Below, piece by piece: positions 1 through 64,000 of a DNA stretch of 64,000 bases. The stretch lies in the NCBI RefSeq assembly GCF_006345805.1, contig NC_042998.1, forward strand, positions 197,160,001-197,224,000, read 5' to 3'. A model generated the notes under the pieces. That model searched no databases. It was not told where the DNA came from and saw nothing but the letters and a program-made list of their open reading frames with translations. A program made the translations under genes and the position numbers. The stretch comes from Octopus sinensis. Its lineage: Eukaryota. Each line of letters opens with the position of its first letter. The stretch's first letter is position 1.

Positions 1-648
1 GACCTGCTGTGCTTGAGGAAACCTATAGAGTCAAGTATATCAACATCAAAAATCAATGGAAATTGTAGATGGGATCCCTGTGCTGTTGGCACGTAAACAG
101 CACCATCCAAATGTGGCCATTTGCCAGCCTCCCCTGGCACCTGTGCCGGTGGCACGTAAAAAGCGCCAACCGATCATGGCCGGTTGCCAGCCTCCCCTGG
201 CACCTGTGCTGGTGGCACATAAAAAGCACCAACCGATCGTGGCTGTTTGCTAGCCTCCCCTGGCATCTGTGCTGGTGGCATGTAAAAAGTACCAACTGAT
301 CGTGGCTGGTTGCCAGCCTCCCCTGGCACCTGTGCCGGTGGCACATAAAAAGCACCATCTGTACGTGGTCGATGCCAGCGCCACCTTGACTGGCTTCCAT
401 GCTAGTGGCACGTAAAAAGCACCAACCGATCGTGGCCTTTGCCAGCCCTGCCTGGTACCTGTGCCGGTGGCACGTAAAAAGCACCCACTACATTCATGGA
501 GTGGTTGGCATTAGGAAGGCATCCAGCTGTAGAAACACTGCCAGATCAGACTGGAGCCTGGTGCAGCCCCTGACTTCCCAGACCCCAGTCGAACCATCCA
601 ACCCATGCTAGCATGGAAAACGGACGTTAAACGATGATGATGATGATG
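1..648 (+). mobile_element. Family D (GAT)n-tailed retroelement 3' region with 7 internal ~63-bp units
   Basis: Core GGCACGTAAAAAGCACC recurs at ~88, 151, 214, 277, 340, 407 and 469. It ends ...CATGCTAGCATGGAAAACGGACGTTAAACGATGATGATG. Confidence 0.85.
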
Positions 649-796
649 CCATGTTCATACTATAGCAGGAATAGGTTAAGCATCATTGCTGCCACATTCC
701 TGGTAAAGCAGTAATGAATGACACACGTAGAAAAATAGAAGATGCAGCCGATTCCGTCCATTAGTTTGCCTGCAATCATTACTCTTAAACTAAATC

Positions 797-1204
797 TCTC
801 TTTTACTCTTTTACTTGTTTCAGTCATTTGACTGCGGCCATGCTGGAGCACCGCCTTTAGTTGAGCAAATCGACCCCAGGACTTATTCTTTGTAAGCCCA
901 GTACTTATTCTATCGGTCTCTTTTGCCGAACAGCTAAGTGACAGGGACGTAAACACACCAGCATCAGTTGTCAAGCAATGCTAGGGGGACAAACACAGAC
1001 GCGCACACACACACACATACACATATATATATATACATATATACAACAGGCTTCTTTCAGTTTCCGTCTACCAAATCCACTCACAAGGCATTGGTCGGCC
1101 CGAGGCTATAGTAGAAGACACTTGCCCAAGGTGCATGCAGTGGGACTGAACCCGGAACCATGTGGTTGGTTAGCAAGCTACTTACCACACAGCCACTCCT
1201 CCGC
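797..1204 (-). mobile_element. SINE-A (tRNA-like head, CORE-like TTGGGCAAG motif, internal (TA)/(TG)n, ...CAAGTAAAAGAG tail)
   Basis: Reverse complement of the copies at 3261 and 16914. Confidence 0.9.
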
Positions 1205-1531
1205 AATTATAATTATAACTTGCAATTATAATTTTTTTTTGCTCAGGGCCCAAATGGAGGAAAAAGTTAGACACAGTGGGCCAGGTCTGAGAGGGTTAAC
1301 TCCAGCTATGAAGTCAATTTAATACAATAAATATTCCCTTCCAATTTGTGGCCCTGTGCATAATAATAATAATAATAATAATAATGATAATTGTTTCAAT
1401 CTTTGGTACAAGGCCGTTACTTTTTGAGGATGGAATTTAGCTGATTACATTGACCCCCATATTTGACTGATATTTTATCTTATTGACATTGAAGGGCAAA
1501 GTTGATTTAAGCAGGATTTGAACTCAGAATG

Positions 1532-1750
1532 CCTATTTCTTTACTACCCACAGAGAGGACAAACAAGGACAGACAAACGGATTAAGTCGATTACATCAAC
1601 CACAGTGCGTAACTGGTACTTGATTTATCGACCCCGAAAGGATGAAAGGCAAAGTCGACCTCGGCGGAATTTGAACTCAGAACGTAGCGGCAGACGAAAT
1701 ATGGCTACGCATTTCACCTGGCGTGCTAACGATTCTGCCAGCTCACCACC
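1532..1750 (-). mobile_element. SINE-C (GGTGGTGAGCTGGCAGAATCGTTAGC head, GCCTTTCATCCTTTCGGGGTCGATAAA central motif)
   Basis: Reverse complement of 1851-2083. The central motif resembles the conserved domain I recall from Sauria/Meta-type SINEs (not verified). Confidence 0.88.
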
Positions 1751-1850
1751 TTTTATATTGGACTCAGAATCCCATTAAGCATTTTGTTTGACTTGTTAAT
1801 GATCCAGCCGACTTTTTGAAATAATATAATAATAATAATAATTAATAATA

Positions 1851-2083
1851 GGTGGTGATCTGGCAGAAACGTTAGTGTACCGGGCGAAATGCTTAGTGGT
1901 ATTTCGTCTGTCGTTACGTTCTGAGTTCAAATTCCGCTGAGGTTGACTTTGCCTTTCATCCTTTCAGGGTCGATAAACAAAGTACCAGTTTCGCACTGGG
2001 GTCGATGTAATTGACTTAATCCATTTGTCTGTCCTTGTTTGTCCCCTCTATGTTTAGCCCCTTGTGGATAGTAAAGAAATAGG
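1851..2083 (+). mobile_element. SINE-C
   Basis: Head, GAGTTCAAATTCC B-box-like motif, central motif and tail ...GTAAAGAAATAGG. Confidence 0.88.
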
Positions 2084-2199
2084 TAATATTAATAATAATA
2101 AGAAGAAGAAGGAGGAAAACTGATTATACCAAGTTTCAAATTGATATGAGCAGTGAATCATCCCTTTGTAGGATGTGTAGCAGCAAAATTGAAACAATA

Positions 2200-2719
2200 T
2201 CACATGTTGTGAGTGAGTGTAGCAAACCGGCCTAAAGGAATATAAAAGGAAGAACGATAATGCGGCTAAGTTTGCTCGCTGGAGATTGTGTAAGAAGTAC
2301 AGTCTTGGAAGAACATGGAAATGGTACGAACATGAATCAGAATGTGTCACTGAGAATAATGAATATAAGACCTTGTGGGATTTTACAATCCAATGTGACT
2401 TTCTCATAGATGCTCAAAGACCAGACATTATCAGAGTGAATAAAAGGGAGAAGGAAACTAAGATTACAGGTATTGCTGTACCTGAGGATGCATGCATAGG
2501 TAACAAAAACCTGGAAAAGGTGGAGAAATACAAGTTACTAAAAGATGAAATTGCAAGAATGTGGGCAACGAAAAGAGTAACGACCATCATAGTTGTTGCA
2601 GGGACACTTGGAGCACTAACAACTAATTTTGAGAAATGTGTTGAAGAAATTGGTATTGGCAAGAGGGTAGAGCTTGCACAAAATCTGCTCTGTTGGGGAT
2701 AGCAAAGATTTTGAGATTG
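2200..2719 (+). mobile_element. R4/Dong-like non-LTR retrotransposon remnant, C-terminal restriction-like endonuclease domain
   Basis: ORF 2286-2702: W-Y-E-H...LWDFTIQCD...RPDII...IAVP.D...EKVEKY.LL..EI.RMW...GTLG, the PD-(D/E)xK RLE pattern typical of R2/R4-group ORF ends. Confidence 0.8.
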
Positions 2720-3157
2720 AAATCTTCAAAGCCACAGTCGAACCAATTCTACTATGTGGCTCAGAAACCTGGACGTTATCAAAGAAGCTTGAGAGGTGGT
2801 TGGATGGAACCTACACTCGCCTCCTTATGAGAGCTCAAAATCTCGTGGAAGCGCCATCCAACCAAAATGCAAATATATGGGAAACTACCACCTGTGTCAT
2901 CTCTTGTGAAAGGTAGGAGAGTCCAGTTTTCTGGACATTGTTGTAGAGCTGAAAACGAGGCAATTTCTACTCTTCTCCTCTGGAAGCCATCTGCTTGTGA
3001 TACCAGAGGGCGCACACTCTCCTACCCTGGTGTAATCTCCAGGGATACAGGCATCCAGCAACAGGACCTCCGTAATGCCATGATGGACCGTGAGGTCTGG
3101 CGTAGCATGGTAAATTCCATTGTCTCGACCACGGTCGAACAATGATGATGATGATGA
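2720..3157 (+). mobile_element. 5'-truncated RTE-clade LINE inserted at the end of the R4 remnant
   Basis: IFKATVEPILLCGSETWTL...QFSGHCCR...DREVWRSMV and a (GAT)n tail. 9-bp TSD TTGAGATTG at 2711-2719 and 3158-3166. Confidence 0.88.
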
Positions 3158-3260
3158 TTGAGATTGGCGCTTGGGTGTTGAGTATCTTTCACAGTGCCTA
3201 ACATCTAGGTACCCAGTCTTATAATTCGTGGAAAGAGACTAAGTGATTCTGTGAGAGCTT

Positions 3261-3665
3261 CGCAGGAATGGCTGTGTGGTAAGTAGCTTGCTAACCAACC
3301 ACATGGTTCCGAGTTCAGTCCCACTGCGTGGCATCTTGGGCAAGTGTCTTCTGCTATAGCCCCAGGCCGACCAATGCCTTGTGAGTGGATTTGGTAGACG
3401 GAAACTGAAAGAAGCCTGTCGTATATATGTATATATATATATGTGTGTGTTTGTGTGTCTGTTTGTCCCCCTAGCATCGCTTGACAACCGATGCTGGTGT
3501 GTTTACGTCCCCGTCACTTAGCGGTTCGGCAAAAAAAGAGACCGATAGAATAAGTACTGGGCTTACAAAGAATAAGTCCCGGGGTCGATTTGCTCGATTA
3601 AAGGCGGTGCTCCAGCATGGCCGCAGTCAAATGACTGAAACAAGTAAAAGAGAAAGAGAGAAAGA
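3261..3665 (+). mobile_element. SINE-A, full length
   Basis: GGCTGTGTGGTAAG (A-box-like) and GGTTCCGAGTTCAGTCCC (B-box-like), TTGGGCAAG, internal microsatellite, AAGAG-rich tail. Confidence 0.9.
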
Positions 3666-3744
3666 GGTTGCTGTCTGCTCTCACAGAATTAACTGGAACA
3701 AGTAGGACAGAGTTCTGAGAAGTAAAATATAATAGCAATAATAA

Positions 3745-3947
3745 TATTCCTCTCTACTATAGGCACAAGACCTCGAATTTTGAGGTTGAGGGCCAGTCAA
3801 TTACATCGACTCCAGTGCTCGAGTGGTACTTATTTTATAGAACCCAAAAGGATGAAAGGCAAAGTTCATTTGGTTGGAATTTAAACTCAGAATGTAAATC
3901 TCAAAGTGGTTTGTCTGGAGTGCTAACGATTCTGCCAACTCACTGCT
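3745..3947 (-). mobile_element. SINE-C, diverged, alternative tail
   Basis: GGATGAAAGGCAAAG and GCTAACGATTCTGCCA on the + strand. Confidence 0.75.
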
Positions 3948-3956
3948 TTAATAATA

Positions 3957-4329
3957 ACTAGCAGTATCGCCCGGCGTTGCTCGGGTTTGTAAGGGAAATA
4001 ACTATAAAGCAGTTTTAGAGAGTTATAGCCAAAAAATGGAAAAAAAATGATGGTAAATTTTTTTTTAGTTAAAAAGGTCGAGTTGCGTCCCCTAGACAGT
4101 CTGTGGTTTGTGTTTCTGATTCTCGACCCCATGTCGAATTTATCGATTTTTTTCAGAACTGGGGGAACTTTTCAAAATTTTCGCTGCGTTAGTTTTGAAT
4201 TATGACATTGGGCTATGTGTGTGTCAAGTTTCATCAGAATCGGTTGAAAGCCGTGGTCAGGGTGAGGGTACAACCTAACAGACACACAGAAACACACACA
4301 GACAAACTGCCGTTTATATATAGAGAGAT
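3957..4329 (+). mobile_element. Non-autonomous Helitron/Helentron-like element
   Basis: Starts ACTAGCAGTATCGCCCGGCGTTGCTCGGG and ends with (AC/AG) microsatellite then TTTATATATAGAGAGAT. This architecture resembles DINE-1/Lep1-type elements. The 5' end is shared with 62335. Confidence 0.6.
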
Positions 4330-4959
4330 AATTAGTATTAGTATTTACATAGCAATACCGAATCTGTTGGCTCCGTTTGCTGAGCCTTGTCCCATCCTAT
4401 GTCTGCAAACATCCAGAATGTTTAACTCTACTAAGGAGACACACTTTCTGCAGTGTTACAAAATTAATGGTTACTCTGATCACAGAAGATCATTTGGTGA
4501 TATTTTCAAATGCTGTATCTATTAACCCATTCTAAAAGGATTCTTATTTAATTGTCTGTAGTTGCAAAACCTTTTTTGGTTACCACTTTAGGTCCTGGAA
4601 TTTATTTAATTATCCATTTTCTTTTCCTTTTATATCCCAGTATCCAGTGGGCAGGTGATGTCTATTTTCTTACAAGCACTAGTATCTTTCTCTAAGTACA
4701 ATGATATTCTGTATTTGAATATTCCAATTCTTTATCTGAATTTTCATGTCCATGAAACATTTACCTGTTCATTTTCAACAAGTTTCATGGTTCCACGGTC
4801 GTACCACCTTCCTGGGTGTTCTACACTGCATATTTTATGCAATTGCTTGTGTATAGTTAAGGCAATTTTGCCATATCTCAAAGTTTTGTACAGTTCCAGT
4901 GTCATTTCCTTCCTTATAACTTAGATATGTTTCGACCAAAGATTGGTCCAGGCCATGTC

Positions 4960-5210
4960 TAACTTAATAGCACCACCCGATAGGATTATTCGAATCCTGT
5001 TTGAGTCAAGTTTTGTTCAAGTAGTGAGTTCTTGTTGGGTGAGTTGTATCCAATTATCGGTGGCTTATCTGGTACTTTTTGAAGGAATCTATCCAGACTC
5101 TGTTTAAAGTTGATGGGATCCTTTTCCTCTTTGATCTCCCTTGGGACAATGTTAAATAGGGCAGGGCCTGTTGATATTAAGTGGATTCGAGCCTCTTCTA
5201 TCACAAATTC
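4960..5210 (-). mobile_element. CR1/L2-type LINE ORF2 C-terminal fragment
   Basis: ORF 4986-5204 GPALFNIVP...FKQSLDRFL..VPDKP...GY, the typical CR1/L2-group C-terminus. Confidence 0.65.
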
Positions 5211-5356
5211 ATATAATGGTTGATATTTTCCCTGTATCTCTATGTCTTTTGATTACTTGTGTTCTTATAATTTCCATTTTCTTGGCAAGGACATCATAGC
5301 CGTTAGTTCCATTCTTATGTCTTCCCTAAATACTCTTACACTGTTTACCAATGTGT

Positions 5357-5743
5357 GGAGGCGCAATGGCCCAGTGGTTAGGGCAGCGGACTCGCGGTCA
5401 TAGGATCGCGGTTTTGATTCCCAGACCGGGCGTTGTGAGTGTTTATTGAGCGAAAACACCTAAAAAGCTCCACGATGCTCCGGCAGGGGGTGGTGGTGAT
5501 TCCTGCTGTACTCTTTCACCACAACTTTCTCTCACTCTTACTTCCTGTTTCTGTTGTACCTGTATTTCAAAGGGCCGGCCTTGTCACTCTCTGTGTCACG
5601 CTGAATATCCCCGAGAACTACGTTAAGGGTACACGTGTCTGTGGAGTGCTCAGCCACTTACACGTTAATTTCACGAGCAGGCTGTTCCGTTGATTCGGAT
5701 CAACCGGAACCCTCGTCGTCGTAACCGACGGAGTGCTTCCCCA
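5357..5743 (+). mobile_element. SINE-B (tRNA-derived head GGCCCAGTGGTTAGGGCAGCGG...GGTTTCGATTCCC, ~385 bp)
   Basis: Pol III A/B-box-like motifs. 12-bp target-site duplication TTACCAATGTGT at 5345-5356 and 5744-5755. Confidence 0.92.
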
Positions 5744-6094
5744 TTACCAATGTGTCCCATTGCCTTTCATTTCTACCAAATAATTTCCAGCATCCATACT
5801 TATTCGCTGATTGATTTGCTCATCTTTTCCAAATCCATATCCAGCTTTTGCCTTTTTGTTTTTTTGAAAGTATGGCTTACAGGAATAAGACTGATTTTAT
5901 ATTGTGAACGGGTTACCATTATTCTCTTGAGATATTCCTGTCTTTCTTTTAATTTTACCAAGTCTCTCTCTGTAGTGTGGTCGATTTCTCTTTAGTCTCT
6001 CTTCAATTTGCATAAGTTGCATCTTTGCAGTTTTTTTTTTCTTCTTTTGCTTCAATTCATTTCTTGTTACTGCTATCCTTAACTTGGGTTCACA

Positions 6095-6345
6095 TCACTG
6101 TTCCTGTTATTACCATTGTCGTCGTCATCATTGTCATCGTCGTCGTTGTCATCGTCGTCGTCGTCGTCATCATCATCGTCGTCATTACCATCGTCATCGT
6201 CGTCGTCATCATCATCGTCATTGTCATCATTGTCGTCGTCATCATTATCGTCATCATCGTCATCATCATCATTGTCATCATCATCGTTATCATCATCATC
6301 ATTGTCATCATCATCGTCATCATCATTATCGTCATCATCATTATT
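6095..6345. repeat. Compound trinucleotide microsatellite (ATC/GTC/ATT)n
   Basis: Directly visible. It explains the poly-I/V, poly-H/R, poly-S and poly-M/T ORFs in the track. Confidence 0.97.
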
Positions 6346-6529
6346 GTTATTTGCTTTTAGTCTGCATGCTTGTTACAAGCACTTATCAAGACACACCCAG
6401 CATCCTAGGGTGAATGAAGGATAAGAGATATTACAGAATGACTGAAAGCTTGGGGCGGGGAAGTGGCAGGGGCAGTAGCAAAATATCTTCATTTAAATGT
6501 CTGTGTAGTACAGGCATTTAAATTGATAG

Positions 6530-6830
6530 AGTTTTTCAAAGAATGTGAGTAGTATTTGTCAGCACAATCTTTTGGATTTCTCTGAGACATGATTCTCCTG
6601 GGATGTTATCTAGATACTTCCGACATCCCTTTTTTATCATACCTAGGGCACCTACGATAACAGGAACAGTTCTTGCCTTAAGATGCCACATCTTTTGTAT
6701 TTCAATTTCCATGTCCTTACATTTACTTCATTTGTTAAATTCCTTTACAGATATATTTTTATCAGTGGGAACACTCATATCTATTAGCCTATTTTCTTCC
6801 TCGTCTTTAATAATTATGTCTGGTCAATTA
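6530..6830 (-). mobile_element. R4-like RLE domain remnant
   Basis: Minus strand PDIIIKD...LIDMSVPTDKNISVKEFNK...EIQKMWHLKARTVPVIVGALGMIKKG. Confidence 0.7.
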
Positions 6831-6915
6831 GCCTAGATCGTTCTGTTAGTGTTGATTGGAAAATCCCAGAAGATATTATTATTATTATTATTATAATCAT
6901 TATCATCATTATGAA

Positions 6916-7395
6916 GATAGTGAACTGGCAGAATCATTAGCATGCTGGACAAAATGCTTACTGGTATTTTGTCTATCTTTACATTCTGAGTTCAAATTCC
7001 ACTGAGGTTAACTTTGCATTTCATTATTTTGGGAATGGTAAAATAAGTACCAGTTAATAATTGGGGCTGATGTAATCATCTATCCTCTCCTTGTAAATTT
7101 CAGGTCTTGTACCTTATAGCAGAGAGGATTATCATTATTATCAGTATTATTTTCCTTTTCTTTCAATACTGAGGTGGTGAGCTTGTGGTCTTGTTACCAT
7201 GCCTAGACAAAATGCCTTGAGGAACTTTTTCTGACTCTTTATGTTCTGAGTTCGAATACCACTAAGGTCACCTTTGCTTTACTTCCATTTGGCTTTGATA
7301 AAATAACTACTAGTTGAGCACCAAAGTCAATGTAATTGACTTTCTACTCCTCTCAAAATTGCTGAACTTGAGCTAAAATTAAAAAGAATTATTAT
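6916..7395 (+). mobile_element. Two diverged tandem SINE-C copies (6916-7135 and 7173-7395)
   Basis: CTGAGTTCAAATTCC and CTTTGC(A/T)TT motifs appear twice. Confidence 0.7.
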
Positions 7396-7419
7396 CATCA
7401 TTATTTTATTTATGCACAA

Positions 7420-8170
7420 CAGATTAGACAGTCTGGAAAACATTCCTCACATTGGGCTGCAACAAGTAATCTTAGATGCCAAGAACCCACCAAAGTATCC
7501 TTGCTGTCCCTAATAACACTGTTTTCTCCAGGTGTACTAGACTAGGTTTTATGCCCATTTCCTCGATCTACCTGTTCAAATCTTTAGGAATAGTTGCTAA
7601 GGCACCTATTGCTACAAGGATACATTTTACCTTCACTTTCCATAGTTTTCTGTAACTCAATGGCTAGGGCCAGGTACTTTCTTATTTTCTCCATACCTCA
7701 CATTTTGACTTTTTCATCATTTGGGATTGTAAAGTCAATTACCTGGCACTTTATATTCTCTTTGTCCACTACTACTACTACTGCCGCCACCACCACTACT
7801 AAATCAGGCCTTCTAGCTTCTATTGCTCTGTTTGTTTGAATGTTAAGATTCCACAACATCTTATATTTCTTATTTTCTAGCACTTTACTAGGTTCATGTT
7901 CATACCACATATCAGTATGGTCAAATCCTAGCTTTCTACACAACTCCCAGTGGATTATTCTCCCTGGGTTGCCATGCCTTCTTGTATTCTTCATGTGCCA
8001 GCATACTACATTCGCTAACTATATGAGTAACACTCTCTTCTTTTGATTTACATAATCTACATTGGGAATCTATCTGATTTTTTTGTCTATCTTAGCTTTT
8101 ATCCTCTTAGTCCTCAATGCCTGATCTTGTGTTGCTACTAACAAATTTTCTGTCTCCCTTTTATCATCAT
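7420..8170 (-). mobile_element. R4-like RLE domain remnant with an internal (ACT)/(ACC) microsatellite
   Basis: ORF 7698-7994: RRH...IHWELCRK...WYEHEP..VLEN...LW...IQT....ARRPDL...IDF.IP.D. Confidence 0.75.
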
Positions 8171-8588
8171 TATCATTATTATTTGGTGGTGGATTGGCAA
8201 TATCATTAGTATCAGTTTGTTGTATTGTAGTGTTACTTGTCCTGTATTACTTTGGCTTTGTATTTTACTATCCTGCTCAGATAAAAATTACCATTTCTTA
8301 TTTTAAGCTTCTCTTTGTACATTCTAAAATTCTTTTTAGTTATTTGTGAGTGAATCTTGGATTACTCTTTTTACTAGTCAATTCTGTGATAATGCATGAA
8401 GTGTTTTGCTTGGCAATAATGAATGTTTTTATAATATTCAAGTATTTAGGTTAGATTAATTTCTGTCTAACTCATTATTGCAAAGAAAAATTAATAATAA
8501 TTTAACTATTTTATGTATTTGTTCTAAAACAAAATATTTCTGTTAAAAATACACATTCTCTCTCACATTTTTTTCTTCTTTAATATAG

Positions 8589-8881
8589 GAAGCAAGCGTT
8601 AATGGCAAGATCTTTACAACAGGGATTAGACGATGATGCTTACGATGAAGATAGTGTAACCTTTCACCACCCTACGGACATGATTCGGAAACCCCTTGTT
8701 CATTCTAAATCCTCAATACCTGTTAAAATGTATAAACTCCACAAGCTTTTGAGACGTAGAGCTCAGCAAAGGGGAGAAGACATACAAGAGCCTGAGAAGA
8801 AAGCTGCTCCTCGTCCTAAACCTAGACCACCTAGTATACCAAATTACGAATCCAAAAAAATACCAGGATATTTAGTTAGTG
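8589..8881 (+). CDS. Internal coding exon of an unidentified + strand gene (xKQALMARSLQQGLDDDAYDEDSVTFHH...PNYESKKIPGYLVS)
   Basis: Acceptor ttttcttctttaatatAG ends at 8588 and donor GTAAGG starts at 8882. The 293-nt exon is open in the frame of ORF 8602-8910, is non-repetitive and protein-like, enters in phase 2 and leaves in phase 1. It joins in frame to 10970. Confidence 0.8.
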
Positions 8882-9454
8882 GTAAGGAATTATTTATTAA
8901 CCATTATTAACAGCAAGTAGTCAATACGATTAACCATTAACTAATCTCCCTTTAGGAGGCGCAATGGCCCAGTGGTTAGGGCAGCGGACTCGCGATCGGA
9001 GGATCACGGTTTCGATTCCCAGACCGGGCATTGTGAGTGTTTATTGAGCGAAAACACCTAAAGCTCCACGAAGCTCCGGCAGGGGATGGTGGTGATCCCT
9101 GCTGTACTCTTTCACTACAACTTTCTCTCACTCTTTCTTCCTGTTTCTCTTGTACCTGTATTTCAAAGGGCCGGCCTTGTCACACTCTGTGTCACACTGA
9201 ATCTCCTCGAGAACTACGTTAAGGGTACACGTGTCTGTGGAGTGCTCAGCCACTTGCACGTTATTATCACGAGCAAGCTGTTCCGTTGATCGTATCAGCT
9301 GGGAACCTCATCGTCGAAACCGACGGAGTACTCCAAAATCTCCCTTTAGTAATTATTAAAATTTTTTTTTTTTTTTAAATTTAAATAATTACTAAAGGGA
9401 GATTAGTTAATGGCTAATCGTATTGACTACTTGCTGTTGCAATAATTTCCTTGC
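8882..9454. other. Long inverted repeat (fold-back), left arm starting at the splice donor and interrupted by SINE-B
   Basis: 8909-8955 is the reverse complement of 9392-9438 (46/47). 9337-9364 pairs with 9377-9404 (27/28) around a T-run. GTAAGGAA (8882-8889) can pair with TTCCTTGC (9447-9454) using one G-U. Confidence 0.9.
8956..9336 (+). mobile_element. SINE-B inserted into a fold-back element
   Basis: 13-bp TSD AATCTCCCTTTAG at 8943-8955 and 9337-9349. Confidence 0.92.
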
Positions 9455-9755
9455 GTTTCTGGGCAGAATGTCTTATTCTTCCTCTAACTTTAGGGAGAAA
9501 TAAATACTAGATCCGTAGAATGTTACCTGCTATAGAGAGATGCTTAGCCAGGAAAAGATGCCATCTGCTTTCATGTCATCAAACTGGAATAATTCACCAG
9601 ATGTTACAATGCTTATGTAAAGCATTTTTAAGATCATAGCTTCATGTCGATTCATCAGCAATATTTAGCTATAACTAAACACCTATGGATATAGTTCTCT
9701 GCCTTAAGTAGTAACAGCACTGTGAAGTTTATGTATTTGCTTAGTTATCTGAGAC

Positions 9756-10190
9756 AGACTCATGTCCTATTCGGTGGGAATTTTAGACTCATGTCCTATT
9801 CGGTGGGAATTTTAGACTCATGTCCTATTCGGTGGGAATTTTAGACTCATGTCCTATTCGGTGGGAATTTTAGACTCATGTCCTATTCGGTGGGAATTTT
9901 AGACTCATGTCCTATTCGGTGGGAATTTTAGACTCCTGTCCTATTCGGTGGGAATTTTAGACTCCTGTCCTATTCGGTGGGAATTTTAGACTCCTGTGCT
10001 ATTCGGTGGGAATTTTAGACTCCTGTCCTATTCGGTGGGAATTTTAGACTCCTGTCCTATTCGGTGGGAATTTTAGACTCCTGTCCTATTCGGTGGGAAT
10101 TTTAGACTCCTGTCCTATTCGGTGGGAATTTTAGACTCCTGTCCTATTCGGTGGGAATTTTAGACTCATGTCCTATTCGGTGGGAATTTT
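9756..10190. repeat. 29-bp minisatellite, 15 copies of AGACTC(A/C)TGTCCTATTCGGTGGGAATTTT
   Basis: Period 29 (9756, 9785, 9814 ... 10162), 435 bp total. Units 1-6 and 15 have CATG, units 7-14 have CCTG, and unit 9 has one extra C>G. Confidence 0.98.
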
Positions 10191-10440
10191 GTCCCATTTG
10201 TTTAATGTTTCAGAAACTAGAATTAAGTATTTAATCAGCTGTCAGTATATGACAACTGTTTGCCAAAGGGAGGTTCTATACTCTATTATTATAATTTGGT
10301 TTATGGAATTAATAATTTTGAATGTTTCATAGAGAAAAGACACTTTCAGATAATTGATGAAGTTCTTTCAGAATCATGTTTTGATGTTTATCTCAGCAAC
10401 TGTGCATCTTTGATAAGCTCTGCATAGGACCCATGGACTA

Positions 10441-10818
10441 GTGATACGTAAAAAGCACTATCCGAATCGTGGCTGATGCCAGCGCCGCCTCGACTGGCTT
10501 CCGTGCCGGTGGCATGTAAAAAGCACCATCCGAATCGTGGCCGAAGCCAGTGCCGCCTTGACTGGCTTCTGTGCCGGTGGCACGTAAAATGCACCAATCC
10601 GACCGTGGCCGTTGCCAGCCTCGCCTGGCACCTGTGCGGGTGGCACGTAAAAAGCACCCACTACACTCACGGAGTGGTTGGCGTTAGGAAGGGCATCCAG
10701 CTGTAGAAACACTGCCAGATAAGACTGGAGCCTGGTGCAGCCATCTGGCTTCCCAGATCACCTGTCGAACCGTCCAACCCATGCTAGCATGGAGAACGGA
10801 CGTTAAACGATGATGATG
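10441..10818 (+). mobile_element. Family D copy, 4 units, 5'-truncated
   Basis: Same core units, same 3' end and (GAT)n tail. Confidence 0.85.
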
Positions 10819-10969
10819 TAGACCAAACATTTTGAATCCTTGTGGACTAATAATAGCATTTATAAGGTTAAAGGTTCTTCATGCTCCTCCCTGCCCCAAT
10901 TGATGTAATTACAAACATAGAATCCCTTCATTGTATGAATTTTTCAAATTTTACATGGAATTTCAACAG

Positions 10970-11089
10970 ATGCTTTCAAGAAACCGGATAAATCACATGA
11001 GAAATTCTTTAAGAGGTCTCTCCTGTCGAGCCGCGCTGCACCAACACCTACGCAACGACTTGTTGCTCATTTAGATGAGCCATCGAAAA
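10970..11089 (+). CDS. Coding exon ((D)AFKKPDKSHEKFFKRSLLSSRAAPTPTQRLVAHLDEPSK)
   Basis: Acceptor tttcaacAG ends at 10969 and donor GTAAGT starts at 11090. 120 nt, phase 1-1, no stops, in frame with both neighbours. Confidence 0.8.
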
Positions 11090-11210
11090 GTAAGTAAATG
11101 ACATTCTAAAGGAAAGATGACTGAAGTGTTAATAATTTTTGAATTATCAAAGAATTGTGAGTGGATTTGGTTGGCAGAAACTGATACAAATATGTTATAT
11201 ACATATATAT

Positions 11211-11372
11211 AGGTGCAGGAATGGCTGTGTGGTAAGTAGCTTGCTTACCAGCCACACAGTTCCAGGTTCAGTCCCTCTGCGTAGCACCTTGGGCAAGTGT
11301 CTTCTACTATAGCTTCAGGCTAACCAAAGGCCAGTGGGTGGATTTGGTAGACAGAAACTGAAAGTAGCCTGT

Positions 11373-11414
<42 letters not shown>

Positions 11415-11549
11415 TTAGGTCTAAAACAAACACCAGATTTTTTAGCCCTAAATATACACACGTATTAAAATTTTTTCCGATTTTTTATATGCTAGGCTAC
11501 TGGTTTGAAATCGATATTAATTAAATTAATCTTCAATTTATCTCGCTCA

Positions 11550-11606
<57 letters not shown>

Positions 11607-11962
11607 CAAGATAAGAAAATGGAGAAATACATCTAAATCAATTATCAATTACCGGATAATACTCAATCAAATATTGGATATATGTTATCCCATGGAGGGT
11701 TGCATTTACAACCCTTAACTCAATTTATATATGTATATATATATACATAGTTATATGTTTGTGTGTCTGTGCTTGTCCTCCACCACCATCACTTGACAAC
11801 CGATGTTGGTGTGTTTACGTCTCCGTAACTTAGCGATTCGGCAAAAGAGACCAATAGAATAAGTACTAGGCTAACAAAGACTAAGTCCTGGGGTTGATTT
11901 CTTTGACTAAAAGATGGTGGTCCAGCATGGCTACAGTCAAATGACTGAAACAAATAAAAGAA
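11211..11962 (+). mobile_element. SINE-A split at its internal (TA)n by ~350 bp of other sequence
   Basis: 5' half at 11211-11375 and 3' half at ~11750-11962 match the 3261 copy. Confidence 0.75.
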
Positions 11963-11983
11963 TATATATATATATATATATAT

Positions 11984-12103
11984 AGGTGCAGGAGTGGCTG
12001 TATGGTAAGAAGCTTGCTTCCCAACCACATGGTTTCGGGTTCAGTCCCACTGTGAGGTGGTGCTCCAGCATGGCCACAGTCAAATGACTGAAACAAGTAA
12101 AAG
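11984..12103 (+). mobile_element. SINE-A with a large internal deletion (head joined directly to tail)
   Basis: ...CAGTCCCACTGTG/AGGTGGTGCTCCAGCATGG junction. Confidence 0.8.
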
Positions 12104-12654
12104 GACAAATATATATATGAGTAGGTGTGAAACTAGATAGGTATGGCTGAGTGTGTGTGTTTGTATCACCTGGTCTTGACATTGTGTGATAGGTATAAGC
12201 AAGTATCACCATCATACAGGTGGTGTCTTCCAGTTCCGGTCTAGTGTGAAAATGTCACTGACCAGGGTAAATATAAACTCGCTTGGAAACGTGTGTGAAC
12301 TGGCGACAGGATGGGCATCCAGCTATGGAGAATTTACCTCGACAAATTCTGCCTGATTCCTGCAAGCACGGAAAAGGAGATATGAAAATAACCTCCGGTA
12401 TGACCACTGGCAAACTTTTGTAGATGATTTATTTCCTGTGAACCAGGATGATCAGATAACAATCTAATTTATACAAAGCAGAAATATGAGGCAAATGAAA
12501 TTAACTTTATTGACATTTTCTTCCACAAAATTTCTTATAACACTATTGAAATACCTTTTCCTGGCAAGTTTATGTCAAGTCTTGCTAAATTGACAAGGTG
12601 GATTTGAGACATGGTAGAACTTAATAAATTCTTGCTATATTTAAGTTCACTTAA

Positions 12655-12877
12655 CCCTTTCGTTACTGTATTTATTTTGAGATGCTCTGTGTTTCTTTCA
12701 ATTAATTTAAAATCTAACAAAGAATTTAGTAAAATAACTTAAGTTATCATTAAGCTTGTGTTAGGAACATTAATTGTGACAAAGGTTTGTTGGAAGATTT
12801 TAATTCAAAACTTATGAAAACAAGACATTTGTACTACAGAGCCAGAGGCGGTTTCAGCCAGGTTGGTAACGAAAGGG
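12655..12877. mobile_element. piggyBac-type MITE
   Basis: TTAA TSD at 12651-12654 and 12878-12881. TIR CCCTTTCGTTAC / GTAACGAAAGGG. Confidence 0.88.
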
Positions 12878-13347
12878 TTAAAGGTCTTTCTGGTAATACT
12901 ACTTAACCAGAATTGTCAATAATTTATTCAAATTAACACAAGTACTTAGAGATATTTCACAAATTTTGCAGTCCATTAACGCTCTTACTGCAGAAAACAG
13001 ATATATTTTGCCTTTAATTACAGAAGCAGTTTTACATACTGGTCTATCTTTTGTTGAGGAATGTCATCTTTGAACCGATTTTTTGTTGCAATAAGTCAAG
13101 TTTATTCAGACAATGTGACAATGTGTACCAATTCCATCTTTTAGTAGACATTTAACCTTATTACTTGAATAACCATGAGATTTAATTTTGCAGTGAGAGA
13201 GCTAATAAATTTAGCAATTCTATAAGCTTCAGTTCTGTTTGATTGAAACTGGTTATATTTACTAATGGTAAATTTTACATGTATTTTGTCAAATTTTCAC
13301 TGTTGAGGTCAGTAGGATATTGGTGTGCTAATACTAGCTATTTACCT

Positions 13348-13815
13348 TGGCTTCCGTGCCAGTGGCACATAAAAGGCACCATTCAAGTGTCATCGTTACC
13401 AGCATTACCTTACTGGCACTTGTGCCCATGCTAGTAGGGTGCTAAGAGCACCATCCGAGCGTGATCGTTGCCAGAGCAGCCAACTGGCTTCCATGCTGGT
13501 GGCACGTAAAAGGGCACCATTCGAGTGTGATCGTTACCAACGTCGCCTTACTGGCACCTGTGCCAGTGACCTGTGTAAAAAGATTCGAGCGAGGACATTG
13601 CCAGTACCGCCTGACTGGCCCCTGTGCTGGTGGCATGTAAAAAGCACCCACTACACTCTCGGACTGGTTGGTGTTAGGAAGGGCATCCAGCTGTAGAAAA
13701 TCTGCCAGATCAAGATTGGAGCCTGGTGCAGCCATCTGGTTTGCCAGCCCTCAGGCAAAATCGTCCAACCCATGCTAGCATGGAAAGCGGATGTTAAACG
13801 ATGATGATGATGATG
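13348..13815 (+). mobile_element. Family D copy, ~5 units (two degenerate)
   Basis: Same core units, same 3' end and (GAT)n tail. Confidence 0.8.
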
Positions 13816-14122
13816 GTCACAAAAATATATATTTTCTAATTAGATTTAAGTAAATTTGAAAGTATGGACATTCAGAGACATTTGGCCATCTTCACTATAA
13901 GCTAACATTAATTTTTATTACCCTTCCCCACATAGACATTAACTCAGTTTTGCCATGTCAGTTCTTAGCACTTAATTCGTTTTTTTACACCAGACATAGT
14001 TTTTACTCTCAAGGATCCAATAAGGAAATAATTTTCTGAGGTTTATAATTAAGTTTAATCTTTATTTACCAAATAATATGATGGAATTGATTAGTAAATA
14101 TTAAAATTGTGCCTTTTCACAG

Positions 14123-14253
14123 ATCACAGAAAATGCTTTGAGTTAGAAAGTTCAGATAATTTGCCGACTGTCCTGTCAGCTTATGAAGTCGAAACACCTG
14201 TGGTGGGAGAATCTGCGTTACATACAAGAATGCCACAACTGACAGACCAACCA
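14123..14253 (+). CDS. Coding exon ((N)HRKCFELESSDNLPTVLSAYEVETPVVGESALHTRMPQLTDQP)
   Basis: Acceptor gccttttcacAG ends at 14122 and donor GTAAGT starts at 14254. 131 nt, phase 1 in and phase 0 out, open frame. Confidence 0.8.
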
Positions 14254-14625
14254 GTAAGTACACCTCTGATTAATTCTCTATAATATACTGGCCGTTGTCT
14301 CCTGCTTATTTTATGACTTGGTCAGATAACCCTTCATATGTCCTACCCGAGTCATGGACATGGCACAAATAAATTTTCAAAGGCTACAAAAGCCAAACCA
14401 CACAATTACTGGCAATCTCTGTGGTGATATCACCGCCACAGCATGGCAACATTTTATCCTCCATAGATTAATGTTGCTCTTTTGGACAAGAAAAATCTTC
14501 AGCTCCCAAAACATGCAAACTTTCTACAAAGTTCAAATGAGTGACACCTACAATGAAATTCTACGTGTGCACTTGGAACGATATTGTTGCTGTATATGCA
14601 GACATCCTAGACTGCTTCCTCAAAC

Positions 14626-14843
14626 ATACTCTCTCCCTCTCCCCCTCCCCTCCCTCACCCCTTTTACTCCCATCTCCCACCTCCTCCCCTCTCCCCCACT
14701 CCCTCCCTCCCTCTCTCCTCTCCTCTTCTCTCTTCCTCTTCTCTCCCCTCTCCGCTTCCTCTCCTCTCCTTCATCCCCTCATCTCCCCTTCCTCTCCTCT
14801 CCCCTCCTCTCCCCTCTCCCTCCTCATCTCCTCTTCTCTCCTC
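14626..14843. repeat. Degenerate CT-rich polypyrimidine tract
   Basis: About 220 bp almost entirely C/T on the + strand. Confidence 0.95.
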
Positions 14844-15969
14844 CTTTTGCAAAACAGAGATGCACCATGTGGTAGTATGACTTTGGCTGACAACGCCAGT
14901 CAGCACTCTGATATCTGAGAGTTGCAGCAAGTGTCCATGCTTGCTGTGTCATCCTCCTAATTGACCAGGCATTGCAAAGTCACTTTGCAAGTGATTGCGC
15001 AACCCTAAACATTTAGGCCAAATAAGGCTTTCACAGCACTTCATATAGTCTCCTCACCTTACTGACATGATCTAGAAATAAGGCAGGGTAAGATATCCGG
15101 TGCCAATATGGGTCACAAGTTCAGGAATGTGCGAGTGCTATGATCTCAAGCGCAAGCAAAAGACCCTTAAAATGTTCAATGTTGTTGATATATACACACA
15201 CACACACACATATATATGTATATATATATAGTGTGTGTGTGTGTTACCATCATTATCATTATTTAGCCCAAAGCACTTTGGCACCACCTCTTGGTGGCTA
15301 TATACTACTAATTCTATTCACTACCAAAACTCTTAACCACACCCTGACACCTGGTTCTTTTCATCTCCATCCTCTCTCCCAAAATTCTTGACCTTCTCAA
15401 TTGGATACTCTTCATGAATTATCCTTAGATTTTATATGCAAACAAACTATATTTGGAATACAAGATAATATGACGGATTTTACATATGAATATTATGGAT
15501 TATTGCAGAAGACTAACCAAGGAAATATATATGGATTTTAAGATTCTCATCAAAAGTATTAATGTTAAATTTTTTATTTATATTTCAAACAAACACCATT
15601 TTACAGTTTTACTTCACATTTTAAGAAAAAACTATCATTTGATATGTTATACAATATTCATATTTTATATCTCTGAAGAGCAGAAGCATCGTCCATAAAT
15701 GCTTATCAATATAGGATTTCATTATAGGGACAACTCTTCTGTGAAACAACCATAAGATGCTTTAAATAATTAATTCAAAACTTTTAAACTATTATATATA
15801 TTTATACATTATATTAATGCTTACACATATTTACATATATTTTTTTATATATATTTATTTATTTATATATTTTTAATACAACAACTATTTTCACATGGGT
15901 ATATCTTTCTGAGGAGTTTTAATTTCCTTACATTAACAATAATAATAATAATAATAATATATGTAATAT

Positions 15970-16018
<49 letters not shown>

Positions 16019-16210
16019 TATATATGTATATATATATACGTATATCTATATACATACATACACACACACACACACATATATATATATACATATATATATG
16101 TAATTAATATTAAAATTTAAAAAAAACGAAAAAAGACAAGAAAAAACAACAAGGCAAGGATGTGGTACATGAAAAATATTAGTAAGACGCTCTGGGAAGA
16201 AAAGAAAGGG

Positions 16211-16248
16211 TGTTTTATGTTTCGAGCAAAGCTCTTCTTCAGAAGCAG
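16211..16248 (-). ncRNA. Degenerate minimal type-I hammerhead-like motif, Penelope-associated type (copy 1)
   Basis: Minus strand reads CTGCTT-CTGAAGA-A-GAGC-TTT-GCTC-GAAA-C-ATA-AAACA: CUGANGA core, 4-bp stem II, then GAAA. Stems I and III are imperfect. Confidence 0.5.
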
Positions 16249-16605
16249 GAGACAGAGGAATGTCCAAAAGGAAAGGAAGATGGAGGTAAAAAAATCACCA
16301 ACGATCCACAAGTAGTTATATTTTGGAATACACATACATATATTTATATACATATGTACATATATAGGTGCAGGAGTGGCTGTGTGGTAAGTAGCTTGCT
16401 AACCAACCACATGGTTCCGGGTTCAGTCCTACTGTGTGGCATCTTGGGCAAGTGTCTTCTGCTATAGCCTCGGGCCGACCAAAGCCTTGTGAGTGGATTT
16501 GGTAGACGGAAACTGAAAGAAGCCTGTCGTATATATATATATTATATATATATATATATATATATGTATATGTATATATATATACGTATATCTATATACA
16601 TACAT

Positions 16606-16636
<31 letters not shown>

Positions 16637-16758
16637 CATATATATATGTAATTAATATTAAAATTTAGAAAAAACGAAAAAAGACAAGAAAAAACAACAA
16701 GGCAAGGATGTGGTACATGAAAAATATTAGTAAGACGCTCTGGGAAGAAAAGAAAGGG

Positions 16759-16796
16759 TGTTTTATGTTTCGAGCAAAGCTCTTCTTCAGAAGCAG
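16759..16796 (-). ncRNA. Degenerate minimal type-I hammerhead-like motif (copy 2, identical)
   Basis: Same motif 548 bp downstream, in the second duplication unit. Confidence 0.5.
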
Positions 16797-16913
16797 GAGA
16801 CAGAGGAATGTCCAAAAGGAAAGGAAGATGGAGGTAAAAAAATCACCAACGATCCACAAGTAGTTATATTTTGGAATACACATACATATATTTATATACA
16901 TATGTACATATAT

Positions 16914-17076
16914 AGGTGCAGGAGTGGCTGTGTGGTAAGTAGCTTGCTAACCAACCACATGGTTCCGGGTTCAGTCCTACTGTGTGGCATCTTGGGCAAG
17001 TGTCTTCTGCTATAGCCTCGGGCCGACCAAAGCCTTGTGAGTGGATTTGGTAGACGGAAACTGAAAGAAGCCTGTC

Positions 17077-17120
<44 letters not shown>

Positions 17121-17335
17121 ATGTGTGTGTGTATGTCTCTGTTTGTCCCCCTAGCATTGCTTGACAACCGATGCTGGTGTGTTTACGTCCCCGTCACTTA
17201 GCGGTTCGGCAAAAGAGACCGATAGAATAAGTACTGGGCTTACAAAGAATAAGTCCCGGGGTCGATTTGCTCGACTAGAGGCGGTGCTCCAGCATGGCCG
17301 CAGTCAAATGACTGAAACAAGTAAAAGAAAAAAAG
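16914..17335 (+). mobile_element. SINE-A, full length (its 5' half is duplicated at 16366-16530)
   Basis: Matches the 3261 copy end to end. Confidence 0.9.
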
Positions 17336-17429
17336 AATATAATTACACACACACACACACACACACACATGCACGCTGTGTGCCTAATTGCATGATACTG
17401 TCTTCTCATTTACCTGTCTATCTTTTTAG

Positions 17430-17484
17430 GTCTTGGTTATTATTGAGGATTACCAGGAACCTGTAGTTCCAAGTGAAGCACTGG
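17430..17484 (+). CDS. Coding exon (VLVIIEDYQEPVVPSEAL), last exon before the giant satellite intron
   Basis: Acceptor ctatctttttAG ends at 17429 and donor GTAAAG starts at 17485. 55 nt, phase 0 in and phase 1 out, matching the exons on both sides. Confidence 0.72.
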
Positions 17485-17556
17485 GTAAAGTAATACTCTT
17501 AATTTTCTTAGAACTACAAATAATAGAATGAAACTATTATTACTGTTGGATTTTAG

Positions 17557-17945
17557 TGGAGGCGCAATGGCCCAGTGGTTAGGGCAGTGGACTCGCGGTC
17601 ATAGGATCGTGGTTTCGATTCCCAGACCGGGCGTTGTGAGTGTTTATTGAGCGAAAACACCTAAAAGCTTCACGAGGCTCCGGCAGGGGGATGGTGGTGA
17701 TCCCTGCTGTACTCTTTCACCACAACTTTCTCTCACTCTTACTTCCTGTTTCTGTTGTACCTGTATTTCAAAGGGCCGGCCTTGTCACTCTCTGTGTCAC
17801 GCTGAATATCCCCAAGAACTACGTTAAGGGTGCACGTGCCTGTGGAGTGCTCAGCCACTTACACGTTAATTTCATGAGCAGGCTGTTCCATCGATTCGGA
17901 TCAACCGGAACCCTCATCGTCGTAACCGACAGAGTGCTTCCATCC
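17557..17945 (+). mobile_element. SINE-B
   Basis: Full-length match. 12-bp TSD ACTGTTGGATTT at 17542-17553 and 17946-17957. Confidence 0.92.
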
Positions 17946-20900
17946 ACTGTTGGATTTAAGGACATAGGAACATATATGCATTCCTATATTTTTCTTTCTT
18001 TTTCATATTTTTTTCTCTCTGGTTCTTTTTTTTTATTATTTTTTTTGTCTGCTTTTGTAATGATCCTTATTTATTGTCTTTATAACCAAAAACTGTCAGG
18101 CTTACCTACTGACATCTTGGCAAACATCTGCTGCTTCTAGTATCAATGCAAGAGAATTTCAAGTTCAATTAGATGAGGAATGGTTATGTTGCCAAGAATA
18201 GACATGAACGATGAGATCATTATTAATAATTTCTGGGCTTTATTGTCTGAGTATTTGTACATCTGTGTTGGGTCTCATTCTCTTATCTCAGTTTCTTCAT
18301 CTAACATGATTTTAGGGTTCTTAATTTTTCCTCCTTCTCTTCAGAAGTTTCCTCAGTAAAATCTCATATAGATTTCTCTCATAAATCCATATACTTTCTG
18401 CTGTAGAGTTTTTAGTTTCTTAACATTTGCAGTGTACAAAATGTAGTCGTCTTTATACAAAAGATGGTTGATTCTCTAACCATAATATTGTCTAAATATT
18501 GTGTCAAAAATATTGTCTAAATATTGTCTAAAATATTGTCTAAAATATTGTGTCTAAATATTGTCTAAAATATTGTGTCTAAAATATTGTGTCTAAAATA
18601 TTGTGTCTAAAATATTGTGTCTAAAACATTGTGTCTAAAATATTGTGCCTAATATTGTCTAAAATATTGCGTCTAAAATATTGTATCTAAAATATTGTGT
18701 CTAAATATTGTGCCTAAAATATTGTCTAAAATATTGTCTAAAAATACTGTCTAAAATATTGTCTAAATACTGTGTCTAAATATTGTGTCTAAATATTGTG
18801 TCTAAATATTGTGTCTAAATATTGTGTCTAAAATATTGTCTAAATATTGTGTCTAAATATTGTCTAAATAATGTCTAAATATTGTGTCTAAAATATTGTC
18901 TCTAAAAATATTGTGTCTAAATATTGTCTAAAAATATTGCGTCTAAAAATATTGTTTAAATATTGTCTAAATATTGTCTAAATATTGTCTAAATATTAAG
19001 TCTAAATAATGTCTAAATATTGTCTAAATATTGTGTCTAAAAATATTGTGTCTAAAATATTGTTTAAAAATATTGCGTCTAAAAATATTGTCTAAATATT
19101 GTGTCTAAAATTATGTCTAAATATTGTGTCTAAAAATATTGTCTAAATATTGTGTCTAAAATATTGTCTAAATATTGTTTCTAAAAATATTGTCTAAAAA
19201 TATTGTCTAAATATTGTCTAAAATATTGTGTCTAAAATATTGTCTAAAAATATTATGTCTAAATATTGTGTCTAAATATTGTGTCTAAAATATTGTCTAA
19301 AATATTGTGTCTAAAAATATTGTCTAAATATTGTCTAAATATTGTCTAAAATATTGTGTCTAAATATTGTCTAAATATTGTCTAAAAATATTGTCTAAAT
19401 ATTGTGTCTAAATATTGTCAAAATATATTGTCTAAAAATATTGTCTAAAAACATTGTCTAAATATTGTGTCTAAATATTGTCTAAATATTGTGTCTAAAA
19501 TATTGTCTAAATATTGTCTAAATATTGTGTCTAAAAATATTGTCTAAATATTGTGTCTAAAAATATTGTGTCTATATATTGTGTCTATATATTGTCTAAA
19601 TATTGTGTCTAAAATATTGTCTAAATATTGTGTCTAAAAATATTGTCTAAATATTGTCTAAAAATATTGTCTAAATATTGTCTAAAATATTGTCTAAAAA
19701 TATTGTCTGAATATTGTGTCTAAAAATATTGTCTAAATTATTGTCAAAAAATAGTGTCTAAAAATATTGTCTAAAATATTGTGTCTGAAAATATTGTGTC
19801 TAAATATTGTGTCTAAATATTGTGTCTAAATATTGTGTCTAAATATTGTGTCTAAAATATTGTCTAAAAATTTTGTCTAAATATTGTCTAAATATTGTGT
19901 CTAAATATGTGTCTAAAATATTGTCTAAACTATTGTATCTAAAATATTGTGTCTAAAAATATTGTCTAAATATTGTGTCTAAAAATATTGTCTAAATATT
20001 GTGTCTAAAAATATTGTCTAAATATTGTCTAAAAATATTGTGTCTAAATATTGTCTAAAATATTGTCTAAATATTGTGTCTAAATATTGTGTCTAAATAT
20101 ATTGTTTAAAAATATTGTGTCTAAAATATTGTCTAAATATTGTCTAAAATATTGTCTAAAAATATTGTCTAAAATATTGTGTCTAATATATTGTGTGTAA
20201 AATATTGTCTAATATATTGTGTCTAAATATTGTCTAAAATATTGTGTCTAAATATTGTCTAAATATTGTTTAAATATTGTCTAAAATATTGTCTAAAATA
20301 TTGTGTCTAAAAATATTGTGTCTAAAAATATTGTCTAAATATTGTGTCTAAAAATATTGTCTAAATATTGTGTCTAAATATTGTCTAAATATTGTCTAAA
20401 TTATTGTGTCTAAAAATATTGTGTCTAAAATATTGTCTAAATATTGTGTCTAAATATTGTCTAAAATATTGTCTAAATATTGTCTAAATATTGTGTCTCA
20501 ATATTGTGTCTAAAAATATTGTCTAAATATTGTGTCCAAATATTGTCTAAAATATTGTGTCTAAATATTGTCAAAATATATTGTGTCTAAAAATATTGTC
20601 TAAATATTGTCTAAAATATTGTGTCTAAATATTGTCTAAAATATTGTGTCTAAATATTGTCTAAAAATATTGTCTAAATATTGTGTCTAAAATATTGTCT
20701 AAAATATTGTCTAAATATTGTGTCTAAATATTGTCTAAAATATTGTCTAAATATTGTGTCTAAAAATATTGTGTCTAAATATTGTGTCTAAAATATTGTG
20801 TTTAAAAATATTGTGTCTAAATATTGTGAAAATATATTGTCTAAAAATATTGTCTAAATATTGTCTAAAATATTGTGTCTAAATATTGTCTAAAATATTG

Positions 20901-21428
20901 TCTAAAAATATTGTCTAAATATTGTCTAAAAATATTGTGTCTAATATTTGTGTCTAAAATATTGTCTAAATATTGTCTAAATTGTGTCTAAATATTGTCT
21001 AAATATTGTGTCTAAATATTGTCTAAAATATTGTCTAAATATTGTAAATATTGTCTAAAAATATTGTGTCTAAAAATATTGTCTAAATATTGTGTCTAAA
21101 TATTGTCTAAAATATTATGTCTAAATATTGTCTAAATATTGTCTAAATATTGTCTAAATATTGTCTAAAAATATTGTCTAAATATTGTGTCTAAAAATAT
21201 TGTCTAAATATTGTGTCTAAATATTGTGTCTAAAATATTGTGTTTAAAAATATTGTCTAAAATATTGTCTAAATATTGTGTCTAAATATATTGTGTTTAA
21301 AAATATTGTCTAAAATATTGTGTCTAAATATTTGTCTAAAATATTGTCTAAAAATATTGTCTAAAATATTGTCTAAAATATTGTCTAAAATATTGTCTAA
21401 ATATTGTCTAAATATTGTCTAAAATATT

Positions 21429-21655
21429 ATTATTTTTTTTTTTCTTGTACTTGTTTCAGTCATTTGACTGCGGCCATGCTGGAGCACCGCCTTTAGAGTG
21501 GTGAAAGAGTACAGCAGGGATCACCACCATCCCCTGCCGGAGCCTCGTGGAGCTTTTAGGTGTTTTCGCTCAATAAACACACACAACGCCCGGTCTGGGA
21601 ATCGAAACCGCGATCCTCCGACCGCAAGTCCGCTGCCCTAACCACTGGGCCATTG
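21429..21655 (-). mobile_element. Chimeric SINE (SINE-B head + SINE-A tail + poly-A) inserted in the satellite
   Basis: Minus strand reads CAATGGCCCAGTGG...CTCTTTCACCAC/TCTAAAGGCGGTGCTCC...CAAGTACAAG(A)n. Confidence 0.9.
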
Positions 21656-24600
21656 TCTAAATATTGTCTAAATATTGTCTAAATACTGTCTAAATATTGT
21701 CTAAAAATATTGTCTAAATATTGTGTCTAAAAATATTGTCTAAATATTGTCTAAAATATTGTGTCTAAACTATTGTGTCTAAATATTGTGTCTAAAAATA
21801 TTGTCTAAAATATTGTCTAAATATGTGTGTGTCTAAAATATTGTCTAAATATTGTCTAAAATATTGTCTAAAATATTGTGTCTAAAATATTGTTCTAAAT
21901 ATTGTCTAAATATTGTGTCTAAAAATATTGTCTAAATATTGTCTAAAATATTGTCTAAAAATATTGTCTAAATATTGTCTAAATTTGTGTCTAAATATTG
22001 TGTCTAAATATTGTCTAAATTATTGTGTCTAAAATATTGTGTCTAAAAATATTGTCTAAAATATTGTCTAAAATATTGTCTAAATATTGTCTAAATATTG
22101 TCTAAAATATTGTCTAAATATTGTCTAAATATTGTGTCTAAAAATATTGTCTAAATATTGTGTCCAAATATTGTCTAAAATATTGTGTCTAAATATTGTG
22201 AAAATATATTGTCTAAAAATATTGTCTAAATATTGTGTCTAAATATTGTCTAAAATATTGTCTAAAAATATTGTCTAAATATTGTGTCTAAAATATTGTG
22301 TCTAAAATATTGTCTAAATATTGTCTAAATATTGTGTCTAAATATTGTCTAAAATATTGTGTCTAAATATTGTGTCTAAAATATTGTGTCTAAAATATTG
22401 TCTAAATATTGTGTCTAAATATTGTCTAAAATATTGTGTCTAAATATTGTCTAAATATTGTGTCTAAAAATATTGTCTAAAATTATTGTCTAAATATTGT
22501 CTAAAAATATCGTCTAAATATTGTCTAAATATTGTGTCTAAAAATATTGTGTCTATATATTGTGTCTAAATATTGTGTCTAAATATTGTCTAAAATATTA
22601 TGTCTAAATATTGTCTAAATATTGTCTAAATATTGTCTAAAAATATTGTCTAAATATTGTGTCTAAAAATATTGTCTAAATATTGTGTCCAAATATTGTC
22701 TAAAATATTGTGTCTAAATATTGTGAAATATATTGTGTAAATATTGTCTAAAATATTGTGTCTAATATTGTCTAAAAATATTGTCTAAAAATATTGTCTA
22801 AATATTGTCTAAAATATTGTGTCTAAAATATTGTCTAAATATTTATGTCTAAATATTGTCTAAAAATATTGTCTAAATATTGTCTAAATATTGTGTCTAA
22901 AAATATTGTGTCTAAATATTGTGTCTAAATATTGTGTCTAAATATTGTCTAAAATATTATGTCTAAATATTGTCTAAATATTGTCTAAATATTGTCTAAA
23001 TATTGTCTAAAAATATTGTCTAAATATTGTCTAAAAATATTGTCTAAATATTGTGTCCAAATATTGTCTAAAATATTGTCTAAATATTGTGAAAATATAT
23101 TGTCTAAATATTGTCTAAAATATTGTGTCTAAATATTGTCTAAAATATTGTCTAAAAATATTGTCTAAATATTGTGTCTAAAATATTGTCTAAAATATTG
23201 TCTAAAATATTGTGTCTAAATATTGTCTAAATATTGTCTAAAATATTATGTCTAAATATTGTCTAAATATTCTAAATATTGTCTAAAATATTGTCTAAAT
23301 ATTGTGTCTAAAAATTTGTCTAAATATTGTGTCCAATATTGTCTAAAATATTTGTCTAAATATTGTGAAATATATTGTCTAAATATTGTCTAAAATATTG
23401 TGTCTAAATATTGTGTCTAAAATATTGTGTCTAAAATATTGTCTAAAATATTGTCTAAATATTGTCTAAATATTGTCTAAAAATATTGTCTAAATATTGT
23501 GTCAAAATATTGTCTAAATATTTGTCCAAATATTGTCGAAATATTGTGTCTAAATATTGTCTAAATATTGTCTAAATATTGTGTCTAAATATTGTCTAAA
23601 ATATTGTCTAAATATTGTCTAAATGTGTCTAAAAATATTGTCTAAAATTATTGTCTAAATATTGTCTAAAAATATTGTCTAAATATTGTGTCTAAAAATA
23701 TTGTGTCTAAATATTGTGTCTAAATTGTGTCTAAATATTGTCTAAAATATTATGTCTAAATTGTCTAAATATTGTCTAAATATTGTGTCTAAAATATGTC
23801 TAAATATTGTGTCCAAATATTGTCTAAAATGTGTCTAAATATTGTGAAAATATATTGTGTAAATATTGTCTAAAATATTGTGTCTAAATATTGTCTAAAA
23901 TATTGTCTAAAAATATTGTCTAAATATTGTCTAAAATATTGTGTCTAAAATATTGTCTAAAATATTGTCTAAAATATTGTGTCTAAATATTGTCTAAATA
24001 TTGTCTAAAATATTATGTCTAAATATTGTCTAAAAATATTGTCTAAATATTGTCTAAATATTGTGTCTAAAAATATTGTGTCTAAATATTGTGTCTAAAT
24101 ATTGTCTAAAATATTATGTCTAAATATTGTCTAAATATTGTCTAAATATTGTCTAAAAATATTGTCTAAATATTGTGTCTAAAAATATTGTCTAAATATT
24201 GTGTCCAAATATTGTCTAAAATATTGTCTAAATATTGTGAAAATATATTGTCTAAATATTGTCTAAAATATTGTGTCTAAATATTGTCTAAAATATTGTC
24301 TAAAAATATTGTCTAAATATTGTCTAAAATATTGTGTCTAAAATATTGTCTAAAATATTGTCTAAATATTGTGTCTAAATATTGTCTAAATATTGTCTAA
24401 AATATTATGTCTAAAATATTGTCTAAATATTGTCTAAATATTGTCTAAATATTGTCTAAATATTGTCTAAAAATATTGTCTAAATATTGTGTCTAAAAAT
24501 ATTGTCTAAATATTGTGTCCAAATATTGTCTAAAATATTGTGTCCAAATATTGTCTAAAATATTGTGTCTAAATATTGTGAAAATATATGGTCTAAATAT

Positions 24601-27600
24601 TGTCTAAAAATTGTGTCTAAATATTGTGTCTAAAATATTGTGTCTAAAATATTGTCTAAATATTGTCTAAATATTGTCTAAATATTGTGTCTGAATATTG
24701 TCTAAAATTTGTGTCTAAATATTGTCTAAATATTGTGTCTAAAAATATTGTCTAAAATTATTGTCTAAATATTGTCTAAAATATTGTCTAAATATTGTCT
24801 AAATATGTGTCTAAAATATTGTGTCTAATATTGTGTCTAAATATTGTCTAAAATATTATGTCTAAATATTGTCTAAATATTGTCTAAATATTGTCTAAAA
24901 ATATTGTCTAAATATTGTGTCTAAAAATATTGTCTAAATATTGTGTCCAAATATTGTCTAAAATATTGTGTCTAAATATTGTGAAAATATATTGTTGTAA
25001 ATATTGTCTAAAATATTGTCTAAATATTGTCTAAAATATTGTCTAAAAATATTGTCTAAATATTGTCTAAAATATTGTGTCTAAAATATTGTCTAAAATA
25101 TTGTCTAAATATTGTGTCTAAATATTGTCTAAATATTGTCTAAAATATTATGTCTAAATATTGTCTAAAATATTGTCTAATATTGTCTAAATATTGTGTC
25201 TAAATATTGTCTAAAATATTATGTCTAAATATTGTCTAAATATTGTCTAAATATTGTCTAAATATTGTTCTAAAAATATTGTCTAAATATTGTGTCCAAA
25301 TATTGTCTAAAATATTGTCTAAAATATTGTGATGAAAAATATTGTCTAAATATTGTCTAAATATTGTGTCTAAATATTGTCTAAAATATATTGTCTAAAA
25401 ATATTGGCTAAATGTCTAAAATATTGTGTCTAAAATATTGTCTAAAACTATTGTGTCTAAATATTGTCTAAATATTGTCTAAAATATTATGTCTAAATAT
25501 TGTCTAAATATTGTCTAAATGTTGTGTCTAAAAATATTGTCTAAATATTGTGTCCAAATATTGTCTAAAATATTGTGTCTAAATTGTGAAATAATTGTCT
25601 AAATATTGTCTAAAATATTGTGTCTAAATATTGTGTCAAAATATTGTAAAATATTGTCTAAAATATTGTCTAATATTGTCTAAATATTGTCTGAATATTG
25701 TCTAAAATATTGTGTCTAAATATTGTCTAAATATTGTGTCTAAAAATATTGTCTAAAATTATTGTCTAAATATTGTCTAAAATATTGTCTAAATATTGTC
25801 TAAATATTGTGTCTAAAAATTGTGTCTAAATATTGTGTCTAAATATTGTCTAAAATATTATGTCTAAATATTGTCTAAATATTGTCTAAATATTGTCTAA
25901 AAAATATTGTCTAAATATTGTGTCCAAATATTGTCTAAAATATTGTCTAAATATTGTGAAAATATATTGTCTAAATATTGTCTAAAATATTGTGTCTAAA
26001 TATTGTCTAAAATATTGTCTAAAACTATTGTCTAAATATTGTCTAAAATATTGTCTAAATATTGTCTAAAATATTGTCTAAATATTGTCTAAATATTGTC
26101 TAAATATTATGTCTAAATATTGTCTAAATATTGTCTAAATATTGTCTAAATATTGTCTAAATTATTGTCTAAATATTGTGTCTAAAAATATTGTCTAAAT
26201 ATTCTGTCCAAATATTGTCTAAAATATTGTGTCTAAATATTGTGAAAATATATTGTCTAAATATTGTCTAAATATTGTGTCTAAATATTGTCTAAAATAT
26301 TGTCTAAAAATTGTCTAAAATATTGTCTAAATATTGTCTAAATATTGTCTAAAATATTGTGTCTAATATTGTGTATAAAATATTGTGTCTAAAATATGTC
26401 TAAATATTGTGTCTAAATATTGTGTCTAAATATTGTCTAAATATTGTCTAAATATTTGTGTCTAAAATATTGTCTAAAATTATTGTCTAAATATTGTCTA
26501 AAAATATTGTCTAAATATTGTGTCCAAATATTGTCTAAAATATTGTGTCTAAATATTGTGAAAATATATTGTCTAAAAATATTGTCTAAATATTGTCTAA
26601 AATATTGTGTCTAAATATTGTCTAAAATATTGTCTAAAAATATTGTCTAAATATTGTCTAAAATATTGTGTCTAAAATATTGTGTCTAAAATATTGTCTA
26701 AATATTGTGTCTAAATATTGTCTAAAATATTGTGTCTAAATATTGTCTAAAATATTGTCTAAAATATTGTGTCTAAATATTGTCTAAATATTGTCTAAAA
26801 TATTATGTCTAAATATTGTCTAAATATTGTCTAAATATTGTCTAAATATTGTCTAAAAATATTGTCTAAATATTGTGTCAAAAATATTGTCTAAATATTG
26901 TGTCCAAATATTGTCTAAATATTGTGTCTAAATATTGTGAAAATATATTGTCTAAATATTGTCTAAAATATTGTGTCTAAATATTGTGTCTAAAATATTG
27001 TGTCTAAATATTGTCTAAAATATTGTCTAAATATTGTCTAAATATTGTGTCTAATATTGTCTAAAATTTGTGTCTAAATATTGTCTAAATATTGTGTCTA
27101 AAATATTGTCTAAAATATTGTCTAAATATTGTCTAAAATATTTGTCTAAATATTGTCTAATATTGTGTCTAAAATATTGTGTCTAAATATTGTGTCTAAA
27201 TATTGTCTAAAATATTATGTCTAAATATTGTCTAAATATTGTCTAAATATTGTCTAAATATTGTCTAAAAATTTGTCTAAATATTGTGTCTAAAATATTG
27301 TCTAAATATTGTGTCCAATATTTTTCTAAAATATTGTGTCTAAATATTGTGAAAATATATTGTGTAAATATTGTCTAAAATATTGTGTCTAAATATTGTC
27401 TAAAATTTGTCTAAAAATATGTCTAAATATTGTCTAAAATATTGTGTCTAAAATATTGTCTAAAATATTGTCTAAAATATTTGTCTAAATATTGTCTAAA
27501 TATTGTCTAAAATATTATGTCTAAAATTTCTATGATCTATATAAATATTGTCTAAATATTGTCTAAATATTGTCTAAATATTGTCTAAAATATTGTCTAA

Positions 27601-29493
27601 AATATTGTGCTAAATATTGTCTAAAATATGGTCTAAAAATATTGTCTTAAATATTGTCTAAAATATTGTGTCTAAAATATTGTCTAAAATATTGTGTCTA
27701 AATATGTCTAAAATTGTCTAAAATATTCTAAAAATATTGTCTAAAATTTGTCTAAATGTTGTGTCTGAAAATATTGTCTAAATATTGTGTCCAAATATTG
27801 TCTAAATATTGTGTCTAAATATTGTGAAAATATATGTCTAAATATTGTCTAAAATATTGTGTCTAAATATTGTGTCTATATTGTCTAAAATAAAAAAGTG
27901 TCTAAATATTGTCTAAATATTTGGTCTGAATATTGTCTAAAATATTGTGTCTAAATATTGTCTAAATATTGTGTCTAAAAATATTGTCTAAATATTGTCT
28001 AAATATTGTCTAAAATATTGTCTAAATATTGTCTAAATATTGTGTCTAAAAATATTGTGTATAAATATTGTGTCTAAATATTGTCTAAATATTATGTCTA
28101 AATATTGTCTAAATATTGTCTAAATATTGTCTAAAAATATTGTCTAAATATTGTGTCCAAATATTGTCTAAATATTGTTCTAAATATTGTCTAAAAATAT
28201 TGTTGTGTCTAAATTTGTCTAAAATATTGTCTAAAATATTGTCTAAAATATTGTCTAAAAATGTCTAAATATTGTCTAAAATATTATGTCTAAATATTGT
28301 CTAAATATTGTCTAAAATTTGTCTAAATATTGTGTCTAAAATATTGTCTAAATGTGTGTTGTGTCTATTGTCTAAATATTGTGTCAAATATTGTCTAAAT
28401 TATTGTCTAAATATTGTCTGAAATATTGTCTAAAAAGAATATTAAAATTGTCTAAATATTGTCTAAAATATTGTCTAAAAATATTGTCTAAATATGTCTA
28501 AAAATATGTCTAAAATATTAAAAATATGTGTCTAAATATTGTCTAAATATTGTCTAAATAATATGTCTAAATATTGTGTCTAATATTTGTGTTTCTAAAT
28601 ATGTGTCTCTAATATTGTGTCTAAAATATTTCTAAATGTAAATATGGTCTAAAATATGTCTAAATATTGTCTAAATATTGTGTCTAAATATTGTCTAAAA
28701 TTGTCTAAATAATTTGTCTAAATTGTCTATATTGTCTAAAATATTGTCTGTCCAAATATTGTCTAAAAATATTGTGTAAATATTGTGAAAATATTGTCTA
28801 AAATATTGTCTAAATATTGTGTAAAATATGTGTCTAATATTGTCTAAAATCTAAATTGTGTCTAAAATATTGTCTAAATATTTTATTGTTGTCTAAATAT
28901 GTGTCTAAAATATTGTGTCTAAATATTGTGTCTAAATATTGTCTAAATATTGTCTAAATATTGTGTCAAAATATTGTGTCTAAATATTGTCTAAATATTG
29001 TTCTAAATATGTCTAAATATTGTCTAAAATATTTGTCTAAATATTGTCTAAAAATATTGTGTGTAAAATATTGTCTAAATATTGTCTAAAAATATTGTCT
29101 AAAATATATGTCTAAATATTGTCTAAATATTGTCTAAATATTGTCTAAATATTGTCTAAAATATTGTCTAAATATTGTGTCTAAAATATTGTCTAAATAT
29201 TGTGTCAAATATTGTCTAAAATATTGTGTTTAAAATATTGTCTAAAATATTGTCTAAAATATTGTTCTAAATATTTTGTCTAAATATTGTGAAATTTTAA
29301 AAATATTGTCTAAAAATATTTTCTAAATATCTAAATTAATATATTCTAAATTTGTCAAAAATAGTCTGTGTAAAAATATGTGTCAAATTGTCAAAAATAT
29401 TGTCATAAAATATTGTCTATATATATCTATAAATATTGTCTAAAATATTGTCTAAATATTTCTAAATATTGTCTAAAATATTAAATATTTAAA

Positions 29494-29715
29494 TTTTTTT
29501 CTTTCTGTACTTGTTTCAGTCATTTGACTGCGGCCATGCTGGGCGCACCGCCTGAGAGCGTGAAAGAGTGAAATACAGCAGGGATCACCACCATCCCCTG
29601 CCGGAGCCTCGTGGAGCTTTTAGGTGTTTTCGCTCAATAACACACACACGCCCGGTCTGGGATCGAAACCCGATCCTCCGACCGCAAGTCCGCTGCCCTA
29701 ACCACTGGGCCATTG
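29494..29715 (-). mobile_element. Second, indel-rich copy of the same chimeric SINE with the same downstream flank
   Basis: Offset of 8060 bp. Followed by the same tctaaatattgtctaaatattgtctaaataCtgtc... flank. Confidence 0.9.
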
Positions 29716-32700
29716 TCTAAATATTGTCTAAATATTGTCTAAATACTGTCTAAATATTGTCTAAAAATATTGTCTAAATATTGTGTCTAAAAATATTGTC
29801 TAAATATTGTCTAAAATATTGTGTCTAAACTATTGTGTCTAAATATTGTGTCTAAAAATATTGTCTAAAATATTGTCTAAAATATTGTGTCTAAAAATAT
29901 TGTCTAAATATTGTCTAAAATATTGTCTAAAATATTGTGTCTAAAATATTGTGTCTAAATATTGTCTAAATATTGTGTCTAAAAATATTGTCTAAATATT
30001 GTCTAAAATATTGTGTCTAAAATATTGTGTCTAAAAATATTGTCTAAATATTGTCTAAATTTGTGTCTAAATATTGTGTCTAAATATTGTCTAAATTATT
30101 GTGTCTAAAAATATTGTCTAAAATATGGTGTCTAAAAATATTGTCTAAAATATTGTCTAAAATATTGTCTAAATATTGTCTAAATATTGTCTAAAATATT
30201 GTCTAAATATTGTCTAAATATTGTGTCTAAAAATATTGTCTAAATATTGTGTCCAATATTGTCTAAATATTGTGTCTAAATATTGTGAAAATATTGTCTA
30301 AAAATATTGTCTAAATATTGTGTCTAAATATTGTCTAAAATATTGTCTAAAAATATTGTCTAAATATTGTGTCTAAAATATTGTGTCTAAAATATTGTCT
30401 AAATATTGTCTAAATATTGTGTCTAAATATTGTCTAAAATATTGTGTCTAAATATTGTGTCTAAAATATTGTGTCTAAAATATTGTCTAAATATTGTCTA
30501 AATATTGTGTCTAAATACTGTCTAAAATATTGTGTCTAAATATTGTCTAAATATTGTGTCTAAAAATATTGTCTAAAATTATGGTCTAAATATTGTCTAA
30601 AATATCGTCTAATATTGTCTAAATATTGTGTCTAAAAATATTGTGTCTATATATTGTGTCTAAATATTGTGTCTAAATATTGTCTAAAATATTATGTCTA
30701 AATATTGTCTAAATATTGTCTAAATATTGTCTAAAAATATTGTCTAAATATTGTGTCTAAAAATATTGTCTAAATATTGTGTCCAAATATTGTCTAAAAT
30801 ATTGTGTCTAAATATTGTGAAAATATATTGTGTAAATATTGTCTAAAATATTGTGTCTAAATATTGTCTAAAATATTGTCTAAAAATATTGTCTAAATAT
30901 TGTCTAAAATATTGTGTCTAAAATATTGTCTAAAATATTATGTCTAAATATTGTCTAAAAATATTGTCTAAATATTGTCTAAATATTGTGTCTAAAAATA
31001 TTGTGTCTAAATATTGTGTCTAAATATTGTGTCTAAATATTGTGTCTAAATATTGTCTAAAATATTATGTCTAAATATTGTCTAAATATTGTCTAAATAT
31101 TGTCTAAAAATATTGTCTAAATATTGTCTAAAAATATTGTCTAAATATTGTGTCCAAATATTGTCTAAAATATTGTCTAAATATTGTGAAAATATATTGT
31201 CTAATATTGTCTAAAATATTGTGTCTAAATATTGTCTAAAATATTGTCTAAAAATATTGTCTAAAATTGTGTCTAAATATTGTCTAAAATATTGTCTAAA
31301 ATATTGTGTCTAATATTGTCTAAATATTGTCTAAAATATTATGTCTAAATATTGTCTAAATATTGTCTAAATATTGTCTAAAAATATTGTCTAAATATTG
31401 TGTCTAAAAATATTGTCTAAATATTGTGTCCAAATATTGTCTAAAATATTGTGTCTAAATATTGTGAAATATATTGTCTAAATATTCTAAAATATTGTGT
31501 CTAAATATTGTGTCTAAAATATTGTGTCTAAAATATTGTCTAAAATATTGTCTAAATATTGTCTAAATATTGTCTAAAAATATTGTCTAAATATTGTGTC
31601 TAAAAATATTGTCTAAATATTGTGTCCAAATATTGTCGAAAATATTGTGTCTAAATATTGTCTAAATATTGTCTAAATATTGTGTCTAAATATTGTCTAA
31701 AATATTGTCTAAATATTGTCTAAATATTGTGTCTAAAAATATTGTCTAAAATTATTGTCTAAATATTGTCTAAAAATATTGTCTAAATATTGTGTCTAAA
31801 AATATTGTGTCTAAATATTGTGTCTAAATATTGTGTCTAAATATTGTCTAAAATATTATGTCTAAATATTGTCTAAATATTGTCTAAATATTGTGTCTAA
31901 AAATATTGTCTAAATATTGTGTCCAAATATTGTCTAAAATGTGTCTAAATATTGTGAAAATATATTGTGTAAATATTGTCTAAAATATTGTGTCTAAATA
32001 TTGTCTAAAATATTGTCTAAAAATATTGTCTAAATATTGTCTAAAATATTGTGTCTAAAATATTGTCTAAAATATTGTCTAAAATATTGTGTCTAAATAT
32101 TGTCTAAATATTGTCTAAAATATTATGTCTAAATATTGTCTAAAAATATTGTCTAAATATTGTCTAAATATTGTGTCTAAAAATATTGTGTCTAAATATT
32201 GTGTCTAAATATTGTCTAAAATATTATGTCTAAATATTGTCTAAATATTGTCTAAAAATATTGTCTAAAAATATTGTCTAAATATTGTGTCCAAATATTG
32301 TCTAAAATATTGTCTAAATATTGTGAAAAATATTGTCTAAATATTGTCTAAATATTGTGTCTAAATATTGTCTAAAATATTGTCTAAAAATATTGTCTAA
32401 ATATTGTCTAAAATATTGTGTCTAAAATATTGTCTAAAATATTGTCTAAAATATTGTGTCTAAATATTGTCTAAATATTGTCTAAAATATTTTGTCTAAA
32501 TATTGTCTAAATATTGTCTAAATATTGTCTAAATATTGTCTAAATATTGTCTAAAAATATTGTCTAAATATTGTGTCTAAAAATATTGTCTAAATATTGT
32601 GTCCAAATATTGTCTAAAATATTGTGTCTAAATATTGTGAAAATATATTGTCTAAATATTGTCTAAAATATTGTGTCTAAATATTGTGTCTAAAATATTG

Positions 32701-35700
32701 TGTCTAAAATATTGTCTAAAATATTGTCTAAATATTGTCTAAATATTGTGTCTGAATATTGTCTAAAATATTGTGTCTAAATATTGTCTAAATATTGTGT
32801 CTAAAAATATTGTCTAAAAGTATTGTCTAAATATTGTCTAAAAATATTGTCTAAATATTGTGTCTAAAAATATTGTGTCTAAATATTGTGTCTAAATATT
32901 GTCTAAAATATTATGTTAATATTGTCTAAAAGTATTGTCTAAATATTGTCTAAAAATATTGTCTAAATATTGTGTCTAAAAATATTGTCTAAATATTGTG
33001 TCCAAATATTGTCTAAAATATTGTGTCTAAATATTGTGAAAATATATTGTGTAAATATTGTCTAAAATATTGTCTAAATATTGTCTAAAATATTGTCTAA
33101 AAATATTGTCTAAATATTGTCTAAAATATTGTGTCTAAAATATTGTCTAAAATATTGTCTAAAATATTGTGTCTAAATATTGTCTAAATATTGTCTAAAA
33201 TATTATGTCTAAATATTGTCTAAAAATATTGTCTAAATATTGTCTAAATATTGTGTCTAAATATTGTCTAAAATATTATGTCTAAATATTGTCTAAATAT
33301 TGTCTAAAAATATTGTCTAAATATTGTGTCTAAAAATATTGTCTAAATATTGTGTCCAAATATTGTCTAAAATATTGTCTAAATATTGTGAAAATATATT
33401 GTCTAAATATTGTCTAAAATATTGTGTCTAAATATTGTCTAAAATATTGTCTAAAAATATTGTCTAAATGTCTAAAATATTGTGTCTAAAATATTGTCTA
33501 AAATATTGTGTCTAAATATTGTCTAAATATTGTCTAAAATATTATGTCTAAATATTGTCTAAATATTGTCTAAATGTTGTGTCTAAAAATATTGTCTAAA
33601 TATTGTGTCCAAATATTGTCTAAAATATTGTGTCTAAATATTGTGAAAATATATTGTCTAAATATTGTCTAAAATATTGTGTCTAAATATTGTGTCTAAA
33701 ATATTGTCTAAAATATTGTCTAAATATTGTCTAAATATTGTGTCTGAATATTGTCTAAAATATTGTGTCTAAATATTGTCTAAATATTGTGTCTAAAAAT
33801 ATTGTCTAAAATTATTGTCTAAATATTGTCTAAAAATATTGTCTAAATATTGTCTAAATATTGTGTCTAAAAATATTGTGTCTAAATATTGTGTCTAAAT
33901 ATTGTCTAAAATATTATGTCTAAATATTGTCTAAATATTGTCTAAATATTGTCTAAAAATATTGTCTAAATATTGTGTCCAAATATTGTCTAAAATATTG
34001 TCTAAATATTGTGAAAATATATTGTCTAAATATTGTCTAAAATATTGTGTCTAAATATTGTCTAAAATATTGTCTAAAACTATTGTCTAAATATTGTCTA
34101 AAATATTGTCTAAAATATTGTCTAAAATATTGTCTAAATATTGTCTAAATATTGTCTAAAATATTATGTCTAAATATTGTCTAAATATTGTCTAAATATT
34201 GTCTAAATATTGTCTAAAATTATTGTCTAAATATTGTGTCTAAAAATATTGTCTAAATATTCTGTCCAAATATTGTCTAAAATATTGTGTCTAAATATTG
34301 TGAAAATATATTGTCTAAATATTGTCTAAAATATTGTGTCTAAATATTGTCTAAAATATTGTCTAAAAATATTGTCTAAATATTGTCTAAAATATTGTCT
34401 AAAATATTGTCTAAATATTGTCTAAATATTGTCTAAATATTGTCTAAAATATTGTGTCTAAATATTGTGTATAAAATATTGTGTCTAAAATATTGTCTAA
34501 ATATTGTGTCTAAATATTGTGTCTAAATATTGTCTAAATATTGTCTAAATATTGTGTCTAAAATATTGTCTAAAATTATTGTCTAAATATTGTCTAAAAA
34601 TATTGTCTAAATATTGTGTCCAAATATTGTCTAAAATATTGTCTAAATATTGTGAAAATATATTGTCTAAAAATATTGTCTAAATATTGTCTAAAATATT
34701 GTGTCTAAATATTGTCTAAAATATTGTCTAAAAATATTGTCTAAATATTGTCTAAAATATTGTGTCTAAAATATTGTGTCTAAAATATTGTCTAAATATT
34801 GTCTAAATATTGTGTCTAAATATTGTCTAAAATATTGTGTCTAAATATTGTCTAAAATATTGTCTAAAATATTGTGTCTAAATATTGTCTAAATATTGTC
34901 TAAAATATTATGTCTAAATATTGTCTAAATATTGTCTAAATATTGTCTAAATATTGTCTAAAAATATTGTCTAAATATTGTGTCTAAAAATATTGTCTAA
35001 ATATTGTGTCCAAATATTGTCTAAAATATTGTGTCTAAATATTGTGAAAATATATTGTCTAAATATTGTCTAAAATATTGTGTCTAAATATTGTGTCTAA
35101 AATATTGTGTCTAAAATATTGTCTAAAATATTGTCTAAATATTGTCTAAATATTGTGTCTGAATATTGTGTCTAAATATTGTCTAAATATTGTGTCTAAA
35201 AATATTGTCTAAAATATTGTCTAAATATTGTCTAAAATATTGTCTAAATATTGTCTAAATATTGTGTCTAAAATATTGTGTCTAAATATTGTGTCTAAAT
35301 ATTGTCTAAAATATTATGTCTAAATATTGTCTAAATATTGTCTAAATATTGTCTAAAATATTGTCTAAATATTGTGTCTAAAATATTGTCTAAATATTGT
35401 GTCCAAATATTGTCTAAAATATTGTGTCTAAATATTGTGAAAATATATTGTGTAAATATTGTCTAAAATATTGTGTCTAAATATTGTCTAAAATATTGTC
35501 TAAAAATATTGTCTAAATATTGTCTAAAATATTGTGTCTAAAATATTGTCTAAAATATTGTCTAAAATATTGTGTCTAAATATTGTCTAAATATTGTCTA
35601 AAATATTATGTCTAAATATTGTCTAAAAATATTGTCTAAATATTGTCTAAATATTGTGTCTAAATATTGTCTAAAATATTGTGTCTAAATATTGTCTAAA

Positions 35701-38700
35701 ATATTGTCTAAAAATATTGTCTAAATATTGTCTAAAATATTGTGTCTAAAATATTGTCTAAAATATTGTGTCTAAATATTGTCTAAATATTGTCTAAAAT
35801 ATTATGTCTAAATATTGTCTAAATATTGTCTAAATGTTGTGTCTGAAAATATTGTCTAAATATTGTGTCCAAATATTGTCTAAAATATTGTGTCTAAATA
35901 TTGTGAAAATATATTGTCTAAATATTGTCTAAAATATTGTGTCTAAATATTGTGTCTAAAATATTGTCTAAAATATTGTCTAAATATTGTCTAAATATTG
36001 TGTCTGAATATTGTCTAAAATATTGTGTCTAAATATTGTCTAAATATTGTGTCTAAAAATATTGTCTAAAATTATTGTCTAAATATTGTCTAAAAATATT
36101 GTCTAAATATTGTCTAAATATTGTGTCTAAAAATATTGTGTATAAATATTGTGTCTAAATATTGTCTAAAATATTATGTCTAAATATTGTCTAAATATTG
36201 TCTAAATATTGTCTAAAAATATTGTCTAAATATTGTGTCCAAATATTGTCTAAAATATTGTCTAAAATATTGTCTAAAAATATTGTCTAAATATTGTCTA
36301 AAATATTGTCTAAAATATTGTCTAAAATATTGTCTAAAATATTGTCTAAATATTGTCTAAAATATTATGTCTAAATATTGTCTAAATATTGTCTAAAAAT
36401 ATTGTCTAAAATATTGTCTAAAAATATTGTCTAAATATTGTGTCCAAATATTGTCTAAATATTGTGTCTAAATATTGTGAAAATATATTGTCTAAATATT
36501 GTCTAAAATATTGTGTCTAAATATTGTCTAAAATATTGTCTAAAAATATTGTCTAAATATTGTCTAAAATATTGTCTAAATATTGTCTAAATATTGTCTA
36601 AAATATTGTGTCTAAAATATTGTGTCTAAAATATTGTCTAAATATTGTGTCTAAATATTGTCTAAATATTGTCTAAATATTGTCTAAATATTGTGTCTAA
36701 AATATTGTCTAAAATTATTGTCTAAATATTGTCTAAAAATATTGTCTAAATATTGTGTCCAAATATTGTCTAAAATATTGTGTCTAAATATTGTGAAAAT
36801 ATATTGTCTAAAAATATTGTCTAAATATTGTCTAAAATATTGTGTCTAAATATTGTCTAAAATATTGTCTAAAAATATTGTCTAAATATTGTCTAAAATA
36901 TTGTGTCTAAAATATTGTGTCTAAAATATTGTCTAAATATTGTCTAAATATTGTGTCTAAATATTGTCTAAAATATTGTGTCTAAATATTGTCTAAAATA
37001 TTGTCTAAATATTGTCTAAATATTGTCTAAAAATATTGTGTCTAAAAATATTGTCTAAATATTGTGTCTAAATATTGTCTAAAATATTATGTCTAAATAT
37101 TGTCTAAATATTGTCTAAATATTGTCTAAATATTGTCTAAAAATATTGTCTAAATATTGTCTAAAAATATTGTCTAAATATTGTGTCCAAATATTGTCTA
37201 AAATATTGTCTAAATATTGTGAAAATATATTGTCTAAATATTGTCTAAAATATTGTGTCTAAATATTGTCTAAAATATTGTCTAAAAATATTGTCTAAAT
37301 ATTGTCTAAAATATTGTCTAAAAATATTGTCTAAATATTGTCTAAAATATTGTCTAAAATATTGTCTAAAATATTGTCTAAATATTGTCTAAATATTGTC
37401 TAAAATATTATGTCTAAATATTGTCTAAATATTGTCTAAATATTGTCTAAAAATATTGTCTAAATATTGTGTCTAAAAATATTGTCTAAATATTGTGTCC
37501 AAATATTGTCTAAAATATTGTGTCTAAATATTGTGAAAATATATTGTCTAAATATTGTCTAAAATATTGTGTCTAAATATTGTCTAAAATATTGTCTAAA
37601 AATATTGTCTAAATATTGTCTAAAATATTGTCTAAAATATTGTCTAAATATTGTCTAAATATTGTCTAAATATTGTCTAAAATATTGTGTCTAAATATTG
37701 TGTCTAAAATATTGTGTCTAAAATATTGTCTAAATATTGTGTCTAAATATTGTGTCTAAATATTGTCTAAATATTGTCTAAATATTGTGTCTAAAATATT
37801 GTCTAAAATTATTGTCTAAATATTGTCTAAAAATATTGTCTAAATATTGTGTCCAAATATTGTCTAAAATATTGTGTCTAAATATTGTGAAAATATATTG
37901 TCTAAAAATATTGTCTAAATATTGTCTAAAATATTGTGTCTAAATATTGTCTAAAATATTGTCTAAAAATATGTCTAAATATTGTCTAAAATATTGTGTC
38001 TAAAATATTGTCTCTAAATATTGTTGTCTAAATATGTCTAAATATTCTGTCTAAATATTGTCTAAAATATTGTGTCTAAATATTGTGTCTAAAATATTGT
38101 CTAAATATTGTCTAAATATTGTCTAAAATATTGTGTCTAAAAATATTCTGTCTAAATATTGTGTCTAAATATTGTCTAAATATTATGTCTAAATATTGTC
38201 TAAATATTGTCTAAATATTGTCTAAAAATATTGTCTAATATTGTGTCTAAAATATTGTCGAAATATTGTGTCCAAATATTGTCTAAAATATTGTCTAAAT
38301 ATTGTGAAATATATTGTCTAAATATTGTCTAAATATTGTCTAAATATTGTGTCTAAAAATATTGTCTAAATATTGTGTCCAAATATTGTCTAAATATTGT
38401 GTCTAAATATTGTGAAAATATATTGTCTAAATATTGTCTAAAATATTGTGTCTAAATATTGTGTCTAAAATATTGTGTCTAAAATATTGTCTAAAATATT
38501 GTCTAAATATTGTCTAAATATTGTGTCTGAATATTGTCTAAAATATTGTGTCTAAATATTGTCTAAATATTGTGTCTAAAAATATTGTCTAAAATTATTG
38601 TCTAAATATTTTCTAAAAATATTGTCTAAATATTGTCTAAATATTGTGTCTAAAAATATTGTGTCTAAATATTGTGTCTAAATATTGTCTAAAATATTAT

Positions 38701-41700
38701 GTCTAAATATTGTCTAAATATTGTCTAAATATTGTCTAAATATTGTCTAAAAATATTGTCTAAATATTGTGTCTAAAAATATTGTCTAAATATTGTGTCC
38801 AAATATTGTCTAAAATATTGTGTCTAAATATTGTGAAAATATATTGTGTAAATATTGTCTAAAATATTGTGTCTAAATATTGTCTAAAATATTGTCTAAA
38901 AATATTGTCTAAATATTGTCTAAAATATTGTGTCTAAAATATTGTCTAAAATATTGTCTAAAATATTGTGTCTAAATATTGTCTAAATATTGTCTAAAAT
39001 ATTATGTCTAATATTGTCTAAAAATATGTCTAAATATTGTCTAAATATTGTGTCTAAATATTGTCTAAAATATTATGTCTAAATATTGTCTAAATATTGT
39101 CTAAATATTTGTCTAAAAATATTGTCTAAATATTGTGTCTAAAAATATTGTCTAAATATTGTGTCCAAATATTGTCTAAAATATTGTCTAAATATTGTGA
39201 AAATATATTGTCTAAATATTGTCTAAAATATTGTGTCTAAATATATTGTCTAAAATATTGTCTAAAATATTGTCTAAATATTGTCTGAAATATTGTGTCT
39301 AAAATATTGTCTAAAATATTGTGTCTAAATATTGTCTAAATATTGTCTAAAATATTATGTCTAAATATTGTCTAAATATTGTCTAAATGTTGTGTCTAAA
39401 AATATTGTCTAAATATTGTCTAAATATTGTGTCTAAATATTGTGAAAATATTGTCTAAATATTGTCTAAAATATTGTGTCTAAATATTGTGTCTAAAATA
39501 TTGTCTAAATATTGTCTAAATATTGTCTAAATATTGTGTCTGAATATTGTCTAAAATATTGTGTCTAAATATTGTCTAAATATTGTGTCTAAAATATTGT
39601 CTAAATTATTGTAAAAATATTGTCTAAATATTGTCTAAATATTGTGTCTAAAAATATTGTGTCTAAATATTGTGTCTAAATATTGTGTCTAAATATTGTC
39701 TAAAATATTATGTCTAAATATTGTCTAAATATTGTCTAAAAATATTGTCTAAATATCGTGTCCAAATATTGTCTAAAATATTGTCTAAATATTGTGAAAA
39801 TATATTGTCTAAATATTGTCTAAAATATTGTGTCTAAATATTGTCTAAAATATTGTCTAAAAATATTGTCTAAATATTGTCTAAAATATTGTCTAAAATA
39901 TTGTCTAAAATATTGTCTAAATATTGTCTAAATATTGTCTAAAATATTATGTCTAAATATTGTGTAAATATTGTCTAAATATTGTCTAAAAATATTGTCT
40001 AAATATTGTGTCTAAAAATATTGTCTAAATATTGTGTCCAAATATTGTCTAAAATATTGTGTCTAAATATTGTGAAAATATATTGTGTAAATATGTCTAA
40101 AATATTGTGTCTAAATATTGTCTAAATATTGTCTAAAAATATTGTCTAAATATTGTCTGAAATATTGTCTAAAATATTGTCTAAATATTGTCTAAATATT
40201 GTCTAAATATATTGTCTAAAATATTGTGTCTAAATATTGTGTCTAAAATATGTGTCTAAAATATTGTCTAAATATTGTGTCTAAATATTGTGTCTAAATA
40301 TTGTCTAAATATTGTCTAAATATTGTGTCTAAAATATTGTCTAAAATTATTGTCTAAATATTGTCTAAAAATATTGTCTAAATATTGTGTCCAAATATTG
40401 TCTAAAATATTGTGTCTAAATATTGTGAAAATATATTGTCTAAAAATATTGTCTAAATATTGTCTAAAATATTGTGTCTAAATATTGTCTAAAATATTGT
40501 CTAAAAATATTGTCTAAATATTGTCTAAAATATTGTGTCTAAAATATTGTGTCTAAAATATTGTCTAAATATTGTCTAAATATTGTGTTTAAATATTGTC
40601 TAAAATATTGTGTCTAAATATTGTGTCTAAAATATTGTCTAAATATTGTCTAAAAATATTGTGTCTAAAAATATTGTCTAAATATTGTGTCTAAATATTG
40701 TCTAAAATATTATGTCTAAATATTGTGTAAATATTGTCTAAATATTGTCTAAAAATATTGTCTAAATATTGTGTCTAAAAATATTGTCTAAATATTGTGT
40801 CCAAATATTGTCTAAAATATTGTGTCTAAATATTGTGAAAATATATTGTCTAAATATTTAGACACAATATATAGACACAATATTGTGTCTAAATATTGTC
40901 TAAAATATTGTCTAAAAATATTGTCTAAATATTGTCTAAAATATTGTGTCTAAAAAAATATCTCTAAATATTGTCTAAAATATTGTGTCTAAATATTGTC
41001 TAAATATTGTCTAAAATATTATGTCTAAATATTGTCTAAAAATATTGTCTAAATATTGTCTAAATATTGTGTCTAAAAATATTGTGTCTAAATATTGTGT
41101 CTAAATATTGTCTAAAATATTATGTCTAAAATATTGTCTAAATATTGTAATGTCTTAAAAATATTGTCTAAATATTGTGTCTAAATATTGTGTTGAAATA
41201 TATTGTCTAAATATTGTCTAAAATATTTGTCTAAAAATATTGTCTAAATATTGTCTAAAATATTGTGTCTAAAATATTGTCTAAATATTGTCTAAATATT
41301 GTCTAAAATATTATGTCTAAATATTGTCTAAATATTGTCTAAATATTGTCTAAATATTGTCTAAATATTGTCTAAAAATATTGTCTAAATATTGTGTCTA
41401 AAAATATTGTCTAAATATTGTGTCTAAATATTGTGTCTAAATATTGTCTAAATATTGTCTAAATATTGTGTCTAAAATATTGTCTAAAATTATTGTCTAA
41501 ATATTGTCTAAAAATATTGTCTAAATATTGTGTCCAAATATTGTCTAAAATATTGTGTCTAAATATTGTGAAAATATATTGTCTAAATATTGTCTAAAAT
41601 ATTGTGTCTAAATATTGTGTCTAAAATATTGTGTCTAAAATATTGTCTAAAATATTGTCTAAATATTGTCTAAATATTGTCTAAAAATATTGTCTAAATA

Positions 41701-44700
41701 TTGTGTCTAAAAATATTGTCTAAATATTGTGTCCAAATATTGTCTAAAATATTGTGTCTAAATATTGTGAAAATATATTGTCTAAATATTGTCTAAATAT
41801 TGTGTCTAAATATTGTCTAAAATATTGTCTAAATATTGTGTCTAAAAATATTGTCTAAAATTATTGTCGAAATATTGTCTAAAAATATTGTCTAAATATT
41901 GTCTAAATATTGTGTCTAAAAATATTGTGTCTAAATATTGTGTCTAAATATTGTGTCTAAATATTGTCTAAAATATTATGTCTAAATATTGTCTAAATAT
42001 TGTCTAAATATTGTCTAAAAATATTGTCTAAATATTGTCTAAAAATATTGTCTAAATATTGTGTCCAAATATTGTCTAAAATATTGTGTCTAAATATTGT
42101 GAAAATATATTGTGTAAATATTGTCTAATATTGTCTAAAAATATTGTCTAAATATTGTCTAAAATATTGTGTCTAAAATATTGTCTAAAATATTGTCTAA
42201 AATATTGTGTCTAAATATTGTCTAAATATTGTCTAAAATATTATGTCTAAATATTGTTAAAAATATTGTCTAAATATTGTCTAAATATTGTGTCTAAAAA
42301 TTGTGTCTAAATATTGTGTCTAAATATTGTCTAAAATATTATGTCTAAATATTGTCTAAATAGTGTCTAAAAATAATGTCTAAATATTGTCTAAAAATAT
42401 TGTCTAAATATTGTGTCCAAATATTGTCTAAAATATTGTCTAAATATTGTGAAGATATATTGTCTAAATATTGTCTAAAAATTGTGTCTAAATATTGTCT
42501 AAAATATTGTCTAAAAATATTGTCTAAATATTGTCTAAAATATTGTGTCTAAAATATTGTCTAAAATATTGTCTAAAATATTGTGTCTAATATATTGTCT
42601 AAATATTGTCTAAAATATTATGTCTAAATATTGTCTAAATATTGTCTAAATATTGTCTAAAAATATTGTCTAAATATTGTGTCTAAAATATTGTCTAAAT
42701 ATTGTGTCCAATATTGTAAAATATTGTGTCTAAATATTGTGAAAATATATTGTCTAAATATTGTCTAAATATTGTGTCTAAATATTGTGTCTAAAATATT
42801 GTGTCTAAAATATTGTCTAAAATATTGTCTAAATATTGTCTAAATATTGTCTGAATATTGTCTAAATATTGTGTCTAAAATTGTCTAAATATTGTGTCTA
42901 AAAATATTGTCTAAATTATTGTCTAAATATTGTCTAAAAATATTGTCTAAATATTGTCTAAATATTGTGTCTAAAAATATTGTGTCTAAATATTGTGTCT
43001 AAATATTGTCTAAAATATTATGTCTAAATATTGTCTAAATATTGTCTAAATATTGTCTAAATATTGTCTAAAAATATTGTCTAAATATTGTGTATAAAAA
43101 TATTGTCTAAATATTGTGTCCAAATATTGTCTAAAATATTGTGTCTAAATATTGTGAAAATATTTGTGTAAATATTGTCTAAAATATTGTGTCTAAATAT
43201 TGTCTAAATATTGTCTAAAATATTGTCTAAAATTGTCTAAAATATTGTGTCTAAAATATTGTCTAAAATATTGTCTAAAATATTGTGTCTAAATATTGTT
43301 CTAAATATTGTCTAAATATTATGTCTAAAATTGTCTAAAAATATTGTCTAAATATTGTCTAAATATTGTGTCTAAAAATATTGTCTAAATATTGTGTCTA
43401 AATATTGTGTCTAAATATTGTCTAAAATATTATGTCTAAATATTGTCTAAATATTGTCTAAATATTGTCTAAAAATATTGTCTAAATATTGTCTAAAAAT
43501 ATTGTCTAAATATTGTGTCCAAATATTGTCTAAAATATTGTGAAAATATATTGTCTAAATATTGTCTAAAATATTGTGTCTAAATATTGTGTCTAAAATA
43601 TTGTGTCTAAAATATTGTCTAAAATATTGTCTAAATATTGTCTAAAATATTGTCTAAATATTGTCTAAATAGTGTGTCTAAAAATATTGTCTAAAATTAT
43701 TGTCTAAATATTGTCTAAAAATATTGTCTAAATATTGTCTAAATATTGTGTCTAAAAATATTGTGTCTAAATATTGTGTCTAAATATTGTGTCTAAATAT
43801 TGTCTAAAATATTATGTCTAAATATTGTCTAAATATTGTCTAAATATTGTGTCTAAAAATATTGTGTCTAAATATTGTGTCTAAATATTGTCTAAAATAT
43901 TATGTCTAAATATTGTCTAAATATTGTCTAAAAATATTGTCTAAATATTGTCTAAAAATATTGTCTAAATATTGTGTCCAAATATTGTCTAAAATATTGT
44001 CTAAATATTGTGAAAATATATTGTCTAAATATTGTCTAAAATATTGTGTCTAAATATTGTGTCTAAAATATTGTGTCTAAAATATTGTCTAAAATATTGT
44101 CTAAATATTGTCTAAAATATTGTGTCTAAATATTGTCTAAATATTGTGTCTAAAAATATTGTCTAAAATTATTGTCTAAATATTGTCTAAAAATATTGTC
44201 TAAATATTGTCTAAATATTGTGTCTAAAAATATTGTGTCTAAATATTGTGTCTAAATATTCTGTCTAAATATTGTGTCTAAATATTGTCTAAAATATTAC
44301 GTCTAAATATTGTCTAAATATTGTCTAAATATTGTCTAAATATTGTCTAAAAATATTGTCTAAATATTGTGTCCAAATATTGTCTAAAATATTGTGTCTA
44401 AATATTGTGAAAATATATTGTGTAAATATTGTCTAAAATATTGTGTCTAAATATTGTCTAAAATATTGTCTAAAAATATTGTCTAAATATTGTCTAAAAT
44501 ATTGTGTCTAAAATATTGTCTAAAATATTGTCTAAAATATTGTGTCTAAATATTGTCTAAATATTGTCTAAAATATTATGTCTAAATATTGTCTAAAAAT
44601 ATTGTCTAAATATTGTCTAAATATTGTGTCTAAAAATATTGTGTCTAAATATTGTCTAAAATATTATGTCTAAATATTGTCTAAATATTGTCTAAATATT

Positions 44701-47700
44701 GTCTAAAAATATTGTCTAAATATTGTCTAAAAATATTGTCTAAATATTGTGTCCAAATATTGTCTAAAATATTGTCTAAATATTGTGAAAATATATTGTC
44801 TAAATATTGTCTAAAATATTGTGTCTAAATATTGTCTAAAATATTGTCTGAAAATATTGTCTAAATATTGTCTAAAATATTGTGTCTAAAATATTGTCTA
44901 AAATATTGTGTCTAAATATTGTCTAAATATTGTCTAAAATATTGTGTCTAAAATATTGTCTAAAATATTGTCTAAAATATTGTGTCTAAATATTGTCTAA
45001 ATATTGTCTAAATATTGTCTAAAATATTGTGTCTAAAATATTGTCTAAAATATTGTGTCTAAATATTGTCTAAATATTGTCTAAAATATTGTGTCTAAAA
45101 TATTGTCTAAAATATTGTCTAAAATATTATGTCTAAATATTGTCTAAATATTGTCTAAATATTGTCTAAAAATATTGTCTAAATATCGTGTCTAAAAATA
45201 TTGTCTAAATATTGTGTCCAAATATTGTCTAAAATTGTGTCTAAATATTGTGAAATATATTGTCTAAAAATATTGTCTAAAATTTGTGTCTAAATATTGT
45301 CTAAAATATTGTCTAAAAATATTGTCTAAATATTGTCTAAAATATTGTGTCTAAAATATTGTCTAAAATATTGTCTAAAATATTGTCTAAAATATTGTGT
45401 CTAAATATTGTCTAAATATTGTCTAAAATATTATGTCTAAATATTGTCTAAATATTGTCTAAATATTGTCTAAAAATATTGTCTAAATATTGTGTCTAAA
45501 AATATTGTCTAAATATTGTGTCCAAATATTGTCTAAAATATTGTGTCTAAATATTGTGAAAATATATTGTCTAAATATTGTCTAAAATATTGTGTCTAAA
45601 TATTGTGTCTAAAATATTGTGTCTAAAATATTGTCTAAAATATTGTCTAAATATTGTCTAAATATTGTGTCTGAATATTGTCTAAAATATTGTGTCTAAA
45701 TATTGTCTAAATATTGTGTCTAAAAATATTGTCTAAAATTATTGTCTAAATATTGTCTAAAAATATTGTCTAAATATTGTCTAAATATTGTGTCTAAAAA
45801 TATTGTGTCTAAATATTGTGTCTAAATATTGTGTCTAAATATTGTGTCTAAATATTGTCTAAAATATTATGTCTAAATATTGTCTCAATATTGTCTAAAT
45901 ATTGTCTAAAAATATTGTCTAAATATTGTGTCTAAAAATATTGTCTAAATATTGTGTCCAAATATTGTCTAAAATATTATGTCTAAATATTGTGAAAATA
46001 TATTGTGTAAATATTGTCTAAAATATTGTCTAAAAATATTGTCTAAATATTGTCTAAAATATTGTGTCTAAAATATTGTCTAAAATATTGTGTCTAAATA
46101 TTGTCTAAATATTGTCTAAAATATTATGTCTAAATATTGTCTAAAAATATTGTCTAAATATTGTCTAAATATTGTGTCTAAATATTGTGTCTAAATATTG
46201 TCTAAAATATTATGTCTAAATATTGTCTAAATATTGTCTAAATATTGTCTAAATATTGTCTAAAAATATTGTCTAAAAATATTGTCTAAATATTGTCTAA
46301 AAATATTGTCTAAATATTGTGTCCAAATATTGTCTAAAATATTGTCTAAATATTGTGAAAATATATTGTCTAAATATTGTCTAAAATATTGTGTCTAAAT
46401 ATTGTCTAAAATATTGTCTAAAAATATTGTCTAAATATTGTCTAAAATATTGTCTAAAATATTGTCTAAAATATTGTGTCTAAATATTGTCTAAATATTG
46501 TCTAAAATATTATGTCTAAATATTGTCTAAATATTGTCTAATAAATATTGTCTAAAATATTGTCTAAATATTGTGTCTAAAATATTGTCTAAATATTGTG
46601 TCCAAATATGTCTAAAATATTGTGTCTAAATATTGTGAAAATATATTGTCTAAATATTGTCTAAAATATTGTGTCTAAATATTGTGTCTAAATATTGTGT
46701 CTAAATATTGTCTAATATTGTCTAAATATTGTCTAAATATTGTGTCTGAAATATTGTCTAAAATATTGTCTAAATATTGTCTAAATATTGTGTCTAAAAT
46801 ATTGTCTAAAATATTGTCTAAAAATATTGTCTAAATATTGTCTAAATATTGTGTCTAAAAATATTGTGTCTAAATATTGTGTCTAAATATTGTGTCTAAA
46901 TATTGTCTAAAATATTATGTCTAAATATTGTCTAAATATTGTCTAAATATTGTCTAAATATTGTCTAAAAATATTGTCTAAATATTGTGTCTAAAAATAT
47001 TGTCTAAATATTGTGTCCAAATATTGTCTAAAATATTGTGTCTAAATATTGTGAAAATATATTGTGTAAATATTGTCTAAAATATTGTGTCTAAATATTG
47101 TCTAAAATATTGTCTAAAAATATTGTCTAAATATTGTCTAAAATATTGTCTCTAAAATATTGTCTAAAATATTGTGTCTAAATATTGTCTAAATATTGTC
47201 TAAAATATTATGTCTAAATATTGTCTAAAAATATTGTCTAAATATTGTCTAAATATTCTGTCTAAAAATATTGTGTCTAAATATTGTGTCTAAATATTGT
47301 GTCTAAATATTGTCTAAAATATTATGTCTAAATATTGTCTAAATTTTGTCTAAAAATATTGTCTAAATATTGTCTAAAAATATTGTCTAAATATTGTGTC
47401 CAAATATTGTCTAAAATATTGTCTAAATATTGTGAAAATATATTGTCTAAATATTGTCTAAAATATTGTGTCTAAATATTGTCTAAAATATTGTGTCTAA
47501 AATATTGTCTAAAATATTGTCTAAATATTGTCTAAATATTGTGTCTGAATATTGTCTAAAATATTGTGTCTAAATATTGTCTAAATATTGTCTAAAAATA
47601 TTGTCTAAATATTGTGTCTAAAAATATTGTCTAAATATTGTGTCCAAATATTGTCTAAAATATTGTGTCTAAATATTGTGAAAATATATTGTCTAAATAT

Positions 47701-50700
47701 TGTCTAAAATATTGTGTCTAAATATTGTGTCTAAATATTGTGTCTAAAATATTGTCTAAAAATATTGTCTAAATATTGTCTAAATATTGTGTCTAAATAT
47801 TGTCTAAAATATTGTGTCTAAATATTGTCTAAATATTGTGTCTAAAATATTGTCTAAATTATTGTCTAAATATTGTCTAAAAATATTGTCTAAATATTGT
47901 CTAAATATGTGTCTAAAAATATTGTGTCTAAATATTGTGTCTAAATATTGTCTAAAATATTATGTCTAAATATTGTCTAAATATTGTCTAAATATTGTCT
48001 AAATATTGTCTAAAATATTGTCTAAATATTGTGTCTAAAAATATTGTCTAAATATTGTGTCCAAATATTGTCTAAATATTGTGTCTAAATATTGTGAAAT
48101 ATATTGTGTAAATATTGTCTAAAAATTGTGTCTAAATATTGTCTAAATATTGTCTAAAATATGTCTAAATATTGTCTAAAATATTGTGTCTAAATATTGT
48201 CTAAAATATTGTCTAAATATTGTGTCTAAATATTGTCTAAATATTGTCTAAAATATTGTCTAAATATTGTCTAAAAATATTGTCTACATATTGTCTAAAT
48301 ATTGTGTCTAAAAATATTGTGTCTAAATATTGTGTCTAAATATTGTCTAAAATATTATGTCTAAATATTGTCTAAATATTGTCTAAATATTGTCTAAAAA
48401 TATTGTCTAAATATTGTCTAAAAATATTGTCTAAATATTGTGTCAAAATATTGTCTAAAATATTGTCTAAATATTGTGAAAATATATTGTCTAAATATTG
48501 TCTAAAATATTGTGTCTAAATATTGTCTAAAATATTGTCTAAAAATATTGTCTAAATATTGTCTAAAATATTGTGTCTAAAATATTGTCTAAATATTGTG
48601 TCTAAATATTGTCTAAATATTGTCAAAATATTGTGTCTAAATATTGTCTAAAATATTGTCTAAAATATTGTGTCTAAATATTGTCTAAATATTGTCTAAA
48701 ATATTGTCTAAATATTGTCTAAATATTGTCTAAATATTGTCTAAATATTGTCTAAAAATATTGTCTAAATATTGTGTCTAAAACATTGTCTAAATATTGT
48801 GTCCAAATATTGTCTAAAATATGTGTCTAAATATTGTCTAAAATATTGTCTAAAAATATTGTCTAAATATTGTCTAAAATTTGTCTAAATATTGTCTAAA
48901 TATTGTCTAAATATTGTCTAAATATTGTCTAAAATATTGTGTCTAAATATTGTGTCTAAATATTGTGTCTAAAATATTGTCTAAATATTGTCTAAATATT
49001 GTGTCTAAATATTGTCTAAATATTGTCTAAATATTGTGTCTAAAATATTGTCTAAAATTATTGTCTAAATATTGTCTAAAAATATTGTGTCTAAAAATAT
49101 TGTCTAAATATTGTGTCTAAATATTGTCTGAAATATTATGTCTAAATATTGTCTAAATATTGTCTAAATATTGTCTAAATATTGTGTCTAAATATTGTGA
49201 AAATATATTGTCTAAAAATATTGTCTAAATATTGTCTAAAATATTGTGTCTAAATATTGTCTAAAATATTGTCTAAAAATATTGTCTAAATATTGTCTAA
49301 AATATTGTGTCTAAAATATTGTCTAAATATTGTCTAAATATTGTGTCTAAATATTGTCTAAAATATTGTGTCTAAATATTGTGTCTAAAATATTGTCTAA
49401 ATATTGTCTAAATATTGTCTAAAAATATTGTGTCTAAAAATATTGTCTAAATATTGTCTAAATATTGTCTAAAATTTATGTCTAAATATTGTCTAAATAT
49501 TGTCTAAATATTGTGTCTAAAATATTGTCTAAATATTGTGTCTAAAATATTGTCTAAATATTGTGTCCAAATATTGTCTAAATATTGTCTAAATATTGTG
49601 AAAATATATTGTGTCTAAATATTGTCTAAAATATTGTCTAAATATTGTCTAAAATATTGTCTTAAAATATTGTCTAAAATATTGTCTAAATATTGTCTAA
49701 AATATTGTGTCTAAAATATTGTCTAAAATATTGTCTAAAATATTGTGTCTAAATATTGTCTAAATATTGTCTAAAAATATTGTCTAAAAATATTGTCTTA
49801 ATATTGTGTCCAAATATTGTCTAAAAATATTGTCTAAATATTGTGAAAATATTTGTCTAAATATTGTCTAAATATTGTGTCTAAATTTAAATGTGTCTAA
49901 AATATTGTGTCTAAAATATGTGTCTAAATATTGTCTAAATATTGTGTCTAAATATTGTCTAAAATATTGTGTCTAAAAATATTGTCTAAAATTATTGTCT
50001 AAATATTGTCTAAAAATATTGTCTAAAATATTGTGTCTAAATATTGTCTAAATATTGTCTAAAATATTATGTCTAAATATTGTCTAAAAATATTGTCTAA
50101 ATATTGTCTAAATATTGTCTAAAAATATTGTCTAAATATTGTGTCTAAAAATATTGTCTAAATATTGTGTCCAAATATTGTCTAAAATATTGTGTCTAAA
50201 TATTGTCTAAAATATTGTCTAAAAATATTGTCTAAATATTGTCTAAAATATTGTCTAAAATATTGTCTAAATATTGTCTAAATATTGTCTAAATATTGTC
50301 TAACTAAAATATTGGTCTAAATATTGTGTCTAAAATATTGTGTCTAAAATATTGTCTAAATATTGTCTAAATATTGTGTCTAAATATTGTCTAAATATTG
50401 TGTAAATATTGTGTCTAAAATATTGTCTAAATATTGTCTAAATATTGTCTAAATATTGTCTAAATATTGTGTCCAAATATTGTCTAAAATATTGTGTCTA
50501 AATATTGTGAAAATATATTGTCTAAAAAATTGTCTAAATATTGTCTAAAATATTGTGTCTAAATATTGTCTAAAATATTGTCTAAAAATATTGTCTAAAT
50601 ATTGTCTAAATATTGTGTCTAAATATTGTGTCTAAAATATTGTGTCTAAATATTGTCTAAATATTGTCTAAATATTGTCTAAAATATTGTGTCTAAATAT

Positions 50701-53145
50701 TGTGTCTAAAATATTGTCTAAATATTGTCTAAATATTGTCTAAAAATATTGTGTCTAAAAATATTGTCTAAATATTGTGTCTAAATATTGTCTAAAATAT
50801 TATGTCTAAATATTGTCTTAATATTGTCTAAATATTGTGTCTAAAAATATTGTCTAAATATTGTGTCCAAATATTGTCTAAAATATTGTCTAAATATTGT
50901 GAAAATATATTGTCTAAATATTGTCTAAAATATTGTCTAAATATTGTCTAAAATATTGTCTTAAAATATTGTCTAAAAATATTGTCTAAATATTATCTAA
51001 AATATTGTGTCTAAAATATTGTCTAAAATATTGTCTAAAATATTGTGTCTAAGTATTGTCTAAATATTCTCTAAAATATTATGTCTAAATATTGTCTAAA
51101 TATTGTCTAAATATTGTCTAATATTGTGTCTAAAAATATTGTCTAAATATTGTGTCCAAATATTGTCTAAAATATTGTGTCTAAATATTGTGAAAATATA
51201 TTGTCTAAATATATTGTCTAAAATATTGTGTCTAAATATTGTGTCTAAAATATTGTGTCTAAAATATTGTCTAAATATTGTCTAAATATTGTGTCTAAAT
51301 ATTGTCTAAAATATTGTGTCAAAATATTGTGTCTAAAATATTGTCTAAATATTGTCTAAATATTGTGTCTAAAAATATTGTCTAAAATTATTGTCTAAAT
51401 ATTGTCTAAAAATATTGTCTAAATATTGTCTAAATATTGTGTCTAAAAATATTGTGTCTAAATATTGTGTCCAAATATTGTCTAAAATATTGTGTCTAAA
51501 TATTGTGTCTAAATATTGTGTCTAAATATATTGTGTTTAAAAATATTGTCTAAAATATTGTGTCTAAATATTTGTCTAAAATATTGTCTAAAATATTGTC
51601 TAAAATATTGTGTCTAAATATTGTCTAAAATATTATGTCTCAATATTGTCTAAATATTGTCTAAATATTGTCTATTGTCTAAATATTGTCTAAAAATATT
51701 GTCTAAATATTGTCTAAAAATATTGTCTAAATATTGTCTAAAATATTGTGTCTAAAATATTGTGTCTAAAATATTGTGTCTAAAAATATTGTCTAAAAAT
51801 ATTGTCTAAATATCGTGTCTAAAAATATTGTGTCTAAAAATATTGTGTCTAAATATTGTCTAAAAATATTGTCTAAATTATTGTGTCTTAAATGATTGTC
51901 TAAAAATATTGTCTAAATATTGTGTCTAAAATATTGTGTCTAAAAATATTGTCTAAATATCGTGTCTAAAAATATTGTGTCTAAATATTGTGTCTAAATA
52001 TTGTGTCTAAACTATTGTGTCTAAATTATTGTGTCTAAAAATATTGTCTAAAAATATTGTCTAAAATATTGTGTCTAAATATTGTCTAAAAATAGTGTCT
52101 AAATATTGTCTAAAAATATTGTCTAAATATTGTCTAAAATATTGTGTCTAAATATTGTCTAAAAATATTGTCTAAAAATATTGTGTCTAAAAATATTGTC
52201 TAAATATTGTCTAAATATTGTGTCTAAATATTGTGTCTAAAATATTATGTATATTGTGTCTAAAATATTGTGTCTATTGTGTCTAAATATTGTGTCTAAA
52301 AATATTGTCTAAATATTGTCTAAATATTTTGTCTAAAATTTTGTGTCTAAAATATTGTCTATTGTGTCTAAATATTGTCTAAATATTGTCTAAAATATTG
52401 TCTATTGTGTCTAAATATTGCGTCTAAAAATATTGTGTCTAAATATTGTGTCTAAATATTGTGTCTAAATATTGTCTAAAAATATTGTGTCAAATATTTT
52501 GTCTAAAAATATTGTCTAAAATATTGTGTCTAAATATTGTGTCTAAAATATTGTGTCTATTGTGTCTAAAATATTGTGTCTATTGTATCTAAATATTGTC
52601 TAAAAATTTTGTGTAAATATTGTCTAAATATTGTGTCTAAATATTGTCTAAATATTGTCTAAATATTGTGTCTAAAATATTGTGTCTATTGTGTGTAAAT
52701 ATTGTGTCTAAAAATATTGTGTCTAAATATTGTCTAAATATTGTCTAAAAATATTGTGTCTAAATATTGTGTCTAAAAATATTGTCTAAATATTGTCTAA
52801 AATATTGTGTCTAAATATTGTGTCTAAATATTGTGTCTGAAAACATTGTCTAAATATTGTCTAAATATTGTCTAAAATATTGTGTGTAAATATTGTGCTC
52901 AGTTAATGTGCTCTTCTTCTTACTCTTTCTGTTGTATCTCTTGAAACTGTAAAATGGAAAACCCTCTCCATACTGCAACTTCAAAATTATCAATACCTGT
53001 GTGTCTTCCATAGAAATGTTGCCCTACCTTTGCAGATGCTCGAGCCGCACATCAACTGTGTTGACTAATAGTAATGTTTAAGGTTGGCGAATGTTTATGG
53101 GTATCAACCTTACTATTAACATTATTCTATTGTCTTTATTTACAG

Positions 53146-53187
53146 AGGCAGGGCCAGAAACAACTGAAGAAGATGAAACAGATTCAG
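53146..53187 (+). CDS. Short acidic coding exon ((E)AGPETTEEDETDS), module type X
   Basis: Acceptor tgtctttatttacAG and donor GTATAT at 53188. 42 nt, symmetric phase 1-1. Flanks resemble those of exon 56968. Confidence 0.7.
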
Positions 53188-53504
53188 GTATATTTTGCCA
53201 TATTCAGTTGGAATGTATAAAGTTCTCAAATACTCTAGTAAAATTTCTATATTCATATTTAAATCTTAGGATATTTTTATACATGAGAAAATTCATCTTG
53301 TTTTCAATGTGATTACTATACCTGAGAAGGTATAGTAAGCCTAAATATATAAACAGGTATATACTATGATATATAATGAGCCCTACTAGTACACGAACCA
53401 TCATTTTACAAACAATAAATAATATTCTGTTTTGATGAAACACAGTGATATAATTCAACAAAAAGTAAATAAATGAAAATAACACAAATTGGAAACATTT
53501 GTTT

Positions 53505-53695
53505 TCGTCATCATCATCATCATAGTTTAATATCCACTTTCCATGCTAGCATGGGTTGGACGGTTCGACTGGGATCTGGGAAGCCATGGAGACTGCACCA
53601 GGCTCCAATCTGATCTGGCAGTGTTTCTACAGCTCAACGCCATTCCTAACGCCAACCACTCCGTGAGTGTAGTGGGTGCTTTTTACGCGGCACAG
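53505..53695 (-). mobile_element. Family D copy, 1 unit, minus strand
   Basis: (CAT)n followed by the reverse complement of the family D 3' end. Confidence 0.8.
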
Positions 53696-53800
53696 GGGCC
53701 GGGGTAAATAAAAATAGATATTACTTTTTATCTTTTACTTGTTTCAGTCAATAGACTGCGACCACGTTGGAGCACCACAGTATTATAAACATACTTAAAA

Positions 53801-54022
53801 GGCAGTAAGCTGGCAGAATCGTTAGCACACCGGTTGAAATGTTAAGCAGTATTTCATTTGTCTACATGTTATGAGTTCAAATTCTGATAAGCTTGACTTT
53901 GCCTTTCATCCTTCTAGTGTTGATAAAATAAGTATCAGTTGAACACTGAGATCGATGTAATCAACAGAGCCCCTCCTCCAAAATTATCGACCTTGTGCCA
54001 AAATTTGAAACCAATATTATAA
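53801..54022 (+). mobile_element. SINE-C, diverged
   Basis: GCTGGCAGAATCGTTAGC ... GCCTTTCATCCTTC ... GATAAAATAAGTA. Confidence 0.8.
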
Positions 54023-54693
54023 ACATTCTTCTGAGCCCAACTACTATATAAAAAGAATAAGTTCCTCACCTCCATGGATATATAATTAAACTATGTGACT
54101 CTTATAATGCAGTGTTGTATCAATCCTAAGATGGCCCTGGTTGTGACATAGGGTGTGGCTCAGGCATCTAATTCTGGCGGAACCCATATTTTTCCAGGGC
54201 TGAGTATAGCCAATTTCTTCCAGAGAGATAGGGAAGAAGGGAGAGAGAGAAGAAGAAGAATTGACTGGTAATTCATTTATCAATGCCAAAGAATTGAAGG
54301 GTAAAATTTACCTATGTATATTTACCTCAATAATATATTCAGGATTTGAGAAGCTGGATGACCAAGCTGTCCATTATAGATCCCTAATATCATTTTGATG
54401 TCCACTTTTCCATGCTTGTATGCATCTGATGGAATTCATTTGGATAGATATTTTTTTTGCCGGAATCTGTTGAGGCAAATTTTCTATGACTATGTTCTTC
54501 CTGTTGTCAATTTCCAACCATGATTGGACATATTTTCATGGGAGACTGGAAACAAATAACACCACACCACTTGAAAGACAGTGGCACTCATTTACAACCA
54601 TTACTTGATGTCATAACAATGAGACACAAGCACTCATATACCCTTATATACATACATGCAAATGTAAGTAATTAATATCTAGATGAAAAGTTT

Positions 54694-54893
54694 TACGATG
54701 GGGGTGCTGAAACATTCCTGGCTTTGGGTAAAAGAAAATACAGGAGGATCAGCTAATTATGGTTTTATTCACACACTTATTGCAGCTGTCCTTAAGTTTT
54801 TCTTAGCCCTGTAAAAGAACTTGGAAGGTTTGGCTTCCAACTTGGCCTTTCGCAATACTCTTAAAGCCAGGAACTTTTCTGCACTCCCTTGTA
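54694..54893. mobile_element. Tc1/mariner-type MITE
   Basis: TA ends. Imperfect TIR CGATGGGGGTGCTGAAACATTCCTGGCTTT / AAAGCCAGGAACTTTTCTGCACTCCCTTG. Confidence 0.75.
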
Positions 54894-54903
54894 CTGTTAT
54901 TAA

Positions 54904-55376
54904 CCCTTTCATTACTGTATTTCTGTTGAGATGCTCTGTGTTTCTTTCAATTAATTTTAAATATAACAAAGAACTTAGTAAAATAACTTAGTTATCATTC
55001 AGCTAGCATTAGGAACATAAATTGTGACTAAGGTTTGGTGGAAGATTTTCATTCAAAACTTATGAAAACAAGACATTTGTATTACAGAGCCAGAGCTGGT
55101 TTCAGTCGGGTTGGTAATGAAAGGGTTAAGAATTGTTTCTCTGATATATATTTTAACCCTTTTGTTACCATATTTCTGTTGAGATGCTCTGTGTTTCTTT
55201 CAATTACTTTAAATATAGCAAAGAATTTAGTAAAATAACATCGTTATCATTAAGCTAGTGTTAGGAACATAAATTGTGACTAAGGTTTGGTGAAAAATTT
55301 TAATTCAAAACTCATGAAAACAAGACATTTGTACTCAAAGCCAGAGCTGGTTTCAGCTGGGTTGGTAACGAAAGGG
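54904..55376. mobile_element. Two adjacent copies of the same piggyBac-type MITE (54904-55125 and 55157-55376)
   Basis: Each has TTAA-CCCTTT...AAAGGG-TTAA ends and a body similar to 12655-12877. Confidence 0.88.
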
Positions 55377-55552
55377 TTAAAGTTGTCATTTTAGAAACTT
55401 AGGTATTGGCATCTAATTTAGACCTGCGCTGACTAGCTTTCTTAACACTTTTCATTTTCTCTTATATTTCTTGAAATATCATTATCCTGTAGCATACAAA
55501 CTGCAGTTTTATAATATTTTGAACTAGGGCTTGTATATCACTATCTATAACA

Positions 55553-55846
55553 GCCAGTGGCACGTAAAAGAACCATCTGAACATGGTTGTTGCCAGCGCT
55601 GCCTCGACTGGCCTCCATGCCGGTGGCACGTAAAAAGCACCAACCGATCATGGCCGTTGCCAGCCTCCCCTGGCACGTAAAAAGCATCCACTACACTCAC
55701 AGAGTGGTTGGCGTTAGGAAGGGCATCCAGCTGTAGAAACACTGCCATATCGGACTGAGCCTGGTGCAGCCTCCTGGCTCCCCAGACCCCAGTCGAACCG
55801 TCCAACCCATGCTAGCATGGAAAGTGGGTGTTAAACGATGATGATG
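55553..55846 (+). mobile_element. Family D copy, ~3 units
   Basis: Same core units, same 3' end and (GAT)n tail. Confidence 0.85.
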
Positions 55847-56282
55847 AACAGAACAAATACTATAAAATATACAAGTAGGATCTGTAATATATGGTATAAT
55901 CTATAGATTACAGTTGGTGAATGTATAAACAATACTTCTACATATTGTAAATACAATTAGTATATATTTGTTGTCTTCTCTGAAACTAATTACAAGTTAA
56001 GGGTGTTGTCTTGCAAGTTACTTCATAACATCACTGGTGCTGGTGCCAGGTAAAATGCACTCTGTGTATACCCTGTAAAAATTAAGTTTTGTGTGGTACC
56101 AATTTTTGAGAATTTGTGCAAATTTGCTGTACAGTGAATGAAATAGTATGTTATGTGGTATACAGTGGGGAACCTTGAGACATAGTGTGTGTTGTAGCGC
56201 ATAGTACTGGAACATATGTAGAGTACATTGTTGCATTAAAAATTGTTTATGTTGTACATTGTAGTAGTTATGGTATATATTA

Positions 56283-56654
56283 TTGCCAGTACTGCCTGAC
56301 TGGCCCCGTGCTGGTGGCACATAAAAGCACCCACTACACTCTCAGAGTGGTTGGCGTTAGGAAGGGCATCCAGCTGTAGAAACACTGCCAGATCAGACTG
56401 GAGCCTGGTCCAACCCATGCTAGCATGGAAAACGGACGTTAAACAATGATGATGATGATGTTAGAACATAGCATGTTGTGTGCAGTGTGGAAATTAAGAT
56501 ATCTTGTGTAGTGTACAGATTGGAAATTAGGGCATGTTCAGTGGTATACAATTTTCCTGGTGCAGCCATCTGGTTCGCCAGTCCTCAGTCAAATCGTCCA
56601 ACCCATGCTAGCATGGAAAGCGGACGTTAAACGATGATGATGATGATGATGATT
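56283..56654 (+). mobile_element. Family D copy (56283-56460, 1 unit) plus a separate 3' fragment (56556-56654)
   Basis: Two (GAT)n-tailed 3' ends separated by ~98 bp of host intron sequence. Confidence 0.75.
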
Positions 56655-56967
56655 ATAAAGTACATTGGAGCAGTAGATACATATTGTATTTGCTTTACTG
56701 TAAAAAAAAGACCCGGCTAATGTACGCTCTCTCACCATTACAATTGCATCTCTTCAGATACCATAAAATGAACAATCAAATGCTACCAACCATACCTGAA
56801 ACTCTAAAAAATTTCAATGACTTTGCCTGTTTCTTTGAGAAATATTGCATTGCACCTGTTGATTTTCAAGTTATACATCAGCTGTATTGACCAAAGAACT
56901 GTGTATAGTTGAATGGTTATAAGTATTGACCCGACTGGTAATATTATTATCTTATGTTTATTAATAG

Positions 56968-57030
56968 GTGCTGCACCACAAATATCCGAAAGTCTGTCTG
57001 GTGAAGAAGAAATGGAAGAAGAAGAGCAAG
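56968..57030 (+). CDS. Short acidic coding exon ((G)AAPQISESLSGEEEMEEEEQ), module type X
   Basis: Acceptor tatgtttattaatAG and donor GTATAT at 57031. 63 nt, phase 1-1, open. Confidence 0.72.
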
Positions 57031-57103
57031 GTATATTTTGTGTTTTACTGAATTGGAATGTATAAAATTGTAATAGAGTTTAGTAAAATTTATATATTCA
57101 CAA

Positions 57104-57546
57104 GTCCCACCTCCGATGGGCAGGGCATGTCTCCAGAACGGGGAACCATCACCTTCCAAAGGTTGCCCTGTTTGGCGAACTCTCCACCGGCCACCGAGTG
57201 AGAGGAGCTTCGAGGAAATGCTACAAAGACTGCCTCAAGAAGTCTCTAACAGCATGTCATACTAACCACCGATGCTGGTCAGACCTGGCTGCGGACCGTG
57301 ATGTCTGGCGCCACACGATCTTCATCGCAGTCAGCAAGTTTGAAGAACAAAGAAGAGACGCACTTAAAGACAAGAGACGCAGGAGGAAGGCACGAGCCGC
57401 CTCTGACACCACACCTGATGTTACCTTCGTCTGTGGACACTGCTCATGGACCTGCCTTTCCCATATCGGACTTGTCAGTCATGAGTGTGCATGCACGCAA
57501 CGTGGACAGCCTTCCTGATCTTCATTCGCGAAGCCGAGCCGTGATG
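57104..57546 (+). mobile_element. 5'-truncated RTE (BovB-like) LINE with a C-terminal C2H2-like zinc finger
   Basis: LRWAGHVSR...LPKVALFGEL...CGHCSWTC.SHIGLVSH and a GATGAT tail. 12-bp TSD ATATATTCACAA at 57092-57103 and 57547-57558. Confidence 0.9.
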
Positions 57547-57619
57547 ATATATTCACAATTAAATTGCAGAATATTTTTGCCTTTTAGAAAATTCCATGAT
57601 CAGTCATGAAATTTTCTGT

Positions 57620-58140
57620 CATTTCTTTGTTTACTCTTAAAAGCATTTAGTCTTAGTAACTCTGGCATGTTCCAGAGATAGGTTTTTTCCCCAATCTCTT
57701 CCTACTATACATCAATGACTTACTTGCTGCCACATCCAACAAAACTCATTATTATCTAGGTAACACTATCTTTAATTCCTCCTTAATATTCTCTAACCAT
57801 GCATTATCTACTTGTAAGCTTGACATCATATCTCAAACCTACACTGATCCATTAAAGAATTTATCACCCTTTAGAAGACACCAGCTGTTCCTTTGTCAAG
57901 AACTTTGGTGATATAATTTATGTTGTACCATGCAGGAATTTAGTAAATGTATTTGGTGAACCTCTGGCACTTTCTTCTACAACAGATGGAAATAACCAGC
58001 AGAAGTACCTTCTTCTCACCTTCACTGCTATATCTCATCAGACAAAGTAAAATACACCGTTTAATCCTTGCTTCACATACCTGCAACTCTTAAAACTTCA
58101 ACGACTCTGCATATTTCCTGTAGAATCATTGTATTGCCCC
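57620..58140 (+). mobile_element. Highly degraded CR1/L2/Jockey-type RT fragment
   Basis: SGMFQ...PNLFLLYINDLLAATSN, resembling the SGVPQGSVL.P.LFLLYINDL RT motif. Frameshifted. Confidence 0.55.
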
Positions 58141-58324
58141 TACAAATCTGTAGTTGTATATCTGTTGTGTGGAGAGAGGATGGATCTTGGTCAGAAAACC
58201 TGACCAAGAGTGTTTAGTTAGTTGGTCAATTGAACTACCAGGCTCATCGAATTAGCAAGTGGACAAATATTCCACTGACTCATGTAGCTTTAATATACAT
58301 ATGTATCTGTACTTACCTTGGATC

Positions 58325-58805
58325 GTAGGATGACCTGCTGTGCTTGAAGAGACCTATTGAGTCAAGTACATCAACATCAACATCAACAAAATCAAATGGA
58401 AATTGTAGTTGTGATACCTGTGCCAATGGCACGTAAAATGCACCATCTGTACGTGGCCGATGCCAGCACCACCTTGACTGGCTTCTGTGCTGGTGGCACC
58501 TAAAAAATACCATGCATATGTGGTCAATACCAGCGCCGCCTTGACTGGCTTCCGTGTTGGTGGCATGTAAAAACCACCAACTGATCGTGGCCGTTGCCAG
58601 CCTCCCCTTGCACCAGTGCCGGTGGCACATAAAAAGCACCCACTACACTCATGGAGTGGTTGGCGTTAGGAAGGGCATCCAGCTGTAGAAACACTGCCAG
58701 ATCAGACTGGGACCTGGTGCAGCCTCCTGGCTTCCCAGACCCCGATTGAACCGTCCAACCCATGCTAGCATGGAAAACAGATGTTAAACGATGATGATGA
58801 TGATG
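58325..58805 (+). mobile_element. Family D copy, 4 units, with the longer 5' leader GACCTGCTGTGCTTGA...
   Basis: Leader matches window positions 1-80. Same 3' end and tail. Confidence 0.85.
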
Positions 58806-59114
58806 TGATATCAAACAAGAAGGCTGGACCTTTGAGATACTGCTGTAGTTTATCCAATGAAATTCCATATGTACATGATTTTGAACTAAACAGTTTCACT
58901 CCCAAAGTATAGATTAAACATGAACCTATAGAAAACGACACTTATCCCTGATGCTACACAGCAGAATTGAAACTGAGAACTCATAACTGTGAAGCAAACT
59001 TTGGAAATACCTTGCCACACTCTGCCTTTTCACTGGAGAAATATGTAAGATAGTTCAGTGACTACAGGTATCAACTCTGTAGTTAATATTATTTTATTAT
59101 GATTTTATTAATAG

Positions 59115-59186
59115 CTGTAGTATCACAAAGATCTTAAATACTACCTAGTTTAGAAGAAAAGAAAGCAGAAAAAAATGTAGTGTCAG
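59115..59186 (+). pseudogene. Paralogous type-X exon with in-frame TAA at 59135-59137 (pseudo-exon, or used from an internal AG at 59152-59153 as a 33-nt exon)
   Basis: Same ttattaatAG acceptor as 56968. cacaaagatcttaaa aligns to cacaaatatccgaaa (GAA to TAA). Donor cag/GTAAAT at 59187. 72 nt, phase 1-1. Confidence 0.55.
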
Positions 59187-60054
59187 GTAAATTTCATGTT
59201 ATATTTTGCTGGAAATTTGTTAGATTTAAAATATATTTAGTAAAATTAACCACAGAGTATTCTCTGGATATTTTTACATTTCAAAAATTTCCGTTTTTCT
59301 ATTTTTATTGTTACAATGCATTGCATGTGTATCATATCAGGAATAGTTTAGAGGTGAGTGTATATAGTAATAGACTGTTTCTACAACATGTTGTCTGGTG
59401 ACTGTTACCGCATAGAAAATTTTGATTAGATGGAGTTATTTTGTCTGGGAAAAAATATGTGCATATAAAGTATTAATAAATCTATTGTTGCTACTGTTAT
59501 TATTGTTGAATATCTATTCAGCTTGTGTCTATACAGTAATTATCATTGTTAATGCTGCAGTTGCTATTTAGAATTTTCAGGAAGCTTTAATTCATACCAT
59601 CATCATCATCATAATCACCATCCTTATCAATCACCACTACTATCAACATTATTATTTTAAGGTCCGTTTTCCGTGCTGGTGAGTTAGATGATTTGTGATT
59701 TACAGATCCAGCACACTGGATGATTAAAAACTACATTATATATTCCATTGGGATGTTAGAACATAGCATGTTGTGTGTAGTGTGGAAATTAAGATATCTT
59801 GCGTAGTGTACGGTTTGGAAATTAGGGCATGTTCAGTGGTATACAATTTAGGGTGGTGTATAAGGTTGCATTAATAATATACTTTGTGTTGTATAAACCC
59901 CATACAAAAGAAACTCAAATCCTTCATTACCCCTACATGTAACCATTCAAAGTTCCATTCCTGTGCAATTTCCCTACAAATATTGAACAAGAGATGTTTA
60001 AATGGCACAACAACAGTATTACACCAGAACATTCTGCATAATTATATATTGTAG

Positions 60055-60102
60055 CGGCACCTATTGGAGAAAAAAAGAAAGCAAAAGGCAAAATAAAGAA
60101 AG
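60055..60102 (+). CDS. Short basic coding exon ((A)APIGEKKKAKGKIKK), module type Y
   Basis: Acceptor attatatattgtAG and donor aag/GTATGG at 60103. 48 nt, phase 1-1, open. Confidence 0.7.
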
Positions 60103-60282
60103 GTATGGTTTACAAAATGTTCTACTGGAAAATTTTATCATTCTTTTTATAATATATATTTATCAATATTTAAATTTTGGAATAGTTTTACATTTTAGCA
60201 GAAACCATGGTTGATGTTTTCCTTTTTATGGCTACTTAATCCTGTTAGGAAATGTTTGGAAGGTAGAATTTCCAAGTTGTTG

Positions 60283-60667
60283 ATGGATGGATGGAAGCAC
60301 TCCGTCGGTTAAGACGACGAGGGTTCCGGTTGATCCGATCAACGGAACAGCCTGCTCGTGAAATTAACGTGTAAGTGGCTGAGCACTCCACAGACACATG
60401 TACCCTTAACGTAGTTCTCGGGGATATTCAGAGAGTGACAAGGCCGGCCCTTTGAAATACAGGTACCACAGAAACAGGAAGTAAGAGTGAGAGAAAGTTG
60501 TGGTGAAAGAGTACAGCAGGGATCACCACCATCCCCTGCCGGAGCCTCGTGGAGCTTTTAGGTGTTTTCGCTCAATAAACACTCACAACGCCTGGTCTGG
60601 GAATCAAAACCGCGATCCCATGATCGCGAGTCCGCTGCCCTAACCACTGGGCCATTGCACCTCCACA
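60283..60667 (-). mobile_element. SINE-B, minus strand
   Basis: Reverse complement of the 5357 copy with a (TGGA)n end. Confidence 0.9.
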
Positions 60668-60939
60668 ATACTATGTTGATAGTATAATATTCAAGAAGCA
60701 TATAGGGGATGTTGGGTGTGGTACATACAGATGTCAGTCTGATGAGTTAGATAGCCAGAACATATTATAGTTAGTGTTGTGTGTTGCAGTGTGAACATGC
60801 ATGGAATGTAGTTCAGAATTAAGTGTATGTTATCAGTGTCAGTCTGAACATGATGTATAGCTTATGTTGGATGCAGTGAGATTGATGGAAAATGTTTCAT
60901 GGATTTGGATAGTTAGTCTATTATATTCTTTTTCTTAAA

Positions 60940-61550
60940 TTCCTGTGACACATTTTTTCACGCTAAGAGTTGCTGAAGCATGGAACAAACTGCCGGCATC
61001 AGTTGTTAGTTGTCGGAGCACTGCATCCTTCAAAACTTCCATGATTCCTGAGATTCGCCAACACTACACCTGATTTTCTTCCCTCCATACACACGCAATA
61101 ATTACTCTGAGCACCTTTTCAAACTCCACCTGTCTAACACCTGTGGACATGTTTACAAAGTCAGAAAACAGCACAGCTCCTTCCATGACTTTCGGAAACA
61201 TTTTTTCACGCTAAGAGTTGCTGAAGCATGGAACAAACTGCCAGCATCAGTTGTTAGTTGTCGGAGCACTGCATCCTTCAAAACTTCCATGCTTCCTGAG
61301 ATTCGCCAACACTACACCTGATTTCCTCCCCTCCATACACAAGCAAGCATGTATCTGACTCATACACTGTTCACTTCCCAGACACTTATACATTACTGCA
61401 TATGCTTTATATGTACCTTTGACAAGTTGTGGTGCACCTGAGCACTGTATACAATGATTTCATTATTATTATTATTATAAAAGACAAAGTCGCTGCTGCA
61501 CCTGCTGAAGGAGAAGGAAAGGAAAAGAAGGGTGACAGGAGATGAAGAGG
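60940..61550 (+). pseudogene. Disrupted type-Z exon copy (VPVIKDKVAAAPAEGEGKEKKGD...) split by a CR1/L2 insertion
   Basis: tttcttaaA-ttcctgtga (60931-60948) aligns to tttcttaaG-tttctgtgg of exon 63442, so the AG is lost. After the LINE tail, taaaagacaaagtcgctgct continues the paralogy. The homologous donor GTTTATTTAATATGA at 61551 leaves an 82-nt (frameshifted) exon with a TGA. Confidence 0.55.
60949..61477 (+). mobile_element. Two tandem 5'-truncated CR1/L2-type 3' ends with an (ATT)n tail
   Basis: FFTLRVAEAWNKLPASVVSCRSTASFKTSM appears twice (~60950 and ~61197). The second is preceded by TCGHVYKVRKQ. Confidence 0.8.
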
Positions 61551-61602
61551 GTTTATTTAATATGACATAGATTTTACTGTAAAGCATCATAAAAAAAATT
61601 TT

Positions 61603-62010
61603 AGGCATAGGAATGGCTGTGTGGTAAGTAGCTTGATTACCAACCACATGGTTCCGGGCTCCGTCCCACTGCGTGGCACCTTGGGCAAGTGTCTTCTACT
61701 ATAGCCTCGGGCCAACCAAAGCCTTATGAGTGGATTTGGTAGACGGAAACTGAAAGAAGCCCGTCATATATACGCATACATACATAAATATGTATGTGTG
61801 TATACGTTTGTGTGTCTGTGTTTGTCCCCCCCACCATTGCTTGACAACCAATGTTGGAGTGTTTACGTCCCCATAGCTTAGCGGTTTGGCAAAAGAGACC
61901 AATAGAATAAGTACTAGGCTTACAAAGAATAAGTCCTGGAGTCGATTTGCTCAACTAAAGGCAGTGCTCCAGCATGGCCACAGTCAAATGACTGAAACAA
62001 GTAAAAGAGT
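61603..62010 (+). mobile_element. SINE-A, full length
   Basis: Matches the 3261 copy end to end. Confidence 0.9.
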
Positions 62011-62019
62011 AAATATCAG

Positions 62020-62068
62020 AAAACACCTGGTGGAGAAGAAAAGGAAACAAAAGAAATATTAGAAGCAG
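62020..62068 (+). pseudogene. Disrupted type-Y exon copy (KTPGGEEKETKEILEA) with donor GT changed to AT
   Basis: acacctggtggagaagaaaaggaaacaaaag aligns to gcacctattggagaaaaaaagaaagcaaaag of exon 60055. Downstream atatgc...ttctacaggaaatt aligns to gtatgg...ttctactggaaaatt. A SINE sits immediately upstream, so the 5' boundary is uncertain. Confidence 0.5.
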
Positions 62069-62334
62069 ATATGCTTTGTGTAATATTCTACAGGAAATTA
62101 TGATTCTTTCCGCAAAATTTATGCATATTTAAATTTTAGAATATTCTAGAGCCTGTGTTTAATCTTGTTTTCATATTTATAAATACAATATTTTGTTAGA
62201 AAATGTTAGGAAGGTAGAGTTTTACAGAGTGTTGATTATGTATAAACTACAGCATAATATTCAAGATGTATCATACAGGGTACAGTAGAGATGAGGACAT
62301 GGTGTATTTGAGATATACAGAAGACATATATTTT

Positions 62335-62640
62335 ACTAGCAGTATCGCCCGGTGTTGCTCGGATTTGTAAAGGAAATAACTATATAAACATTTTTAGAGA
62401 GTTACTTCCCTTATATAACCCGAGCAAAAATCATTAAAAATGCGGAAAAATGATGGTAAATTTTTTTTTTTAATCGTAGACTCATCGTAGATGCGCGCTA
62501 ATACCCAGAAGGGCTCGATATGAATGACGACTATAAGATACCCGCTTTTGGTTAAACTGCACCGCAAAATGTGGGAGTAGTTAGGAATCTAAATCAGAGG
62601 AGACAGAGTCTCACACACACAACTTCAATTTTATATATAT
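62335..62640 (+). mobile_element. Non-autonomous Helitron/Helentron-like element, same 5' end but different body
   Basis: ACTAGCAGTATCGCCCGGTGTTGCTCGG ... CACACACAACTTCAATTTTATATATAT. Confidence 0.55.
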
Positions 62641-62662
62641 TTTATGTACACGGTGTGTTGCA

Positions 62663-63245
62663 TCATCATCATTGTTCGACCGTGGTCAAGACAATGGAAT
62701 TTACTATGTTACACCAGACTTCACGGTCCATCATAGCATTACGGAGGTCCTGTTGCTGGATGCTTGTATCCCTGGAGATTACATCAGGGTAGGAAAGTCT
62801 ACGCCCTCTGATATCACGAGTAGATGGGTTCCAGAGAAGAAGAGTAGAAATTACCTCGTTTTCACCTCTACAACAATGTCCAGCAAACTGGACTCTTCTA
62901 CCTTTCACAAGAGATGATACAGGTGGTAATTTCCCATATATTTGTACTTTGGTTGGATGACGCTTCCACGAGAGATTTTGAGCTCTCATAAGGAGGTGAG
63001 TGTAAGTTCCATCCAACTGCCTCTCAAGCTTCTTTGATAACGTCCAGGTTTCTGAGCCACATAGTAAAATTGGTTCGACTGTGGCTTTGAAGATTTTAAG
63101 TTTGAAATCTCTACTTAGATTTGATGACCAAATCTTATGAATTTCATTACAGGCTGACCAGGCCATATCCTTTCTACTTAGAAAATCTTTTTCAGAGGAT
63201 GATATGTATGACCCAAGATATTTGTATTCAGAAACATATTTAAGA
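62663..63245 (-). mobile_element. 5'-truncated RTE-clade LINE, same family as 2720-3157
   Basis: ORF 62669-63265 (YKYLGS...LLCGSETW...AGHC), (CAT)n tail. 10-bp TSD GTGTGTTGCA at 62653-62662 and 63246-63255. Confidence 0.9.
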
Positions 63246-63441
63246 GTGTGTTGCAATGTAAACATAATGTTAGGTGAAGTGAGTATAGTACAGTATTGAG
63301 TTCAAGTTATCTGAGTTAGAACATGTTGTATGAGGCTTAGCTTAGATTGGGAGTGAAAGTTTGTTCTGTTGAGCCCAGTGGGTCTGATAGAAATTATTTT
63401 GTCCATTTGAATATTTTGTCCATTGTATTCTATTTCTTAAG

Positions 63442-63564
63442 TTTCTGTGGAGAAAGACAAAACTGCTGCTGAAAAAGAAGAAGAGAAAGAAGTAGAAAGA
63501 AGAGAAAGAAAAATAGGAAAGAAAGAAAGTGTGGAAAAAGGAATGGTATTGGGTGAGAAAAAAG
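63442..63564 (+). CDS. Glu/Lys-rich coding exon ((V)SVEKDKTAAEKEEEKEVERRERKIGKKESVEKGMVLGEKK), module type Z
   Basis: Acceptor ttctatttcttaAG and donor aag/GTATGT at 63565. 123 nt, phase 1-1, open. Confidence 0.72.
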
Positions 63565-63609
63565 GTATGTTTAATATGATATATATATTCTATTGAAAAA
63601 CTTTACTTG

Positions 63610-64000
63610 TGAAGACCTGTTGAAGCAGTGAAAATCAAAATCGTAATCAATCAACATTAATGGAATTTGTAGCTGTGATACCAGTGCCGGTGGCACGTAA
63701 GAGAACCATCTGAACGTGGCCGTAGCCAGCGCTGCCCTGACTGGCCTCCGTACCAGTGGCACGTAAAAAGCACCATCTGATCTTGGCTGTTGCCAGCCTC
63801 GTCTGGTCTCCGTGCCAGTGGCACGTAAAAAGCACCGACCGGTCATGGCCATTTGCCAGCCTCGTCTGGCACCTGTGCCGGTGGCACGTAAAAAGCACCC
63901 ACTACACTCACGGAGTGGCTGGTGTTAGGAAGGGCATTCAGCTATAGAAACACTGCCAGATCATACTAGAGCCTGGTGCAGCCTCCTGGTTTCCCAGACC
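63610..64000 (+). mobile_element. Family D copy, 4 units, runs off the window end
   Basis: Core units at ~63684, 63750, 63813 and 63875, then AGGAAGGGCATTCAGCT... Confidence 0.85.

What the first reader, a model, noticed from the sequence alone, without database searches (positions are those of the whole stretch)
17485..53145. A 34-kb simple satellite forming one giant intron of a protein-coding gene
Seen: exon 17430-17484 ends in phase 1 and the next in-frame exon, 53146-53187, starts in phase 1. About 96% of the 35.7 kb between them is one 11-15-bp satellite with sharp edges. Known: satellite-filled giant introns occur in Drosophila Y-linked spermatocyte genes (kl-3, kl-5), which need dedicated transcription and splicing machinery. 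Inference: this may be a molluscan case of intron gigantism by local satellite expansion from an AATATTGT seed.
Basis: partly seen in the sequence, partly recalled or inferred. Interest (0 to 1): 0.7.

Follow-up and report, generated by a model that had tools for sequence, protein, structure and literature searches.

The report
Satellite array inside a probable intron
A 34-kb run of an 11-15-base AT-rich repeat really is there and most likely sits in one intron of an uncharacterised gene, but this looks like ordinary repeat expansion in a repeat-rich genome, the gene has no outside support, and part of the array's length may be an assembly artefact.

Summary
One tandem array, ATTGT(GT)CTAAA(A)(A)T, fills 18484-52896, which is 96.5% of the interval 17485-53145, and its edges are sharp. 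The two small exons have good GT-AG signals and join in frame.

An unbiased exon scan of both strands picks out exactly four non-repeat candidates, all on the + strand and with compatible phases. E3 also has two downstream paralogues that keep their splice sites and have lengths that are multiples of three. A + strand gene with the array in an intron is therefore likely (about 0.6-0.7). No transcript or homologue supports it, and E2 needs a weak upstream donor.

The array looks like a local, passively grown satellite:
- degenerate edges around a homogenised core with a loose ~370-bp higher-order repeat;
- an antisense SINE insertion;
- an 8.05-kb internal tandem duplication.

The duplicate copies differ almost only by 1-bp indels, and a noisy patch sits at their junction, so roughly 8 kb may be artefactual.

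In the sense orientation the array has almost no AG, no GTRAG and few polyA signals.

At 35.7 kb the intron is about 14 times an octopus median intron. That is far from Drosophila megabase gigantism, and nothing indicates special machinery.

The parts
18484..52896 (+). Tandem array of ATTGT(GT)CTAAA(A)(A)T units (11-15 nt), about 2,800 copies, 19% GC
   Evidence: TRF; unit census; composition; 95.9% of bases covered by a unit match with at most 2 errors
18484..21350 (+). Left edge domain: degenerate simple units, no marker variants
   Evidence: Variant table by 1-kb bin: marker units G/H/I absent or nearly so, and many 'other' units
21350..51500 (+). Homogenised core with a loose higher-order repeat of ~370 bp (marker units ATTGTGTCCAAAT, ATTATGTCT, ATTGTGAAAATAT)
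   Evidence: Recurring unit strings; marker spacing has median 370 and IQR 314-420; 40-mers occur up to 72 times
51500..52896 (+). Right edge domain: degenerate units without markers. A ~90-bp stretch starting at 51506 repeats the stretch starting at 21266
   Evidence: offset 30240
21424..21649 (-). Antisense, 5'-truncated composite SINE insertion (tRNA-like head plus poly-A-tailed tail), copy 1
   Evidence: Gap in unit coverage; alignment with four other SINE copies in the window
29478..29709 (-). Same SINE insertion, copy 2. Same junction and private substitutions as copy 1, plus four private 1-bp deletions
21350..37450 (+). Two tandem copies of an ~8.05-kb segment (21.35-29.4 and 29.4-37.45 kb). 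Over 21.8-27.2 kb they show 7 mismatches but about 64 one-base indels and 30 longer indels
   Evidence: Offsets of unique 40-mer pairs; global alignment profiles
28165..29721 (.). Noisy patch at the junction of the two 8-kb copies: many mismatches and 1-bp indels. Suspected low-quality consensus
   Evidence: excess of 'other' units in bins 27484-29483; SINE copy 2 deletions
40855..40879 (-). 25-nt inverted patch of two satellite units
   Evidence: it creates two of the 14 AG dinucleotides that lie outside the SINE inserts
17430..17484 (+). Candidate exon E2 (55 nt, phase 0 to 1), VLVIIEDYQEPVVPSEAL
   Evidence: Sequence; exon scan, GC1-GC3 = 0.39; open chain
17485..18483 (+). Unique 5' part of the putative intron. 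Holds a sense tRNA-derived SINE (17556-17946) and TATTGTCT motifs at 18072 and 18241
52897..53145 (+). Unique 3' part of the putative intron, with pyrimidine tract and acceptor. TATTGTCT at 53128
53146..53187 (+). Candidate exon E3 (42 nt, phase 1 to 1), (E)AGPETTEEDETDS
   Evidence: GC1-GC3 = 0.62
8589..8881 (+). Candidate exon E1 (95-97 codons). Strong donor GTAAGG after 8881 (phase 1), or weak donor GTTAGT after 8874 (phase 0)
   Evidence: GC1 > GC2 > GC3 (0.54/0.39/0.29), best non-repeat ORF in the window. No homologue found
56968..57030 (+). Candidate exon E4 (63 nt, phase 1 to 1), a paralogue of E3 together with its intron flanks
59115..59186 (+). Third paralogous unit, E5 (72 nt). It has stops in all three frames; only a 33-nt version (59154-59186) is open in phase 1. 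Probably a decayed exon copy

Best explanation
This is a locally generated AT-rich short-unit satellite, at the minisatellite-to-satellite scale. It expanded inside one intron of an uncharacterised + strand gene that encodes a basic, proline-rich segment followed by short acidic exons.

Shown: a single array with degenerate edges and a homogenised core that carries a loose ~370-bp higher-order repeat; one antisense SINE insertion, later copied together with ~8 kb of array; GT-AG borders and an open reading frame across the array.

Inferred history: growth by replication slippage of an 11-13-nt unit, then amplification of multi-unit blocks, then unequal exchange. The array is a passenger with no function of its own. 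Its transcription is tolerated because in the sense orientation the unit has no AG, no GTRAG donor and almost no AAUAAA. It therefore offers the spliceosome and the cleavage machinery no decoys, and the intron is removed as an ordinary, long GT-AG intron. About 8 kb of the assembled 34 kb may be an assembly duplication.
For: Array anatomy.

One insertion event, later duplicated: both SINE copies share the same junction with the satellite and the same private substitutions.

Local origin: no inverted or direct terminal repeats between the flanks; the flanks are unique within the window; TATTGTCT occurs 3 times in the 1.25 kb of unique intron sequence and nowhere else in the 29.6 kb outside the array.

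Gene model: the only non-repeat AG..GT open segments with a pyrimidine tract and GC1 > GC3 on either strand are E1, E2, E3 and E4, all on the + strand. The phases chain either as E1a-E2-E3-E4 or as E1b-E3-E4. E3, E4 and E5 are paralogous units whose conserved flanks end exactly at AG and GT, and their variable parts are 42, 63 and 72 nt, all multiples of 3.

Sense-strand silence: 37 AG against about 1,437 expected from base composition, and 23 of the 37 lie in the SINE inserts. There are 0 GTRAG, 3 AATAAA and 3 ATTAAA. The opposite strand has 2,464 TTTAG.

Context: simple repeats make up 14.7% of an octopus genome, and introns of several kb are the norm (PMC6279123, PMC10700109).
Against: - No transcript evidence.
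- E1 has no homologue among 1.84 billion representative proteins, no word-sharing hit in 5.8 billion clusters and no Pfam family, although the same database returns 261 relatives of a LINE ORF from this window.
- E5 carries stops in all frames.
- E2 requires a weak donor on E1.
- The exon parts of E3/E4 are less conserved than their flanks, which is unusual for constrained coding sequence.
- The lack of AG is simply a property of the unit. Its sense orientation has a 50% prior, so it is not evidence of selection.
Confidence: 0.6

Rival explanations
1. The array is intergenic, or lies in a non-coding transcript or pseudogene. Under this reading the small 'exons' are chance or decayed open segments, and E3/E4/E5 are copies of a non-coding segmental duplication.
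For: - No homologue or family for E1.
- E5 has stops in all frames.
- The exon cores diverge faster than the flanks.
- About 2 ORFs of 108 codons or more are expected by chance in 29.6 kb of this composition (own calculation from the composition).
- E2 and E3 encode only 18 and 14 residues.
Against: - All four best exon candidates lie on one strand, in order, and with compatible phases.
- Their acceptor tracts hold 12-15 pyrimidines out of 17.
- They show the GC1 > GC2 > GC3 pattern.
- The paralogues differ in length by multiples of 3 and keep AG and GT.
Confidence: 0.25
2. The array is real but its assembled length is inflated, or the interval contains a mis-join. On this view the 8.05-kb tandem duplicate and the noisy junction patch come from long-read assembly of a low-complexity region.
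For: - Over 5.4 kb (21.8-27.2 kb) the two copies differ by 7 substitutions but about 64 one-base indels. That ratio is typical of consensus error, not divergence.
- SINE copy 2 has four private 1-bp deletions relative to copy 1 and to four other SINE copies.
- A contiguous degraded patch at 28.2-29.7 kb sits exactly at the copy junction.
Against: - A-run lengths recur in the same order across many higher-order copies, so most of the indel variation is heritable sequence rather than random error.
- Both array edges share the same degenerate unit type, and a ~90-bp stretch recurs at both edge/core transitions, which argues for one coherent array.
- Recent unequal exchange would also give near-identical copies.
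Confidence: 0.35
3. The array is a functional giant-intron element of the Drosophila Y-loop kind. It would be transcribed in a tissue-specific programme, would need dedicated RNA-binding proteins, and would time or gate expression of the host gene.
For: About 96.5% of the intron is one simple satellite in a single orientation. The sense strand is free of splice and polyA decoys.
Against: - The intron is 35.7 kb, against the megabases of kl-3 and kl-5 (PMC6508621).
- At ordinary polymerase speeds 35 kb adds only minutes (general knowledge).
- Introns of this size are spliced routinely in large animal genomes.
- No expression data are available.
- The edge/core structure, the SINE hit and the internal duplication are what neutral turnover produces.
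Confidence: 0.05

Closest known systems
Satellite-filled gigantic introns of Drosophila Y-linked fertility genes (kl-3, kl-5, ks-1; Y-loops), PMC6508621
   Same: An intron composed almost entirely of one simple AT-rich tandem repeat, which would be transcribed in the sense of the gene.
   Different: The Drosophila introns are 30-100 times larger or more (megabases, over 99% of the locus), sit on a heterochromatic Y, use 5-nt units, and have a demonstrated spermatocyte programme with the RNA-binding proteins Blanks and Heph. Here the intron is 35.7 kb, the units are 11-15 nt, the surroundings look euchromatic and rich in SINE/LINE copies, and there is no expression evidence.
Euchromatic satellite or satellite-like arrays in introns and near genes (Tribolium TCAST families, PMC5844308; Crassostrea gigas dispersed arrays, PMC7492417)
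   Same: Tandem repeats that reside in introns of ordinary genes and very rarely overlap exons. The oyster case is a mollusc precedent.
   Different: Those are mostly single repeats or short arrays of ~100-350-bp monomers, present at many loci and often carried by Helentron or other mobile elements. This is one 34-kb array of a very short unit with no transposon termini.
Expanded AT-rich minisatellites of human rare fragile sites (FRA16B, FRA10B). Recalled from memory, not checked here
   Same: Short AT-rich units expanded in place to tens of kilobases by slippage and unequal exchange. Length is unstable.
   Different: Units there are ~33-42 nt, and those loci are defined by cytogenetic fragility, which is untestable here.
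Higher-order-repeat satellites in general
   Same: Homogenised core with a multi-unit periodicity, degenerate edges, and transposon insertions used as markers of later duplication.
   Different: The higher-order repeat here is loose (spacing IQR 314-420 bp), and the array is small and genic rather than centromeric.

Membership tests
Spliceosomal GT-AG intron of a protein-coding gene | GT at the 5' end; pyrimidine tract and YAG at the 3' end | tested here: met
   CTGG|gtaaag at 17484/17485 and tctttatttacag|AGG at 53145/53146; 14 pyrimidines out of 17 upstream of both acceptors
Spliceosomal GT-AG intron of a protein-coding gene | Flanking exons join in one open reading frame | tested here: met
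   The E2-E3-E4 translation is open over 53 codons. E1b (phase 1) also joins E3 in frame
Spliceosomal GT-AG intron of a protein-coding gene | Flanking exons belong to a protein with recognisable relatives or domains | tested here: not met
   No hit for E1+E2+E3 in 5.8 billion clusters. Only a spurious repeat protein (E = 6e-4) among 1.84 billion representatives. No Pfam family
Spliceosomal GT-AG intron of a protein-coding gene | Spliced transcript across the junction | not testable with these tools
   No RNA data for this genome are reachable. An exact-protein look-up of the E1 ORF found nothing
Drosophila-type intron gigantism (Y-loop genes) | Introns of hundreds of kb to Mb that make up over 99% of the locus | tested here: not met
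   The intron is 35,661 bp, against megabases for kl-3 (PMC6508621). That is about 14 times the O. vulgaris median intron (PMC10700109)
Drosophila-type intron gigantism (Y-loop genes) | Intron filled by simple satellite DNA | tested here: met
   96.5% of the intron is one array
Drosophila-type intron gigantism (Y-loop genes) | Cell-type-specific transcription programme with dedicated RNA-binding proteins | not testable with these tools
   No expression or protein-binding data
Satellite DNA | Long head-to-tail array of a defined monomer | tested here: met
   About 2,800 copies over 34.4 kb
Satellite DNA | Homogenisation or higher-order structure | tested here: met
   Marker units recur with a median spacing of 370 bp; unit strings recur
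Satellite DNA | High genomic abundance, or presence at several loci | not testable with these tools
   Only this window is available. A metagenome scan for a 24-mer gave 8 unrelated 2-5-unit matches and no arrays
Transposon-borne tandem repeats (Helentron/MITE central arrays) | The array is bounded by transposon termini or inverted repeats, and the flanks are themselves repeated | tested here: not met
   No inverted or direct flank similarity above shuffled controls. The flanks 17947-18483 and 52897-53045 have no other copy in the window

The most novel reading that the evidence does not exclude
The array is maintained in this orientation by selection. On that reading only the AG-free, polyA-free strand can be transcribed through, and the 34 kb of U/A-rich repeat RNA acts as a timing or dosage element for the host gene. 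It might also serve as a sponge for UGU/AU-binding proteins. That would make it a molluscan, autosomal counterpart of satellite-intron gene regulation.
Probability: 0.05. Interest if true: 0.6.

Novelty: new member of a known kind. Interest (0 to 1): 0.2.

Why it matters
If the gene model is confirmed, this is a clean, fully sequenced example of an intron enlarged roughly 30-fold by a single in-place satellite expansion. Its internal markers (degenerate edges, a SINE hit, a higher-order repeat, an 8-kb duplication) let the order of events be read off. It also shows how repeat orientation decides whether a long array is harmless to splicing: 37 AG on one strand against 2,597 on the other. It does not open a new kind of biology. 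Tandem repeats are a major component of cephalopod-type genomes, and a 36-kb intron is within ordinary spliceosome capacity. The practical value is as a caution for annotation, since RNA-seq aligners capped at 20-kb introns (as in PMC9795677) would miss such a junction, and for assembly quality control in low-complexity regions.

Tried and rejected
- Homology for the host gene. A word-indexed search of E1a+E2+E3 gave no hits. An exhaustive phmmer search of E1 gave one spurious repeat protein. Pfam on E1 and eight other ORFs gave nothing. An exact look-up of the E1 ORF gave nothing.
- Taxon identification. A LINE ORF from the window found 261 relatives in ENA, JGI and NCBI contigs, but none carried a name or organism. 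A literature search for the assembly accession GCA_024449705 found nothing. 'Mollusc/cephalopod' therefore rests on my recollection of these SINEs and is unverified.
- Satellite elsewhere. The metagenome scan returned only 2-5-unit chance matches.
- Rfam and tRNA scans of the window were empty.
- Transposon-borne array. No terminal repeats were found, so this was rejected.
- Human-trained splice-site weight matrices proved uninformative for these AT-rich GTAAAG/GTATAT donors. I replaced them with a simpler filter.
I did not pursue it, since short exons would not reach domain thresholds.
- An all-against-all BLAST within the array timed out. I replaced it with offsets of unique 40-mers.
- A conserved hairpin at the E3/E4/E5 donors is weak (-5.9 kcal/mol, three sequences) and was not taken further.
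Full report
**1. Observation**

Tandem Repeats Finder reports a single array at 18484-52896. It is 34,413 bp long, has periods 11/13/24 and about 2,800 copies, with 81% matches and 15% indels. That is 96.5% of the interval 17485-53145.

- Splitting the array at ATTGT gives 2,548 units. Six variants of ATTGT(GT)CTAAA(A)(A)T, 11-15 nt long, account for 71% of the array.
- GC drops from about 0.39 in the flanks to 0.19 inside.
- The borders are abrupt.
- The array is not pure. Unit-match coverage is 95.9%. The gaps are two ~230-bp SINE fragments at 21424-21649 and 29478-29709, and a 25-nt inverted patch at 40855-40879.

- 17430-17484 follows ...tctatctttttag and is followed by gtaaag.
- 53146-53187 follows ...tctttatttacag and is followed by gtatat.
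- The first ends in phase 1, and the join is open.

**2. Is there a gene?**

I looked for further exons.

E1 is a 108-codon open frame at 8584-8907. It holds a well-formed exon starting at 8589, after a tract of 15 pyrimidines out of 17. It has two possible donors:
- a strong donor, GTAAGG, after 8881, giving phase 1;
- a weak donor, GTTAGT, after 8874, giving phase 0.

E4 is a further exon at 56968-57030 (63 nt, phase 1 to 1) that continues the frame after E3.

I then applied a deliberately simple filter to both strands: at least 12 of 17 pyrimidines, YAG, a GT donor, an open frame, and GC1-GC3 of at least 0.12. Outside SINEs and microsatellites it returns exactly E1, E2, E3 and E4. All are on the + strand, and their GC1-GC3 values are 0.25, 0.39, 0.62 and 0.55. 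Nothing comparable appears on the - strand. E1 has the coding-type gradient GC1 0.54 > GC2 0.39 > GC3 0.29, and it is the top non-repeat ORF among the 144 ORFs of 60 codons or more.

The phases chain in two ways: E1a-E2-E3-E4, or E1b-E3-E4 with E2 skipped. In either case the array lies in the intron that ends at 53145.

E3 is one of three tandem paralogous units, at 53046-53255, 56866-57100 and 59037-59247.
- In the alignment, the conserved flanking blocks stop exactly at the AG and start again exactly at the GT.
- The variable middles are 42, 63 and 72 nt, all multiples of three.
- E3 and E4 are open in the same phase.
- E5 has stops in all frames. Only a 33-nt version using a downstream acceptor is open, so it looks like a decayed copy.

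This pattern is what tandem exon duplication in a low-complexity acidic region produces, and it is moderately good evidence for real exons.

Against the gene:
- E1+E2+E3 found nothing in the 5.8-billion-cluster search.
- E1 found only one spurious repetitive protein among 1.84 billion representatives.
- There is no Pfam match, and the exact ORF is not on record.
- The database is not blind to this kind of genome. A LINE ORF from 62672-63301 found 261 relatives at up to 87% identity. Those are scattered short contigs, however, so the negative result is only weak evidence.

I put the probability that the array is intronic in a + strand protein-coding gene at about 0.6-0.7. Whether E2 itself is used is less certain.

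**3. Anatomy and history of the array**

The variant table by 1-kb bin shows three domains.
- The edges, 18.5-21.3 kb and 51.5-52.9 kb, consist of degenerate simple units and lack the marker variants.
- The core, 21.3-51.5 kb, carries marker units (ATTGTGTCCAAAT, an ATTATGTCT double unit, and ATTGTGAAAATAT). These recur in the same unit order, for example ...AGBCIDABCBDABEE..., with a median spacing of 370 bp and an IQR of 314-420. This is a loose higher-order repeat.
- A ~90-bp stretch at 21266 recurs at 51506, at the two edge/core transitions.

The two SINE fragments are the same insertion. Both are antisense and 5'-truncated at the same base against the same satellite junction (TTAGACAATGGCCC). 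They share private substitutions relative to four other copies of the SINE in the window. They lie 8,054 bp apart.

Offsets of unique 40-mer pairs and a global alignment show a tandem duplication of about 8.05 kb, spanning 21.35-29.4 kb and 29.4-37.45 kb.

The inferred order of events is:
1. a short-unit array forms;
2. the SINE inserts;
3. multi-unit blocks are amplified;
4. the 8-kb segment is duplicated.

No terminal inverted or direct repeats bound the array, and its flanks are single-copy in the window. It is therefore not a transposon-borne array.

TATTGTCT occurs three times outside the array (18072, 18241, 53128). All three are on the + strand and inside the 1.25 kb of unique intron sequence. 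About one is expected in the whole 29.6 kb, or about 0.04 in the flanks. Even after allowing for about a dozen possible 8-mers of the unit, this suggests a local proto-repeat or decayed outlying units.

**4. Assembly caveat**

Between 21.8 and 27.2 kb the two 8-kb copies differ by only 7 substitutions, but by about 64 single-base indels and 30 longer ones. SINE copy 2 has four private 1-bp deletions that copy 1 and all other SINE copies lack. A contiguous degraded patch at 28.2-29.7 kb coincides with the junction of the copies.

Differences that are almost all indels are typical of long-read consensus error in AT-rich low-complexity DNA. There are two possible readings:
- the duplication is very recent and poorly polished;
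- it is an assembly artefact, and the true array is about 26 kb.

The recurrence of A-run lengths in a fixed order across higher-order copies shows that most of the unit-length variation elsewhere is real.

**5. How it most likely works**

On the + strand the 34.4 kb contains only 37 AG dinucleotides, against about 1,437 expected from base composition, and 23 of them lie in the SINE inserts. It also has no GTRAG, three AATAAA and three ATTAAA.

On the - strand there are 2,597 AG, of which 2,464 are TTTAG behind T-rich runs.

Read in the sense of the putative gene, the repeat therefore offers no decoy 3' splice sites, no consensus donors and almost no cleavage signals. The intron can be defined by its true ends like any long intron. 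This is a property of the unit, and its orientation had a 50% prior, so it explains tolerance and does not demonstrate selection.

The only strong decoys are in the antisense SINE inserts. A T-run followed by TTGTTTCAG ends at 21459 and at 29519, and an AG|GTGTTT site follows 100-104 nt later. The segments between have stops in all frames. These would be poison exons if used.

I see no evidence for a function of the array itself.

**6. Comparison with known cases**

The Drosophila Y-loop genes have introns of megabases that make up over 99% of the locus, and they use a dedicated spermatocyte programme (PMC6508621). This intron shares the satellite filling but fails the size criterion by about two orders of magnitude.

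For scale:
- the median intron in Octopus vulgaris is 2,467 bp, and 66% of that genome is repeats (PMC10700109, PMC13282606);
- the mean intron in O. minor is 5.4 kb, and simple repeats make up 14.7% of that genome (PMC6279123).

Intronic satellite copies are documented in Tribolium (PMC5844308) and in oyster genes (PMC7492417), though as short arrays of longer monomers. The present case is best filed as a new, unusually long and clean member of the class of in-place tandem-repeat expansions inside introns.

I could not verify the taxon. The SINE and LINE content fits a cephalopod-like genome, but that rests on memory only.

**7. Verdict**

Novelty is low, and interest is 0.2.

Noticed in passing
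window 53046-53255, 56866-57100, 59037-59247: Three tandem paralogous exon-plus-flank units (E3, E4, E5). The intron flanks are better conserved than the exon cores, and the conserved blocks stop and start exactly at AG and GT. The conserved donor GTAWATTT can pair with AATGTATA about 25 nt downstream, but the hairpin is weak (-5.9 kcal/mol) and rests on only three sequences.
   Followed up: partly
window 21460-21559 and 29520-29623 (+ strand): The antisense SINE inserts supply the only strong 3' splice-site-like signal in the array: a T-run followed by TTGTTTCAG. A donor-like AG|GTGTTT follows 100-104 nt later, and the segment between has stops in all frames. These are potential poison exons, analogous to antisense-Alu exonisation.
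   Followed up: partly
window 28165-29721: A contiguous patch with many private mismatches and 1-bp indels, exactly at the junction of the two 8.05-kb copies. It looks like a poorly polished or single-read-supported stretch of the assembly.
   Followed up: partly
window 40855-40879: A 25-nt patch of two satellite units in inverted orientation inside an otherwise uniformly oriented array. It creates TTTAG and ATAG on the + strand.
   Followed up: no
window 9756-10190: A near-perfect tandem repeat of a 29-bp unit, AGACTCCTGTCCTATTCGGTGGGAATTTT, with 15 copies and 99% matches, in the E1-E2 interval. It is very young, or under homogenisation.
   Followed up: no
window 16012-17108: A tandem duplication of a ~548-bp segment (two copies, 95% identical over 300 nt) that includes part of a SINE-like element and a microsatellite. 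It lies just upstream of E2.
   Followed up: partly
window 6114-6347: A 230-bp (GAT/ATC)-type trinucleotide array gives long poly-Asp, poly-Ser or poly-His open frames on both strands. It ranks at the top on crude coding measures and is a trap for exon finders.
   Followed up: no
window 77-485, 10446-10658, 58427-58601, 63684-63899 and others: A SINE-like family with an internal 62-68-bp tandem repeat (consensus around GTGGCACGTAAAAAGCACC...) occurs at least eight times in the window. Together with tRNA-headed SINE copies (5354, 8955, 17556, 60288) and LINE tails (2223-3142, 57087-57515, 62672-63301), it makes the flanks mostly interspersed repeats.
   Followed up: partly
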